A stretch of 64,000 nucleotides of DNA. Source: Squalus acanthias. Its lineage: Eukaryota. Position numbers and translations under genes: made by a program. The stretch is taken from assembly GCA_030390025.1 (NCBI GenBank), contig CM059431.1:133612001-133676000 (forward strand), in the 5' to 3' direction. Positions within the stretch are counted from its first letter, which is position 1, and each line of letters begins with the position of its first letter. Below are positions 1 through 64,000 of this stretch, piece after piece. The notes under the pieces were generated by a model. That model was given only the letters and a program-made list of their open reading frames with translations. It made no database searches and was not told where the DNA came from.

Positions 1-85
1 CGTGCTGGACTTTGGGCACTGCTGCCGTGTGAAAAAATGCAGAGCTCTCTCACGTAGTTGTTGATTACCCATGGGGAAAATAATG

Positions 86-2007
86 CTAACTGTCGCCGTG
101 ACATCGGCCATCTCAATTTCTCTGCTCCCCTCTCTCACTCCAACCTACCTCCCTCTGAACTTGCAGCACTCCATTCTCTCCGATTCAACCCTGACATTGT
201 CATTAAACCTGCTGACAAGGGTGGTGCTGTTGTTGTTTGGCGAACCGACCTCTACCTAGCGGAAGTTGAACGCCAACTCTCCGACACCTCCTCCTACCTC
301 CACCTGGACCATGACCCCGCTACCGAACATCAAGCCACCGTTTCCAAGACTATCACTGACCTCATCTCCTCTGGAGATCTTCCCCCCATGGCCGCCAACC
401 TCATAGTTCCCCAACCCCGCACAGCCCGCTTCTACCTCCTTCCCAAGATCCACAAACAGGACTGCCCTGGTAGACCCATCGTTTCAGCCTGCTCTTGCCC
501 CACGGAACTTATCTCTTCCTATCTCGACTCTATTTTTTCTCCCCTTGTCCAGTCCCTTCCCACCTACATCCGCGATTCCTCTGATGCCCTCCGCCACTTT
601 AACAGTTTCCAGTTTCCTGGCCCCAACCGCCTCCTTTTCACCATGGACGTACAATCCCTCTACACCTCCATCCCCCACCAGGATGGCCTGAGGGCGCTCC
701 GCTTCTTCCTTGAGCAGAGGCCCAACCAGACCCCATCCACCACCACCCTCCTCCGCCTGGCTGAACTTGTTCTCACATTGAACAACTTCTCCTTTGACTC
801 CACTCATTTCCTCCAAATCAAAGGTGTTGCTATGGGTACCCGCATGGGTCCTAGCTATGCCTGCCTTTTCGTGGGATATGTGGAACACTCTTTGTTCCAG
901 TCCTACTCGGGTCCCCTCCCTCACCTCTTTTTCCGGTACATTGATGACTGTATCGGTGCCGTTTCCTGCTCTCGCCCCGAACTAGACAATTTCATTCACT
1001 TTGCCTCCAATTTCCACCCTTCCCTCACCTTCACATGGTCCATCTCCGACTCTTCCCTCCCCTTCCTCGACTTCTCCGTCTCCATCTCTGGGGATAGGTT
1101 ATTGACCAACATTCACTACAAGCCCACTGACTCCCACAGCTACCTGGACTACACTTCCTCCCACCCCGCCTCCTGTAAGGACTCTATTCCCTTCTCCCAG
1201 TTTCTCCGTCTCCGCCGCATCTGCTCCGACGATGCCACCTTCCATACCAGTGCTTCCGACATGTCTTCCTTTTTCCTCAACCGAGGATTCCCCTCTACCG
1301 TGGTCGACACGGCCCTCGACCGTGTCCGTTCCATCTCCCGCACTTCTGCCCTCGCCCCGGCCCCTCCCTCCCGGAACCACGATAGAGTTCCCCTTGTCCT
1401 CACCTTTCACCCCACCAGCCTCCACATTCAACGGATCATCCTCCGCCATTTCCGCCACCTCCAACGTGATCCCACCACCAAACGTATCTTCCCCTCACCT
1501 CCCCTTTCAGCATTCCGTAGGGACCGCTCCCTCCGAGACACCCTAGTCCACTCCTCTATCACCCCTAGCACCCCTTCCCCTTCACCCGGCACCTTCCCGT
1601 GCAAGCGCAGGAGATGCAACACCTGCCCTTATACATCCCCCCTTCCCACTCTCCAGGGCCCCAAACACCCCTTCCAGATGAAACAGCGATTTACTTGTAC
1701 TTCTTGCAATCTAGTATACTGTATTCGCTGCTCACGATGTGGTCTCCTCTACATTGGGGAGACGAAACGCAGATTGGGTGACTGCTTTGCAGAACACCTC
1801 CGTTCAGTCCGTAAGGGTGACCCCGAGCTTCCGGTCGCTTGTCATTTTAATTCACCCCTCCACGCCCACTCAGACCTCACCGTCCTCGGCCTCTTGCATT
1901 GTTCCACGGAAGCGCAGCGTAAGCTCGAGGAACAGCACCTCATCTTTCGTTTAGGCACTTTACAGCCTTCCGGACTCAATGTCGAGTTCAACAATTTCAG
2001 ATCATAA
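86..2007 (+). CDS. Penelope RT + Cys-rich linker + GIY-YIG endonuclease (5'-partial; ORF track 58..2007)
   Basis: Motifs IKPADKGG, YLLPKIHK, GRPIVS, TMDVQSLYTSI, GVAMGTRMGPSYA, FRYIDD, CKRRRCNTC, LVYCIRC..YIGET, LGTLQPSGLN. The first ~10 codons of the ORF come from flanking DNA. Confidence 0.92.
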
Positions 2008-2285
2008 CCCCGGCCCCTACCACATATGTATACATTTTATCCACTCTTTTGGTCCGTGCCTTTTTCCTTTTTTTTTCTCTCTCTCCCCCCACGGCAGCTG
2101 TCTCTCATTCTGCCAGCATTTCACACCTCACCTTTTGTTTCTTAACCTGTCCCATTACCATCTCGTCTTGCCTTGAGCATCTCTTAATGTCTCTACTTAC
2201 CATAGACCCCCCCCTTTTGTTCTTTTATTCCTCCCCCCAGCCTCCCCCTTGCATTTTTATCTGTTTAATTTCCTGCTCTGTTCTC

Positions 2286-2322
2286 AGTTCCGACGAAGGG
2301 TTTTGACCTGAAACGTTAACTC
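2286..2322 (+). ncRNA. Minimal hammerhead ribozyme motif of the Penelope 3' region (one core mismatch)
   Basis: CCGACGA (cf. CUGANGA), then stem II GGGT-TTTG-ACCT, GAAA and palindromic AACGTT, closed by AGT/ACT. Confidence 0.65.
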
Positions 2323-3451
2323 TGTTTCTCTCTCCACGGATTTTGCCTGGCCTGCTGAGTTTTTCCAGCGTTTTTTGTTGTTATTTCAGATTTCCAGCAT
2401 CCGCAGTACAGTATTTTGCTATCGGAAAATAATGAAGTTACTTGCTGTTCATGGCAGATTGGCTGATATTACTGATGTCCTCTGTGGCATCCTGGAATGA
2501 GCATGAGACAAAGAAGTTCAGTAATCTTGACAGCCACTGACAGTGGCATGGCATAGGTGGTGTTTGGCTACAGGTCAGATTATAGTGTATGGGGCTACTC
2601 TGTCGCAGTCTTTGTGGTGGATCTTAGTCTGCACATACACTGTTCCATTGGATAAATCCAGGTAAGTATACGTTTTTTTGTATGTCTGCTTTTGAGAGAA
2701 ACAGTGGGTAGGCGCAGTTCTCCTGTGGTGAAATCTCACCCTTTTCAGGCACTTAGTTGACTAAAAAAATGTAGAAAAAGACTTGGATGAAATGATACAT
2801 TGGACTGTTTCTTTAATTAACTATGTATTCCAAGACACAAGCAAGCAACTCTGGATACCCAACTTGTATGGACAAAGTTATGAAAGTCTATTTCCAGCAT
2901 AAATGATAGGGAGTAGTGCAATGATCAATATGACATCACCTCCTTCCCATTGTAATATTGAAATGAGGCTCCCCCACCTCTGGGCTTCTTATACAGCAGG
3001 TGGTTTATCAGAAAATCACATGTGCACTGTCAATAATTTTTCATCTGGAGGGAAAAATTGGGTAACACACTCACGATTTTCCGATAAACGATCTGCTGTG
3101 TGCAAAGCTTTACAGGGTGTATGTGGTCTTGGAAAATTTCCCCCACGGGCAGAGATCCAGCATTAGTGATTTCTGCCCATATTTCCTCTTCATTGCACCC
3201 TGACTATGCACATTTATGAATGTAACTGAACCAAAAATTATAGCTGCAGTCAGTTGATTGAAAGAAACCTGATAAATTAGTTTTAAATACACCAAGGGGT
3301 GATTTTAACTCCCCCACTGCCTAGCAAGAATGGAACTGTAGTAGAGTTAAAATCGCACCGCGGAACTGGTTGATTCCTGCCTACTGCCAACTTAACTGCG
3401 CAATTGTTTTAGGCGTCTGAGATGTCCATCTGAATGCTTTAGTATGTAAAA

Positions 3452-4345
3452 ATCATAGAATTATAGAAAATTACAGCACAGAAGGAGGCCATTCGGCCCA
3501 TTGTGTCTGTGCTGGTCGAAAAAGAGTTATCCAGCCTAATCCCACTTTCCAGCTCTTGGTCCGTAGCGCTGTAGGTTACGGCACTTCAAATGCATATCCA
3601 AGTACTTTTTAAATGCGATGAGGGTTTCTGCCTCTACTACGCTTTCAGGCAGTGAGTTCCAGACCCCTACCACCCTCTGGGTTAAAATGTTCTCAACTCC
3701 TCACTAATCCTTCTACCAATTACTTTAAATCTATGCCCCCTGGTTATTGACCTCTCTGCTAGGGGAAATAGGTGCTTCCTATCCACTCCATCTAGGCCCC
3801 TCATAATTTTATACACCTCAATTAAGTCTCCCCTCAGCCTCCTCCATTCCAAAGAAAACAACCCCAACCTATCCAATCTTTCCTCATAGCTAAAATTCTC
3901 CAGTCTGATCAACATCCTCGTAAATCTCCTCTGTACCCTCTCTAGTGCAATCACATCTTTCCTGTAATGTGGTGACCAGAACTGTATGCAGTATTCTAGT
4001 TGTGGCCTAACTAGTGTTTTATACAGTTCAAGCATAACTTCCCTGCTCTTATATTCTATACCTCAATAAAGGAAAGTATCCCGTATGCCTTCTTAACCAC
4101 CTTATCTACCTGTCCTGCTACCTTCAGGGATCTGTGCACATGCACTCCAAGGTCCCTCTGATCCTCTGCACTTCTCAGTGTCCTATCATTTATTGTGTAT
4201 TCCCTTTCCTTGTTAGCCCTCCCCAAATGCATTACCTCACACTTCTCCGGATTGAATTCCCCTTTACTGCCCACCTGTCCAGTCTATCGATATCTTCCTG
4301 CAGTCTACAACTTTTTTCCTCACTATCAACCACACAGCCAATTTT
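3452..4345 (-). mobile_element. CR1 LINE 3' fragment
   Basis: LYKTLVRPQLEYCIQFWSP and RRLRGDLIEVYK motifs; TTCTATGA-type tail near 3452. Confidence 0.9.
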
Positions 4346-4349
4346 TTTT

Positions 4350-4889
4350 TATATGACAGTTATGTCATTAGGACCCCGATGTGATTTTAATGTGCAAAAA
4401 CGGAAGTACATCATACAATTGCACAGACATGGAAAGCAGCTTTCTTTTGAAAGTTGGGCCCCTGAAGTCGCATCTCTATCCTCCTCAGCAGTGTGTTCTG
4501 CCATGCTTGCCCTCTGCTGAGCTGTCTCCTGGGCTGCCTTTCCATTACTCCATGCTCCTGCTCCTGCTGAATTCTTCACCAAGTGCTCAGGGCGCTGGGT
4601 GGAAGTGCTCTGGCCAGGTGTGATGCAGAGAAATGGAGATAGAAAGACCTGTATTCACCTTGCTGTTTTGGTCAGGTCATTGAACTATTTCTTGCACTGA
4701 ATCCAGGTCCTGGGCGTGATGCTCTGGGAGTTTACTATCTCTGCCACCTTTCTCTAAGCCTGCTTCAGATTTTGTTTTGGCACCGACCTGCCATCAGCTG
4801 GGAAGAGCGCTTCCAACATGCCATATTGGAGGTCTAGGAGACCGCGTAGCGCCTGAAAAAAGGTTACTGTGCGGCTGAATTTCTAGGCC
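4350..4889 (-). mobile_element. Deleted Harbinger derivative retaining the end of Myb exon 1
   Basis: Minus strand reads SITPRTWIQCKK*FNDLTKTAR then GTGAAT donor; terminal GAATTTCTAGGCC resembles other Harbinger ends in the window. Confidence 0.55.
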
Positions 4890-5216
4890 ATTGACTTCTT
4901 CCAAATCCTTGATACATCAAATTATTGCAACACAGTCTAGCTGCATGATGCATGATCTTTTACTGTTGCCCAGGATGGGCTGTAGGTTGGACACATGTCT
5001 GTCACTATATCAGATAAATTACCTAATTTTCACTCCCAGAAGGAACCTTCACCTGCCAGAAGTGCCTATCAGAAACTTGGGTACGCACTGCACACAATTT
5101 TCTGACTATTCATATGTGCTTCTTTGACTTTCCTTTCAAGATGACGTTATAGTGACAGATATGGGGCCAACCTGCCACCCATTCTGAATACAAGTAAGTA
5201 GCCATATCGTCTGCAG

Positions 5217-5680
5217 ATTGTCACACAATGCAAGGGAACAGACCCAAACTGGAGAAGTGCTCAGATATCACAAGCCCTTGATTCTCTTGGGGAGTCCACC
5301 TTATGCATGTTTGCATACAAGAGCATGGAGACAACAGGGGAAATGGAAGCCACAGGCCACCCCTAAACTCAGGGCTAGTTCCATCTTCTTCTGCCTTGTC
5401 CTCTTCACACTCACTGGCACACAGGTATGTACAAAAACATCACAAGCAGTATAATTCAAATCAAGCTCTGTTTCAACGTATCTCTTGCAGCCAACATTCT
5501 AACATTTGTTCTCTTTCTGTCATTTTAGGTCTGGAAGAGCAGCCTGTCAGCACTGCCCAGGACAAGATTTCACCACACAACTCGTCAACATTTGCAAATT
5601 GGAGCACAGTTACATATATCACAGAGGATACAGTTAGTGAACTTGAGGAGGTAGCATCAGCTGAGTCACAATTCACAATG
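5217..5680 (+). pseudogene. Probable old Harbinger Myb/SANT exon 2-3 remnants
   Basis: LSHNAREQTQTGEV after a CAG acceptor resembles exon 2 (KIAHNRCQQDLTRGG); a second acceptor TTTTAG lies near 5528. Confidence 0.35.
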
Positions 5681-5920
5681 AACAACAACAATAATACAAC
5701 GTGCATTTATGTAGTACCTTTCACGTAGAAAAAAATCAGACAAAAGTGGACAGCGAGACAATGAAAGAGATATTAATGTGACTAAAATTTTGGTCAAAGG
5801 GATGGCTTTATATAAGGACCTTAAAGGAGAAGAGAAAGATGGAGAAGCAGAAGGGGTTTAGGGAGAGAATTGCAAAGCATGGGGCCTAGAATCCTGAAGC
5901 CATAGCTGCCAATTGTGGGG
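5681..5920 (-). mobile_element. L2-type LINE 3' end
   Basis: Minus-strand end TGAAAGGTACTACATAAATGCACGTTG plus (TTG)n, the same tail type as the SINE at 6079. Confidence 0.6.
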
Positions 5921-7627
5921 CAAAGGGAGGGGTGTATGAGGCCATACATCACCAGATCAGGCTGGACCACAACAAGCACTATTGGGCTTCACCTTCCTCT
6001 GCCAAAACCACCCACTACTTCATGGCTGTCCTGGAGAGCAAAGAAAATCTCTGGCTTCTTTTCGCCACTATCAATAATGAAAGAAAGACTAGCATTTATA
6101 TAGCGCCTTTCACGACCACTGGACATCTCAAAGCGCTTTACAGCCAATTAAGTCTTGTTGGAGTGTAGTTACTGTTGTAATGTGGGAAATGCGGCAGCCA
6201 ATTTGTGCTCAGCAAGCTCCCACAAATAGCAATGTAATAATGACCAGATAAACTGTTTTTGTTATGTTGATTGAGGGATAAATATTGGCCAGGACACCGG
6301 GGATAACTCCCCTGCTCTTCTTCGAAATAGTGCCATGGGATCTTTTATATCCACCTGAGAGAGCAGACGGGGCCTCGGTTTAACGTCTCATCTGAAAGAC
6401 GGCACCTCCGACAGTGCAGCACTCCCTCAGCACTGCACTGGAGTGTCAGCCTAGATTTATGTGTTCAATTCCCTGGAGTGGGACTTAGAACCCACAACCT
6501 TCTGACTCAGAGGCGAGTGTGCTACCAACTGAGCACAGCTGACACTTATCTCCTTAAACCTCTCTCCCTGCCTCCTCCACCAAGTGTGAAGATCTCATGG
6601 ACTTTTTTGTCATTAAGTTTGACACCATCCATTCAGTTACCTCTGCTGCGTTCCCCCTTTCCCTTGCCCACCAAACTAAACCCCCTCCAAGTTCCCTCCT
6701 GTTCTAGCCCTGAACCCACATCTCGTTCTAGTTTATCTACTGTCTCCCCTCATGCCCTCTCCGAGCTCATCTTATCCAGGAAATCGACCTCTTGCTCCCT
6801 TGACCTCATTCTTGCAAAACTGCTGACGACCCAATTTCCATTCCTGGCCCCATGCTAGCTAACATTGCAAGTGGTTCCCTTTCCTCAGGTACTGCCCCCT
6901 TCCTTTCAAAACCACGGTCATTATCCTCAAAAAACCTAATGTTCAAACTATTGTATCATTGTAAACTACCACCCCATATCCAATCTCCCCCTCCTCTCTA
7001 AAGTCCTTGAACATCCAAATCCATTCCTATCTTTTGCGCAGCTCCTTTTATTAATCTTTCCAATCAGGTTCCGCCCTGCCACAGCAGCAAAATGGCCCTA
7101 ACAAAAGACTCAAATTACATTCTCTAGTGCATTATCTCTTCTTATTCTCCTCAACCTATCTACAGCCTTTGACATGGTTGACCACCCAATGCCTCTTCCC
7201 TATTGTTCAGCTCAGTAGGACTGCCCTCGATTGGTTCCACTCTTACCTATCAGCTTGTAGGCAAAGCATCTTCAGCAATGGCTTCTCTGCCATAGCCCAC
7301 GCTGTTAGTTCCAGAGTTCCCCAAGCAGCTATCCTTGGCTCCCACCTCTTCCTCATCATTCTATCCCTTGGTGGCATCATCTGCAGACATGGAGTCAGCT
7401 TCCATATTTACACTGTTAACACGCAGCTCTGCTTCTCCATCACCTCTCTCTACTGCATTTGTATTGTCAGATTGTTTATCTGACACCCAGTCTTGGATGA
7501 GCTGTATTATCCTCCAGCTAAACCTCAGCCCCCCGTCATAACTCCATATCCTTGCCATCGATTCCATTCCCCTCCTCGGCCACTTTCTCAGGCTGAACCA
7601 GACTATTTTCAACCTTGGCATTCTATT
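5921..7627 (+). mobile_element. Degenerate L2 LINE ORF2, interrupted by a SINE
   Basis: C/T-rich sense strand with NYHPISNL, LSTAFDMVDH and VPQ..ILG-like segments; colinear with L2 copies at 9.2 and 21-23 kb. Confidence 0.75.
6079..6545 (-). mobile_element. tRNA-derived DeuSINE (SacSINE1-like), full length
   Basis: Head GCTCAGTTGGTAGCAC..GGGTTCTAAGTCCC; Deu-domain-like core GGAGGTGCCGTCTTTCAGATGAGACGTTAAACCGAGG..GATCCCATGGCACT; L2-like tail GGCGCTATATAAATGC. Confidence 0.85.
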
Positions 7628-8905
7628 TCATAGAACCATGCAATCATACAGCACAGAAGGAGGCCATTCAGCCCATCGTGCTTCTTTGAAAGAGCTACCC
7701 AATTAGTCCCACACCCTGCTCTTTGCCCATAGCCCAGCAAATCTTTCCTTTTCAAGTATATATCCAATTCCCTTTTCAAAGTTACTTTCAGGCAGTGCAT
7801 TCCAGATCATAACAACTTGCTACGCAAATCAATTTCTCCTCATCTGCCCTCTGGTTCTTTGGCCAATTATCTTAAATCTGTGGGCTGGATTTTGCCAGCC
7901 CTGGGGAGGCGGGTTTGGAGGCGGGACTGCTGGGAAAATGGCAGAATTTGGGGGCGGGTGCCCAACCCGCCCCCATCCTGCCTCCGTGCCATCTTGCCAG
8001 GAGGCGGGAAGCCGTCCCGCGCCGGGTCCCGTCTCCTTGGAGCCGGGAAGGGATTACAGCCACTTTACTGCCTGTTAACAGATAGTTAACAGGCAGATAA
8101 GAGGACTAGCCCCATTTTGCCCACACAAGTGCGGGCTTCCCGAAGGCTCCGAAACCCACCAGGGTCACCGAGGCGAGTAGTGGGTCTGCGGGGGTCGGAG
8201 GGGTGTAAAAGTGTGCTGTGAAGGTGAGTGATGGGTGCAAGTGTGGAGAGGTGAGTATCTGAGGTAAGTGGAAAGTGTTAGAAAAAGTGTACTTACCTTT
8301 GTTTCTTCCTGCAGGCTTCAATCATTGGGTATGCGGAGAGTCTCGCATCTCCGCGGCAGAGATGACAGATGGCCGTTGCATTCTCCAATGCAACAACCAT
8401 CTAATTTCTGCAAAAGAAAGAGGTTTGATGAGGTCTTGAATTCAAGAACTCATCAAACTACAGAGAATGTTAGTGTTTGACAGCTTCACAGAGCTGTCAA
8501 ACGATGACAAATCATCTGTCAAAAATGTTTGACAGATGAAACGTCATACGTTGACGTTTTCTGTAACCTGGCTTTCCCTTAATTGGCCTGCTGAGCCCGC
8601 TGGGCGGGCTTAACAGGGTCAATCAAGGGAAAATAGCGTGGGTTGGCCAGAAGTTGATGGAGGCGGGACTGAAACCTGACAAGTGGGAGTCCCGCCTCCA
8701 AAAGCTCCCCATTGGCAAAATCCAGCCCTACGTCTGTTTACCAACCCTCCTACCAGTGGAAACAGTTTCTCCTTATTTACCCTATCAAAATACTTCATAC
8801 TTTTGAACAGCTCTATTAAATCTTCCCTTAATCTTCTCTGCTCTAGGGAGAACAATCCCAGCCTCTGTAGTCTCTCCATATAACTGATGTCACTTATCCT
8901 CAGTA
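7628..8905 (-). mobile_element. CR1 3' fragment split by a MITE
   Basis: LGLFSLEQRRLREDLIELFK; CR1-type 3' UTR at 7628-7760. Confidence 0.8.
7882..8728. mobile_element. Harbinger-type MITE
   Basis: Perfect 16-bp TIR GGGCTGGATTTTGCCA; no ORF; CR1 flanks rejoin. Confidence 0.8.
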
Positions 8906-10049
8906 TATTTGACCTGGAGATGAGCTTCTGATCCTATATTCTCTCCATCACAAAGACCTAATTTCACATTTGTAATATTACCTGCCTCCACCCCTACCTC
9001 AGCCTATCTTCTGCTGAAACTCTCATCCTTGCTTTTGTCATCACCAGACTTGATTATTCCAATGCTCTCCTGGCTGCGCTGCCATCCTCCACCCTCCACA
9101 AACTACAGCTACTCCAAAACTTTGCGGCCTGTATCCTATCCTCCACCAATTTCTGCTCACTCATCACCCCTACTGGTTGACCTGCATTAGTTCCCGAAGA
9201 GCTCTGGACTTCTTCGTCACTAATATTGAGACCATCCATTCAGCGGCCTCTGCTGCTTCCCTCCCTTCCCTTAGCCCACCAAGCCAAACTTGCCCTAAGG
9301 TTCCCCCTGCCCTAACCCTGAACGCGCACCTTTCTCTAATTTCTCTTCTATCTCACTTCATGCTCTTTCCAAGCTCAACTTGTCCAGAAGATCCATTTCC
9401 TGCTCCCTCGACATTTATTCCCACCAACGTGTTGACCACACAACTTCTCTCTCGTCAGGTACTGTCCCCCTCCCCTTCAAATCTGCTGTCATCACCCCTC
9501 TCCTCAAGAACCCACTCTTGAGCCCTCTATCCTTGCAAACTACCGCCCCATCTCCAACATCATTTTCCTCTCCAAAGTCCTTGAATGTGTTGACACCTCC
9601 CAAATCCCCATCTTTCCCACAACTCCATGTTTGAACCACTCCAATCAGGTTTCCACCCCTGCCGCAGCACTGAAACGTCTCTCATCAAAGCCACAAATGA
9701 CATCCTATGTGACTGTGACGGTTGTAAACTATCTCTCCTCATCCTTCTCGACCTGCCTGCAGCCTTTGACAAGGTTGACCGCTCCATCCTCCTCTAACGC
9801 CTTTACTCCATCATCCAGCTGGGTGGGACTGCCCTCGCCTGGTTCCATTCTTATCTATCCAGTCGTAGCCAGAGAATCACCTGTAATGGCTTCTCTTCCC
9901 ACTCCCACACCGTTACCATTGGAGACCTCCCCAAGAATCTATCCTTGACCCCTCCTATTTCTCATCTACATACTGCCCCTTGGTGACATCATTCGAAAGC
10001 ACATCAGGTTCCACATGTATGCTGATGACACCCAGCTCTACCTCACCAC
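8906..10049 (+). mobile_element. L2 LINE fragments
   Basis: Segments [29 protein letters not shown] and [11 protein letters not shown]. Confidence 0.8.
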
Positions 10050-10223
10050 CATTGTACCCGCTAAGCTGTGCGTGTGCGTGGCTGCACAGTAATCTGCAAC
10101 GTCCTGCGCATGCTGCTCACAAACTTTTACATTGGAAATACCGCGCATGCAAAGAAATTTAAAGGGACTGCGCGTTGAAAGAAACAGGCCGCGCAGAACA
10201 AAACGCAGCTTCCAGGGAACATT
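10050..10223. mobile_element. hAT-like MITE, copy 1
   Basis: Ends CATTGTACCCGCTAAGCTG and CAGCTTCCAGGGAACATT; homologous to 22825-22993. Confidence 0.75.
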
Positions 10224-10277
10224 TTTTTCCCTACTTTTCCTTTCTGTCTCTCTTTTCTCTCTCTCTTAATCCAATCT

Positions 10278-12672
10278 TAAAGAACAAATATTTTGTATCT
10301 TTGTTCACAGTAGAAGACACTAAAAACATCCCTGTAATAGTCGAAAATCAAGGGGCAAAAGGGAGGAAGGAACTTAAAACAATCACTATTACTAGAGAAA
10401 AAGTGCGAGGCAAACTTAGGGGTCTAAAGGCTGACAAGTCCCCTGGACCTGATGGCTTGCATCCTAGGGTCTTAAAAGAAGTGGCTACAGAGATAGTGGA
10501 TGCATTGGTTGTAATCTTCCAAAATTCCCTTGACTCTGGAAAAGTCCCAGCGGGTTGGAAAACTGCAAATGTAACACCCTTATTCAAAAAAGGAGGGAGA
10601 CAGAAAGCAGGAAACTATAGGCCAGTTAGCCTAACATCTGTCATTAGCAAAATGCTCAAATCCATTATTAAGGAAGTAGCAGCAGGGCATTTAGAATATC
10701 ATAATACAATCAAACAGAGTCAACATGGTTTTATGAAAGGGAAATCGTGTTTGACAAATCTATTAGAGTTCTTTGAGGAGGTAAAGAGCAGGGTGGATAA
10801 AGGGGAACCAGTAGATGTAGTGTATTTGGATTTCCAAAAGGCATTTGACAAGGTGCCACATAAAAGGTTACTGCATAAGATAAGAGCTCATGGTGTTGGG
10901 GGTAATATATTAGAGGGGGTAATATATTAGAGGTTTGGCTAACTAACAGAAAACAGAGAGTCGGGCTAAATGGCAATCTGTAACTAGTGGGGTGCCACAG
11001 GGATCAGTGGATGAAGGAAGCGACTGCATTGTAGCCAAATTTGCGGATGATACAAAGATAGGTGGGAAAGCAAGTTGTGAGGAGGACATAAAGGGGGAAA
11101 ATTCGGTTGATTTGCGACTCCCGTTAGCGCCCTAGGTGCAAAGTAACTAGTGCCTGAGCGCGGCGCCACCAACGCCTCCCGCGAAAATCAGTGGGAGGTT
11201 AGCACCCTGCGGCGCTGCGCCGCTGGTGATGACGTTATCGCCGTGCACAGCGCCCCGCTTGCGCCCCGGCCGCGATCTTTGGTAGCGCTTCCTGACTTAT
11301 CGTCGGACGCTAACTTCCTAGACAGGGTCAGGGGGGCCTAACTGCGGCCAGGGCGGCGCAAATTAAAGGGGAGGTGCCGGGCGGCCATTTTTGTTGCTGG
11401 CCGCCTGCCAGCACCTGCCCTCGTTGCTGTCCCCGGCCTTCTGTGCCAGCTGCGCTCCGTGAGCCCGGCTCTTCTCTTGAGTGCCGGGCTCTTTTGCTGG
11501 TACTCCGATCCCTGGTGGCCCAGCTGGGCCCCTAGTCGCGCTGCGCTAGGCCCCTGCTCTTTAATAAGGGGAGGAAGGCCTGCAGTACCGCAGAGCGTGC
11601 GGCACGTAGCACCGTGGTATTCACTCGCAGCGCCCCAAGAGGGAGGCCGGGCGCTTCAAGTAGTGCCCCGCCTCCCTCTTGGGGCGCTACCAGTGAATTT
11701 CAGGCGTGGAGGCGCTAATTTTTTCAGTGCGCTAAAAGTACCGCCCTGGCGAAGTTAGTACCCCAAAGGGGCCGTGACCCAATTTTTCCCCAAAAAGAGT
11801 CTGCAAAGGGATATAGATAGGTTAAGTGAGTGGGCAAGAATTTGGCAGATGGAGTATAATGTGGGAAAATGTGAAGTAGGAAGAATAGAAAAGAAAAATA
11901 TGATTTAAATGGAGAAAGACTACAGAATATGGCAACACAGAGGGATTTGGGTGTCCTCGTACATGAAACACAAAAAGTTAACATGCAGGTGCAGCAAGTA
12001 ATTAGGAAGGCAAATGGAATGTTGGCCTTTATTTCGAGATTATTTCGGGAATGGAGTATAAAAGTAGGGAAGTCTTGCTACAACTGTACAGGGCACTGGT
12101 GAGACCACACCTAGAATACTGCGTACAGTTTTGGTCTCCTTATTTAAGGAGGGATATACTTGCATTGGAGGCTGTTCAGAGAAGGTTCACTAGGTTGATT
12201 CCTGGGATGGAAGCGTCTTCTGAGGAAAGGTTGAGCAGGTTGGGCCTATACTCATTGGGATTTTGAAGAATGAGAGGTGATCTTATTGAAACATATAAGA
12301 TTCTGAGGGGGTTGGACAGGGTGGATGCTGAGAGGATGTTTCCCCTCGTGGGGGAATCTAGAACGAGGGGGCATAGTCTCAGAATAAGGGGTCGCCCATT
12401 TAAGACGGAGATGAGGAGGAATTTCTTCTCTTAGAGGGCTGTGAATCTTTGGAATTCATTAGCCCAGAGAACTGTGGAAGCTGAGTCACTGAATATATTC
12501 AAGGCTGAGATAGACAGATTTTTGAGCAACAGGTGAGTCAAGGGTTATGGGGAGTGGGCAGGAAAGTGGAGTTGAGGCCAAAATCGGATCAGCCACGATT
12601 TCATTAAATGGCGGAGCAGGTTCGAGGGGCCGAATGGCCTACTCCTGCTCCTATTTCCTATGTTCTTGTGTT
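10278..12672 (+). mobile_element. 5'-truncated CR1 LINE (RT region to tail) with nested MITE
   Basis: [47 protein letters not shown]; sits inside another repeat (10224-10277 and 12673-12960) that resembles 63158-63715. Confidence 0.92.
11093..11791. mobile_element. GC-rich Harbinger-type MITE
   Basis: Imperfect TIR GGGGGAAAATTCGGT / ACCCAATTTTTCCCC; the CR1 sequence GACATAAAGAGTCTGC rejoins across it. Confidence 0.75.
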
Positions 12673-12960
12673 CTTTCTTTCCCTCTCTTTGTACCTGATT
12701 TGTCATTGAATCACCCATTCTAATTCACCCTGCTTTCCAGTCTTTCCTCTGTTTTTTTTCCCAATCCTTAAATCTCATTGGTTAAGGAGATACTATGTTG
12801 GTTGCCCTGTTGACTCAGGTCCCAGTTGCCCTGTTTCCTTCACTATGCCGATATCAGCTTGCATTTTCAGCAACATTGTGGGCAAAAACTTTTTGAGCTG
12901 AAGAATGCTAACAAATGAACAGCATACACGGTGAGATGCCCTGCTACAGCAAATTCAGCA

Positions 12961-13077
12961 CTCTTCCGTACTGCACTGATGTGTCAGCTTAGATTAAGTT
13001 CTGTAGTCCTGCAATGGGGCTTGGACCCATGACCTATTGACTCAGATTTGGGAGTGCTACCACTGAGCCAAGCTGAT
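12961..13077 (-). mobile_element. DeuSINE tRNA-head fragment
   Basis: Similar to 6420-6545. Confidence 0.7.
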
Positions 13078-13094
13078 GTTAAAAACGACAGTTT

Positions 13095-15878
13095 CTATCT
13101 TTATCTTGTAGCTGATAAATCAGTACTCCCCCACTGAACACCATTTGGAAGCAGCATTGAGGGTTGCAAGAGAACAGAATGTACTCTGGATAAGGGACTT
13201 CAATGTCCATCACCAAGAGTGGCTCGAGCTGTCCGAGTCCTAAACGACATAACTGCCAGACTGGGCTTTCGGCAGGTGGTGAGAGAACCAGCACGAGGGA
13301 AAAACTTATTTGACCTCGTCCTCACCAGTTTACGTGTCACAGATGCATCTGTCCATGACAGTATTGGTAGAAGTGACGACCGCATCTTCACAATGAGGAC
13401 ACCCTCCACTGTATTGTGCGACACTACCACCGTGCTAAATGGGATAAATTCAGAACAGATCTAGCTGCTCAAAACTCCCAAACCCGCGACCTCCACCGCC
13501 TAGAAGGACAAGGGCAGCAGGCGCTTGTGAACACCATCACCTCCAAGTCACACACCATGCTGACTTATATTGCCGTTCCTTCATCTTCGCTGGGTCAAAA
13601 TCCTGGAACTTCCTCCCTAACAGCACTATGGGAGTACCTTCAACACATGGACTGCAGCGGTTCAAGAAAGTGGCTCACCACAACCTTCTCAAGGGAAATT
13701 AGGGATGGGCAATAAATGCTGGCATTGTCAGTGATGCCCACATCCCATGAACGAATAAAAAAACAAAAAAAACTGGCATCCATGAGGGGCTGTGGACCAT
13801 CAGCAGCAGCAGAATTGTATTCCACCATAATCTGTAACCTTGTGGCCCAACATATCCCTCACTCTACCATTACAATCAAGCCAGGTGACTAACCCTGGTT
13901 CAATGAAGAGTGTAGAAGAGCATGCCAGGAGCAGCACCAGGCATACCTGAAAATGAGGTGCCAACGTGATGAAGCTACAACACAGGACTACATGCATGCT
14001 AAACTGCAGAAGCAGCATGCTATAGACAGAGCTAAGTGACCCCACAATCAACGGATCAGCTCAAAGCTTTGCAGTCCTGCCACATCCAGCCATGAATGGT
14101 GATGGAAAATTGAACAACTAACGTGAGGAGGAGGCTCTGTGAACATCCCCATCCTCAATGATGGTGGGACCCAGCACGTGAGTGCAAAAGACAAGGCTGA
14201 AGTGTTTGCAACCATCTTCAGCCAGAAGTGCCGAGTGGATGATCCATCTCGGCCTCTTCCTGAAGTATCGAGCATCACAGATGCCAGTCTTCAGCCAATT
14301 CGATTCACTCCACGTGATATCAAAAAACGGCTGAGCGCACTGGATACAGCGAAAGCTATGGGTCCTGACAACATCCTGGCTGTAGTGTTGAAGACCTGTG
14401 CTCCAGAACTAGCTGTGCCTTTAGCCAAGTTGTTCCAGTACAGCTACAACACTGGCATCTACCCGACAAAGTGGAAAAATGCTCAGATATATCCTGTCCA
14501 TAAAAACCAGGACAAAATACAAAGTCAATTACCGCCTCATCATCCTATTCTCAATCATCAGCAAAGTGATGGAAGGCATCATCGACAGTGCTATCAAGCA
14601 GCACTTATGCACCAATAACCTGCTCGCTGATGCTCAATTTGTGTTCCGACTGGCCCAACTGGCTACAGACCTCATTGCAGCCTTGGTCCAAACATGGACA
14701 AAAGAGTTGAATTACAGAGATGAGTTGAGAGTGACTGCCCTTGAAATCAAGGCAGCATTTGACCAAATGTGGCACCAAGGAGGCATAAAATTGAAGTCAA
14801 TGGGGATCACAAGAAAAACTATCCACTGGCTGGATTCATACCTAGCGCAAATGAATATGGTTGTGGTTGTTGGAGGCCAATCATCTCATCTCCAGGACAT
14901 GGCTGCAGAAGTTCCTCAGAGCAGTTTCCTAGGCCCAACCATCTTCAGCTGCTTCATCAATGACCTTCCCTCCATCATAAGGTCAGAAGTGGGGATGTTC
15001 GCTGATGATTGCAGTGTTCAGTTGCATTCGCAATTCCTCAGATAATGAAGCAGTCCATGCCCACATACAGCAAGACCTGGACAACACTCAGACTTGGGCT
15101 GATAAGTGGCAAGGAACATTCACGCCACACAAGTGCCAGGCAATGACCATCTCCAACAAGAGAAAGTCTAACCACCTCCCCTTGACATTCAATGGCATTA
15201 CCATCATCGAATCGTCCACCATCAACATCTTGGGGTCACCATTGACCAGAAACTTAACTGTACCAGCCCCATAATAACTGTGGCTACAACAGCAAGTCAG
15301 AGGCTGGGTATTCTGTGGCAAGTGTCTCACCATTTTGACTCTCCAATACCCTTCCACTACCTACAAGCTACAAGTCAGGAGTGTGATGGAATACTCTCCA
15401 CTTGCCTGGATGAGTGCAGCTCCAACAATACTCAAGAAGCTCAACACCGTCCAGGACAAAGCAGCCCGCTTGATTGGCACCCCATCCACCACCTTAAACA
15501 TTCACTCCCTCCACCACCTGCGCACCGTGTACCATCCAGAAAATGCATTGCAGCAATTCCCAAGGCTTATCGATTGCACTTCCCAAACCCACAACCTCTA
15601 ACACCTAGAAGGACAAGGGCAGCAGGCACATGGGAACACCATCATCTCCAAGTTCCCCTCCAAGCCACACACCATCCTGACTTGGAAATATATTGTCGCT
15701 GGGTGAAAATCTTGGAACTCCCTACCTAACAGTACTGTGGGAGTACCTTCACCACACGGACTGCAACAGTTCAAGAATGTGGCTCACCACCACCTTATCA
15801 AGGGCAATTAGAGATGGGCAATAAATGCTGGCCTTGCCAGTGACACCCACATTCTGCAAATGAATAATTAAAAAAAAA
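13095..15878 (+). mobile_element. CR1-group LINE of the tRNA-headed family, 5'-truncated and decayed, with nested self 3' fragment (~13476-13768)
   Basis: KAMGPDNI, FINDLPSIIRSEVGMFADDC, QVRSVMEYSPLAW; tail GGGCAATAAATGCTGGCC plus A-run; colinear with 43490-45956. Confidence 0.9.
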
Positions 15879-16060
15879 ATGTTGTAGAGGAAACTATCAT
15901 CAAATTTGCCTAACTTACACACTGTATTTAATTAACTTTTTTTTAATTTGTTTATGGGATGTGGGCATCGCTGGCAAGGCCAGCATTTATTGCCCATCCC
16001 TATGTGCCAGTGGAGCATTTTCCCCAATTCCCATTGACTTCAGTATTACTAGGGCTCCTT

Positions 16061-16609
16061 CCTCTTTTGATAAACCAACAACTGTAACTCAATAAAACTT
16101 TAAAGGAAACTTAAATTAAATTAAAATTTGGTGGTCCGGGGTGACGATGCACTCCAGTCCCCACGGCGCCCACCGGTCGCGGAAAAACTCAAGCGTGCCG
16201 GTGGACACCACGTGCTCCATCTCCAGGGCCACCCGGGCGCGAACATGGCCGCGGAAGAGAGGCAGGCAATCGGGCCGAACGACCCCCTCGACCGCCCGCT
16301 GCCTGGACCAATTAATGGCTTTCTTAGCCAGGCCCAAGAGCAGTCCCACGAGGAGGTCCTCCGACCTGCCCGCTCCCCTCCGCACCGGGTGACCGTAGAT
16401 CAGGAGCGTGGGGCTGAAGTGCAACCAGAAATTGAGGAGCAGCCCCTTCAAGTAATGAAAGAGGGGCTGCAACCTCTCACACTCTACATAAACATGAAAC
16501 ACGGACTCTTCCAGGCCGCAGAAATGGCAAGCGGCCTGGGAGTCCGTAAACCTACTTAACAAACTATTGCACGGGACTGCTCCGTGCAACACCCTCCAGG
16601 CCAAATCCC
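16061..16609 (-). mobile_element. Tx1/L1-clade LINE 3' fragment (C-terminal zinc-knuckle region)
   Basis: DLAWRVLHGAV..CHFCGLEESVFHVYVEC; 14-bp TSD TACTAGGGCTCCTT at 16047-16060 and 16610-16623. Confidence 0.88.
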
Positions 16610-18229
16610 TACTAGGGCTCCTTGATGCCACACTTGGTCAAATGCTGCCTTGATGTCAAGGGCAGTCACTCTCACCTCATGCTCAATATATTGTTCCAAC
16701 TGTATAATGCTAATGCCTGTCAAGATTTATAAACGTGGGAATTTAAGTTTTTTCAGATGCAGTTAATAATCCATTTGTAATTATCTTAACTTTATGCATC
16801 AAGTTAGATGTAGATGTCATACTCAATTAACATATATTTGATAACAACCTATTAAGATTATAAAGCTGAGTTTTAGTATTAAAGGAGCAAGTATTAAAGC
16901 AATTAATCTTATTTACATATGTAAATTACATTGAAGCAGCAGTTTCATTAATATTCTATTATTAAGCAGATTTTCAGAAGTTTATCCCAAAGTTGCTTCT
17001 TCTAATTTCATTTTGCCCTAGTTGCTCCTATACTTTGACTATGTTCAAACTGTAGAATTTGAAAAATGCAATGCATGAAAGTGTTTAACTTTTGTACAAT
17101 AGTTTTAATACTGGTAAAAGGGACAAGTGGTGAAGTTCAACACATTTTGTTTCTTTCAGAACAAGGTATGGAGCAATGTCATTTCTTTCTTCTCGGACAA
17201 AGGCTTACAGTGGTGCAACAGAAATGAGGTCAGCCAAAAGCATGGGAACGGCACCAAAACAATTTGATAAAAACTCATATGTTTAACAAAAGCTTTGCAT
17301 TAAAAGAAAGATGGAGATGTAATGCTTATTTAATCAACTCCAGTTCACAGGAAGATTTCCTTTCACTCATAAAATAACCTAATAACATTTACTGTTCACA
17401 ATGACTGCAAAAACTGCAAAATACAGGCTTTGTAAAATGTGCTAATTCATTTTCCTTTACAAAAACCTTCACCCTTATTTAGTTAATTTCACCTAAGAAC
17501 CTAGTATTATTACTGACATTTTTGAAAGATGTAAAACGTGATGGTACTGTACATTTGTTATTTTCACATAAAATTACACTGAATGCTAAGGTTAACTTGC
17601 AACCGCTATAAATAGATTTCTGTATTCATGGGAATGAGAGAACAATAAATAGTTTACTGCCAAATATCAAAACTTCCTTTTGAACCCTAAGTGACTGATT
17701 ATGTAAGGTTGTCTGGCAGTGACTGGAAATGCTAAACTACCTTATTTTCCACTAGTTAATGCCTATTATACCTGGATTGTAATGTCATTTCAGTCTATTC
17801 ATACCTTTGATAATTGGCATTTTTAAGGCAAAAAAATTAAATTAATGCAACTACTACCTCTGATTGGAGAATAAATAGAACAGTGACAGATAGCATCTCT
17901 CTCCAGATATCTCCTTCCTCATTTAAAACAAATGGATGAAGGTCCAGAAATGCAAGTAAGGTTCATTGTTCACTTGATTGCATTCCATCTTTATTTCTCA
18001 ACCCTTGCATACACTTGTCCACAGTGGGTAATGTACTACCACCTTTAACCAGAAAATAAATGACTTGCCAAAACTTTGAATCGTGCCAGGTTGACCCAGT
18101 TACCCTCTAGGTAATGCTTTATTACTGAGTTGATTTTGCAATTTTGTAAAGAAAAACATTCAGAAAGTTGTGAAGTCATTGTACAGTTCTGCTCATAGTA
18201 CATACAAGAGATTTAATTGGGTTTTACAT

Positions 18230-19800
18230 TGAATTACATAGAATATACAGCACAGAAACAGGCCATTCGTCCCAACTAGTTTCTGCTGGTGTTTATACTC
18301 CACACGGGTCTCCTCCCATTATATCTAACACATCTCAGCCTTCCAGCATATCATTCTATTCCCTGTTCTCTCATGCACTCATCTAGTTTCCTTTTGAAAG
18401 CATCTAAGCCATTTACCTTAACTACTTCCTGTGGTAGCGAGTTCCACATTCTAACCACTCTGAATAAGGAAATTTCTCCTTATTTACACAGGAGCATAGG
18501 TACAGGAGTAGGTCATTTAGCCCCTCGAGCCTGTTCCGTCATTCAATGAGATCATGGCTGATCTGTGACCTAACTCCATGTACCCGCCTTTGCCCATATC
18601 CCTTAATACCTTTAGTTAACAAAAAGCTATCAATCTCAGATTTAATATTAACAATTGATCTAGCATCAATTGCCATTTGCAGAAGAGAGTTCCAAACTTC
18701 TACCACCCTTTGTGTGTAGAAGTGTTTCCTAATTTCACTCCTGAAAGGTCTGGCTCTAATTTTCAGACTCTGTTCCCTAGTCCTAGTCTCCCCAACCAGC
18801 GGAAATAGTTTCTCTCTCTCTACCCTATCTGTTCCCCTTACTATCTTGAAAACTTCGATCAGATCACCCCTTACCTTCTAAATTCCAGGGAATACAACCC
18901 TAGTTTGTGTAATCGCTCCTCATAATTTAGCCCCTGGAGTCTAAGTAACATTCTGGTAAACCTATGCTGTACTCCCTCTAATATATCCTTCCTAAGGTGT
19001 GGTGCCCAGAACTGCTCACAGTACTCCAGGTGTGGTCTAACCAGGGCTTTGTACAGCTGCAGCATAACTTCTACCCCCTTGTATTCTAGTCCTCTAGATA
19101 TAAAGGTCAGCATTCCATCAGCCTTCTTGATTATTTTCTGTACCTGTTCATGACATTTCAATGATCTATGTACCTGGATTCCCAAGTCTCTTTGGACCGC
19201 CACAGTTTTTAGCTTTTCACTATTTAGAAAGTACCCTGTTCTATCCTTTTTAGGTCCAAAATGGATGACCTCACATTTGCCTACATTGAAATTCATTTGC
19301 CACAGTTTTGCCCATTCACTTAATCTATCAACCTCTCCAACCCATTCATAATTTTAAATATCTCTATCAGATCACCTCTAAGTCTTCTTTTTATAAAGAA
19401 AAAAGCCCCAACCCATTCAAATTTTCCCGATAGCTGTATTCTCTCAGTTCTGCTACCAGCTTTGTAAATCTTTTTTGCACTTTCTCCACTGCTTCTATTT
19501 CCCTTTTATAGTATGGATACCAGAGCTGTGCACAGTACCCTAAGTGTGACCTGACCATGGTCCGATACAAGTTTAACATAAATTCATTATTTTTGAATTC
19601 TATACCCCTAGATATAAATCCCATTGCTTTGTTAGCATTTTTAATTGCTTGGCTAACCTGCAAAGCTGCTTTCAATGATTTGTTCCCTTTGCTCTTCTAC
19701 CCCATTCAGTTTCTTATTTGCTAAGATGTAGATGATGTTTCTATTTTTCCTACTAAAGTGTATCACCTCACATTTATCTGTTAAAGTTAATTTGTCACTT
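18230..19800 (-). mobile_element. Cluster of three CR1 3' fragments (~18230-18480, 18486-19330, 19331-19800)
   Basis: ORFs 18871..19296 and 19391..19675 with KCEVIHF and LVRPHLEYC motifs. Confidence 0.85.
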
Positions 19801-20889
19801 AACTGCCCAGGTTTCTTACACAGTTGCATATCCATTATACAGATGAAGTCCAAATAGCGAAGATCTAAATTGCACTGGATCAAAATAGGTGTTTATAATA
19901 AATGCACACTGTACTTTTTCAAAAGCATTGTTTGGGAGTTACACAAAACATGTTACAGACTGCATATATTATATAAAAATATTTATATGGACTAGTCCTT
20001 AAACACAATATCACTGTTATGAGAGGATATGAATGTTACATCAGAGAAAAGAACTTGCTGTCTATTGATAACAATCATGCCAAACAGTTTCAGAGAAAGT
20101 AAAAATATCTCCCCAGCTTTCATCTTTTGGGTTTGTAAGATATATTTCTCATTTGGAAATTTTCTGCTTCATTTGAGGTTACTAGTGGTACTATTATAAA
20201 AGCTAAGTTCACATTCAAACAGCCAACACAAAGAATAGCTTGCCATGGGATACCTCACCTCTCGCCCTCAATTACTTCCTTCAATTGATGAAAGATGTTG
20301 GTTTCTAGACATTCATACAACCCATCTATTAGGACTCTGATCTGGTGAATGAGCAGACTATTTATGCTTACTCACCCATTGCATCTTTAGGAAGTCACGC
20401 ACATGCTGTGACATACCATTTGTTTCTTGCAATAATGATGTGATGCGGAACTCCTTCCCGACATTCTGGTTGCAGATCAGATTTGGTGCTTCTGGCATAT
20501 GTCCTTATAGACATGTCTCTCCATAAGACAGTGGAAGCCTTTATACTAATATCATTTGCCACAACAAAAATGTCACATAATAGGCAGCTAATTGAGTATT
20601 ATTGATTGATGGTTTAATGAAGTGGAGAAAGCAGCAAGTTTAAGGTCAGTTATAAATTGTCTGAAACAGCTAATTTGTCAACATTAGTGCAGAGTAAGCC
20701 TGTCTCTGTTCCGAAGAAGGTGCGGTAGGTTGTGATCCTGGCCCAAAACTGACTGCAGACTTTGTGAAAAGGATCAGGTCCTGCAGCTGATTATTCAAAA
20801 AACAAAATGACTTTTGCTGAAGTAGTCTGAAAACAACAGCTACTGTATTTTTTTTAAACAAAAACAAACCAATATGTCGAAATAAACTT

Positions 20890-21133
20890 TGAAGGAAAAA
20901 TGGCTGTCGGATGTCATGAAAACCCAACTGGTTCATTAATATCCTTTAGGGAAGGAAACCTGCCATCCTTACCTGGTCTGGCCTATATGTGACTCCAGTG
21001 TCACCAATGTGGTTTACTCTTAATTGCCCTCTAAAGTGGCCTAGCAAGCCACTCAGTTGTACCAAACCTGGGATGGGCAATAAGTGCTGGCATTGCAAGC
21101 AATGCCCACATCTCGAGAATGAATTAAACAAAA
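20890..21133 (+). mobile_element. SINE-like internal-deletion derivative of the tRNA-headed LINE (5' leader joined to 3' tail; tRNA head missing here)
   Basis: 20900-21056 aligns with 42935-43092, then joins directly to GGGATGGGCAATAAGTGCTGGC, the LINE 3' tail. Confidence 0.8.
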
Positions 21134-21389
21134 GAATTGGGCCACTGTGTCCATCCTCACCTCCAACAACATGTATGAGGAGCTTATCTACTTCTTTGTC
21201 TCGAAGATTGAGACCATCCGTTGAGACTGTCTCTGCCGCTTCCCTCCCTTCATCCAGCCCACCAAGCCAAACCTCCCCAGGTTCCCCCTGCCCTAGTCTT
21301 CAACTTGCATCTTTCTCTAGTTTCTCTCTTATCTCCCTTCATGCCCTCTCCGAGCTCATCTTGTCCATGATCCCTCGACCCTATTCCCA

Positions 21390-22176
21390 CAGAAAGGCAG
21401 ACTATTATCTGAATGGCAATAGATTGGGAGAAGGGGAAGTGCAACGAGACCTGGGTGTCCTTGTGCACCAGTCGCTGAAAGTAAGCATGCAGGTGCAGCA
21501 GGCGGTGAAGAAGGCAAATGGTATGTTGGCCTTCATAGCGAAAGGGTTTGAGTATAGGAACAGGGATGTCCTGCTGCAGTTGTACAGGGCCTTGGTGAGA
21601 CCACACCTTGAGTATTGTGTGCAGTTTTGGTCGCCTTATCTGAGGAAGGATGTTCTTGCCATGGAGGGAGTTCAGCGAAGATTCACAAGGCTGATACCTG
21701 GGATGGCAGGAATGACATATGAGGAGAGATTGGGTCGATTGGGCTTATACTCGCTGGAGTATAGAAGAATGAGAGGGGATCTCATCGAAACATATAAAAT
21801 TCTGACAGGTCTGGACAAACTAGATGCAGGAAGAATGTTCCCGGTGGTCGGAGAGTCCAGAACCAGGGGTCATAATCTAAGGATAGGGGGTAAGCCATTT
21901 AGGACAGAAATGAGGAGGAATTTCTTCACCCAGAGAGTGGTGAACCTGTGGAATTCTCTACCACAGAAGGTAGTTGAGGCCAAGTCATTAAATATATTCA
22001 AGAATGAGTTAGATATATTTCTTAAAGCTATAGGTATCAAGAGATATGGGGAGAAGGCAGGGACAGGGTACTGAGTTTGGATGATCAGCCATGATCTCAT
22101 CGAATGGCGGAGCAGGCTCGAGGGGCCGAATGGCCTACTCCTGCTCCTATCTTCTATGTTTCTATGTTTCTATGTT
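21390..22176 (+). mobile_element. Young CR1 3' fragment
   Basis: Uninterrupted ORF2 C-terminus to 22074; (TTCTATGT)n tail; CCCAC on both sides. Confidence 0.92.
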
Positions 22177-22824
22177 TCCCACCAAACTGCTGACCACCTA
22201 ACTTCCCTTCCTGGCCCCCATGTTAGCTGATATTGTTAACGGTCTCCTCTCCTCAGGTACAGTCCCCCACCCTTTCAAATCTGTCGTCATCAACCCCTCC
22301 TCAAAAAAACACTCTTGACTCCTCTGTCCTTGTAAATTACCACCCCATCTCCAACCTTTCATCCTCTCCCAAATCCTTGAATGTGTTGTTGCCTCAAATC
22401 CATGCCCACCTTTCCTGAAACTCCTTCAATCAGTTTTCTGCTCCTGCCACAGCACTTATCAAAGTCACAAATGACATCCTATGTGACTGTAACCATGGTG
22501 AACTATCCTTCCTAATCGTTCTCGACCTGTCTGCAGCCTTTGACACGGTTAACCACACCATCCTTCTCAAACGCCTCTCCTCCGTTGTCCAACTGGGTGG
22601 GACTGCCCTCACCTGGTTCTATTGCTATCTATCCAGTTGTAGACAGAGAATCCCCTGCAATGGCTTCTCCTCCCACTCCCACACCATTACCTCTGGAGTC
22701 CCCAAAGGATCTATCCTTGACCGCTCCTATTTCTCATCTACATGCTGCCCCTCGACGACATCATCCAAAAACACAGCGTCAGGTTCCACATGGACGCTGA
22801 CGACACCCAGCTCTATCTCACCAC

Positions 22825-22993
22825 CATTGTTCCCTCTAAGCTGCGCATGTGCTTGGCTGCGCAGTAATCTGCAACGTCCCGCGCAGGCTGCTCACAACCT
22901 TTTACATTGAAAATACTGCGTTTGCACAGACTGGGACTGCGCGTTGAAAGAAACAGGCCGCGAAGAACAAAGTGCAGCTTACAGGGAACATTG
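22825..22993. mobile_element. hAT-like MITE, copy 2
   Basis: TIR CATTGTTCCCTCTAAGCTGC / GCAGCTTACAGGGAACATTG; 8-bp TSD CTCACCAC / CTCACCGC. Confidence 0.85.
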
Positions 22994-23388
22994 CTCACCG
23001 CCACCTTTCTTGACCACTCCACTGTCTCTAATTTGTCACACTTCTTGTCTGACATCTAGTACTTGATGAGCAGAAATTTCCTCCAATTAACTATTGAGTA
23101 GACCAAAGCCATTGTCTTTGGTCCCCGCCATAAACTCCTTGACCTAGCCACCAACTCCCTCTCCCTGGCAAATGCCTGAAGCTGAACCAGACTGTTCGAA
23201 ACCTCGGCATCCTATTTGATCCTGAGCTGAGCTTCTGACCCCATATCCTCTCCATCACCAAGACCATCACAGTAATGCCAACTCTCGCAAATTAATCGCA
23301 AGACAGACGATTTATATTGAAAATTTACCTCACCTCGTGATCTCACGATTTAACTGTGAAAAGTCATGATTCTTTTCCTACTTTATTA

Positions 23389-24135
23389 CATACGAACATA
23401 CGAATTAGGAGCAGGAGTAGGCCACTCGGCCCCTCGAGCCTGCTCCGCCATTCAATAAGATCATGGCTGATCTGATTACTCCACATTCCCGCCTACCCCT
23501 GATAACCTTTCATTCCCTTGCTTATCAAGAATCTATCTACCTCTGCCTTAAAAATATTCAAAGACTCTGCTTCCACCGCCCTCTGAGGAAGAAAGTTCCA
23601 AAGACTCACGACTCTCTGTGAGAAAAAATTTCTCCTCATCTCTGTCCTAAATGGGTGACCCCTTATTTTTAAACAGTGACCCCTAGTTCTAGATTCTCCC
23701 ACAAGAGGAAACATCCTCTCCACATCCATCCTGTCAAGACCACTCAGGATCTTATATGTTTCAATCAAGTCACCTCTTCATCTTCTAAACTCCAGCAGAT
23801 ACAAGCCTAGCTTGTCCAATCTTTCCTCATAAGACAACCCGCCCATTCCAGGTATTAGTCTAGTAAACCTTCTCTGAACTGCTTCCAACGCATTTATATC
23901 CTTCCTTAAATAAGGAGACCAATACTGTACACAGTACTCCAGATGTGGTCTCACCAATGCCCTGTATAACTGAAGCATAACCTCCCTACTTTTGTATTCA
24001 ATTCCCCTCGCAATAAACAATTACATTCTATTAGCTTTCCTAATTACGTGCTGTAGCTGCATACTAACCTTTTGCGATTCATGCACTAGGACACCCAGAT
24101 CCCTCTGCATCTCAGAGCTCTGCAATCTCTCACCT
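23389..24135 (-). mobile_element. CR1 3' fragment
   Basis: ORFs 23493..23768 and 23778..24020. Confidence 0.9.
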
Positions 24136-24139
24136 TATT

Positions 24140-24422
24140 AATCTTCGTTACGCCTCCTGATGATTGACTACTGTGGGACATGTGGGTTTGATCAGGCCAA
24201 TCAGCTGTAAGATTCTTTGAATGACAGCTGTTCACAGATCTGGCAGTTAATTGACAGCAGAGGGACCCAATCACAAAGCAAAGTGATGGGTAGCAGCCAA
24301 TGGAAGAGCAAGGAAGGCGGTCCCGCGGCCACCATTTTGTGAACTGGGGGTGGTCGGAGTCAGTCCGCGTTTCTCCCTTCCCCGGGCCGAGCTGCGTTGT
24401 GACGGTACTGTGCACGGCGAGG
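24140..24422 (+). promoter_or_regulatory. Housekeeping-type promoter/5' UTR relic
   Basis: CCAAT boxes at 24197, 24267 and 24297; YY1-like GCCACCATTTT at 24328-24338; locally CpG-rich leader before the ATG at 24423. Confidence 0.55.
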
Positions 24423-24520
24423 ATGGTGAAGCTCCTCGTGGGGAAGCTGTCCTGGAAGTGTGGCGGGACGAGATCCGGCCATTGTTCGAGCAGTTCGGCA
24501 GAGTCAGCGAGTGCGATCTG
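24423..24520 (+). pseudogene. RBM4/Lark-like first coding exon (start of RRM1) with a 1-nt deletion
   Basis: Restoring one base at codon 10 gives MVKLLVGKLSLEVWRDEIRPLFEQFGRVSECDL, versus the RBM4 start as I recall it, [33 protein letters not shown]; good Kozak context (AGGATGG); followed by GTGAGT donor. Confidence 0.7.
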
Positions 24521-24604
24521 GTGAGTGTGAGACTTGGGAGGGAGGGAGGAGAGATGGTGGGGAGTGACAGGGAAATGGGGCACAGAGAAAGGAATGGGAG
24601 AAAG

Positions 24605-25135
24605 AAGGGTTTGAGCATCTGCTCCCAATTTGGATCTGGCGAGTTTCTGGATCAAGTTGACCCTACTCTTTAGTTTCTCCCAAGGTTCTGGAGATGTTGT
24701 CTATATGACAGGGTGCGATCAAGCACGACTCCTAAATAGGAGGGATTTTTTGGCATGGTTTACCTCTGCGCCGCAAAAGGAGACTTTCAAAGCTTGGTTT
24801 GCTTGATGGGTGTTGAGGTGGAATGTCGAGGTGACAGTCTTTTGCGGGTTTGGCCGAAGTTGCCATCAGCCTCCATCCTCTGTAAACCACTGGTCAGGAT
24901 CTCCTCAGTGATGGACAGATTCATGTTTTGTGTGGCCAAGGCAATGTCATCAGCATACGAACTTGCGGGACTCAGTTTCAGGCTGGTCACTGATGTAAAC
25001 GTTGAATATCATGGGTGCCAGGACAGAACACTGTGGGAGTCCGTTGTTCAACATCCTATATCTGCTCTTCTGGGTGCCAGTGTACACACGGAAGTGTGTA
25101 AAATGAATTGATTTGGTACTGTGCACTGCCATTAT
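24605..25135 (-). mobile_element. Vingi/Ingi-like LINE RT fragment
   Basis: NGLPQCSVLAPMIFNVYISDQP, YADDIALA, SRVNLIQKLARSKLGADAQTL. Confidence 0.75.
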
Positions 25136-25649
25136 ATACTTGGATTAAACTCATGCCTGGGTGAAGTATTTATCCAGAGCCAAGCACCTTGCAAACAATG
25201 GAACACTTATCTAATCTTGCTGCAGGAAATGACATCTCAAGCCAATTAAATCCACATCAATCAGGATGAGGTGTGCTGGCGATTAGGGTTAATCCTGGAG
25301 GCTGAGTATCATTGAACAGTTATCAATGAGATTCTCTTGGCTGTCATTGTGTGCGAATTGTGTCTTACACTACAGCAGTGTACAGTGGTACAACAGATCA
25401 AAGGGAGATTAAACTCAACGGTGTGATTGGCTAGAACCGCATTAATAAACTTAACCTCAAAGAGTTGCCTTTGATATCTTTGGTTGTCTTTTTTGAATCT
25501 TCATCTTGCTCCCAAACACAGGTTTACATTAACTCTGAACCTTGGAAGAATGCTCCTTACTACACCAGTGTGACATATGAACATTCTATTTTTCTCTTCT
25601 CTCTGAATTGAACGGGAGATTTCTGCTTAATTTAATGGATAGAAAATTA

Positions 25650-26443
25650 TGGGCTAGGGATGTGAAATTTCCCAAAACAGAAAATCTCCCTTTTAGAGCC
25701 CTCCCCTCCCAAAACATTTTTGGGAACCTCCTGTCATCTCACATTCTCTCTATTTTTCCCCAGTTCTCCACCTTTTCTCCCTTCTTCTGCTGAACTCCTG
25801 CCCCTTGGCATCTGGCAACTTTGCAGCTCCGGATAAGAAAGGGGTTAACTGTTGATTGGTCCCAGATCTTGGTGCAGTTCAGCTCATAGAGCAGTGAGAT
25901 CTTCAGCATAAATCATTCTGTTTTGATTTATCTTCCAGGCCCAGATCCATGCTTCCCTCCCCACCGCCGATGCTCCGGCCCCGATCCTCCCTCCCTCCTC
26001 CTTCATCCCGATCCTCCAGCTCTCATTCATTCTTCCCTCCAGCCCCGGTGCTCCGGAGTCTGCCCTGATGCTCCGGAGTCTGGCCCCGCTCCATTCTTCC
26101 CACCCTCCCGATCCTCCGGCCCCGCTCCATTCTTCCCACCCCCGATACTCCGGCCCCGATCCTCTTTCCCCCTTCCGATCCTCCTCGGGCCCCCAAACAA
26201 CCCCCGGCCCCCACCCGATCCCTCCCTCCCTCCTCTATGTGGCCTAATGCCGCAAGTCTACCCGCCCGGAGCCAGCCAGCCTCTACATCTGGCTGGCTGC
26301 AGGTGGGAAACAGACCTTTGAAATGCTAATCAGGCCCTGCCATTAATTTCATCATGGCCTACAGGAAACCCGTTCTTCCGGGTTTCTCGTTCACTTCCTA
26401 GCGCCACTGCTCCCAACCCACCTCCCGATTAAAATTCCAGCCA
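25650..26443. mobile_element. Probable Harbinger-type MITE with C-rich CCGATC/CTCCGGCCCC repeats
   Basis: Right end AAAATTCCAGCC resembles other Harbinger TIRs here; left end uncertain. Confidence 0.4.
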
Positions 26444-26930
26444 ATAATCCGGGACAAAATTAATTCGCATTTGGTAAAGTATGGGCCAATAAATGAAAGT
26501 CAGCATGGATTTGTTAAAGGCAAATCATGTTTGACTAACTTGTTCGAGTTCTTTGATGAAGTAATGAAGAGGATTGATGAGGGTAGTATAGTTGATGCTG
26601 TGTATATGGACTTTCAAAAGGCGTTTGACAAAGTACCGCATAATAGACTTGTTAGGAAAATTAAAGGATTCAAGGGACAGTGGATATAAAATTGGCTAAG
26701 AGATAGAAAGCAGAGAGTAATGGTGAATGGTTATTTTTCAGACTGGAGGGAAGTATGCAGTGATGTCCCCCGGGGCTGGGCATTAGGACCACTGCCTTTT
26801 TTTGATATATATTAATGACCTTACCTTGGGTATAGAAACATAGAAACATAGAAAATAGGTACAGGAGTAGACCATTCGGTCCTTCGAGCCTGCACCGCCA
26901 TTCAATGCATTCATGGCTGAACATGCTACC

Positions 26931-29867
26931 TCAGTACCCCATTCCTGCTTTCTCGCCATACCCCTTGATCCCCCTAGTTGTGAGTGTTATATCTAACTCC
27001 CTTTTGAATATATTTAGCGAGCTGGCCTCAACAACCTTCTGTGGAAGAGAATTCCATAGATTCACCACTCTCTGGGTGAAGAAGTTCCTCCTCAGCTCAG
27101 TCTTAAATGGCTTCCCCTTAATCCTTAGACTGTGACCCCTGGTTCTAGTTTTCCCTAACATTGGGAACATTCTGCCCGCATCTAATTTGTCTAAACCAGT
27201 TAGGATTTTAAATGTCTCTATAAGATCCCCCCTCATTCTTCTGAACTCCAGAGGATACAAGTTCAGTTGACCCAATCTTTCTTGATATGTCAGTCCGGCC
27301 ATCCCAGGAATCAATCTAGTGAACCTTCGCTGCACTCCCTCAATAGCAAGAATGTCCTTCCTTAAGTTAGGAGACCAAAACTGCGCACAATACTCCAGGT
27401 GTGGCCTCACCAAGGCCCTGTACAACTGCAGCATCACCTCCCTACTCCTGTACTCAAATCCCCTTACTATGAAGGCCATCATTCCGTTTGCTTTCTTGAC
27501 TGCCTGCTGCACTTGCATTCCCACCTTCAGTGACTGATGTACCATGACGCCCAGGTCTCGTTGCACCTCCCCTTTCCCTAATCTGCCACCATTCAGGTAA
27601 TAGTCCGCCTCTCTATTTTTACCACCAAAGTGGATAACCTCACATTTATCCACATTGTACTTCATCTGCCATACATTTGCCCATTCACCCAATCTGTCCA
27701 AGTCACTCTGTAGCCTCCTAGCATCCTCCTCATTGTTCACACTGCCTCCCAATTTAGTGTCATCCGCAAATTTGGAGATATTACATTTAATCCCTTCGTC
27801 CAAATCATTAATATATAATGTAAACAGCTGGGGTCCCAGCACCGAACCCTGCGGTACCCCACTGGTCACTGCCTGCCATTCTGAAAAGTACCCATTTACT
27901 CCTACTCTTTGTTTCCTGTGTGCCAACCAGTTCTCAATCCACGTCAACACATTACCCCCAATCCCATGTGCTTTAATTTTGCTCACCAATCTCTTGTGTG
28001 GGACCTTGTCGAAGGCCTTCTGAAAGTCCAAATACACCACATCTACTGGTTCCCCCCTGTCCACCCTATTGGAAACATCCTCAAAAAATTCCAGAAGATT
28101 TGTCAAGCATGATTTCCCTTTCACAAATCCATGCTGACTTGGACCTATCATGTCGCCACTTTCCAAATGGTCTGTTATGACATCTTTAATAATTGCTTCC
28201 ATCATTTTACCCACGACCGATGTCAGGCTGACCGGTCTATAATTCCCTGCTTTCTCCCTCCCTCCTTTTTTAAAAAGAGGGGTTACATTGGCCACCCTCC
28301 ACTCCATCGGAACTGATCCAGAGTCTAAGGAATGTTGGAAAATGATCGTCAATGCATCCACTATTTCCAAGGCCACCTCCTTAAGTACTCTGGGATGCAG
28401 ACCATCAGGCCCCGGGGATTTTTCAGCCTTCAGTCCCATCAATTTCCCCAATACCTTTTCCCGACTAATAAGGATTTCCCTCAGCTCCTCCCTCTTACCA
28501 GATCCTCTGACCCCTTTTATTTCCGGCAGGTTGTGTGTGTCCTCCACAGTAAATACCGAACCAAAGTACTTGTTCAATTGATCTGCCATTTCCTTGTTCC
28601 CCATTACGACTTGCCCTGTTTCCGACTGCAGGGGACCTACGTTTGTTTTTACTAACCTCTTTCTTTTTACATATTTATAGAAGCTTTTGCAGTCCATTTT
28701 AATGTTCTCTGCAAGCTTCCTTTCATATTTTATTTTCCCTGCCCTAATCAAACCCTTCGTCCTCCTTTGCTGAGTTTTGAAGTTCTCCCAGTCCCTGGGT
28801 TTGCTGCTACTTCTGGCCAATTTGTATGCAACTTCCTTGGTTTTAATACTATCCCTGATTTCCCTTGTTAGCCATGGTTGAGCCACCTTCCCTTTTTTAT
28901 TTTTACACCAGACCGGGATGTACAATTGTTGTAGTTCATCCATGCGATCTCTAAATGTCTGCCATTGCCCTTCCACTGATAGCCCCTTAAATATCGCTTG
29001 CCAATTTAACCTCGCCAATTCACGCCTCATACCATCAAAGTTGCCCTTATTTAAGTTCTGGACCATGGTCTCTGACTTAACTGTTTCCTTCTCCATCCTA
29101 ATGTAGAACTCCACCATACTATGGTCACTCTTCCCCAGGGGGCCTCGTACCACAAGATTGCTGATTAGTCCTTCCTCATTACACAACACCCAGTCCAGGA
29201 TGGCCTCCCCTCGAGTTGGTTCCTCAACATATTGGTTTAGGAAACCATCCCTTAAACACTCCAGGAAATCCTCCTCCACCGTATTGCTTCCAGTTTGAGT
29301 AGCCCAATCTATATGCATATTAAAGTCACCCATGATAACTGCCGTGCCTTTTTTGCATGCACCTCTGATTTCCTGTTTCATACCCTCCCCCACCTCACTA
29401 CTGCTGTTTGGAGGTCTGTACACAACTCCCACTAACGTTTTCTGCCCTTTGGTGTTCTGCAGCTCAACCCATATTGATTCCACATCCTCCAAGCTGATGT
29501 CCTTCCTAGCTATTGCATTAATCTCCTCTTTAACCAGCAATGCTACCCCACCCCCTTTTCCTTTTATTCTATCCTTTCTGAATGTTGAATACCCCTGGAT
29601 GTTCAGTTCCCAGCCTTGATTGTTCTGGAGCCACGTCTCTGTAATCCCAATCACATCGTATCCGTTAACATCTATTTGCACAGTCAATTCATCCACCTTA
29701 TTACGGATACTCCTTGCATTAAGACACAGAGCCTTTAGGCTTATTTTATTAACATCCTTTGTCCTTTTAGACTTATGATTTAGTATGGCCCTTTGTGTTT
29801 CTTGCCTTTGTTTACTCGGCCTTCCCCTATTGTTTCTCACCCTTCTAACATTTGTTTCTGACTGCAT
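26931..29867 (-). CDS. CR1 ORF2: AP endonuclease + reverse transcriptase, 978 aa, uninterrupted
   Basis: NARS, GITETW, VYRPP, MGDFN, SDH (APE); YLDFQKAFD, GVPQGSVLGP, KFADD (RT). Confidence 0.95.
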   Translation of the reverse strand: MQSETNVRRVRNNRGRPSKQRQETQRAILNHKSKRTKDVNKISLKALCLNARSIRNKVDELTVQIDVNGYDVIGITETWLQNNQGWELNIQGYSTFRKDRIKGKGGGVALLVKEEINAIARKDISLEDVESIWVELQNTKGQKTLVGVVYRPPNSSSEVGEGMKQEIRGACKKGTAVIMGDFNMHIDWATQTGSNTVEEDFLECLRDGFLNQYVEEPTRGEAILDWVLCNEEGLISNLVVRGPLGKSDHSMVEFYIRMEKETVKSETMVQNLNKGNFDGMRRELARLNWQAIFKGLSVEGQWQTFRDRMDELQQLYIPVWCKNKKGKVAQPWLTREIRDSIKTKEVAYKLARSSSKPRDWENFKTQQRRTKGLIRAGKIKYERKLAENIKMDCKSFYKYVKRKRLVKTNVGPLQSETGQVVMGNKEMADQLNKYFGSVFTVEDTHNLPEIKGVRGSGKREELREILISREKVLGKLMGLKAEKSPGPDGLHPRVLKEVALEIVDALTIIFQHSLDSGSVPMEWRVANVTPLFKKGGREKAGNYRPVSLTSVVGKMMEAIIKDVITDHLESGDMIGPSQHGFVKGKSCLTNLLEFFEDVSNRVDRGEPVDVVYLDFQKAFDKVPHKRLVSKIKAHGIGGNVLTWIENWLAHRKQRVGVNGYFSEWQAVTSGVPQGSVLGPQLFTLYINDLDEGIKCNISKFADDTKLGGSVNNEEDARRLQSDLDRLGEWANVWQMKYNVDKCEVIHFGGKNREADYYLNGGRLGKGEVQRDLGVMVHQSLKVGMQVQQAVKKANGMMAFIVRGFEYRSREVMLQLYRALVRPHLEYCAQFWSPNLRKDILAIEGVQRRFTRLIPGMAGLTYQERLGQLNLYPLEFRRMRGDLIETFKILTGLDKLDAGRMFPMLGKTRTRGHSLRIKGKPFKTELRRNFFTQRVVNLWNSLPQKVVEASSLNIFKRELDITLTTRGIKGYGEKAGMGY

Positions 29868-29914
29868 ATTACTTCCCCCTGTTTCGCTACATAGGTTCCC
29901 CTTCCCCTGCCATA

Positions 29915-30439
29915 TTAGTTTAAATCCTCCCGAACTGCTTTAGCAAATATTACCCCGAGGACATCGGTTCCAGTCCTGCCCAAGTGCAGACCGTCCCTTT
30001 TGTACAGGTCCCACTTCCCCCAGAACTGGTTCCAATGCCTCAGGAATTTGAATCCCTCCCTCCTGCACCACTGCTCAAGCCACGTATTCAATCTCACTAT
30101 CCTGTTCTCTCTATTCTGATTAGCTCGTGGCCCTGGTAGCAATCCAGAGATTACTACCTTAGAGGTCCTACTTTTTAATTTAGCTCCTAGCTCCCTAAAT
30201 TCTGCTTGTAGGACCTCTTCCCGCTTTTTACCTATATCGTTGGTACCTACATGCACCACGACAGCTGGCTGTTCACCCTCCCTCTTCAGAATGTTCTGCA
30301 GCCGCTCCGAGACATCCTTGACCCTTGCACCAGGGAGGCAACATACCATCCTGGAATCTCGGTTGCGGCCACAGAAACTCCTGTCTATTCCCCTTACAAT
30401 TGAGTCCCCTATCACTATAGCCCTACCACTCTTTTTCCC
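29915..30439 (-). CDS. CR1 ORF1 C-terminal SGNH/GDSL esterase domain (partial)
   Basis: VIGDSIVRG, CLPGA, HVGTND, DGLHL. Confidence 0.9.
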   Translation of the reverse strand, partial: GKKSGRAIVIGDSIVRGIDRSFCGRNRDSRMVCCLPGARVKDVSERLQNILKREGEQPAVVVHVGTNDIGKKREEVLQAEFRELGAKLKSRTSKVVISGLLPGPRANQNRENRIVRLNTWLEQWCRREGFKFLRHWNQFWGKWDLYKRDGLHLGRTGTDVLGVIFAKAVREDLN

Positions 30440-31586
30440 GTATACAGGGCAAAATTTCAAAATTTGCAGATGACACAAAACTCGGAAATGTAGTAAACAA
30501 TGAGGATAGTAACAGACTTCAGGAGGACATAGACAGACTGGTGAAATGGCCAGACACATGGCAGATGAAATTTAACACAGAGAAAAGTGAAGTGATACAT
30601 TTTGGTATGAAGAATGAGGAGAGGCAATATGAACTATATGGTACAATTTTAAAGCGGGTGCAGGAACAGAGGGACCTGGGGCGTATGTACACAAATCTTT
30701 GAAGGTGGCAGGATAAGTTGAGAAGGCTGTTGAAAAAGCATATGGGATCCTTGGCTTTATTAATCAAGGAATAGAATACAAAAGCAAGGAAGTTATGTTA
30801 AACCTTTATAAAACACTGGTTAGGCCTCAGCTGGAGTATTGTGTTCAATTCTGGGCACCACACTTTAGGAAAGATGTCAAGGCCTTAGAGAGGGTGCAGA
30901 CGAGATTGACTAGAATGGCACCAGGGATGAGGGAAATCAGTTCTCTGGAGAGACTCAAGAAGCTGGGGTTGTTCTCCTTAGAGCAGAGAATGTTAAGAGG
31001 AGATCTGATAGAGGTGTTCAAAATCATGAACGGATTTGCTAGAGTAAATAAGGAGAAACCGTTTCCAGTGGCAGAAGGATCGGTAACCAGAGGATACAGA
31101 TTTAAGGTGATTCGCAAAAGAACCAGAGGTGAAATGAGGAAACATTTTTTTATACAGCGAGTTGTTGTGATCTGGAATGCACTGCCTGCAAGGGCAGTGG
31201 AAGCAGATTCAATAGTAACTTTCAAAAGAAAATTGGATAAATACTTGAAGGAAAAAAAAATTACAGGGCTATGGGGAAAGAGCAGGGGAGTGGGACTAAT
31301 TGGATAGCTCTACCAAAGAGCTGGCACAGGCATGATGGGCCAAATGGCCTCCTTCTGTGCTGTATCATTCTATGATTCTATGAATACAGGCCTCTGCCAA
31401 CTGTTTTCATGTACAGCACCCACATGGTGCATGTTTCTGTCTTCTCAACACCTATGGCTAACACCTCAATGTATGCGATGCCACTAATGTCAACTACTAA
31501 ATACATGCCTCTGCTTTTGTAGGAGAAGAGAGTGCATGGAAAGAGGTAGAATATGAGAATGAGGGTTGGATCAGCAAAGTTGTATC

Positions 31587-32420
31587 TTAGGAACATAGGA
31601 ACAGGAGTAGGCCATTTAGCCCCTCGAGCTTGTTCCGCCATTCAATGAGATCATGGCTGATCTGCGGCCTAACTCCATATACCCGCCTTTGCCCCATATC
31701 CCTTAATACCTTTGATTAACAAAAATCTATCAATCTCAGATTTAAAATTAACAATTGATCTACCATCAATTGCCACTTGCGGAAGAGAGTTCCAAACTTC
31801 TACCACCCTTTGTGTGTAGAAGTGTTTCCTAATTTCACTCCTGAAAGGTCTGGCTCTAATTTTTAGACTATGCCCCCCTAGTCCTAGACTCCCCAACCAG
31901 CGGAAATAGTTTCTCTCTATCTACCCTATCTGTTCCCCTTAATATCTTGAAAACTTCGATCAGAACACCCCAACCTTCTAAATTCCAGGGAATACAACCC
32001 TAGTTTGTGTAATCTCTCCTCATAATTTAACCCCTGGAGTCTGGGTATCATTCTGGTAAACCTATGTTGCACTCCCTCAAAGGCTTTCTAAGGTGTGGTG
32101 CCCAGAACTGCTCACAGTTCTCCAGGTGTGGTCGAACCAGGGCTTTGTACAGCTGCAGCATAACTTCTACCCCCTTATATTCTAGTCCTCTAGATATAAA
32201 GGCCAGCATCCCATTAGCCTTTTTGATTATTTTCTGTAGCTGTTCATGACATTTCAATGATCTATGTACTTGGACCACCAAGTCTCTTTGGATCTCCACT
32301 GTTTTTAGCTTGTCACCATTTAGAAAGTACTCTGATCTATCCTTTTTAGGTCCAAAGTGGATGACCTCACACTTGCCTACATTGAAATTCATTTGCCACA
32401 GTTTTGCCCATTCTTTAATC
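31587..32420 (-). mobile_element. CR1 3' fragment, same subfamily as 18486-19330
   Basis: WQMNFNVGKCEVIHFGPKKDR shared with the 18.5-19.3 kb copy. Confidence 0.9.
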
Positions 32421-32520
32421 TGTTCTGTCGAAAGGTCATCGACCTGAATCGTTAACTCTGTTTCTCTCTCCACAGATGCTGCCTGACCTGCTGAGTATTT
32501 CCAGCACTTTGTTTTTATTT
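32421..32520 (+). mobile_element. Penelope 3'-terminal fragment with mutated hammerhead
   Basis: CTGTCGA-A-AGGTCATCGACCT-GAATCGTTAACTCTG; matches 2287-2387. Confidence 0.75.
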
Positions 32521-32617
32521 CAATGTTCCTCCTAATTTTTTTTGGGTGCGCAGTCCCTTTAACGGGCTGCGCGAGCCCTTCAGACAACTGCGCGGCCGCA
32601 CAGCTTAGTGAGCACAG
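32521..32617. mobile_element. Short hAT-like MITE related to 22825-22993
   Basis: Begins CAATGTTCCTCCTAA and ends GCACAGCTTAGTGAGCACA. Confidence 0.5.
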
Positions 32618-32869
32618 GGGTGATGGGTAAATAGGACTTGCTGCATATTAGGATATGTGCAGCAGAGTTTGGATGAGCTCAAGTTCATTGAGGCTGGAAG
32701 ATGGGAGGCTGGCCAAGAGAACATTGGAATAGTCGAGTCCGGCAAATAACACGTAAATGTAATGTTATGCATGTTGTAGGACCAACACAGAATATGCTCT
32801 CATTTAAAAAATTCATTTATTTATTGCCCATCCATAGTTGCCCTTCAGAGGGTGATAGTCAGCTGGATC

Positions 32870-33300
32870 ACATTCTTCCTCCCTCCCCATTCTTTTCACC
32901 GAGCTCCCCCCCAACAAGTTCCTGACCTTCTCTCCCAGAGCTCCTGACCTCCCCCGCCCCGAGCTCCTGACCTCCTCCCCCCGCCCTGAGCTCCTCTCTC
33001 CGCCCCCCGATCCCCTCTCCTCCCCCCCTGATCCCCTCTCCTCCCCCCCTGATCCCCTCTCCTCCCTCCGATCCCCTCTCCTCCTCCCTCCGATCTCCTT
33101 TCCTGCCTCCGATCCCCTCTCCTCCTCCCTCCGATCTCCTTTCCTGCCTCCGATCCCCTCTCCTCCTCCCTCCGATCTCCTTTCCTGCCTCCGATCCCCT
33201 CTCCTCCTCCCTCCGATCTCCTTTCCTGCCTCCGTTCTCCTCTCTCTCCCCGCCCTGATCTCCTCTCTGCCCCCTCCGATCTCCTCTCTCTCTCTCCCTC
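32870..33300. repeat. Pyrimidine-rich minisatellite
   Basis: Four copies of 41-bp CCGATCCCCTCTCCTCCTCCCTCCGATCTCCTTTCCTGCCT (33068-33231), preceded by ~21-bp GATCCCCTCTCCTCCCCCCCT units. Confidence 0.9.
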
Positions 33301-33756
33301 CTTGAATTTCCACTCCTCCCCCACCCCCGGCCACCAACCTGATCCCCTGACTTTCTCCGCACGGAGCCGAGGAAAGTGTGGTGGTGCAGGCCGCAACCGC
33401 CGCATTGTTTGTTGCTGCACATGCACGACTGGATCGAGTGTGCATGCGCAGAGAGTCAACAATGCATTGAAAATAATCACTCCGTACAAATAACATCCAT
33501 GGACATTCCCCTGTCTACTACTTTAGTCACCTCTTCAAAAAATTCAATCAGGTTCGTCATGCGTGACCTACCTTTACAAATCCATGCTGGCTCTCTTTGA
33601 TGAGCTGAAAATTTTCAAGGTGTTCAGTCAACCTATCCTTAATTATAATCTCTAGTAATTTCCTGACAACAGATGTTAGGCTAACTGGTCAATATATCCC
33701 TGGTTTCCTTGTCTCACCATTCTTAAATAGTGGAGTAACATGCACAATTTTCCAAT

Positions 33757-34800
33757 TTTTTTTTATTCGTTCCTGGGATGTGGGCGCCGCTGGCATGGCC
33801 AGCCTTTATTGTCCATCCCTAATTACCCTTGAGAAGGTGGTGGTGAACAGCCTTCTTGAACCACTGCAGTACACGTGGTGAAGGTACTCCCATAGCGCTG
33901 TAAGGGAGGGAGTTCCAGGATTTTGACCCAGCAACTATGAAGGAACGGCGATATACTTCCAAGTCAGGATGGTGTGTAACTTGGAGGGGAACTTGGAGGT
34001 GAAGGCCTGCTGCCCTTGTCCTTCTAGGTGGTAGAGGTCGCGGGTTTGGAAGGTGCTGTCGAAGAAGCCTTGGCGAGTTGCTGCAGTGCATCTTGTAGAT
34101 GGTACACACTGCAGCCACGGTACGCCGGTGGTGGAGGGAGTGAATGTTTAAGGTGGTGGATGGGGTGCCAATGAAGCGGGCTGCTTTGTCCTGGATGGTG
34201 TCGCGCTTCTTGAGTGTTGTTGGAGCTGCACTGATCCAGGCAAGTGGAGAGTATTCCATCACACTCCTGACTTTTGCCTTGTAGATGGTGGAAAGTCTTT
34301 GGGGAGTCAGATGGTGAGACATTCGCCATAGAATACCTAGCCTCTGACCTGCTCTTGTAGCCACAGTATTTATGTGGCTGGCCCAGTTAAGTTTCTGGTC
34401 AATGGTAACCCCCAGGATGTTGATGTTAGGGGATTTGGCGATGGTAATGCTGTTGAATGTCATGGGCGGTGGTTAGATGCGCTCTTGTTGGAGACAAGCC
34501 TGAATGTCGTCCAGGTCTTGTTGTATGCGGGCATAGACTGCTTCGTTATCTGAGGAGATGTGAATGGAACTGAACACTGTGCAAACATCAGCAAACATCC
34601 CCACTTCTGACCTTATGATGGAGGGAAGGTCATTGATGAAGCAGCTGAAGATGGTTGGGCCTAGGACACTGCCCTGAGGAACTCCTGCAGTGATGTCCTG
34701 GGGCTGAGATGATTGGCCTCCAACAACCACAACCATCTTCCTTTGTGCTAGATATGACTCCAGCCAGTGGAGAACTTTTCCTTGGATTCCTATTGACTTC
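33757..34800 (-). mobile_element. 3' fragment of the tRNA-headed CR1-group LINE family, inside a CR1 remnant (~33495-35000)
   Basis: GVPQGSVLGPTIFSCFIND, YKAKVRSVMEYSPLAW; poly(T) on + strand at 33757. Confidence 0.88.
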
Positions 34801-35426
34801 AGGAACGGTTCCTGAATCGAGAGAACTTTGGCAGATTATAGTTAGGGCATCTGCAATGTGCTCACCTACTTCCTTTAAAACCCTGGGATGGAAACCATCT
34901 GGTCCTGGGGATTTGTCACTCTTTCATGCCATTATTTTCTTCATTACTGTTATTTTGCTTACGTTAATTTTGTTTAGTCCCTGTCCCTGATTGGGATTTC
35001 CGGCATGCGAGCAGGGAAGTGCGGGTGGCCCATGAAAGGGATGATGCTGAGAGAGGACATGGAAGTGGGGGCTCTGCTCAAACTGCTCCCGCTTCTCCCC
35101 CATTGCCTCCTCCTCAGTCAGAGCCCCACATGCTGCCTCGGATCCCGATGGCCGAGTCTGCCCCTACATAGGTGCCGTCATTGAGGAGCAGTCATTGGCG
35201 GGGCCTCACAGGCTCCAAAATGCAGAGGATGTCCGCCAAAAGTGTCTAATCAGTCAGAGCAGGGAAGTGAGCAGCCTGCCTCTACCTCTGCTGACGCCAC
35301 AGGGGGTGCACCTCGTAGAAGTAGTAGAAAAAGAAAAATGACACAATTGTAGATGCACAAGGGGCTGCACATGTGTGTTCCAAAACGTTAGAGGGTTAAG
35401 TTTCATTTGTATTTATGAGCCATATA

Positions 35427-35994
35427 CAGGAAACTCTTGTTTAACCGGCACCTAAATATCCGGAATTCTCTCTTAACCGGCAAAAATCATACTCCGAAAA
35501 CTCCTCTCAAATAACCGGCAATGTTGCCGAGTCCGAGTCCGAGTCTCCCGCGAACGCCGAGTACGCCGAAAACTCCTCTCAAATAACCGGCAATGTTGCC
35601 GAGTCCGAGTCTGAGTCTCCCGCGAACGCCGAGTTAGTCAGTGGGGGTAGTTCTCCAAAATGCCACTACTCAGCCTCCTGGCGCTGTCGGAAGTCCGAAC
35701 ACTGCAGTAACAGGAGTCTGATTCTCCCGCGCTGCCGGGAGTCTCACTTACTGTTAAGTAATTAAAGAGTTATGGATTACCCTCAACTGGCAGTACTGTA
35801 CTTAATCAAGCATCTTCCACCATCCATTTAACACAACATTCTGTAGGTGAGTAACCAAATACTGTATACTGCACATTTCTTGATTTTTTTATGTTAAAAA
35901 TAGCCTCGGTAGATATAACTCTCCGTTATCCGGAACTTTCGATCAACCGGCACCACGCCGGTCCCGTCGGTGCCGGATACCAAACAGTTTCCTG
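35427..35994. mobile_element. Tc1/mariner (Tigger/pogo-like) MITE
   Basis: Imperfect 26-bp TIR CAGGAAACT..CCGGCACC; TA on both sides; internal ~72-bp tandem duplication at 35494-35633. Confidence 0.82.
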
Positions 35995-36473
35995 TAAATT
36001 AATTTATTTGCACCACTTTCCTGTCTTGTCCATTTTTGCCTGCTATCTGGTAAGTGGCCTTGTCAGTTGGAGTGAATGTTGAGACATTACTTAACTTCGA
36101 GCAATGGGTGTGTGTGTGTGACAGGAATGGTTTGGCCATTTTAGGACTGCTTTGTGGTTTGCAAAGGAAGGAGGATGGTTCAGCATCTGGGTGCCATATG
36201 GGTGCACTGGTGCAACTTAACTAAATTGTGTCATTATGAGGCCATCCCGGGCCTCCCGGGCAGCAATGTGCGCTGCTGCAGGTGCCACCTCCACCTCAGG
36301 TTCCTCCTTCTCCTCCTTGTGTTCCACTTGCTCCTCCTCCTCCTCATCGTCCTCTGAAGAGACTGTGCGCTCTGTGCCTTGCTCCTCCCGCAGCTCCAAT
36401 CCTCGCTGCTGTGCTTTGTTGTGCAGAGCGCTGTATACGACGATCATTCTGGAGACCCTGGCTGGTGCGTATT

Positions 36474-36916
36474 GAGTATTGTGTGCAGTTTTGGTCGCCT
36501 TATCTGAGGAAGGATGTTCTTGCCATGGAGGGTGTGCAGCGAAGATTTACCAGACTGATACCTGGGATGGCAGGAATGACGTGTGAAGAGAGATTGGGTC
36601 GATTGGGCTTATGCTCGCTGGAGCTTAGAAGGATGAGAAGAGATCTCATTGAGATGAGGAGGAATTTCTTCACCCAGAGAGTGGTGAACCTGTGGAATTC
36701 TCTACCACAGAAGGCAGTTGAGGCCAATTCATTAAATATATTCAAGAAGGAGTTAGATATATTTCTTAAGGCTAAAGGGATCAAGGGATATGGGGAGAAG
36801 GCAGGGACAGGGTACTGAGTTTGGATGATCAGCCATGATCTCATCGAATGGCGGAGCAGGCTCGAGGGGCCGAATGGCCTACTCCTGCTCCTACCTTCTA
36901 TGTTTCTATGTTTCTA
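36474..36916 (+). mobile_element. CR1 3' fragment with internal deletion, inside Harbinger A transposase
   Basis: [14 protein letters not shown]; octamer tail; TGA at both junctions. Confidence 0.9.
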
Positions 36917-37920
36917 TGAAGGGCTCCTCCAGATCTGTCCAGGCATCTGAAGCGCATCTTCGGCATCCCGAATGCTTGCTCTATTACAAATGTTGTCATC
37001 ATTTGGCTTTGATTGTAGCGCTCTTCGGCCTCATTGCTTGACCTCCTCAAGGATGTCATCAGCTATGTCTTCAGTGGATAGTCCTAGTCTCCAAGCAGCC
37101 AGCCGGTAAGTCTGGCTGGAGGTGCAAAGTGCTGAGGGAGGGTGGACTGGCACAGGATGAATGAATCATGACAGCTCCCTGGGAGTATGGTGCACATATG
37201 CATGATGATCTTTTTGTGGTTGCAGACGAGCTGCATATTGAGGGAGTATAAGCCCTTCCGGTTTATGAACGCTCCTGGGTGATCTGGGGGTGCCCCGATG
37301 AGCACATGTGTGCAGTCGATGACGCCCTGCACCTGTGGGAATCCAGCCAGAGCCGCAAAGCCGAGCGCCCGCTCCGTCACACTGGCTTCATCAGTGGCAA
37401 AGTCTACATAAATGCCTGACTTGTGAAACATGGCATCGGTCACCTGGGTGATGCATCTGTGGGCGGCCGACTGCGAGATCCTGGAAGTGTCTGCTGCAGA
37501 TCCCTGGAAGGAGCCTGAGGCGAAGAAGTTGAGGGCAGTGGTGACTTTGATAGCTGCTGGAAAGGTGTGTCCACCAGGTCCACTTGGCAGCAGGTCTTCT
37601 TCCAGCAAGCTAGAAATGTCTGCCACAACCTGATGCGATAGCCTGAGCCTCCTAAGGCACTGCTGTTCAGTCATTTCCAGGAAGCTCATCCTCTGCCTAT
37701 ATACCCTGTGTTGGGGGTATCACCTCCGACGACGTGCACCCCTGTGCGCAACCCCTCTCTCCTGTGGAGCGGCAGGTCGGTGAGGAGAAAGCTGCTGCTG
37801 CTTCTGCTGGTGTTGTTGCTGCTGCTTCTGCTGGTGTTGTTGGTGCTGGGGCTCATCTTGGTCCGAATCTGAGGTCCAAGGTGAAACAGCATACGCAGCA
37901 CCCATGCTGATCTGATAGAT

Positions 37921-38364
37921 AAAAATGAGAAGTCGCACAACACCAGGTTATAGTCCAACAGTTTTATTTGAAATCACAAGCTTTCGGAGCTTACGTGGCC
38001 CCTTCCTCAGGTGAAGTAAAGAAATACAGAATCGACAAAGCATATATAGATAGAGAACAATGCATGTGTAACTTACAATGGCAGACGACTACATTTAAAT
38101 CATCCTGACTGTTTATCTGCCGAGGTGTGACAAAAGGCAATCAGGTCAGCCAGGAAGGTACCACATCAAAGACATAGCAAGATACAACTGAGACAATGAG
38201 GTGGAGTCACAGGGGGTCCAATGTGTCAAAAGCCGCAGTCGGTATGGGAAACGATAAACTTTAAAATTTTTACTTTTTTACTGGGAATCACATCTGTGAA
38301 CAAGCCAACGACGACTCGAGTCTGGATCACGTCATGTATCGTGACATAAACCCAAGATCCCGGT
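37921..38364 (-). mobile_element. 5'-truncated Penelope-like element of a second family
   Basis: 13-bp TSD TGATCTGATAGAT (37908-37920, 38365-38377); begins with ORF end RDLGFMSRYM*; hammerhead near the 3' end; the paralogous Harbinger has the empty site at ~59185. Confidence 0.85.
37974..38014 (-). ncRNA. Minimal hammerhead ribozyme motif, core intact
   Basis: TCAC-CTGAGGA-A-GGGGC(CACGTAA)GCTCC-GAAA-GCTT-GTGA: stem I TCAC/GTGA, 5-bp stem II, palindromic AAGCTT. Confidence 0.8.
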
Positions 38365-38911
38365 TGATCTGATAGATGCCAGGGGTAAAGTGGAGATCAG
38401 TGGCACAATCCTCCAATGTAGTGAGAGTGGCTTCCGAGGTTGTAGAAATCAACTGCAAACTCCTGAAAGCAAAATCTCTACACAAATGGTGTCAGCAAGA
38501 GCCTTTCCCTTAGGCAAGGAAGCAGGTGTGAGGTGCGAGTATTTATGTGATTTTTTCAACTGTTAATTGTTCAACTCGCACAATGGCTGCTCAGCTGTCG
38601 CCTTGCTTTCACAGGTGAGGTTCAGGAAGCACCTGAATCCCGTTCACAACAAAAGCTGCAACATCAGATTCGAAAGTCTGTTAATAGTCTGTTAACGAGC
38701 TCTCAAATACTTTAATTAGGTTACCCGCCTCTCATGAGTGGGTCTCTGGCGTGCTGAGAAACGCACTGGAGTTAAAGGCAGGATGAAGGCAGCTTCCCGA
38801 CGCGCTGTCAATTTCAACGCATTTAACTACCCACCTGCTCACAAACCCACACTCTCTTCAAAGGGAAAATTCCGGCCCATGTCTTTGTCCAGGCAGAAGG
38901 GTAGGCCATTT

Positions 38912-41440
38912 ATATAGAGTCATAGAGTCATACGGCACAGAAGGAGGCCATTCAGCCCATCGAGTCCGTGCCAGCTCTCTGTAGAGCAATCCAGTCAGTC
39001 CCATTCCCCGCTCTATCCCCGTAGCCCTGCAAGTTTATTTCCCTCAAGTGCCTATCCAGACTCCCCTTGAAAACATTGAGTGTCTCCGCTTCCACCACTT
39101 CCGTCGGCAGCGAATTACAGGTCCTCACCACTCGCTGCGTAGAAAAGTTTTTCCTCACATCCCCCCTGTATCTCTTGCCCAAAACCTTAAACCTGTGTCC
39201 CCTAGTCCTTGTACCATCAACTAGTGGGAACAGCCTTTCCCCGTCTAGCCTATCCAAACCCGTCATAATCTTGTACACCTCTATCAAATCACCCCTCAAC
39301 CTCCTTTGCTCTAATGAAAACAAATCCAGCTTCTCCAACCTGTCCTTGTAGCTAAGATCCCCCATACCTGGAACCATTCTGGTAAATCTCCTCTGCACCT
39401 TCTCAAGGACCTTCACATCCTTCCTAAAGTGTGTTGACCAGAACTGGACGCAATACTCCAGTTGTGGCCGAACCAGCGCTTTCTAAAGGTTCAGCATAAC
39501 TTCTCTACTTTTGTACTCAATGGGCAGAATTTTCATTGACCCATGGAGGTGGGTTTGGAGGCGTGTGGGGGGTTAAAATTGTGAAAACTGGCGGGCGGGC
39601 ACAAGCCCGCCTCCATCCCGCCTCCACGCAATTTTCATTAAATCGTGTCTGCTGGTTCCGACTCCGTCCCGCCTCTAAGAGGCGGGATAGGCTGTTAAGG
39701 CCCTTAACAAGCACTGAATTGCCTCTATAATGCTATTTTGAAAGGCCTTTGTGATTTTAACCCTTTTTCTGCGTGAAGCACGCCTGTTCTGAACCACGAA
39801 TGTGAAACCTGGCGGGAGCACATTTCGACAGCTGACTATCAGCTGCAGGTCCACTATTACAACGGAGAGATGATGGAGATGACGAAGAGGACGAGGAGGA
39901 GGAAATAATATCTGGGAGTGGTGGTACAAAAATATCTGGGAGCAGACTTAGGGCTGCTGCTGCTCATTTTGCATCCAGGTCCTCTCACAGCAAAGGCCAG
40001 GCAGTTTTTGCAGACCTTCAACACAGCAGCAATGATGACATCATCAGAGGCGACTTTTAGACTGAAAACACTAATTGGGTCATGGGTTCCCACATGCTGG
40101 AACTCAATTGCCCAATTAGGTGTAAATCGCATCAATTTCCCACATCCAATTGCAGTCGGGTGGATAACACGAAAAGTGGATGACACGACCCCAACCCGCC
40201 CCAGTATCAAAATCCAGCCCAGTACCTCTATTTATGAAGCCCAAGATCCCATATGCTTTGCTAACCACTCTCTCAATATGTCCCGCCACCTTCAGGGACC
40301 TATGTACATTAACCCCCAGGTCCCTCTGTCCCTCCACACTCTTTAAAACTGTGCCATTAAGTGTATATTGCCTCTCCCTGTTCCTTCTGCCAAAATGCAT
40401 CACCTCACACTTCTCTATATTAAATTCCATCTGCCACTTGTCTGCCCATTCTGCTAGCCTTTCTATGTCCTGTTGCAGTCGATTGGTATCATCCTCACTG
40501 TTTGCCACACCGCCACGTTTGGTGTCGTCGGCAAATGTAGAAATTCTACTCAGTATTCCAATATTCAGGTCATTTATATATATTTAAAAAAGCAGTGGCC
40601 CCAGCACTGACCCTTGGGGAACACCACTGTCTACCATCCTCCAGTCTGAAAAACAGCCATTTACCACAACTTGCTGTTTTCTGTCCTTAAGCCAATTCCT
40701 TATCCAAGCTGCCACTGACCCACCTATTCCATGAGCCTCAATTTTGTTAACCAGCCTTCTATGTGGTACTTTGTCAAACGCCTTCCGCAAATCCATGTAG
40801 ACAACATCCATTGCATTCCCTTCATCAATCCTCTCTGTTACTTCACAAAAAATTCAATTAGATTAGTCAAACACGATCTGCCTTTTACAAATCCATGTTG
40901 GCTCTCCTGAATGAGCTTAAACCTCTCCAAGTGCCCATTAATTTTTTTCTTGATTATTGTTTCTAAAACTTTACCCACCACTGATGTTAAACTGACCGGC
41001 CTGTAGTTACTATTGTATACATGCATTCTAAACGCATTTTTGAATTTTTCGTAATCTTTCTTAGTCTGCTCCTATCTAATATGGTACTATTTCCGCCTCT
41101 AGTACTACTTTCTTCTCTAGTACTATCCAGCACATTCACTCTTTTATGCACCTTATTCCTTTTTTCTACTCCTATATGCTGGTGCCCATCCCCCTGCCAA
41201 GCTAGTTTAAACCCTCCCCAACAGCACTAGCAAACCTCCCTGCGAGAATATTGGTCCTGGCTCTGTTGAGGTGTAACCCGTCCGGCTTGTACAGGTCCCA
41301 TCTTCCCCAGAAACAGTCCCAATGCCTCAGGAATCTAAAGCCCTCCCTCCTGCACCATTTCTCCAGCCACGCATTCATCTGCTCTATCTTCCTATTCCTG
41401 TACTCACTAGCACGTGGCACCGGGAGTAATCCGGAGATTC
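38912..41440 (-). mobile_element. Deleted CR1 with ORF1 esterase remnant (41202-41420) and RT/3' part
   Basis: DGLHLN..GEGLN; NYRPVSLTS; GVPQGSVLGP; (TGACTCTA)n tail. Confidence 0.88.
39522..40220. mobile_element. Harbinger-type MITE
   Basis: TIR GGGCAGAATTTT / AAAATCCAGCCC; 3-bp flanks AAT/AGT; CR1 rejoins across it. Confidence 0.78.
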
Positions 41441-42702
41441 CTTGACCAATATGTTATTGGCCCAACTAGTAAGGAGGCATTGCTGGATCTGGTGCTGGGG
41501 TCATGCCTTCGATTTTAGTATAGGTTGCTATACAGGTATAGGCATATAAACTACCAGGAAACTACCAGGAAACTTCTATGCAGCTTTTCAAAGACAGTAA
41601 AAATTGTTTCCTATTTTAAAAATTTACATTCAAAGATTTGTAGATGCTTCCCTGTCAGGAACTCATCACTTCTGCCAGTATTAGCTGATCCTGTCAGTTG
41701 CTGCGTCTCCGACAATCATGTGTAACTTATCCCAAGTACAGCAGACATCTAAATCTCGGAAACTTGGAGCTGCAACACCACTGGCGTTCACTTTGATATA
41801 TATGTAAATTAGGATACATTGGGTGAATCACAGAATGGCTGCAGAAGCGCGAGAAAACTTGAGGAAGCCTTTTAAAGGTGCACAAGTTTGCTGGGAAAGT
41901 TTCATTTGCTGTTCCAGCACGTATACCAGAAATGATTGAGAATTGTCATATTCCCAAATAAGCTAAGATACTAAATTTATATTTTGTGAGAAAAATTTGC
42001 ATTACCTTGTTGTTTTATCTTAACTGATTTTTTAATTTCCTCTTTGCTTCACTTTTTTTCTCCAGTCTTTCTCATGGATAATGATACCATAATTATTCTC
42101 TATTATGTTTCTAATTTCTACACCTATCTCCAATTTTGCCTTTGCCTCCAATCTCCCACATGTCTGCCTCAAATGTTTGCCTTACATTCCTCAAATATTG
42201 CTGCCTCACATTTTACTTATAGGTCTGCTTTTACCCTCACGCTGGTCCCCAATTTGCCATCAGGCCAACTCCACTTCAGGTATATCTGTACCTCCTTTCC
42301 TTGCTCACTTAGTTGCTACTGTCGGTGGCCAGTAATAATGGGCAATGCTGCTTGCTCTTGCTCTAACTCTCTGGCAGGAGAAAGCAAGGGGCCACTAATA
42401 GGAGGCAGAGCTATCACTGCATTATGAACATACAAACATGTGAAAAAAGGGCAAAAAAAGACCATTACGGCCATCAATGGCCATCCCATCTATTTGATAA
42501 TACAACCCAATAATTGTCTCTTAGTGAAAGTAGTTAGTAGATCTGAACTCTTGATATTTACCTATATTTCTCCCCTCTTCAGTTTGTTCTTTTGGATATG
42601 TCTTACTTATTCCTGCCAGTCCTCTAATCGTGGCTTCTTCCACCTAACTCTGCCAGTTCTGATGAAGGATATTAGTTGATCCCTTTTCAGATATTAACTG
42701 TC

Positions 42703-45700
42703 CTGCTGCAAATTTAGGGTTTTTGTCTGGTGAATGGGTGAAAACAGGCGCTAAATGGATGCTGTGCTAAAAAGAACGGCAGCATAGTGGTTATGTTACT
42801 GGACTAATAATCCAGAGGCCTGGACTAATAATCCAGAGACATGATTTCAAATCCCACCACGGCAGCTGTGGAATTTAAATTCAGTTAATTAAATAAATCT
42901 GGAATAAAAAGCTAGTATTAGTAATGGTGACAATGAAACTATTGGATTGTCGTAAAAATCCATCTGGTTCACTACTGTCTTTTAAGGTTTACTACCGTCC
43001 ATACCTGGTCTGGCCTGTATGTGACTCCAGATCCACAGCAATGTGGTTGACTCTTAACTGCCCTCTGAAAAATAGCCTAGCAAGCCACTCAGAACCGCTA
43101 CGAAAAACAATAATAAGAATAAAACCGGACGGACCACCCGGCATCGACCTTCAGACACAACAACGGCACACTCAGCCCAGTCGACCCTGCAAAGCCCTCC
43201 TCACTAACATCTGGGGACTTGTGCCAAAATTGGGAGAGCTGTCCCACAGACTAGTCAAGCAACAGCCTGACATAGTCATACTCACAGAATCATACATTTC
43301 AGCCAATGTCCCAGACTCCGCCATCACCCACCGGCAGGACAGACCCACCAGGGGTGGCGGCACAGTGGTATACAGCCAGGAGGGAGTGGCCCTGGGAGTC
43401 CTCAACATTGACTCCGGACCCCATGAAGTCTCGTGGCTTCAGGCCAAGCATGGTCAAGGAAACCGCCTGCTGATTACCACCTACCGCCCTCCCTCAGCTG
43501 ATGAATCAGTACTCCTCCATATTGAACATCACTTGGAAGAAGCACTGAGGATGGGGGACTTCAATGTCCATCACCAAGAGTGGCTTCGTAGCACCACTAC
43601 TGACTGAGCTGGCCGAGTCCTGAAAGACATAGCTGCCAGACTAGGACTGCAGCAGCTGGTGAGAGAACCAACACGAGGGAAAAACCTACTTGACCTCATC
43701 CTCACAAATCTACCTGTTGCAGATGCATCTGTCCATGACATCATTGGTAGCAGTGACCACCGCACAGTCCTTGTGGAGACAAAATCTCATCTTCACACTG
43801 AGTGTTGTGTGGCACGACCACCGTGCTAGATGGGATAGATTCAGAACAGATCTAGCAGTTCAAAACTGGGCATCCATGAGGCGCTGTGGACCATCATCAG
43901 CAGCAGAATTGTATTCCACTACAATCTGCAGCCTCATGGCCCAGCATATCCCTCACTCTACTATTACCATCAAGCCAGGGGATCAACCCTATTCAATGAG
44001 GAGTGCAGAAGAACATGCCAGGAGCAGCACCAGGTGTACCTAAAAATGAGGTGCCAACCTGGGGAAGCTGCAACACAGGACTACATGCATGTTAAAAAGC
44101 GGAAGCAGCATGCTATAGAGAGAGCTAAGTGATCCCACAATCAACGGATCAGATCAAAGCTCTGCAGTCTTGCCACATCCAGTCGTGAATGGTGGTGGAC
44201 CATTAAACAACTAACGGGAGGAGGAGGTTCAATGAATATCCCCATCCTCAATGAGGACGCAAGTGCAAAAGACAAGGCTGAAACATTTACAACCTTCTTC
44301 AGCGAGAAGTGCCAAGTGGATGATCCATATCAGTCTCCTTCTGAGGTCCCCACCATCACAGAAGCCAGTCTTCAGCCAATTTGATTCACGCCACCTGATA
44401 TCAAGAAACGGCTGAAAGCACTGGATACAGCAAAGGTTATGGGCCCTGACAACATCCCGGTAGTCAGGCTGAAGACTTGTGCTCCAGAACTAGCCAAGCT
44501 GTTCCAGTACAGCTACAACACTGGCATCTATCTGACAATGTGGAAAACTGCCCAGGTATGTCCTGTCCACAAAAAGCAGGACAAATCCAATTCAACCAAT
44601 TACCGCCCCATCAGTCTACTCTCAATCATCAGCAAATTGATGGAGGGTGTCGTCGACAGTGCTATCAAGCGGCATTTACTCACCAATAACCTGCTCACCG
44701 ATGCTCAGTGTGGATTTCGCCAGAACTACTCGGCTCCAGACCATAATACAGCTTTGGTCCAAACATGGAAAAAAGAGAATTCTAGAGGTGAGGTAAGAGT
44801 GACTGCTTTTGACATCAAGGCAGCATTTGACCAAGTGTGGCCTCAAGGATCCCTAGTAAAATTGAAGTCAATGGGAATCAGGGGGAAAACTCTCCACTGG
44901 CTGGAGTTATACCTTACACAAAGGAAGATGGTTGTAGTTGCTGGAGGTCAATCATCACTAACCCCAGGACATCACTGCAGGAGTTCCTCAGGGCAGTGTT
45001 CTAGGCCAAACCATCTTCAGCTGCTTCATCAATGACCTTCCCTCCATCATAAGGTCAGAAGTGGGGATGTTCGCTGATGAGTGCAGTGTTCAGTTCCATT
45101 CACAACTCCTCAGATAATGAAGTAGTCCATGCCCGAATGCAGCAAGATCTGGATGACATTGATAAGTGGAAATAAACATTCGCGCCACACAAGTGCCAGG
45201 CAATGACTATCTCCAACAAGTGAAATTCTAACCACCGCCCCTTGACATTCAATGGCATTACCATTGCCGAATCCCCCACCATCAACACCCTGGGGGCCAC
45301 CATTGACCAGAAACTTTATTGGACCAGTCACATAAATACTGTGGCTACAAGAGCAGGTCAGAGGCTAGTTATTCTGCGGCGAGTGTCTCACCTCCTGACT
45401 CCCCAAAGCCTTTCCACCATCTACAAGGCACAAGTCAGGAGTGTGACAAAATACTCTCCACTTGCCTGGATCAGTGCAGGTCCAACAACACTCAAGAAGC
45501 TCGACACCATCCAGGACAAAGCAGCCCGCTTGATTGGCACCCCATCCACCACCTTAAACATTCACTCCCTCCACCACCGGCGCACCGTGGCTGCAGTTTG
45601 TACCATCTACAAGATGCACTGCAACAACTCGCCAAGGCTTCTTCAGCAGCACCTCCCACACCCGCGACCTCTTCCACCTTGAAGGACAAGGGCAGCAGGC

Positions 45701-48492
45701 GCATGGGAACACCACCACCTCCAAGTTCCCCTCCAAGGCACACACCATCCTGACTTGGAAGTATATCGCCGTTCCTTCATCGTCGCTGGGTCAAAATCCT
45801 GGAACTCCCCACAGTGCTGTTAGGGAGGAGTACCTTCACCACAAGGACTGCAGCGGGTTCAAGAAGGTGGCTCACCACCACCTTCTCAAGGGCAATTAGG
45901 GATGGGCAATAAATACTGGCCTTGCCACTGACGCCCAAATCCTAGGAATGAAAAATAAAGAAATGCCTGTTTTTCAGTGTGGATGCAGCACATAATTTTT
46001 GGGCTAATTGATGATCATGATTTAAACGTGCCTGCAGGCGCTGAAACCGACACCTGCACATTTAGCACTCAAGCGCTGATTAGATGCAATTTTCCTGGAA
46101 CCGTATATTTAGCCTGCCCTCACCCACTTCCACTGAAGGTATGGAGTGCGCTGGCTGGGAGAGAAGCCAACGTGGAAGGATGTAGTGAGAGGGCGCCCAG
46201 GTTCTCTGACACGGCACTGGAGGTCCTGCTGGAGGAGGTCCAGAGGAGGAGAGATGTCCTCTACCCACAGCGGGGAAGGAGGCCACAGAGGCAGCTAATG
46301 CGGTGCATGTGATAGGAGATCGCCCAGGAGGTGACAGCCAGGAGCCCTGGCCTCAGGACATGGCTCCAGTGCCGCAAGAAATGTAATGACTTGACACAAG
46401 TGGTCAAGGTAAGATCCCATCTCACAAACACACTTCTCAATAACCGCACCACCACCTCCAGCATCACAACCTCAACATACTTCATCCACCATCTAACTAT
46501 ACACTGACATTCATACACCCCACACTATTGCATCCTTCACCGGCACCACTCACACAGACACATCTTACAGCTCTTCAACCATGTGAGGTATCACACAGAT
46601 GCAAACACACCTATCAATACACTCATTCACTATCACCACTCTTTCTCTTCCAGGACAAGATAGCACATAACAGGTGCCAGCAGGACCTGACCAGGGGAGG
46701 GGAAGCACGTCTGCAAGACATCACCCCTCTTAAGGAGGCAGTGCTGGCCTTGATTGGAGTGGGGGTGGGGGAGTGGCAGACACTGTGGCTAGAGGCAGAG
46801 CAGGGGGCTAGAGGTTTGTGGCCACTCCGTGTTACTTAGAGATGCACAACTATTCCTGATCCCTAATTCCCCAAACCTATCCTCACTCCCAAGCTCCATA
46901 TGGTCTCATCACACACATCCTCAGCCATATGCGCTGCACCCTAACCCTTCTAGCTTTATCATTGCAGCCTCCCAGAAGCAAAATCCATCTCGCATCCCCC
47001 CTGGAGCAAGTGCAAGACGAGCAAGAGCCATCTCACGCACCCGCCTCCACCTTGGTCCGTGGCTTGACACAGAGCCTGGAACCCATCCTCTCCAGCATGG
47101 AGAGGCTGGCCAATTCCAGCCAGCAACCTGTGGAGCCCAACATTATGCAACGTCTGATGACTAAGGTCGCAGCTTCCAATCCAGTCATTGCAGCTTGCAT
47201 AGAACGACATAGTGCTGCAATGGAAGCCCAATCAGCTTCCGTTGCACTACTTGTGTCTCTATGGAATGGCAAAGTGCTGCAATGGAAGCTCAGGCAGCTG
47301 CCATGGTGGTTCTGAGCTCTTTGGTTGAAAGGGGCTTGCAGAGTGTCTCCAATGGCCAGAGATCTGTCCTCCACCAGATTACTGGGCGGGCTGAACAGAG
47401 GCCCCGAGGTAGTGGTGTGGGAATTTTGGAGCAGGAACCTACTGGCCTCTCTCCGGATACCAGCATTGCTGCTCCCTCCCCCGCCCTTGCCGTTACCTGT
47501 CAGCCAGGTGGCCCAGACTGCTCAAGCCCATGCTGAAGTGGTGCAGTCTGAGGCGGGGCCATCACGGCCCACAGCCTCTCGAGGCCATCGCAGGAGGACA
47601 TCTGAACTGCCCTTTTGAGAATCTCAGCAGCCATCCATCTCACCTGCTGCTGCCACTAGGGTTGCACTTCACAGAAGCACCAGATTAGGCACTTATAGAT
47701 AGCCACTAAGGGTAAGCATCAGGGTGAATAGTTTAATATTGGTTAGTTGTGTGATGTTTCCATTGTTTGATTGTGCTGCAAATAAAGTTTGATGATGGTA
47801 ATTGGGTATTGGTGGAATTGGTGGTCTTTTTTATCGTGGTCCTCATGGGGAAGGAGTTGAAAGGATTGAGTGCAGATGATAAACTGCCTGATGGATCCTA
47901 AGTCATGGAAGGTACATCATGTGGCAACAGTGCACCGGAGTCTGATGGTGGAGCACATTTCTCTAAAGCGCTCTTCAATTAGATGGCGGAAAGCATCCAT
48001 CCCAGTTGTGGGCCGTCTACCTGGAAGCCTCTGGTGCTCCCCCTGGTTCCCCTCCTCTGCCTCCCCTCTTCTGTCTCCTCCTCCTCTTCCTCCTTCTCCT
48101 CTTCCTCCTTCTCCTCTTGACCCTCTGGCACAGTTGCTGGTGGTAACGGATCATGACCGTCAGATTGTGGAGCATGCATCAAATCACCCCGAATGTGGAC
48201 ACCCTCTCAGCCGAGTACTGCAGGACACCTCCCGAACAGTCAAGACATCTAAACTGCTGCTTCAGGACCGCAATGGTCTTCTCAACGATATTCCTGGTGG
48301 CTGAGTGACTCTCATATTATGAGTGCTCAGCTGGTGTCTGGGGGTTTCTCAGAGGAGTCATGGGCCATGGCATCAGAGGATATCCCTTGTCACCTAGTAG
48401 CCAACCATGCATATTGTGTTCGGGCTCAAAGATCTGTGGGACGGATGACTGTCTCATTATAAACGCATCATGGCAGCTTCCTGGGTAGCATC
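42703..48492 (+). mobile_element. PIF/Harbinger transposon D: 3-exon Myb gene on + (~46171-46408, 46654-46813, 46968-~47730), transposase 3' part on - (~47980-48490)
   Basis: [39 protein letters not shown]; left end interrupted by the LINE at 42777; right part cut by CR1; left boundary tentative. Confidence 0.78.
42777..45956 (+). mobile_element. Apparently full-length single-ORF CR1-group LINE with a tRNA-derived 5' head (ORF decayed)
   Basis: A-box-like AGCATAGTGG, anticodon-arm-like hairpins, B-box-like ATTTCAAATCCC; APE (NIWGL, DIVILTES, YRPP, MGDFN, SDH); RT (FDIKAAFD, GVPQGSVLG, FADE); 3' tail; AAAGAA at both ends. Confidence 0.85.
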
Positions 48493-49975
48493 CCTTCGAG
48501 CCTGCGCCGCCATTCAATAAGATCATGGCTGATCTTCGACCTCAACTCCACTTTATGCCTTATTCCCATATCCCTTGATTTCCTTACTGTCCAAAAATCT
48601 AGCAATCTCCATCTTGAATATACTCAACGACTGAGCCTCCATAGCCCCCTGGGGTAGAGAATTCCAAAGATTCACAACCCTCTGAGTGAAGAAATTTCTC
48701 CTCCTCTCAGTCCTGAGACTATGACCCCTAGTTCTAGACCCTCCAGCCATGGGAAATAGCCTCTCAGCATCTACCCTGTCAAGCCCTCCAAGAATTTTAT
48801 ACGTTTCAATGAGATCACTTCTCATTCTTCTAAACTCCAGAGAATACTGGCCCATTCTACTCAGTCTCTCCTCATAGGACAAAATTCTCATCCCAGGAAT
48901 AAATCTTTGTTGCACCCCCTCGAAGGCAAGTATATTATTCCTTAGGTAAGGAGACCAAAACTATACATAGTACTCGAGAAGGGGTCTCACCAAAGCCCTA
49001 TATAATTGGAGCAAGACTTCCTTACTCTTACACTTCAACCCCCTTGCAATAAAGGCTAACATACCATTTGCCTTCCTAATTGTTTGCTGTATCTGCATGT
49101 TAACTTTCTGTGATTTGTGCACAAGGACACCAAATCCCTCTGCATACCAACATTTACTAGTCTCTCATCTTTTAAAAAATATTCTGATTTTCTATTCTTC
49201 CTACCAAAGTGGATAATTTCACATTTCCCCACATTATACTCCATCTGCCAACTTAATGCCCACTCACTTAACCTGTCTATATCCCTTTGCATCCCCCTGA
49301 CAGCTTACTTTCCCACCTAGTTTTGTATTGTCAGCAAACTTGGATATATTACACTCGGTCCCCTCATCTAAGTCATTGATATAGATTGTAAATAGCTGAG
49401 GCTCAAGCACTGATCCTTGTGGCATCCCACTACTTACATCCCGCCAACCCAAAAATGACCAGTTTATTCTCTATTCTCTGTTTTCTGTCCATTAACCAAT
49501 CCTCAATCCAAGCTAATATATTTCCCCAAATCCCAAGAGCCCTAATCTTGTGTAACAACCTCTTATGTGGAACCTTATTGAATGCCTTTTGAAAATCCAA
49601 ATATACTACACATTTTCCCTCCTACTGATGTCATGCTCACTGACCTATAGTTTCCCGTTTTCTTTTTTCCTCTTTTCTTGAACAGCGGGATTACATTTTC
49701 TACCTTCCAATCCACGGGGACCGTTTTGCATCTAGGGAATTCTGGAAGATCAAAACCAATGCATCCACTATCTCTGCAGCCACCTCTTTTAAAACCATTG
49801 GATGTCGGCCATCAGATCCAGGGGATTTGTCGGCTTTTAGTCCCATTAATATCTCCAGTACTTTTTCTTAACTAATATTAATTACTTTAAATTCCTCACT
49901 CTCATTAGACCCTTGGTTCCCTACTATTTTCGGTATTTTTTTGTGTCTTGTACTGTGAAGACAAATACAAAATAT
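48493..49975 (-). mobile_element. CR1 fragment
   Basis: GMPQGSVLEPQLF, KFADN, RRMRSDLIETYK. Confidence 0.88.
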
Positions 49976-50170
49976 CTCCTTGGCTAGATGATCTGCCTTG
50001 CCGTTCTCACTGGCCCAAGGGGTGATTTTAGAATGGGCTTGAACTTTTACCATCCCTAAGGGCTGTTGCCTCCTCTCCGCCTCTGCCAGAATCTACTGGA
50101 TCAACTCTGCTGATGGCAACGTTTTGCCATCCTTAGAGGTAAATCCCCTTTTATTCCAAATTACTTCTTG
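49976..50170 (-). pseudogene. Retrovirus-type RNase H C-terminal fragment
   Basis: VIWNKRGFTSKDGKTLPSAELIQ*ILAEAERRQQPLGMVKVQAHSKITPWASENGKADHLAKE fits the W..RGF...GK / VK.AH / N..AD..AK pattern. Confidence 0.7.
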
Positions 50171-52231
50171 CTTGTCAAAACCTTAGGGGGTGGGGAAGGA
50201 GTAAATCAAAATAGCAGGTCTCGGACTTGCAGTAACCAAATCAAGAAAACAGGTCACTTTGTAAACATTCAAATTGATTTAAAACAAGACCATACATCTT
50301 TAATTTAAACTGCATAAAGCAATAGCAGTTTTTTTTATAGCTGTAATCCAATTAAAGGAAAGTGCTTTGAAGAGTTCAAATTGATCGACTACCAGATACC
50401 ATGGCAACCGTAACTTCAAGGCTGAATCTTATCTTTTGTGAAACAAACTCTTTGTGCTTTTCACAGTTGCACCAGTAAACCTCAGTCAAAATAAATCCAC
50501 ACCATCGTCTTTCACTTAAAATGTCAATGACAAAAGTTTAAAATATTGATCTCTGTAATGGGTTATGAACAAAGAAAGTGCCAAATTTGATGTGATATTC
50601 CCAGGTTGCAAGCTCAAGGAACATTCACATAGTTTAAATCAGTTCAAAACCAAAACAGGACTTGAAGTATTTCAGAAATAATACGCGTGTGTGTATATAT
50701 ATAATACACATAGAGAAAACGATTAAAAAACTTAAAAACAGCATATGCTTATAGAAACTGACACCAAAAGCAAACCTTCAAGCAAAAGAAATGCTGTAGA
50801 AACATTTGTAGCATTCTTAATGTTAAGCCCTCAGCAGTTTTACACATTCACACACACTTTCCTACATACTGAAACCACAAACAGCAGCCTTTGCCTGCTG
50901 TGACAGGACTGATGTTAACCTCTGTTTCTAACCCTTTCTTTTCCTTGTCATCATTATCTTTTGCCGTTCCTCTAACATGCATACCCACTTATCAGCATAT
51001 GCTTCAAAGGGGTTTGACTGACGGTCCTCGACCTGGAACTATTCCACTCTCCTTGGTAACTTCATTGCTATGTATCTTGGATTGCTGCTTCTATTTTCCA
51101 CCCACCTCTGCCCAGAACACCTGTTTCTGTTCGGATATTGGACACAGTATTTTTGATTGACTATGTCAGGTCCCTGTTCGGGCACCACTTAATCTATAGG
51201 GTTACAGATGTTCCAGTGACTCGTGAACCTGGACAGTAGCCAGCCAAAGAAGGTCACGCTACTCTGTATGTTAATCAAAGTTATCTTTAATGATTTAACA
51301 TTGCACACAGCACTAAAACAGTTTACACAAGCATAAAGACAGCATCAAGCAATACATACGACCTTTAAATCCAAGGATCTTAGCATCAAGGCAGAAGAGT
51401 GATCAGCTCCCTCATAGCTCTTGAAGTTTCTTCTTTTTCTTGGACATCCTTCCTCCAGGTTAAACTTCTTAAGGCTCATCTGACTGCAATAAAGAACCTG
51501 CTGCAATGTCCTATTTTTATATAATTTTTGCCAGTTGGAGTGTGAATTCAAGTCAAGAGAAGTCCCATTTTGGCCACTCCAGTGGGTTAATTAATGTTGG
51601 AGGGTTGGCTGGGCCACTCAAAATCATGTGAGCTCAGGTACTGTATTTTAGTTGTCTTTCTGTTTTTCCAAGTCAGTTGATTTGAGAACCAAAATTATTT
51701 AAGAACCAAAAGCCTGTTCAAAGCTTTTCAAAATTTCTGCATTTCTTAAAGGCAGCTTGCATCTCTTAAAGGGGAGGTGCATTCTGGCTGCAGCAGGTGA
51801 TTCAACTGTTTGGGGAACAGAATCTGAGCAGGAACAACACAGTGTAATGGCACAACAGGGCAGAGAACGTGCTGCAAGGTTCTCGGATGCAGCACTGGAG
51901 GCCTTGGTGCAGGAGGTAGACAGGATGAGAGAGGTCCTATATCCACAGAGGGCCAGGAGGCCCTCCAGACAAACTCTGAGAAGGCAATTGGAGCAGATAG
52001 CCTTCACGGCCAATGCCAGCAGTGTAGCCCCAAGGACCTGGATGCCGTGCCACAAGAAGTTTAATGACCTCACAAGTGATCAAGGTCAGTGAATTCATCC
52101 TCAAATGTCATATCCTTAAACTGTACCACTAGGCTCAGACACTGCTCAATTCACCATCCTCCCTTCACTCACCTACCAAAATCTCTATCAATCACGACTC
52201 ATACTTCACATTCATAGCATCACCTCATCCT

Positions 52232-53827
52232 TGTAAGGGGTCACGGTACTGGTGCGAGGTGAGGCCTTTGTTGCCTATACTATTGCTTGCTCTGGTCTCC
52301 GGCCAGACTTTTGCAATAAGCACCTGTGAGTGGTTCGACCCACTCGCCCTTACGGTTCTGACACCTGGACTTAGATGCAAGGAGCAGTAATGCAGAGAAA
52401 AGACTCAAATAGACCTGGTCGAATAGCACGAAATGAATGTCTTTATTGCATGGCGTCTAAAATCATGAAATACATGTCATAGGCGCAGATCAAAGAGAGT
52501 ACAAGTATACACACATTCATAAAACTTGGTCTATGGAAATGGGGAACACACGACACATCGTAAAAGGGGGAACACATTATACATTAACCTTAGAAAAACC
52601 ACCCTCCCTCAATATACCTAAACTACGTCTGGATTTGTAGGATCGGAAAACATGCTCACCACTCGGCTCACTTCAGAAATTTAAAGTGAGGCACTCAGCT
52701 CGTTTCGCTGCAGCGCCTGACTGTCACGTGGTTGTAAGGGTTTCTGCACCACACTTGTTTACTCTCGCTGCCGCGAAAGGTAAGCCAGATTCCCTGATGT
52801 CATGAAGTGGTCGATGGATTCAGACCGGATCGTGGAGTAGTCCATAGAATTCAAAGAAAACGGTTGATGTAGTAGTCTGTAGAATTCAAAGATGGATTCT
52901 GTCGTTATATCTTCGGGCGCGGTCGGGGTTTACTGACCGCGGCGGCACGTGGAATTTCTTCTCGTCTTTCTTCTGGTTACTCGGGCCTCTGGGTCCGGAC
53001 ACCGTTTACCGACGCTCGGGATGGTGTACCCTGTTATTGGCCCTGTCGAGGTGGCTCGTTCCGATTGAGCTCCACCCAACACTCGAATAACCGACCAGCA
53101 CAGCGAAGAGTCAAGAGCCAAGAGTCAAGGAAGAGTCCAGGAAGAGCGCGAGAGAGTCAAGAGAGAGCCCAGGAAGCCAGAGAGCGATGGACATCTGTTC
53201 CCTATAGTTATACTGCTTTGTCGGCCTTATCTCCCGCTCAAATCTAAACGTTTATTCTTTGTGTGATTTTGGCGCCCAAAACTCCCAGCATGGGGTGATT
53301 ATCTTCTTAACGGGTTTCGGTAACACCTGAAACTGACCAACTATCCATTAATACCTTCTCCATTGTTGAGCCAGCCAGGATGTGTATGAATCGTCTCCTC
53401 GACTGGTTTTGGGGCCCCCCGAATACTGGCTTAATCACCCGCCAATGTCTCTCTCATTGTTGAGCCGGGGGGGTATTTGTGTATTGATGTGTCTGGATGG
53501 GTTCTCGATGGCCCAGTTCAATGATCCTTACTGTGCGTAGGAAACGATTCCAGCACTTATATCATTGCTATTGTTCAGGATGCAAACGGGTTGCATCTTG
53601 CCTTTTCAATGTGTACCGAGTATGATCCGATCTCATACTGAATGTATATTCGACGCCATCTTGTCTGCCCACTGTGTCTCTGGAAGCTTCTGCCACGATG
53701 CGCGGCAGCCATTTTACAGGCTTCTGTGTCCTTTATTATCAGGACAGCATTTCGTTTAATAAAAATGATCAATCGAATCTGCTTCTCTCATGTTAATTTT
53801 GAATCGCGATAATTGCGAAACTCTACA
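52232..53827 (-). mobile_element. Solo LTR, 1596 bp (ERV/gypsy-like)
   Basis: TGTA...TACA termini; 4-bp flanks TCCT/CCCT; on - strand TATAAC (~53210) and AATAAA (52442-52447); Harbinger intron rejoins across it. Confidence 0.75.
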
Positions 53828-54606
53828 CCCTCACAAACTTAGCACTGCTGCAAGCCTCACACTCACATCTCACAGCTTGCACACACTGCCAGCTATTCAA
53901 CCATGACAGACACATCACCCAAATACATTGCACCACACTCACTGACACACTTCCCTCTCTCTTGCAGGCCAAGGTGCCTCTTAACCGGAGGCAGCAGGGA
54001 CTACCCGCAGGGAGACAGGCGCGCCTGCATGACCTAACCCTCATGGAGGAGACGGTGCTGGAGATAATTGGTGTGGCCATCACTGATCCTGTGGTCACCG
54101 ACGGAGTGAAACAATTGAAGCTGACAGTATCCTCATACCTAATCCTGCTTCTCACATCCCACTCCCCTCATCCCACAATCTCTTCTGATTTACAAGCTGC
54201 AGATGGTGTAAGCATACACCTCTTGCTTTCCCCACCTCCCCCCACCGCAGCACCACCCTTGTGCCTTTCTTTTTTCAGATATCCAAGAACTGCAACCTGG
54301 CCAGGTAGTGGTGGAGGAGCAAGAACTGGAAGAGGAAGAAGGAAGTGATGCTGAAGATGCACCGTCACTCGATTTCACACTCGCAGCCACCGGCTCAGAT
54401 ACTGACACTCTGCGTACTTTAGAGGATAGGTTAGACGCAGGATCTGCATGTGGTGAGACACCAGGCATGAGTGGCCTGCAGCCAAGGCAGGGGGCAAGGT
54501 TAGCGCAGGTGCCAGTTCCCCGGAGGGCGAGGTTGCACATGAGTTCTGCTGCACAGGACTCAGATGGGGACTTCAATGGGGCGGCCTACAGAAGAAGGCT
54601 GATGGG

Positions 54607-55510
54607 TAAGAACATAAGAAATAGGAGCAGGAGTAGGCCATTCAGCCCTTCGAGCCTGCTCCACCATTCAATGAGATCATGGCTGATCTTCTGCCTCAAT
54701 TCCATTCACCAGCCTTATCGCCATAAACTTTGATGCCCTTACTAGTCAGAAATCTATTGACTTCTGTTTTGAATATACCCAATGACTGAGCCTCCACAGC
54801 CCTCTGGGGTAGAGAATTCCAAAGATTCACCACCCTCTGTGTGAAGAAATGTCTTCTTATCTCAGTCCTGAATGGCCAACCCTTTATCTTGAGGCTGTGG
54901 CCCCTGGTTCTAGACTCCCCAGCCAAGGGAAACATTTTCCCAGCATCCACCCTATCAAGCCCTGTAATAATTTTGTATGCTTCAATGAGATCCCCTCTCA
55001 TTCTTCTGAATTCAAGAGAATACAGGCCTAGTTTACTCAATCTCTTCTCATACGACAGTCCCGCCATCCCAGGAATCAATCTCGTGAACCTTTGTTGTAA
55101 CTCCCTCTATGGCAAGTCTATCCTTCCTTAGGTAAGGAGACCAAAATTGTACACAGTACCCCAGGTGTGGTCTCACCAAGGCCCTATATAATTGGAGTAA
55201 GACTTCTTTAGTCTTGTACTCAAATCCTCTTATAATGAAGGCCAGCATACCATTGCCTTCCTAATGGTTTGCTGCACCTGCACATTCACTTTCAGTGACT
55301 CATGTACAAGGACACCCAGGTCCCTTTGAGCATCTGCATTCCCCAATCTTTCACTATTTAAGAAATACTCTGCCTTTCTGTTTTTTCTACCAAAGTGGAT
55401 AACTTCACATTTATCCACATTATAATCCATCTGCCATGTTCTCGCCCACTCACTGAGCCTGTCGAGATCCCCTTGAAGCCTCTTCGCATCCTCTTCGCAA
55501 CTGACACTGT
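54607..55510 (-). mobile_element. CR1 3' fragment in Harbinger B Myb exon 3
   Basis: ORFs 54696..55079, 55048..55248, 55230..55520. Confidence 0.9.
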
Positions 55511-55540
55511 CAGTATGCACAATGAACTGCTTGGTGCATT

Positions 55541-55852
55541 GGCATAGTGGTTAGCACTGTTGCCTCACAGCGCCAGGGACCCGGGTTCGAATCCGGCCTT
55601 GGGTGACTGTCTGTGTGGAGTTTGCACATTCTCCCCGTGTCTGCGTGGGTTTCCTCCGGGTGCTCCGGTTTCCTCCCACAGTCCAAAGATGTGCGGGTTA
55701 GGTTGATTTGGCTATGATAAATTGACCTTAGTGTTAGGGTGATTAAATACGTGGGGTTACGGGGATAGGGTGGGATATGTGTCGGTGCAGGCTCGATGGG
55801 CTGAAATGGCCTCTATCTGCACTGTGGGGATTCTGTGAAATTCTGTGAAAAA
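55541..55852 (+). mobile_element. HE1-type V-SINE
   Basis: tRNA head GGCATAGTGGTTAGCAC..GGGTTCGAATCC; V-domain TGTGTGGAGTTTGCACATTCTCCCCGTGTCTGCGTGGGTTTCCTCCGGGTGCTCCGGTTTCCTCCCAC; CR1-like tail. Confidence 0.9.
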
Positions 55853-57872
55853 AGCCTGAGCGCAATGTCAAGGAGCATGAAGGAGTCTGGCACCAACCTT
55901 CTGCAGAGCTTGGAGCCCATTCTTTACAGCATGGAAGTGATGGGAAACTCCATTAGTACACTTGTGGACACAACCATGATGCAGCGTCTGATGGCCAATG
56001 TCTCAGCTTCCATTGCAGCACAAGCAGAAGCCACCCAACGTCTGGGTGCTGCAGTGGAAGCTCAGACTTCTGTCATCGTGGCTCTGATTACCAGTGTTGA
56101 ATGGGGCTTGCAGGGTATCACAGCAGTCCAGCAATCTGTCCTCTCAATGACATCATTCATGCTCACACCGCCAGTGCCCTTGCTTTTGCCTATCAGCCAG
56201 TCAGCCCAGACTGCTGCCGCCCATGCCGAGGTGGTGCAATCCGAAACTGGGCCTTCTAGGCTCAGAGCTGCTCGAGGTCATCCTCCAAGGCCATCTGCAG
56301 TCTCCCCCACTGAAAGTCAGCAGCCATCCACCAGCTATGCTGCAGCCACTGTGGTAGCACTGCGTAGGAGCACTAGGACAGTCAAAGGCACACGAAAGAC
56401 AGGCACTAAGGGAATGCACAAGGGTGATTAATTGACATGGTATGTAATATTGGATGGTTTGATTTATAAAGTTGGTTTGGCATGTTCATTTTGTGGTGGC
56501 ATTTATTGTAGCATTGTGGCCAAGAGGACGCTGTGATGGTCAATAACAAAGGGAAGGGAAGGTGTGGTACTGTTGGTGAATGTGGAATTGGGTTTGCGTA
56601 CACTGGTACTGCAGTCGGATGAGTCAATCATGGACAGCCCGGCCAGAAAGAGGCTGTGTTGGTTGCCTCATCCCTTCCTCCTCCTGCTCCTCCTCTTCCT
56701 CCTGCTCCTCCTCAGCTCTTCATCATATATGTGGTGGCAAGTGCTGTGCCCTCATGATGGCGAGGTTGTGCAGCATGCAGCAGACCATGACAAATCTTGA
56801 GACGTGCTCTGGTGAGTACTGCTGGGCTCGTCCAGAACGGTCAAGGCAGCGGAAGCATTGTTTAAGCAATGGTCTGTTCGATCACATTCCGTGTGGCAGC
56901 ATGGCTTTCGTAATATGCCTGCTGCCTACGTGTGCTTGGGTTGCGCACCCGAGTTATGAGGCAGGTGTTCAGCGACTAGCCCTTGTCGCCCAGTAGCCAC
57001 CTGGTTTGTTGTGGTGGCACAAATGCGGATGGTACAGCGGACTGCTGCATAATGAAGGCATCGTGGCTGCTGCCAGGATATCGGGCATTGACTTGCATGA
57101 TGCGCTGAGTATGGTCGCACCCCATTTGGACATTGAGGGATTGGAATCCTTTCCTGTTGCGGTACAGCCCCGACCTCACATGTGGTGCCCGCAAAGTGGT
57201 GTGTGTGCAGTCAATGGCACCCTGCACCATGGGGAAGCCTGCTATCCTGGTGAAGCTGCATGCTCGCTCCGCCTGCTTCTCACTGGCCAGAGAGAATGAA
57301 ATGTATTCAGCTCTCTTTGCATACAGAGCCTCAGTGACCTCCCTTGTGCAACATTGCACGGCAAACTGGGAGACGTTGGAAATATCACCTGCTCCAGCCT
57401 GGAAGGAGTCCAACGCATAAAATTTCATGGCCTCTGGTTCACCTTCACAGCCACTGACAATGCCGCCCTCGGCCTGCTCCGAGGCTGCAGTTCTGCCTGC
57501 AACAGGTGGCAGATTTCAGTGAGCACTTCCTTGGTGAAGCAAACACGTCGCATACACTGTTCCTCGCTGAGGTTGAGATAGGAGACTTGCTCCCTGTTTA
57601 CCCTGGATGGATATGGCCTCCAGCTGAGAGGCCTTCTCCCGCTCCTCCTCCTCCCTCTTTGAGCAACTTGTCCTCCTCTGTGTCACCTCTGCTTATTCTC
57701 CCGGTCATGCTGCAGGTCAAGGGGGATACAAACTACTGCACCCATGTCTGGGAGCAACTGGTCTGAGCATAAACCGTATAGTAACCTGCCACACCACTCC
57801 CTGGAGACTTCAGCAACTTCAAATCAGATAACAAACCATCAAACACTTCTACAAATTCACCAAGAGCCAGTA

Positions 57873-58170
57873 AACATAGAAACATAGAAAAACATAGAAA
57901 CATAGAATCTAGGAGCAGGAGTAGGCCATTCGGCCCGTCGAGCCTGCTCCACCATTCAATACGATCATGGCTGATCATCCAAATCCAGTACCCTGTCCCT
58001 GCTTTAATCCCCACAGTACACATATCCCACCCGACCCCCGTAACCCCACGTATTTAATTCCCCCTAACATATCCCATCCTATCCCCATAACCCCACATAT
58101 TTAATCCCCCCCTAACACTAAGGGTCAATTTATCATAGCCAAATCAACCTAACCCGCACATTTTTGGACA
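57873..58170 (-). mobile_element. CR1 3' tail (57873-58005) adjoining an HE1 SINE 3' half with an internal duplication
   Basis: (AAACATAG)n; reverse complement of 55680-55780 with a ~47-bp unit duplicated. Confidence 0.75.
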
Positions 58171-59196
58171 TCAATCAAATAGAAATCAATCAGCAACTAA
58201 TCTGAAAGTAGTTGATGCAGCGTTGAAGGGGGTGTTCTTCCTGCTGCTCCACGCGTCTAAGTTAGCTGAAGTGTTGAGGTTGAAAATGGCAGCGCTGGCA
58301 TCAAATCAGCATTGCACGCTGATTGACGTCACGATCTGCGTATTCTGCATACTTCCGGTGCACGCTCCAAGCACCTGCGCTAATGACCTACCCAAAATGC
58401 AGTCCGGCACGGCCTGCACCAGGAGTGTGTGTGTGCATCGCGGATGCCGTTTTGCACCTGAATCAGCACCTGTAGCGCCAAAAAAAGGGCGCTATGGAGC
58501 CGAATTTAGCAGCCTGAATGTTCAAATGTAATTTCCAAACAGGCAAAGTTAACCCTTTCCTTCATCATCATTACCAAATCTGCTGATATAGGGGCTGCCA
58601 TTGTTGTACAGTGGACTGACCTTTACCATGTTGAGGCCAAACACCAACTCTTTGGCAACTCTTTGGCTGGAATTTTCCCGTTGCTGAGCGTGCGGGTTTG
58701 GGGCGTATAAATCGTCGAAATTGCCAGCGCGTCGGGAACCCGCCATCATCCCACCGACTTCCGCACTATGCCGAGTTTCCCAGCGCGTCACGGACCCAAT
58801 CGGGACAGGCAGGCGACCTCATTCAACTAATTATCTGCTTGTTGAGAGACCCTTCAAATGGTTTTTAACAGCAGCTTTTGGCTTTAACTTCAGGAGCGCA
58901 GGATTCATGCACCTCGGGAACCTTGCCTGTGAAGGGGAGGTGGAAGCTCAGTGGCCATTGTGCGAGGGCATTAATTGAGAGCTGTGAAAAACACAAATAC
59001 TCACACATTATACCTGATTACTTGGCTAATGGAAAGGCTCTTGCTGACTCCATTTTGTGCGGTGATTTAACTGTCAGCAGTTTGCAGGTCATTTCTGCAA
59101 CCTCGGAAGCCACTCTCACCACATTGCTAGTCATTATCAGAACATTGAGGGATTGGGCCTCTGATCTCCACTTTACCTGCCATCTATTACAACAGC

Positions 59197-60288
59197 ATGG
59201 GTGCTGCTTATGCTGTCTCACCTTGGACCTAGGAATCGGACCAAGATGAGCCCCAGCAGCCACAACACCAGCAGCAGCCACAACACCAGCAGCAGCAGCA
59301 ACCACAACAGCAGCCTTCTCCTCAATGACCTGATGCTCCATAGGGGAGAAGGGAACACCACAGGGCTGATTCATGCCAGAGGCGATACCCCCAACACAGG
59401 GTATACAGGCAGAGGATGAGCTTCCTGGACATGACTGAGCAGTGCTTCAGGAGGCTCAGGCTATCGCCCCAGGTCACTGCAGACATTTGTAGCTTGCTGG
59501 AACAAGACCTGCTACCCAGAGGACCTGGTGGACATGCCTTACCAGTGGCTGTCAAAGTCACCACCGCCCTCAACTTCTTCGCCTCAGGCACCTTCCAGGG
59601 ATCTGCAGCAGACATTTGTGGGATCTTGCAGTTGGCCGACAACAGATGCATCACCCAGGTGACCGATGCCATGTTTGACAAGTCAGCCAATTATGTAAAC
59701 TTTGCCACTGATGAAGCCAATGTTACTGAGCGGGTGCTCGGCTTTGCGGCTCTGGCTGGCTTCCCAAGGGTGGAGGGCGTCATCAACTGCATATATGTGG
59801 CCATCAAAGCACCCCCTCATCACCCAGGAGTGTTTGTCAACCGCAAGGGCTTCCACTCCCTCAATGTGCAGCTCGTCTGCAACCATAAAAAGATGATTCT
59901 GCATGTGTGCGCCAGATTCCCTGGCAGCTGTCATGATTCTTTCATGCTCTGCCAGTCCACCCTCCCTCAGCTCTTCACACCTCCAAACAGACTTACCGGC
60001 TGGCTGCTTGGAGACAAGCGCTGTCCACTGAAGACGTGGCTGATGATACCCTTGAGGAGGCGAAGTAATGAGGCTGAGGAGCGTTATAATGAGAGCCACA
60101 TGTTTACCAGATGTGTCATAGAGCAAGAAATAGACATGCTGAAGATGCGCTTCAGATGCCTTGACAGATCTGGAGGAGCCCTTCAGTACGTACCAGCCAG
60201 GGTCTCCAGAATCATCGTCGTCTGCTGCGCACTGCACAATATAGCACAACAGCAGGGTTTGGAGCTGCAGGAGGAGCAAGGCACTTAG
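59197..60288 (+). pseudogene. Harbinger (HARBI1-family) DDE transposase, disabled
   Basis: ATG at 59197 in frame with ORF 59416..60288 but with stops; first catalytic Asp changed (GVINCIYV vs GVIDCTHV); GDKRC instead of GDKGY. Confidence 0.88.
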
Positions 60289-60742
60289 CGCACAGCCTCT
60301 TCAGAGAAGGAAGAGGAGGAGGAGGAGCAACAGGTGGAAGATGAGGAGGAGCAGGAGGAGAAACCGGAGGTGGAGATGGCACCAGCAGTGGCGTACATTG
60401 TTGCCTGGGAGGCCAGGGATGGCCTCATCATGGCCAGATTTACTTAACTTGCTCCAATGCACCCATATAGCTGCCACATGCTATACTAAGTTCCCCCCCA
60501 CCCCTCCCACACACAACAACACCATAAAGCATCCCTACAATGACCAAGCCATTCTTGTCACCCAAACCCCCAGTGCTCGAGGTTAAGTAATGTCTCACCA
60601 TTCACTCCAAATGACATAGACACTTCCAAGGTAGCAGGCAAAAATGGATAAGACCAGAAAGTGGTGCAAAGAAATACATTTATCTGTGTCATCAAAATAA
60701 CTGAAACTGAACACTAACATTTGTTCATATACCCATGTGCAT

Positions 60743-62581
60743 CTACTTTTGTGTCTTTTTTATTTTCCGAGTGCTTCTACGAGCTGCAACCCCTGTGGCT
60801 TCAGCAGAGGTAGAGGCAGGCTGCTCACTTCCCTGCTGCCACTTGCTAGACAGTTTTGGCGGATGTCCTCTGGGGTTTGGAACCTGTGATGGCCCCGCCA
60901 AAGTCTGCTCTTCCTGCAACTGTGTAATGGAAGACTCGGAAATTGGGGGGGAGGCAACGGAGGAGAAGTGGTAGCACTTTAAGAAGAGCCCCCACTTCCA
61001 TATCACCTCTCACCATCATCCCTCTCACTGGTCACCCGCACTTCCCTGCTAGCAAGGAGCTGGAGAGCACCTTGCTGCACAGCAATGGGGCGATGAACAC
61101 GCAAGTCTAAATTCATTTCCCTCCTAGAGATGAGGTCTATGAGCTTCTGTCATCTGTTGTCCACAGCAAGCATGTGCTCATGTGACTGGTGCATTTGCTG
61201 CTCCATGCAGGTGGCCATCCTTTCCATGGAACAGCACATTATCGCCATTGCCTGCGACATGATGGTGCTCATGTTGGAGATGGACTCCTCCATTCTCTGC
61301 ACATGTGCAGACATCGCAGCTGCAAAAGCTGCCAGAGCCTCATGCAATTGTTGCTGCCCCTCCAAGATCACCCTCTGTCTCGATGGCCCCCGAGGCTCAG
61401 CGTCTACATGCAGCTGAGCAGAGCTGGGAGCGTCCTGCACCCTCCGGCGAGGATTCTCCACTGCTGTCCCTGTCAACACCATCTGCTCTTGCTCACTTGT
61501 GAAGTGTGAGACACCAGGTGACAACACTACTTTATCTCGCACAGGACCCACTTGAATCTCTGCGCTGGTGCTTGATGCGCTTGGTTCTGCTAACGCTGCA
61601 CCCTCAGGGGCTGGAGCTTCCTCTGAGGAGTCATCTTCCTCCTCCGGCTGGGCAGTCGGGGGGTGGGGGGGCACTTGATGGATCTGTGGGAGAGTAAAGA
61701 GATGATTTAGAAGTGTTATATTAAGAATGAGTTATGTTACTATTAAGCTCATGATGAATATTCACTGGCTGCTGACATCAGTCACCATATGAGTGACTGT
61801 TGTATGCCATGTGACTGTATGTGATGTAATTCTGTCACCAGGTTGCTGGGATGTCCACCTCTCTTTGTCTCCCACCACCAGCAGCTCTGCAAGTCGAGAG
61901 ATCTCCAGGGTCTCCTCCTCTGCTGGAGTTAATTGAGTGAATATTAGAGGGCCACCTCCAGTTCTCTGTCTCGCCTTATTGTTCAGGACTCTCCTCTCCT
62001 GCAAGGAGGGAAAGAAGAGAACTTTGAGTGAGAGTGATGGAATGAGTGTAAGGAACGGATGGGTTACATCTGTAGAGGGTGGCTATGAGGGAGTGGGGTG
62101 ACATTGTCAAATGGCCTCCTTCTGTGGTGTTACTTGCTATGCTTGCATTAGGATGAGGGTGAGTGTCAGTGATGGTTAGCCAGATGGGGATGTGAGTAGG
62201 TGCATAGACAGAGAGGGATGGGTGGACATGCAAGGTATGTTGGTGTGAGGAGTGATGTGCAGGAGTAGTCTTGGGAAGGCAGAGTGATGGGGATGTGGTG
62301 ACAGGCACATCAGGATGTAGGTGAGTGTGGCATTGCACTCACCTTTCCTGACCTCATGAGATCATTGAATCTCTTGCGGCACTGGATCCACATCCTCCAC
62401 ACCACATCCCTGCTGTTGACCTCCTCTGTGATCTGCAACCATGCTGTTTTGGTTTCTTTGGGTAGTCTTTTATGCCTATAAGTAGGGAAGAGGACCTCCG
62501 TGTGGCTGTCACTGCCTTCACCAGAACATCGAGGAATGCATCACTAAACCTTGGTGCTGCCCTCTGCCTTTGTCCATCCAC
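60743..62581 (-). pseudogene. Harbinger Myb/SANT-like DNA-binding gene, 3 exons (62581-62343, 61998-61839, 61683-60743), frameshifted
   Basis: RAAPRFSDAFLDVLVKAV; canonical GT-AG junctions; C-terminus ARRSTRKIKK. Confidence 0.8.
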
Positions 62582-63157
62582 GAGTGACACTTTTTTCACC
62601 TTGGTAATAGTGGCCAGGGCTCTGCAAATGACCATCCACACTCCTTCATCAACTTTCAAATGAGATGTGTGCAAGGCTGCTTTAAATATCGGCGCTGGAA
62701 ACGGGTCATCGATGACGTTATCAGACCTGCTCCATTTTTAGGACCTGGAAATGCACGAGTCTTTCAATTGGGGCCATTAAGTTAAGATCGCACTGAACAA
62801 CACGCTGCTCAGAACATCACGTTCCCGACGCGCTACGCGCCCTGCATGCACAAAACCCGTCTCCAAGGTAAAGATTCCGGCCTTTGTATTTTACTGCGAA
62901 CCACAACCCCACAACCAAGCTATTATTGCCCAGACCTTAACTGTCCTTATCTCTTCTGGAGATCTCCCCCTTCCACCCCCAGTGCCTCCAACCTCATAGT
63001 TCTCTAACCCCTTATAGCTCTCTACTGCCTCCCCAAGATACGCAAATGGCACAGTCCTGGTAGACTTTTAATGCTCTCAGGGAAACTAGGGATGGGCAAT
63101 AAATATAACCTTATCAGCGTTACCCACATCCCTCGAACAAATATATGTTAAAAAAAT

Positions 63158-63715
63158 GGGCCAGATTTTGCTCTCAGTGGCAAGACCTTCTATGGTGGCA
63201 CTGGAACTTACTGTAAATTCGAGAGCCAAAAAGTGCAGCACCCTCAAAGGGCATCTGGGCCCTGTGTGAACAGGGCAAGCACCTGTGTATCACCTTAACC
63301 AATCAGGCTGAAGAATCGTTAATGAGCAGCGCAGAGTCTGAACCAGGAAGCGTCAGTTAGAATATTTAATTAAATGTCAAATAAGGTACAGAAAGCAAAA
63401 TAGAGAGGGGAAAAGATTTGGTTAAAGGAGAGAGCTAAAAGGTGACAGAAAGAAAAAGTAAAAAAAATACATTTTTATTTAAATTTTGTAACTTTTTAAA
63501 ATCTCCTACACTAAACAAAATCTGAAGGAATGAGACTCCATACTTGTAAAAGTGAATTTTCAGGGCTGAGTTTAGTTCGTATCTATGACGTAAGTATAGC
63601 AACATTACACCGTTCAATTTATCTGAATGAGGAGCCAGATGGCGAGATGACATTTTTGGTGGGCTTTGAGGAATGTCATATCTTCTGGATTTCTGCTTTT
63701 AACTGTGCACGTGCA
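63158..63715. mobile_element. Non-autonomous DNA element, related to 12673-12960
   Basis: Starts GGGCCAGATTTTGC; 63248-63315 matches the reverse complement of 12765-12835. Confidence 0.55.
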
Positions 63716-64000
63716 ATCGTTCCTCCTTTGTGTAGTCTCTGCCCAGCTACATCTATCATTTGTCTGATGCTTTCTGCCTCTTTAACAATTTCAGATTCTC
63801 CAGTCCCAATCGTCTACTTTTCACTATGGACATATGGTCCCTCCACACCTCCATCCATCACCTGTGGGTCGTTCAATTCTTCCTTGAACAATAATCCAAT
63901 CAGTCCCAATCCATCACCAACCTCCACCACCTGGCTGAGCTTATTCTCATCTTTAAACATCTTATTTAGAAGCCGTTAGCTTCTAGCAATTTATTAGACA

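Follow-up and report, generated by a model that had tools for sequence, protein, structure and literature searches.

A shark LINE family with a tRNA-like head and few Pol III terminators on its sense strand

The family among described retroelements

Textbook accounts (as given in PMC5786205 and PMC10886601) separate LINEs, which are coding and transcribed by Pol II, from SINEs, which are non-coding and transcribed by Pol III. In the pairs Bov-tA/Bov-B and SINE2-1_ACar/Vingi-2_ACar, a tRNA-headed SINE combines the 5' part of a LINE with its 3' part (PMC4494074 and PMC5786205), and LINE-derived middles of SINEs are found only for RTE and Vingi according to PMC5786205. Sharks and rays have the pair formed by the HE1 V-SINE and the HER1 LINE (a table of PMC3747384), a 'CR1-Zenon-like LINE' is reported from whale shark (10.1101/443036), and the TRIMp3 elements Cassandra, Helenus, and Ajax carry a Pol III promoter (PMC10886601).

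Here we characterize an abundant LINE family, about 3.3 kb long in its full-length form, in a window of 64,000 nucleotides from Squalus acanthias (the whole stretch of DNA analysed; table 1). Like the ORF1-less LINEs of the Jockey group, it has an endonuclease and a reverse transcriptase in one frame, a 3' stem-loop and 5'-truncated copies, and the nearest proteins found belong to single-frame invertebrate elements; unlike those LINEs, it has a tRNA-like head with A and B boxes and a sense strand that is poor in terminators. Its protein is 35-37% identical to these invertebrate relatives versus 24% to the CR1 of the same window. The esterase ORF1 of CR1 sensu stricto (29915-30571 in the window CR1) is absent from the family, and, contrary to what characterizes CR1 sensu stricto, its reverse transcriptase is not close to vertebrate CR1; judging from the published label, it is possibly a CR1-Zenon-like LINE.

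The SINE form of the family resembles the Bov-tA/Bov-B type in combining a tRNA head, a LINE 5' part and a LINE 3' tail and in being mobilized by a LINE, but in that type the SINE alone bears the head and its LINE is regarded as Pol II-transcribed, whereas here the coding element is itself headed. The TRIMp3 elements are likewise retroelements other than SINEs with a Pol III promoter (a predicted one in our family), but they are of LTR type, non-coding and 311-1263 bp long, whereas the family is non-LTR, coding and 3.3 kb. HE1/HER1, as tabulated, shares with it a shark-type genome and a tRNA-headed SINE whose tail is common to a LINE; the V domain is a feature of HE1 that the family lacks, the motif from the supplement of PMC6887750 matching only 55613-55635 in the window. 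The V-SINE of the window is a separate element, without match to the head or body of the family and with a tail matching ordinary CR1, so that identity with HE1/HER1 was rejected; on sequence, the family is most likely a different one.

Table 1. Positions of the family copies, their parts and the comparator elements in the window
Feature	Position	Strand	Remarks
Copy A, longest copy, head to tail	42778..45958	+	Sole window copy with head
Copy A, tRNA-like head	42778..42870	+	A box 42780-42790, B box 42844-42854; D arm; anticodon arm twice
Copy A, body common to SINE form, without V domain	42871..43092	+	79% match to 20912-21056
Copy A, linker, A-rich then GC-rich	43093..43178	+	Arg-rich in endonuclease frame
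Copy A, endonuclease + reverse transcriptase frame, single, decayed	43179..45899	+	Frameshift-aware alignment
3' double stem-loop + A-rich tail	45860..45958	+	Common to all copies and SINE form; fold z -3.24
T4 only in copy A	42980..42983	+	SINE-form sister has three T there
T4 only in copy A	44807..44810	+	Leu of L-D-I-K motif changed to Phe
Copy B, headless, 5'-truncated, broken by nested piece	13110..15878	+	Private T4 at 15333
Nested 3' piece of same family inside copy B	13476..13768	+	Possible short target duplication
Copy C, 3' kilobase	33757..34801	-	No T4; two TGTTT without sister support
SINE form, 5'-truncated, body fused directly to LINE tail	20912..21135	+	Sequence matches
Ordinary CR1 comparator, intact ORF2 + esterase ORF1	26931..30571	-	5 sense-strand T4+ runs; 24% protein identity to family
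V-SINE comparator, perfect A + B boxes	55535..55850	+	Tail matches CR1; four TTT, no T4, no TVTTT

Head, frame, and copies

In copy A, head, body, endonuclease-reverse transcriptase frame, and tail are joined as one unit. A box scan of the head of this decayed copy found A and B boxes with one mismatch each, 64 nt apart. Between 0 and 3 pairs of such quality occur by chance per shuffled 64-kb strand, and the match has weight because the pair is located at the 5' end of the element. Against the Rfam tRNA model the head scores 18.8 bits (E 0.074 in a search of 121 nt), which is below the gathering score of 29; ARAGORN detects no tRNA there, and window-wide searches do not recover the head as one. 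The head folds stably (z -3.7), and 645 loose ends start at 42781 in run X7. In the SINE form, head and body are spliced to the LINE tail, with a body-to-tail junction that is seen in four of four public runs.

A frameshift-aware alignment of copy A with protein P0002 recovers 839 codons with 7 stops, in 5 segments over 913 columns. The reverse transcriptase matches RVT_1 of Pfam with E 1.7e-15, and the endonuclease fragment searched alone gives no Pfam match. With endonuclease and reverse transcriptase in one frame, the family has the makeup of an APE-RT LINE, and its copies are 3'-anchored and 5'-truncated with an A-rich or repeat tail, as in non-LTR retrotransposons. Between the head and the endonuclease of copy A there is neither an ORF1 nor room for one, and no clear start is present, three in-frame ATGs hinging on indels in head and linker. 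The alignment of P0020 to copy A begins at 43104, within the linker; run X1 contains a contig that crosses the head-to-frame junction (43024-43268), and the predicted proteins P0020 and P0025, from another source (data of other species), cross it as well. The linker of this one copy folds unremarkably (z 0.11), with no ribozyme-like or IRES-like fold seen.

All copies of the family in the window are broken. Copy B, previously described as a 2.8-kb copy, keeps its T4 count and loses that size and form, for it comprises 2.48 kb of headless sequence (13110-13475 and 13769-15878) with a 293-bp insert of the same family. Where examined (44807), conserved residues are brought back by the majority letters: in 7 relatives the L-D-I-K motif has an invariant Leu, which the T4 has altered in copy A. 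Among the majority changes listed, 27 of 33 agree with sister copies, and the 40 listed of the 242 majority differences in contigs of Logan public runs include no T4 site. Rfam matches to miRNA at 15801-16011 were rejected, as two family tails lie there head to head. Pattern scans of metagenome and prokaryote genome contigs gave no more shark copies, protein scans of genome and viral contigs no family member, and an N-terminal query, a weak search, no full-length shark protein. RNA-labelled public runs contain 7-26% of the words searched, as contigs, which do not reveal strand, start or polymerase.

Depletion of terminators on the sense strand

Vertebrate Pol III stops at runs of four or more T; TVTTT is a weaker terminator, and TTT alone is none. 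In agreement with the counts of the preliminary description, copy A has two T4 runs on its sense strand (42980 and 44807), copy B one (15333) and copy C none (no A4 on the + strand); every run falls where a sister copy has none, again as described. The suggestion of a T4-free consensus is compatible with the copies: among the 2600 of 3173 columns that at least two copies span (the other 573 being covered by one copy only), no T4 recurs in every copy present, and no T4 or TVTTT is backed by two copies. The three private runs compare with 2.3-3.5 simulated for the decay of a T4-free parent. The CR1 ORF2, said to have many such runs, has 5 over the 2.9 kb of its sense (-) strand, the number of 26 belonging to the + antisense strand; 2 T4 in 3173 nt of copy A against 5 in 2934 nt of CR1 gives P 0.20, and 0 against 5 gives P 0.024.

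These counts need some qualification. Copy by copy, depletion of T4 alone is not significant (P 0.06-0.16 with base shuffles, 0.17-0.32 with dinucleotide shuffles). When TVTTT is included, copy A has 2 signals versus a minimum of 8 among 444 overlapping windows of equal size elsewhere on both strands, most of which are T-richer than copy A. Our family estimate rests on three overlapping, non-independent copies and is the lowest of 500 tie draws, which gave 0 T4 in 185, 1 in 267, and 2 in 48. For this T4-free estimate, 5.2 runs are expected from base composition (P 0.010), 3.6 from dinucleotide content (P 0.033), 3.8 from its own third-position frequencies (P 0.014), 4.8-5.3 from the codon usage of a relative or CR1 (P 0.002 and 0.0005), and 4.8-5.6 from a regression on 47 LINE ORFs (P0 0.007-0.013). 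The codon shuffling proposed earlier yields 2.7 expected (P 0.037), about half of the depletion being explained by codon usage. Trinucleotide content predicts 1.5 (P 0.22), a null that is not rejected; TTT is already scarce in the family. Phe is encoded by TTT/TTC at 4/16, a ratio not distinguishable from that of the remaining two-fold codons (P 0.21). General avoidance of U dinucleotides as a family trait was rejected, TA being equally low in L001 and Penelope (0.59-0.67). The true V-SINE retains four TTT in 316 nt.

The antisense strand of the family is not depleted (19 T4). Across the in-frame codons of real copies, T4 and TVTTT together number 4 versus 10.7 expected, and the look-alikes TTVTT and TTTVT 9 versus 8.8; the raw value for copy A, 0.63 per kb, does not exceed the minimum among 26 composition-matched ORFs (0.64-5.2). 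Ordinary LINE ORFs are T4-free in 4 of 47 cases and in 1 of the 26 matched ones, 6 of which have at most one T4. The six closest relatives found are not depleted, with at least 2 T4 runs each and 32 in 11,168 nt; they are T-richer (0.226-0.274 vs. 0.213 in the family) and only 35-37% identical in protein. L001, whose 5' end is the only one legible among the relatives, shows 7 T4+ runs and lacks a box pair. Hence the depletion is neither explained fully by composition and codons nor common to these relatives, two outcomes named beforehand as grounds for discarding it. The CR1 control has 5 T4 versus 9.9 under its own codon shuffle (P 0.017) and six control ORFs have 47 terminators versus 60.5 expected; therefore, some avoidance of runs is general.

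Proposed Pol III transcription and alternative explanations

As read from the sequences, the depletion is real, strand-specific, and, as far as three copies show, ancestral. The proposal that it lends independent support to Pol III transcription stands in part: with P of about 0.01-0.05 per test and the trinucleotide null retained, the support is modest but real, and short of proof. We give about even chances to the family being a single-ORF LINE with a tRNA-like head that is transcribed by Pol III, its terminators having likely been removed by selection. TFIIIC and Pol III would initiate at the head, selection would purge T4 and TVTTT so that the 3.3-kb RNA is completed, the transcript would end in the flanking DNA on reaching a T run, and target-primed reverse transcription would proceed from the 3' stem-loop. 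At the weakest step, the uncapped RNA would be translated via cap-independent initiation, or the protein would derive from a minor Pol II transcript. Against Pol III stands the view of Kojima 2024 (PMC10886601), in which Pol II transcribes LINEs and the processivity of Pol III limits length. More tentatively, the element may be an autonomous LINE dependent on Pol III end to end, with a 2.7-kb terminator-free frame and cap-less translation, of which the SINE would be an internal-deletion product.

How else could such a strand have arisen? The family could be an ordinary Pol II LINE in which C-ending codons, low TT and TTT, and chance have removed T4, the head being a captured piece of SINE, without function in Pol III transcription of the long element. 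This would accord with the trinucleotide result (P 0.22), with codon usage lowering expected T4 from 5 to 2.7, with CCC and GGG also lying under dinucleotide expectation, with an AATAAA close to the 3' end of the family, and with the LINE ORF L034, which is T4-free in 3180 nt at a T content of 0.197. However, L034 has 4 TVTTT, whereas the family has few TVTTT but as many TTVTT as expected; A4, C4, and G4 are not depleted versus base composition, and the same head drives the SINE form in four of four runs. We consider this explanation less probable than the first.

Less probable still is a Pol II or read-through transcript on which the head serves as a signal for processing or translation and thereby defines the 5' end, with U-runs avoided against splicing or early polyadenylation. 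R2-type elements provide a parallel in their 5' processing, and the stable fold of the head (z -3.7), the lack of ORF1 and of a clear start, and the dependence of the three ATGs on indels are all in line with it. Yet both A and B boxes are retained at workable spacing, avoidance of splicing or poly(A) signals gives no asymmetry between TVTTT and TTVTT, and CR1 and L001 tolerate T runs. About equally improbable, the headed RNA would be only the template of a long non-autonomous Pol III element, with a headless Pol II master making the protein: uncapped RNA makes a poor message, no full-length shark protein was found (weak evidence) and all window copies are broken. A passenger frame would, however, be expected to decay, and here conserved residues reappear in the majority letters (44807; 27 of 33 listed); moreover, the loss of about 8 terminator sites with the protein kept needs long joint selection.

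If the Pol III reading is correct, the family would be a vertebrate example of a Pol III gene that naturally encodes a protein, and the divide between LINE and SINE would be less sharp. Two questions become testable with it: can Pol III naturally produce a functional message several kilobases long, and do some SINEs come from plain deletion of an already headed LINE? The terminator count would be a footprint of selection readable from genomes alone; with published efficiencies (PMC8466645), modelled read-through is 0.12-0.64 for the decayed copies versus about 1e-7 for CR1 and L001.

Terminator runs in the copies and in the family estimate

The tRNA-headed LINE family, a structurally unusual element, displays a scarcity of terminators that is real, modest and strand-specific. 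The preliminary description had counted two TTTT runs (T4, the Pol III terminator) on the sense strand of copy A (42980 and 44807), one in copy B (15333) and none in copy C, and had considered them private to single copies; the counts are correct, and no run is shared between copies. The run at 44807 can be ascribed to decay, because it replaces the Leu of a motif that is invariant in all seven relatives; that at 15333 is absent from both sister copies, and that at 42980 from one. In simulations, a T4-free parent decaying over the 7168 nt of copies acquires 2.3-3.5 new runs; three are seen. Public shark-like contigs differ from the copies at 242 majority positions; of the 40 listed, 13 introduce a T without creating a run of more than three T, and about 17 further changes to T per sequencing run lie beyond those 40.

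Depletion is not significant in single copies. With ties drawn randomly, the family estimate contained zero T4 in 185 of 500 draws, one in 267 and two in 48; the zero-T4 draw was chosen because the runs are private to copies and present at the number expected from decay. For this estimate, 5.2 T4 are expected under a base model (P 0.010), 3.6 under a dinucleotide model (P 0.033) and 1.5 under a trinucleotide model (P 0.22, not significant); A4, C4 and G4 runs are unremarkable under the same models. Codon composition accounts for part of the depletion: over 807 codons, including one segment with some frame error, synonymous shuffling within the family's own usage predicts 2.7 T4 (P 0.037), and other codon usages predict 3.8-5.3 (P 0.014-0.0005). 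On the opposing side, Phe codons (4 TTT, 16 TTC) are no more biased than other two-fold codons (P 0.21). The ordinary CR1 of the window, described as having many T4 in ORF2, does have such runs (5 sense, 26 antisense) but was overstated as a comparator; its sense runs also fall below its own codon shuffle (9.9 expected, P 0.017), which counts against the depletion of the family being special. Composition plus chance, under Pol II, draws on the trinucleotide result; we consider it unlikely, albeit the strongest alternative.

Related LINEs and look-alike motifs

For comparison, 80 LINE loci were obtained by scanning metagenomes, and 75 of them have a clean frame of at least 250 aa; removal of 12 near-duplicates and of frames below 2 kb left 47 ORFs, taken irrespective of head. 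These contain 342 T4 runs versus 375 by codon shuffle, and zero in four cases; among the 26 matched for T fraction (0.19-0.235), one has zero and six have at most one. Regression on LINE ORFs predicts 4.8-5.6 T4 for the family (probability of zero about 0.01). Over the 11,168 nt of the six closer relatives (loci L001-L004, L028 and L039), which are T-richer and in several cases decayed, T4 runs number 32, and none of the six has fewer than two; hence the scarcity is not common to the headless relatives compared. Only L001 has a readable 5' end, with neither A/B-box pair nor tRNA match; its intact single frame carries seven T4 runs, two of them T5. This invertebrate element (430-3700 of its locus) has a 5' leader of about 300 nt and a TAA-repeat tail, with no ORF1 and no tRNA head.

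According to PMC8466645, termination in mammalian cells reaches 65% at TTTT, 50% at TCTTT, 42% at TATTT and 20% at TGTTT, approaching 100% at longer T runs and being minor at TTT and TCTT. With TTTT and TVTTT given there as the minimal terminators, TTVTT and TTTVT would be non-terminating look-alikes. TVTTT occurs zero, one and two times in copies A, B and C, never supported by a sister within the window, though one site of copy C appears in the loose-end majority of one public run; two TTVTT sites are supported by two of the three copies. In-frame codons of the real copies, which are not independent, hold 4 terminators versus 10.7 expected (5 if the 15333 run, in a trimmed margin, is included) and 9 look-alikes versus 8.8; copy C alone has no terminator deficit. 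Six control frames have 47 terminators versus 60.5 expected. The 3.17 kb of raw copy A contain 2 terminators, a density no higher than that of any of the 26 matched ORFs; the count is far below the minimum of 8 among 444 equal-sized, overlapping segments elsewhere, most of them T-richer. The contrast between terminators and look-alikes fits Pol III in direction, with small numbers.

Head, frame and mode of transcription

The head of copy A has an A box and a B box, each with a single mismatch; it also matches the Rfam tRNA model weakly, over the D and anticodon arms. Many contigs of public run X7 start matching at 42781, which marks the 5' end of the family. The SINE form is found in all four public runs as contigs jumping from about 43070 to 45856-45889. 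One contig spans 43024-43268, bridging head side and frame, and in two predicted proteins of another source (P0020 and P0025) the body or the linker is continuous with the endonuclease; head and frame are thus joined beyond copy A. The family has no ORF1, and indels separate the three in-frame ATGs of copy A from the endonuclease. Shark proteins contain exonised fragments of the family, which points to a shark-type genome. The A-rich segment following the SINE-shared body (see table) may derive from the former tail of a SINE that became fused to the 5' end of the LINE.

Given this anatomy and the scarcity of terminators, there is roughly an even chance that the family is transcribed by Pol III from its head, with selection against terminators. 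Transcription would begin at the tRNA-like head, selection would purge terminators from the coding strand, termination would occur in flanking DNA and the putative Pol III transcript would be translated. That the head is instead a processing signal seems improbable, and a long non-autonomous Pol III passenger is marginally the least probable reading.

Identity of the family and other elements

At the protein level the family shares 35-37% identity with single-frame LINEs of invertebrates and 24% with the CR1 of the window. HE1 is given as a V-SINE partnered with HER1 in the table of PMC3747384. The family lacks the V-domain consensus given in the PMC6887750 supplement. A different SINE (55535-55850) does carry it; the tail of this SINE matches ordinary CR1, and the element is likely of HE1 kind. 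Identity with HE1/HER1 was therefore rejected as most likely incorrect on these sequence features. The label 'CR1-Zenon-like', from 10.1101/443036, is a lead only. The portions covered of the literature searched (PMC5786205, PMC4494074, PMC10886601, PMC8466645, PMC3747384, PMC5499810, PMC11481361, PMC10294476, 10.1101/443036, PMC6887750) describe neither a coding LINE with a tRNA head nor the avoidance of terminators in such an element; Ogiwara 1999/2002 and Repbase/Dfam could already contain the consensus.

The DNA is animal-type and rich in repeats, including further short pieces of the family; sister copies are 84-90% identical to copy A.

Family copies and other features of the window
Feature	Position	Strand	Remarks
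Copy A	42778-45958	+	near-full
Copy B	13110-15878	+	without head; nested 293-bp 3' piece
Copy C	33757-34801	-	3' kilobase
SINE-form fragment of family	20912-21135		
A-rich segment	43093-43125		directly after SINE-shared body
Long inverted repeat	15801-16011		formed by a head-to-head pair of family tails
V-SINE	55535-55850	+	perfect A and B boxes; CR1-type tail; within Harbinger-like region
tRNA-headed SINE fragment	12956-13076	-	A box 13070, B box 13027; presumably Deu/SacSINE1-like
Same SINE	6417-6542		
CR1	26931-30571	-	uninterrupted ORF2 of 1002 codons; esterase ORF1
RT frame	58-2007	+	649 codons without stop; presumably Penelope-like RT with GIY-YIG-type, by motif
Transposase fragment	37084-37719	-	presumably Harbinger-like
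Transposase fragment	56976-57515	-	presumably Harbinger-like
Transposase fragment	59344-60288	+	presumably Harbinger-like
Hairpin	11627-11690		near-perfect, GC-rich, about 64 nt

The SINE fragment just upstream of copy B runs in the opposite direction and is unrelated to the family. A plant miRNA at the inverted repeat was rejected, its scores lying far below model cut-offs and the site being formed by the family tails. The transposase fragments, the adjoining frames of which we take to be Myb-like, are also low in T4, with 0-1 run each.

Follow-up and report, generated by a model that had tools for sequence, protein, structure and literature searches.

The locus analyzed here raises the question of whether a protein-coding LINE can carry, as its own 5′ end, a tRNA-derived head of the kind held to define SINEs, and whether such a head could act as promoter for the entire element. 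The window, a stretch of 64,000 nucleotides from the genome of Squalus acanthias, had been described in a sequence-only reading as containing a tRNA-like head that runs into a single APE–RT coding region. According to the prevailing view, as outlined in PMC5786205 and PMC10886601, a LINE is transcribed by Pol II, a tRNA head is the mark of a non-coding SINE, and dependence on Pol III keeps such elements below about 1 kb. Zenon, the shark and ray family described below, breaks the rule that tRNA heads belong to non-coding SINEs at the level of sequence, and the other two rules may break as well.

The segment from 42774 to 45963 is a dead, full-length copy of an elasmobranch Zenon LINE, a member of the CR1 group, with a single APE–RT ORF, no ORF1, and an A-rich tail that follows an AATAAA hexamer. 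Pfam confirmed the single APE–RT ORF that had been proposed (Exo_endo_phos, E = 4.9e-6; RVT_1, E = 1.6e-15), and tblastn aligned protein relatives of 966–973 aa from 43191 to 45820, spread over three frames. The reverse transcriptase shares 34% identity with that of a CR1 ORF2 in the same window. The copy is decayed, as had been stated, by a stop at 43605–43607 in APE and by frameshifts near 44960 and 45090 in RT. Its parts, and other pieces of the family in the window, are the following:

42774..42865, plus strand: tRNA-derived head with A-box site, anticodon-like arm, extra arm and B-box site
42866..43095, plus strand: body, the leader part common to the short SINE-like forms, with several upstream ATGs and AATAAA hexamers
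43096..43190, plus strand: CpG-rich, LINE-specific leader, encoding, in the APE frame, an N-terminal extension rich in Arg
43191..43829, plus strand: apurinic-type endonuclease domain (Pfam PF03372, PF14529; tblastn of the 966–973 aa relatives), its frame broken by the stop at 43605–43607
44385..45117, plus strand: reverse transcriptase domain (Pfam PF00078); the frameshifts near 44960 and 45090 are copy-specific
45118..45899, plus strand: C-terminal part of the single ORF, terminating in ...FKKVAHHHLLKGN, stop at 45897–45899
45857..45949, plus strand: 3′ tail common to the short forms, made up of the final 13 codons, the stop codon and a short 3′ UTR that includes AATAAA at 45908–45913
45950..45963, plus strand: degenerate A-rich tail, containing the 3′ AAAGAA discussed below
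13769..15868, plus strand: second family copy, 5′-truncated, equivalent to 43862–45956, with its own A tail
33763..34801, minus strand: third family copy, 5′-truncated, equivalent to 44863–45955, with its own A tail
13110..13758, plus strand: internally deleted family fragment, 43496–43867 joined to 45653–45955

The element had been placed three bases too far downstream, at 42777; its 5′ end is 42774, and the window copy lacks the initial GG of the family. The AAAGAA repeat (42771–42776 and 45957–45962), which had been taken for a target site duplication (TSD), is unconvincing. Because the family starts with GG-GAAYGG, the 5′ repeat overlaps the first three bases of the element (GAA), and the 3′ repeat lies inside the A-rich tail.

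The junction between head, body and APE–RT region is not private to this locus. A junction query of 301 bases, for which 40 of 6801 candidate places were scored, matched at least 39 other places in the genome with at least 295 of the 301 bases each, and the identical junction was found in 49 copies. The family comprises thousands of copies. When copies were picked by LINE sequence only, 21 of 29 reached the first 12 nt of the head, one started 23 nt in, and seven were 5′-truncated at 42842–43149; an upstream extension into an ORF1 or any other 5′ UTR, which would have spoken against the earlier proposal, was found in none of the 29. Picked by head only, 24 of 29 copies continue into the LINE past 43200. 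The flanks are unrelated at 65 5′ ends, and 36 of 45 copies share the GG-GAAYGG start, the GG being preceded there by a variable base. Independent insertions had been expected to begin at the head and to carry TSDs of their own; the common 5′ end was borne out, but no clear TSD was found by eye in five short copies with both ends recovered. Finally, alleles of the head and of the LINE are linked, position 42792 in the former with 43121, 43160, 43314 and 43106 in the latter (Fisher p from 1e-6 to 4e-4). The copied unit thus begins with the tRNA-derived, SINE-type head and a 230-nt body, and head, body and LINE have been co-inherited through at least two subfamilies in the S. acanthias genome.

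The sequence-only reading had left to a catalogue check whether the family was known, and it has in fact been published as sequence: the elasmobranch Zenon consensuses SquAca_Zenon-1, SquAca_Zenon-2, SquAca_Zenon-3, CarCar_Zenon-1, RhiTyp_Zenon-1, ScyCan_Zenon-1 and HypSab_Zenon-1 are printed in Supplementary Table 2 of PMC13343379 (GBE 2026). The paper states that repeat databases contain no elasmobranch Zenon entry. By eye, the first 400 printed letters of SquAca_Zenon-1 correspond to the commonest letters of the copies here, through head, body, leader and junction. The published Zenon likewise has a single APE–RT ORF and an A tail, lacks an ORF1, and agrees in length, its top insertion being 3322 bp (Supplementary Table 3). 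Judged by its single APE and RT ORF without ORF1, its poly-A tail and its kinship to these consensuses, the window family is the published elasmobranch Zenon, with no sequence difference between them. The same paper describes the A tail as unique to Zenon among CR1-group elements and as a Zenon trait in all phyla; the printed 5′ ends of the hagfish and coelacanth Zenons lack the head. Copies with an open ORF are given as 3 of 612 in one ray and 1 of 1419 in the whale shark (Supplementary Table 3).

The head opens all seven printed elasmobranch consensuses, from five shark and ray species (by eye). Their A boxes fit TRGCNNAGTGG in the six that retain those bases (one of them gapped inside), varying only at the R and N positions, and a perfect GGTTCGAATCC is present in three of the seven (by eye). 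Since the main text of PMC13343379 never uses "tRNA" or "promoter" ("SINE" occurs once), the head has gone unremarked there. What is new is its reading as tRNA-derived; the Zenon sequence itself was already known.

In the window, the tRNA-like head with A and B boxes proved to be present as claimed (42774–42865), with the A-box site at 42780–42790 and the B-box site at 42843–42854, each box differing from the motif by one mutation. A 17-nt anticodon-arm sequence is duplicated (42799–42815 and 42820–42836). ARAGORN and Rfam made no tRNA call within the window; on sister copies, the Rfam tRNA model scored 24.9 and 24.6 bits at 2 of 20 loci, below the 29-bit threshold, and ARAGORN called a tRNA at 3 of 58 loci. 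Across 50 copies the A box matches TRGCNNAGTGG in 38 and the B box RGTTCRANTCC in 40. The A box begins 9 nt from the 5′ end, and the two box starts are spaced by 64 nt in 26 copies. The acceptor stem is unpaired, with 2 of 7 positions pairing in our own reading and mismatch marks in the Rfam alignment. The Zenon family thus possesses the tRNA-derived 5′ head with A and B boxes that characterizes SINE2 elements, and the boxes lie at tRNA-like positions downstream of the start, as would be expected of a type-2 Pol III promoter.

The family also occurs as abundant short "SINE" forms, which are the Zenon element with its interior deleted. They join the two ends of the autonomous element, 5′ and 3′, across several independent deletion junctions, and they begin at the identical nucleotide as the LINE copies. 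In several short forms the 5′ break points fall close together, at 43063–43095, and the 3′ break points vary (45856–45886). A SINE is about 100–700 bp long and non-coding; the Zenon unit, at 3.2 kb and encoding APE–RT, falls outside that definition, and only its deletion derivatives qualify. At the 3′ end, 11 of 16 copies close with a run of 5 to 16 A, with AATAAA about 45 nt upstream. At least four T immediately precede the A tail in 4 of the 16, and TT in 4 more; such a terminal T-run in 4 to 8 of 16 ends may reflect heterogeneity of the tail.

The leader of about 400 bp that had been described as running from the head straight to APE–RT measures about 420 nt from the 5′ end to the APE domain, which leaves no room for an ORF1. 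It contains family-level stops in all frames, those in the APE frame (about 43022, 43055, 43078 and 43092) being present in 74–94% of 50 copies. The frame open from 42897 into APE, on the other hand, is peculiar to the window copy, an artefact of deletions of 8 and 11 nt around these stops. Seven upstream ATGs are each present in 78–88% of copies, no in-frame ATG was found in family copies from the last stop up to APE, and the conserved ATG/ATA site at 43119 is in a different frame from APE. Ordinary cap-dependent scanning is therefore an unlikely route to the protein, in support of the cap-independent translation that had been proposed. Three AATAAA hexamers lie on the sense strand within the first 350 nt. 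The leader is dense in CpG (46 CpG-site columns of 831, at which divergence is 18% compared with 4% elsewhere). The RNA is a natural test case for translation from a structured, AUG-laden leader with no in-frame AUG.

Based on these data, a simple model would suggest that the head is Zenon's own promoter and drives Pol III transcription of the whole element, a reading that we adopt tentatively, at slightly less than an even chance. A coding LINE that starts with a tRNA-like promoter piece may be read by Pol III, and a promoter in this position would account for the first nucleotide that LINE copies and short forms have in common. With TFIIIC and TFIIIB bound at the A and B boxes, the start would be fixed at tRNA position +1. 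Pol III could then run the full 3.2 kb, up to the T-run at the extreme 3′ end of some copies, because the sense strand carries no T4 terminator before that end. Target-primed reverse transcription would use this uncapped RNA as its template. As in R2, a precedent for a LINE that is not made by Pol II and is translated without a cap (PMC12203849), the RNA could be translated without scanning: ribosomes may enter internally, start at a non-AUG codon, or shift frame after starting at the conserved out-of-frame AUG at 43119. Pol III transcription, as advanced in the sequence-only reading, is compatible with every sequence test run, including the box content and spacing, the sharp 5′ end, the T-run counts and the lack of an in-frame AUG downstream of seven upstream AUGs, and such compatibility is no proof of Pol III.

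The distribution of T-runs bears directly on this model. The aligned copies (152 kb) contain 31 T4+ runs compared with 875 A4+ runs, and no T4+ run is common to more than 1 of 6 or 5 of 80 copies, with the 3′ third covered by 6–24 copies only; since none is widely shared, the ancestor probably had no T4 run in its 3.2 kb. T4+ density in the LINE part is 0.13/kb, compared with 2.2, 3.1 and 6.5/kb in three other RT-coding stretches of the window, and T-run extension odds are 0.15, 0.12 and 0.06 in Zenon as opposed to 0.25, 0.25 and 0.21 in a CR1 control. However, dinucleotide shuffles of the window copy average only 3.5 T4+ runs, and about one T4 is expected given the general avoidance of T-runs in Zenon. 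Because shuffles and family-wide avoidance already predict few, the absence of T4 is statistically weak.

Several further observations count against Pol III. AATAAA and an A tail form an ordinary Pol II 3′ end, the A tail is also carried by the hagfish and coelacanth Zenons that lack the head in print, the CpG-dense leader would suit an internal Pol II promoter, and the head scores below the Rfam threshold and has an unpaired acceptor stem. We know of no natural Pol III transcript of about 3.2 kb. In PMC10886601 and PMC5786205, as far as their treatment extends, Pol III processivity is regarded as a limit on the length of SINEs and TRIMs, and LINEs as Pol II elements.

These points also define the strongest alternative, a serious possibility although on balance a doubtful one, in which template switching or recombination placed a SINE head and body before Zenon and the fusion became the master copy. 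A Pol II promoter would then lie within the head, body or CpG-rich leader, Pol III would make the short forms only, and the head may keep chromatin open through TFIIIC. The CpG density of the leader, the AATAAA about 45 nt ahead of the A tail, the existence of head-less Zenon relatives and the weak significance of the T4 depletion all favor this alternative, as does the account in PMC5786205 and PMC10886601, by which every LINE studied, rRNA-resident ones aside, is a Pol II element. It demands, however, that the Pol II start coincide exactly with that of a tRNA-type promoter (36 of 45 identical 5′ ends), that the main ORF without in-frame AUG be reached past seven upstream AUGs in a 420-nt leader, and that three sense-strand AATAAA hexamers in the first 350 nt be tolerated; moreover, all five species keep the A box to its motif. 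If short and long elements exchanged heads, the boxes could be under selection by way of the short forms, which greatly outnumber the long ones.

Much less probable is an element without its own promoter, which would arise by host-gene read-through and be cut by RNase P on the 5′ side of the tRNA-like head. Such a cut would yield a sharp 5′ end at tRNA position +1, and ribozyme-processed LINEs, with HDV-like ribozymes in R2 and some RTE elements, set a precedent in the accounts of PMC5786205 and PMC12203849. Rfam found no known ribozyme in 42000–46500, so that another device would be needed. Against this reading, the acceptor stem that RNase P requires is unpaired, and RNase Z would also sever the head from the LINE.

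We consider it more improbable still that each headed copy was made afresh by a reverse transcriptase that came to the 5′ terminus of a LINE RNA lacking the head and switched to a SINE-like RNA. The clustered 5′ break points of the short forms, as against their variable 3′ break points, hint that head and body are a module, and U6/L1 and tRNA/L1 chimeras are described for L1 in PMC13174262. None of 29 copies, though, is a full-length LINE that starts at 43096 without the head, and the same junction in 49 copies, the head–LINE allele linkage and the same architecture in the consensuses of five species speak against recurrence. A one-off retrocopy of the U6/L1 type was rejected as well, the junction being private neither to the locus (49 copies) nor to the species (five species).

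Site-specific insertion of a LINE at one position of a SINE is a layout known for Tx1-type LINEs. It would match the order of SINE 5′ part, LINE and SINE tail, but its probability is minimal. Three points refute it: the ORF enters the "SINE tail" (last 13 codons and stop, 45857–45899; relatives align to 45820), the SINE 5′ part is absent before 5′-truncated copies, and the sequence beyond the A tail bears no likeness to a SINE. That a SINE and a LINE merely lie side by side here by chance, a caveat of the sequence-only reading, has a probability close to nil and is refuted by a junction that recurs genome-wide between unrelated flanks and by the head in the consensuses of five species.

Should the promoter reading hold, elasmobranch Zenon might be the first autonomous coding retrotransposon to use its own tRNA-type Pol III promoter, kept since before the shark/ray split, with its interior-deleted form as SINE partner, a proposal that we regard as possible but somewhat more speculative. 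In vertebrate cells, Pol III would then be able to produce a translatable RNA of 3.2 kb, and a SINE could arise from a LINE or become one. Whatever the polymerase, a LINE and a SINE can form one lineage with equal head, body and tail in which the ORF is optional, which bears on the long-open question of SINE origin and the source of SINE bodies.

Like tRNA-derived SINEs (SINE2), the Zenon unit opens sharply with a head that contains A and B boxes, continues through a body and finishes in a LINE-derived tail, and its short forms are SINEs by any definition; SINE2 elements, however, are short and non-coding, whereas Zenon carries an equal head and body on a 3.2-kb element that encodes APE–RT. 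The shark HE1 SINE, reportedly described by Ogiwara in 1999 and said to have a LINE partner, HER1, belongs to the same SINE2 class. Bipartite non-autonomous LINEs and derived SINEs (RIME/ingi, NARTc/L1Tc, Bov-A/Bov-tA, WALLSI) are built from 5′ and 3′ ends as the Zenon short forms are (Kojima 2018, PMC5786205). In the scheme set out there, the head joins an already deleted, Pol II-driven LINE, and the 5′ parts treated come from the RTE and Vingi clades only, whereas here the autonomous element itself is headed and the clade is Zenon, of the CR1 group.

R2 and other rRNA-resident LINEs have no Pol II promoter of their own, a structured RNA that fixes the 5′ end, and cap-independent translation (PMC12203849), features that Zenon is proposed to resemble. 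In contrast to R2, which is co-transcribed by Pol I, processed by an HDV-like ribozyme and site-specific, Zenon is dispersed and has a tRNA-type module, and no known ribozyme was detected. The TRIMp3 elements Cassandra, Helenus and Ajax are non-SINE retrotransposons with a Pol III promoter derived from a small RNA, to which the Zenon head is likened, but as presented in PMC10886601 they are non-coding, of LTR type and shorter than about 1.3 kb, a length said to be limited by Pol III. In U6/L1 and tRNA/L1 chimeras a small Pol III RNA is joined to the LINE 5′ end by template switching (PMC13174262), which by analogy is the likely origin of the Zenon head fusion. Those chimeras are characterized there as one-off and dead on arrival, with variable L1 truncation and tRNA parts that are mostly half-length and antisense, unlike the heritable and ancient Zenon fusion. 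Finally, the T+ SINEs B2, Dip and Ves show the order AATAAA, T-run and A tail found in a minority of Zenon copies; in PMC8466645 such SINEs are reported from mammals with L1, and in Zenon the T-run is confined to 4 to 8 of 16 3′ ends.

The element belongs to Zenon, a LINE clade of the CR1 group, and its parts were delimited by profile and sequence comparison and by the alignment of relatives.

The element and its parts (window positions)
42774-45963, forward strand: tRNA-like head (42774-42865), 230-nt body (42866-43095), short CpG-rich leader (43096-43190), APE (from 43191), RT, C-terminal region and A-rich tail

Protein relatives with 63-77% identity occur in gene models of manta ray, cow shark, and sawshark. 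The window copy is dead: relatives of 966-973 aa align to it in three frames with several stops. Its 5' 830 nt differ by 6.6% from the commonest base in 50 aligned copies. In the leader of these 50 copies, divergence is 17.8% at CpG-site columns versus 4.2% elsewhere, so these copies underwent methylation and decay like any other genomic DNA. Sister copies were sampled at 90 loci; only the window copy was seen in full length at both ends, and 3' statistics refer to 16 ends. Contigs assembled from four public runs (depth 0-6 before 42748, thousands inside the repeat, 4-39 after 45971) confirm the repeat borders only and carry no information on RNA starts, strand, or level.

The sequence-only reading had proposed an autonomous LINE driven by Pol III, with the proviso that the head–LINE junction might be private to this locus. 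It is not: a 301-nt junction query recovered 39 other places among the 40 scored out of 6801 first-look candidates, each with an identity of 84-88% over at least 295 of its bases. For a sample not selected by the head, the genome was searched with LINE sequence alone (43180-43480) and the upstream region was inspected at 29 other loci. Twenty-one of these copies extend as far as the head's first 12 nt, two with internal deletions (L059 and L060); one begins 23 nt into the head, and the remaining seven have truncation points at 42842-43149, two of them carrying an inverted 5' piece. In the truncated copies L040 and L041, the 5' flank consists of sequence from the same element in inverted orientation (equivalent to 44810-45114), a pattern that results from twin priming in L1. 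None of the 29 loci runs into other shared sequence upstream of the element, as an upstream ORF1 or promoter would have required. Conversely, LINE sequence past 43200 follows in 24 of 29 loci selected by the head alone. Head, body, leader, and APE start form a single unbroken alignment in 49 copies, and upstream flanks are unrelated at 65 5' ends. Since GG and, further out, a variable base precede 36 of the 45 copies aligned to the first base, the unit starts GG-GAAYGGTAGC.

Judged from the alignments, head and LINE have evidently long been inherited together. Two head subtypes (…GTGGTTATGTTACTGGAC… and …GTGGTAATGTCACTGGGC…) are each found on LINEs, and head allele 42792 is linked to LINE alleles 43121, 43160, 43314, and 43106 (Fisher p 1.1e-6, 5.7e-5, 4.6e-5, and 4.4e-4, respectively). 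The strongest evidence comes from consensuses outside this genome. Supplementary Table 2 of a 2026 CR1-group survey (PMC13343379) holds consensuses named Zenon from five elasmobranch species, interpreted from their abbreviations as great white shark, whale shark, catshark, spiny dogfish, and stingray. Over the first 400 letters, compared by eye, all seven elasmobranch consensuses open with head and body followed by the same leader, and SquAca_Zenon-1 approximates the commonest letters of the copies in this genome. The A box reads TRGCNNAGTGG in the consensuses of all five species, with variation only at R and N, and its flanking bases vary between species; an additional SquAca consensus is interrupted by a gap within the A box. 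A perfect GGTTCGAATCC is present in the consensuses of three species. In hagfish and coelacanth Zenon, the first 400 consensus letters lack a start of this kind.

Zenon is described in the consulted parts of that survey as having a single APE-RT ORF, no ORF1, and a poly-A tail unique among CR1-group elements, with a vertebrate range of elasmobranchs, coelacanth, and hagfish. The window family has all three traits, which bears out the proposed single APE-RT ORF without ORF1; the absence of ORF1 is thus normal for the clade and not part of the surprise. The words "tRNA" and "promoter" do not occur in the survey's main text, so that the head is in print there as letters rather than as a finding, and the consulted parts state that no elasmobranch Zenon is deposited in a repeat database. 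Within the portions of the literature covered, no autonomous LINE headed by tRNA-derived sequence was found to be described.

Some copies are short, their 5' 300-360 nt being joined directly to the last 70-450 nt. Two of them at different loci (L066 and L085) have one common junction (…CAGTTGTA joined to CAAGAAGG…), which indicates that this short form was itself copied. Other junctions occur at L062, L080, and L082, and larger internal deletions at L007 and L048; the public-run contigs, labelled as four organisms, contain many such joints (43067 to 45857, 43069 to 45856, 43070 to 45870, 43092 to 45886, and others). Because the retained tail begins within the last 13 codons of the ORF (FKKVAHHHLLKGN-stop, 45857-45899), it is the LINE's own end. 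By structure the short forms are SINEs and, as their sequences indicate, by descent deletion derivatives of the headed LINE. The reverse course, in which an older head-and-body RNA was repeatedly fused with LINE sequence, is possible, and the clustering of 5' break points at 43063-43095 suggests that head and body form a module. Five short copies inspected by eye at both ends show no clear target-site duplication, and the AAAGAA repeat claimed as one for the window copy is unconvincing. Elsewhere in the window (13110-15868, forward strand), the same family is represented by three consecutive head-to-tail pieces, the first two (equivalent to 43496-43867 and 45653-45955) directly joined and the third equivalent to 43862-45956; they are either nested insertions or a rearranged copy.

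The head resembles a tRNA in part. A D-arm/A-box region, an anticodon-like arm, a 22-nt extra arm, and a T-arm/B-box region are left, which upholds the A- and B-box portion of the earlier claim; the acceptor stem is unpaired, and neither ARAGORN nor Rfam calls the head as a tRNA in the window. Among sister heads, the Rfam tRNA model gave 24.9 and 24.6 bits at 2 of 20 loci, both under the 29-bit threshold, and ARAGORN made a tRNA call at 3 of 58 loci. Even the better copies are only weakly tRNA-like.

Evidence on expression consists of sequence compatibility tests only. An intact A box, starting 9 nt from the 5' end of the element, is carried by 38 of 50 copies and a B-box-like RGTTCRANTCC by 40 of 50; in 26 copies the distance between the two box starts is 64 nt. 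LINE copies and short forms share exactly the same first nucleotide. For T-runs, a CR1 element in the window served as a Pol II-type control.

The CR1 control (window positions)
26934-30571, reverse strand: CR1-type LINE, apparently intact, with ORF2 open over 1002 aa (APE and RT; RVT_1 E 1.6e-34)
29918-30571, reverse strand: esterase-type ORF1 piece (GDSL lipase/OSK) before the CR1 ORF2

Across 152 kb of aligned copies, the sense strand holds 31 runs of four or more T versus 875 such runs of A. Any one T-run is present in at most 1 of 6 or 5 of 80 copies, which suggests that the ancestral 3.2 kb had no such run, with thin coverage (6-24 copies) over the 3' third. Density in the LINE part is 0.13 per kb; the control carries 8 runs in 3.6 kb on its sense strand, and two other RT-coding stretches of the window carry 6 in 1.9 kb and 5 in 0.8 kb. 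Dinucleotide shuffles of the window copy give a mean of only 3.5 runs. T-runs are avoided at every length, the odds of extending one being 0.15, 0.12, and 0.06 in the family versus 0.25, 0.25, and 0.21 in CR1; given the family's own odds only about one T4 run is expected, which tempers the lack of terminators.

At the 16 3' ends examined (window 13743, 15852, 15959, 33778, and 45940, and sister loci), …CCCAGGAATGAAT is followed by 0-11 T and then 3-16 A. Four or more T precede the A-run in 4 of 16 and TT in 4 more; in this half, the last unique bases GAATGAAT lead through a variable 2-11 T into the A tail. With AATAAA 45 nt upstream, such an end recalls the T+ SINEs of mammals, for which PMC8466645 describes polyadenylation of the Pol III transcripts. 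The terminal T-run could be a T+ SINE-like signal or, equally, tail noise.

From these features the element may quite possibly be transcribed by Pol III, a reading held tentatively: an identical start is the expected outcome of an internal Pol III promoter, and one driven by Pol II would need to mimic it. Transcription by Pol II, with a captured SINE module, is a serious if rather doubtful alternative. It is favored by the CpG-dense leader and by AATAAA and the A tail, which are clade traits also found in head-less Zenons, and conservation of the boxes might persist through the far commoner short forms if heads were exchanged. No natural Pol III transcript of ~3.2 kb is known, which counts against Pol III. 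Its processivity is held to keep SINEs and Pol III-type TRIMs under ~1 kb, and specialists regard LINEs as Pol II elements and SINEs as unable to encode protein (PMC10886601 and PMC5786205, consulted sections). All remaining explanations are individually very improbable. Cleavage of read-through transcripts by RNase P at the head's 5' side would account for the sharp 5' end but is hard to credit with an unpaired acceptor stem. Fresh template switching at each insertion, as the origin of every headed copy, needs head-less full-length copies starting at 43096, of which there are none among the 29 LINE-selected loci, and would leave no head–LINE allele linkage, yet linkage is present. Site-specific LINE insertion into a SINE was rejected because the ORF extends into the "SINE tail", the SINE 5' part is absent before truncated copies, and nothing SINE-like lies past the A tail; chance SINE–LINE adjacency is excluded by the recurrent junction, the uniform 5' start, and the heads of the LINE-selected copies.

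At the family level, the APE frame has stops up to ~43092 and then continues without a stop across a basic, Arg-rich segment into …LLTNIWGL… with no ATG in between; in relatives, the start Met lies ~27 residues ahead of the same motif and the N-terminus is likewise basic. The leader region contains seven ATGs, each in 78-88% of copies. An ATG at 43119 (…GAATGAAAC…) is kept in the consensuses of all five species and is ATA in one subfamily here. Its distance to the APE Asn codon is 98 nt in 15 of 31 copies here and, by our own count, 92 nt in the ray consensus, so that its frame and the APE frame always differ by the same step. The frame of this ATG is open to 43252 (~44 codons), overlapping the first part of the ATG-less APE frame, an arrangement that resembles a programmed shift or an atypical start. 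By eye, no canonical slippery -1 frameshift heptamer was seen from this ATG to the APE motif; no conserved near-cognate start codon was found, and 13 shark–ray differences in the overlap prefer neither frame by codon position. As a non-AUG start, ACG at ~43098 was rejected since the CarCar consensus has ACA, and read-through from an in-frame ATG-GCC-TAG at 43072 was rejected since the following stretch varies in length between species and contains a second stop here. Ordinary cap-dependent scanning looks excluded on this reading of the leader, in agreement with the proposed need for cap-independent translation. R2 is a precedent for a LINE living without a cap-dependent start: in the consulted parts of PMC12203849, it is co-transcribed with rRNA, released by a ribozyme, and held to start translation without a cap.

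Other elements in the window (window positions)
59344-60285 (+), 56979-57515 (-), 37087-37719 (-), and 51703-52089 (+): several ORFs for PIF/Harbinger-type transposases (DDE_Tnp_4; the best, E 2.1e-29, in an open frame of 314 aa), with a Myb/SANT-like ORF
58-2004 (+): 649-aa open frame that matches RVT_1 only weakly (E 1.3e-5); its strand is C-rich (39% C)

The PIF/Harbinger-type and Myb/SANT-like ORFs are remains of DNA transposons around the element, and the frame at 58-2004 is a retroelement of a different kind from the Zenon copy.
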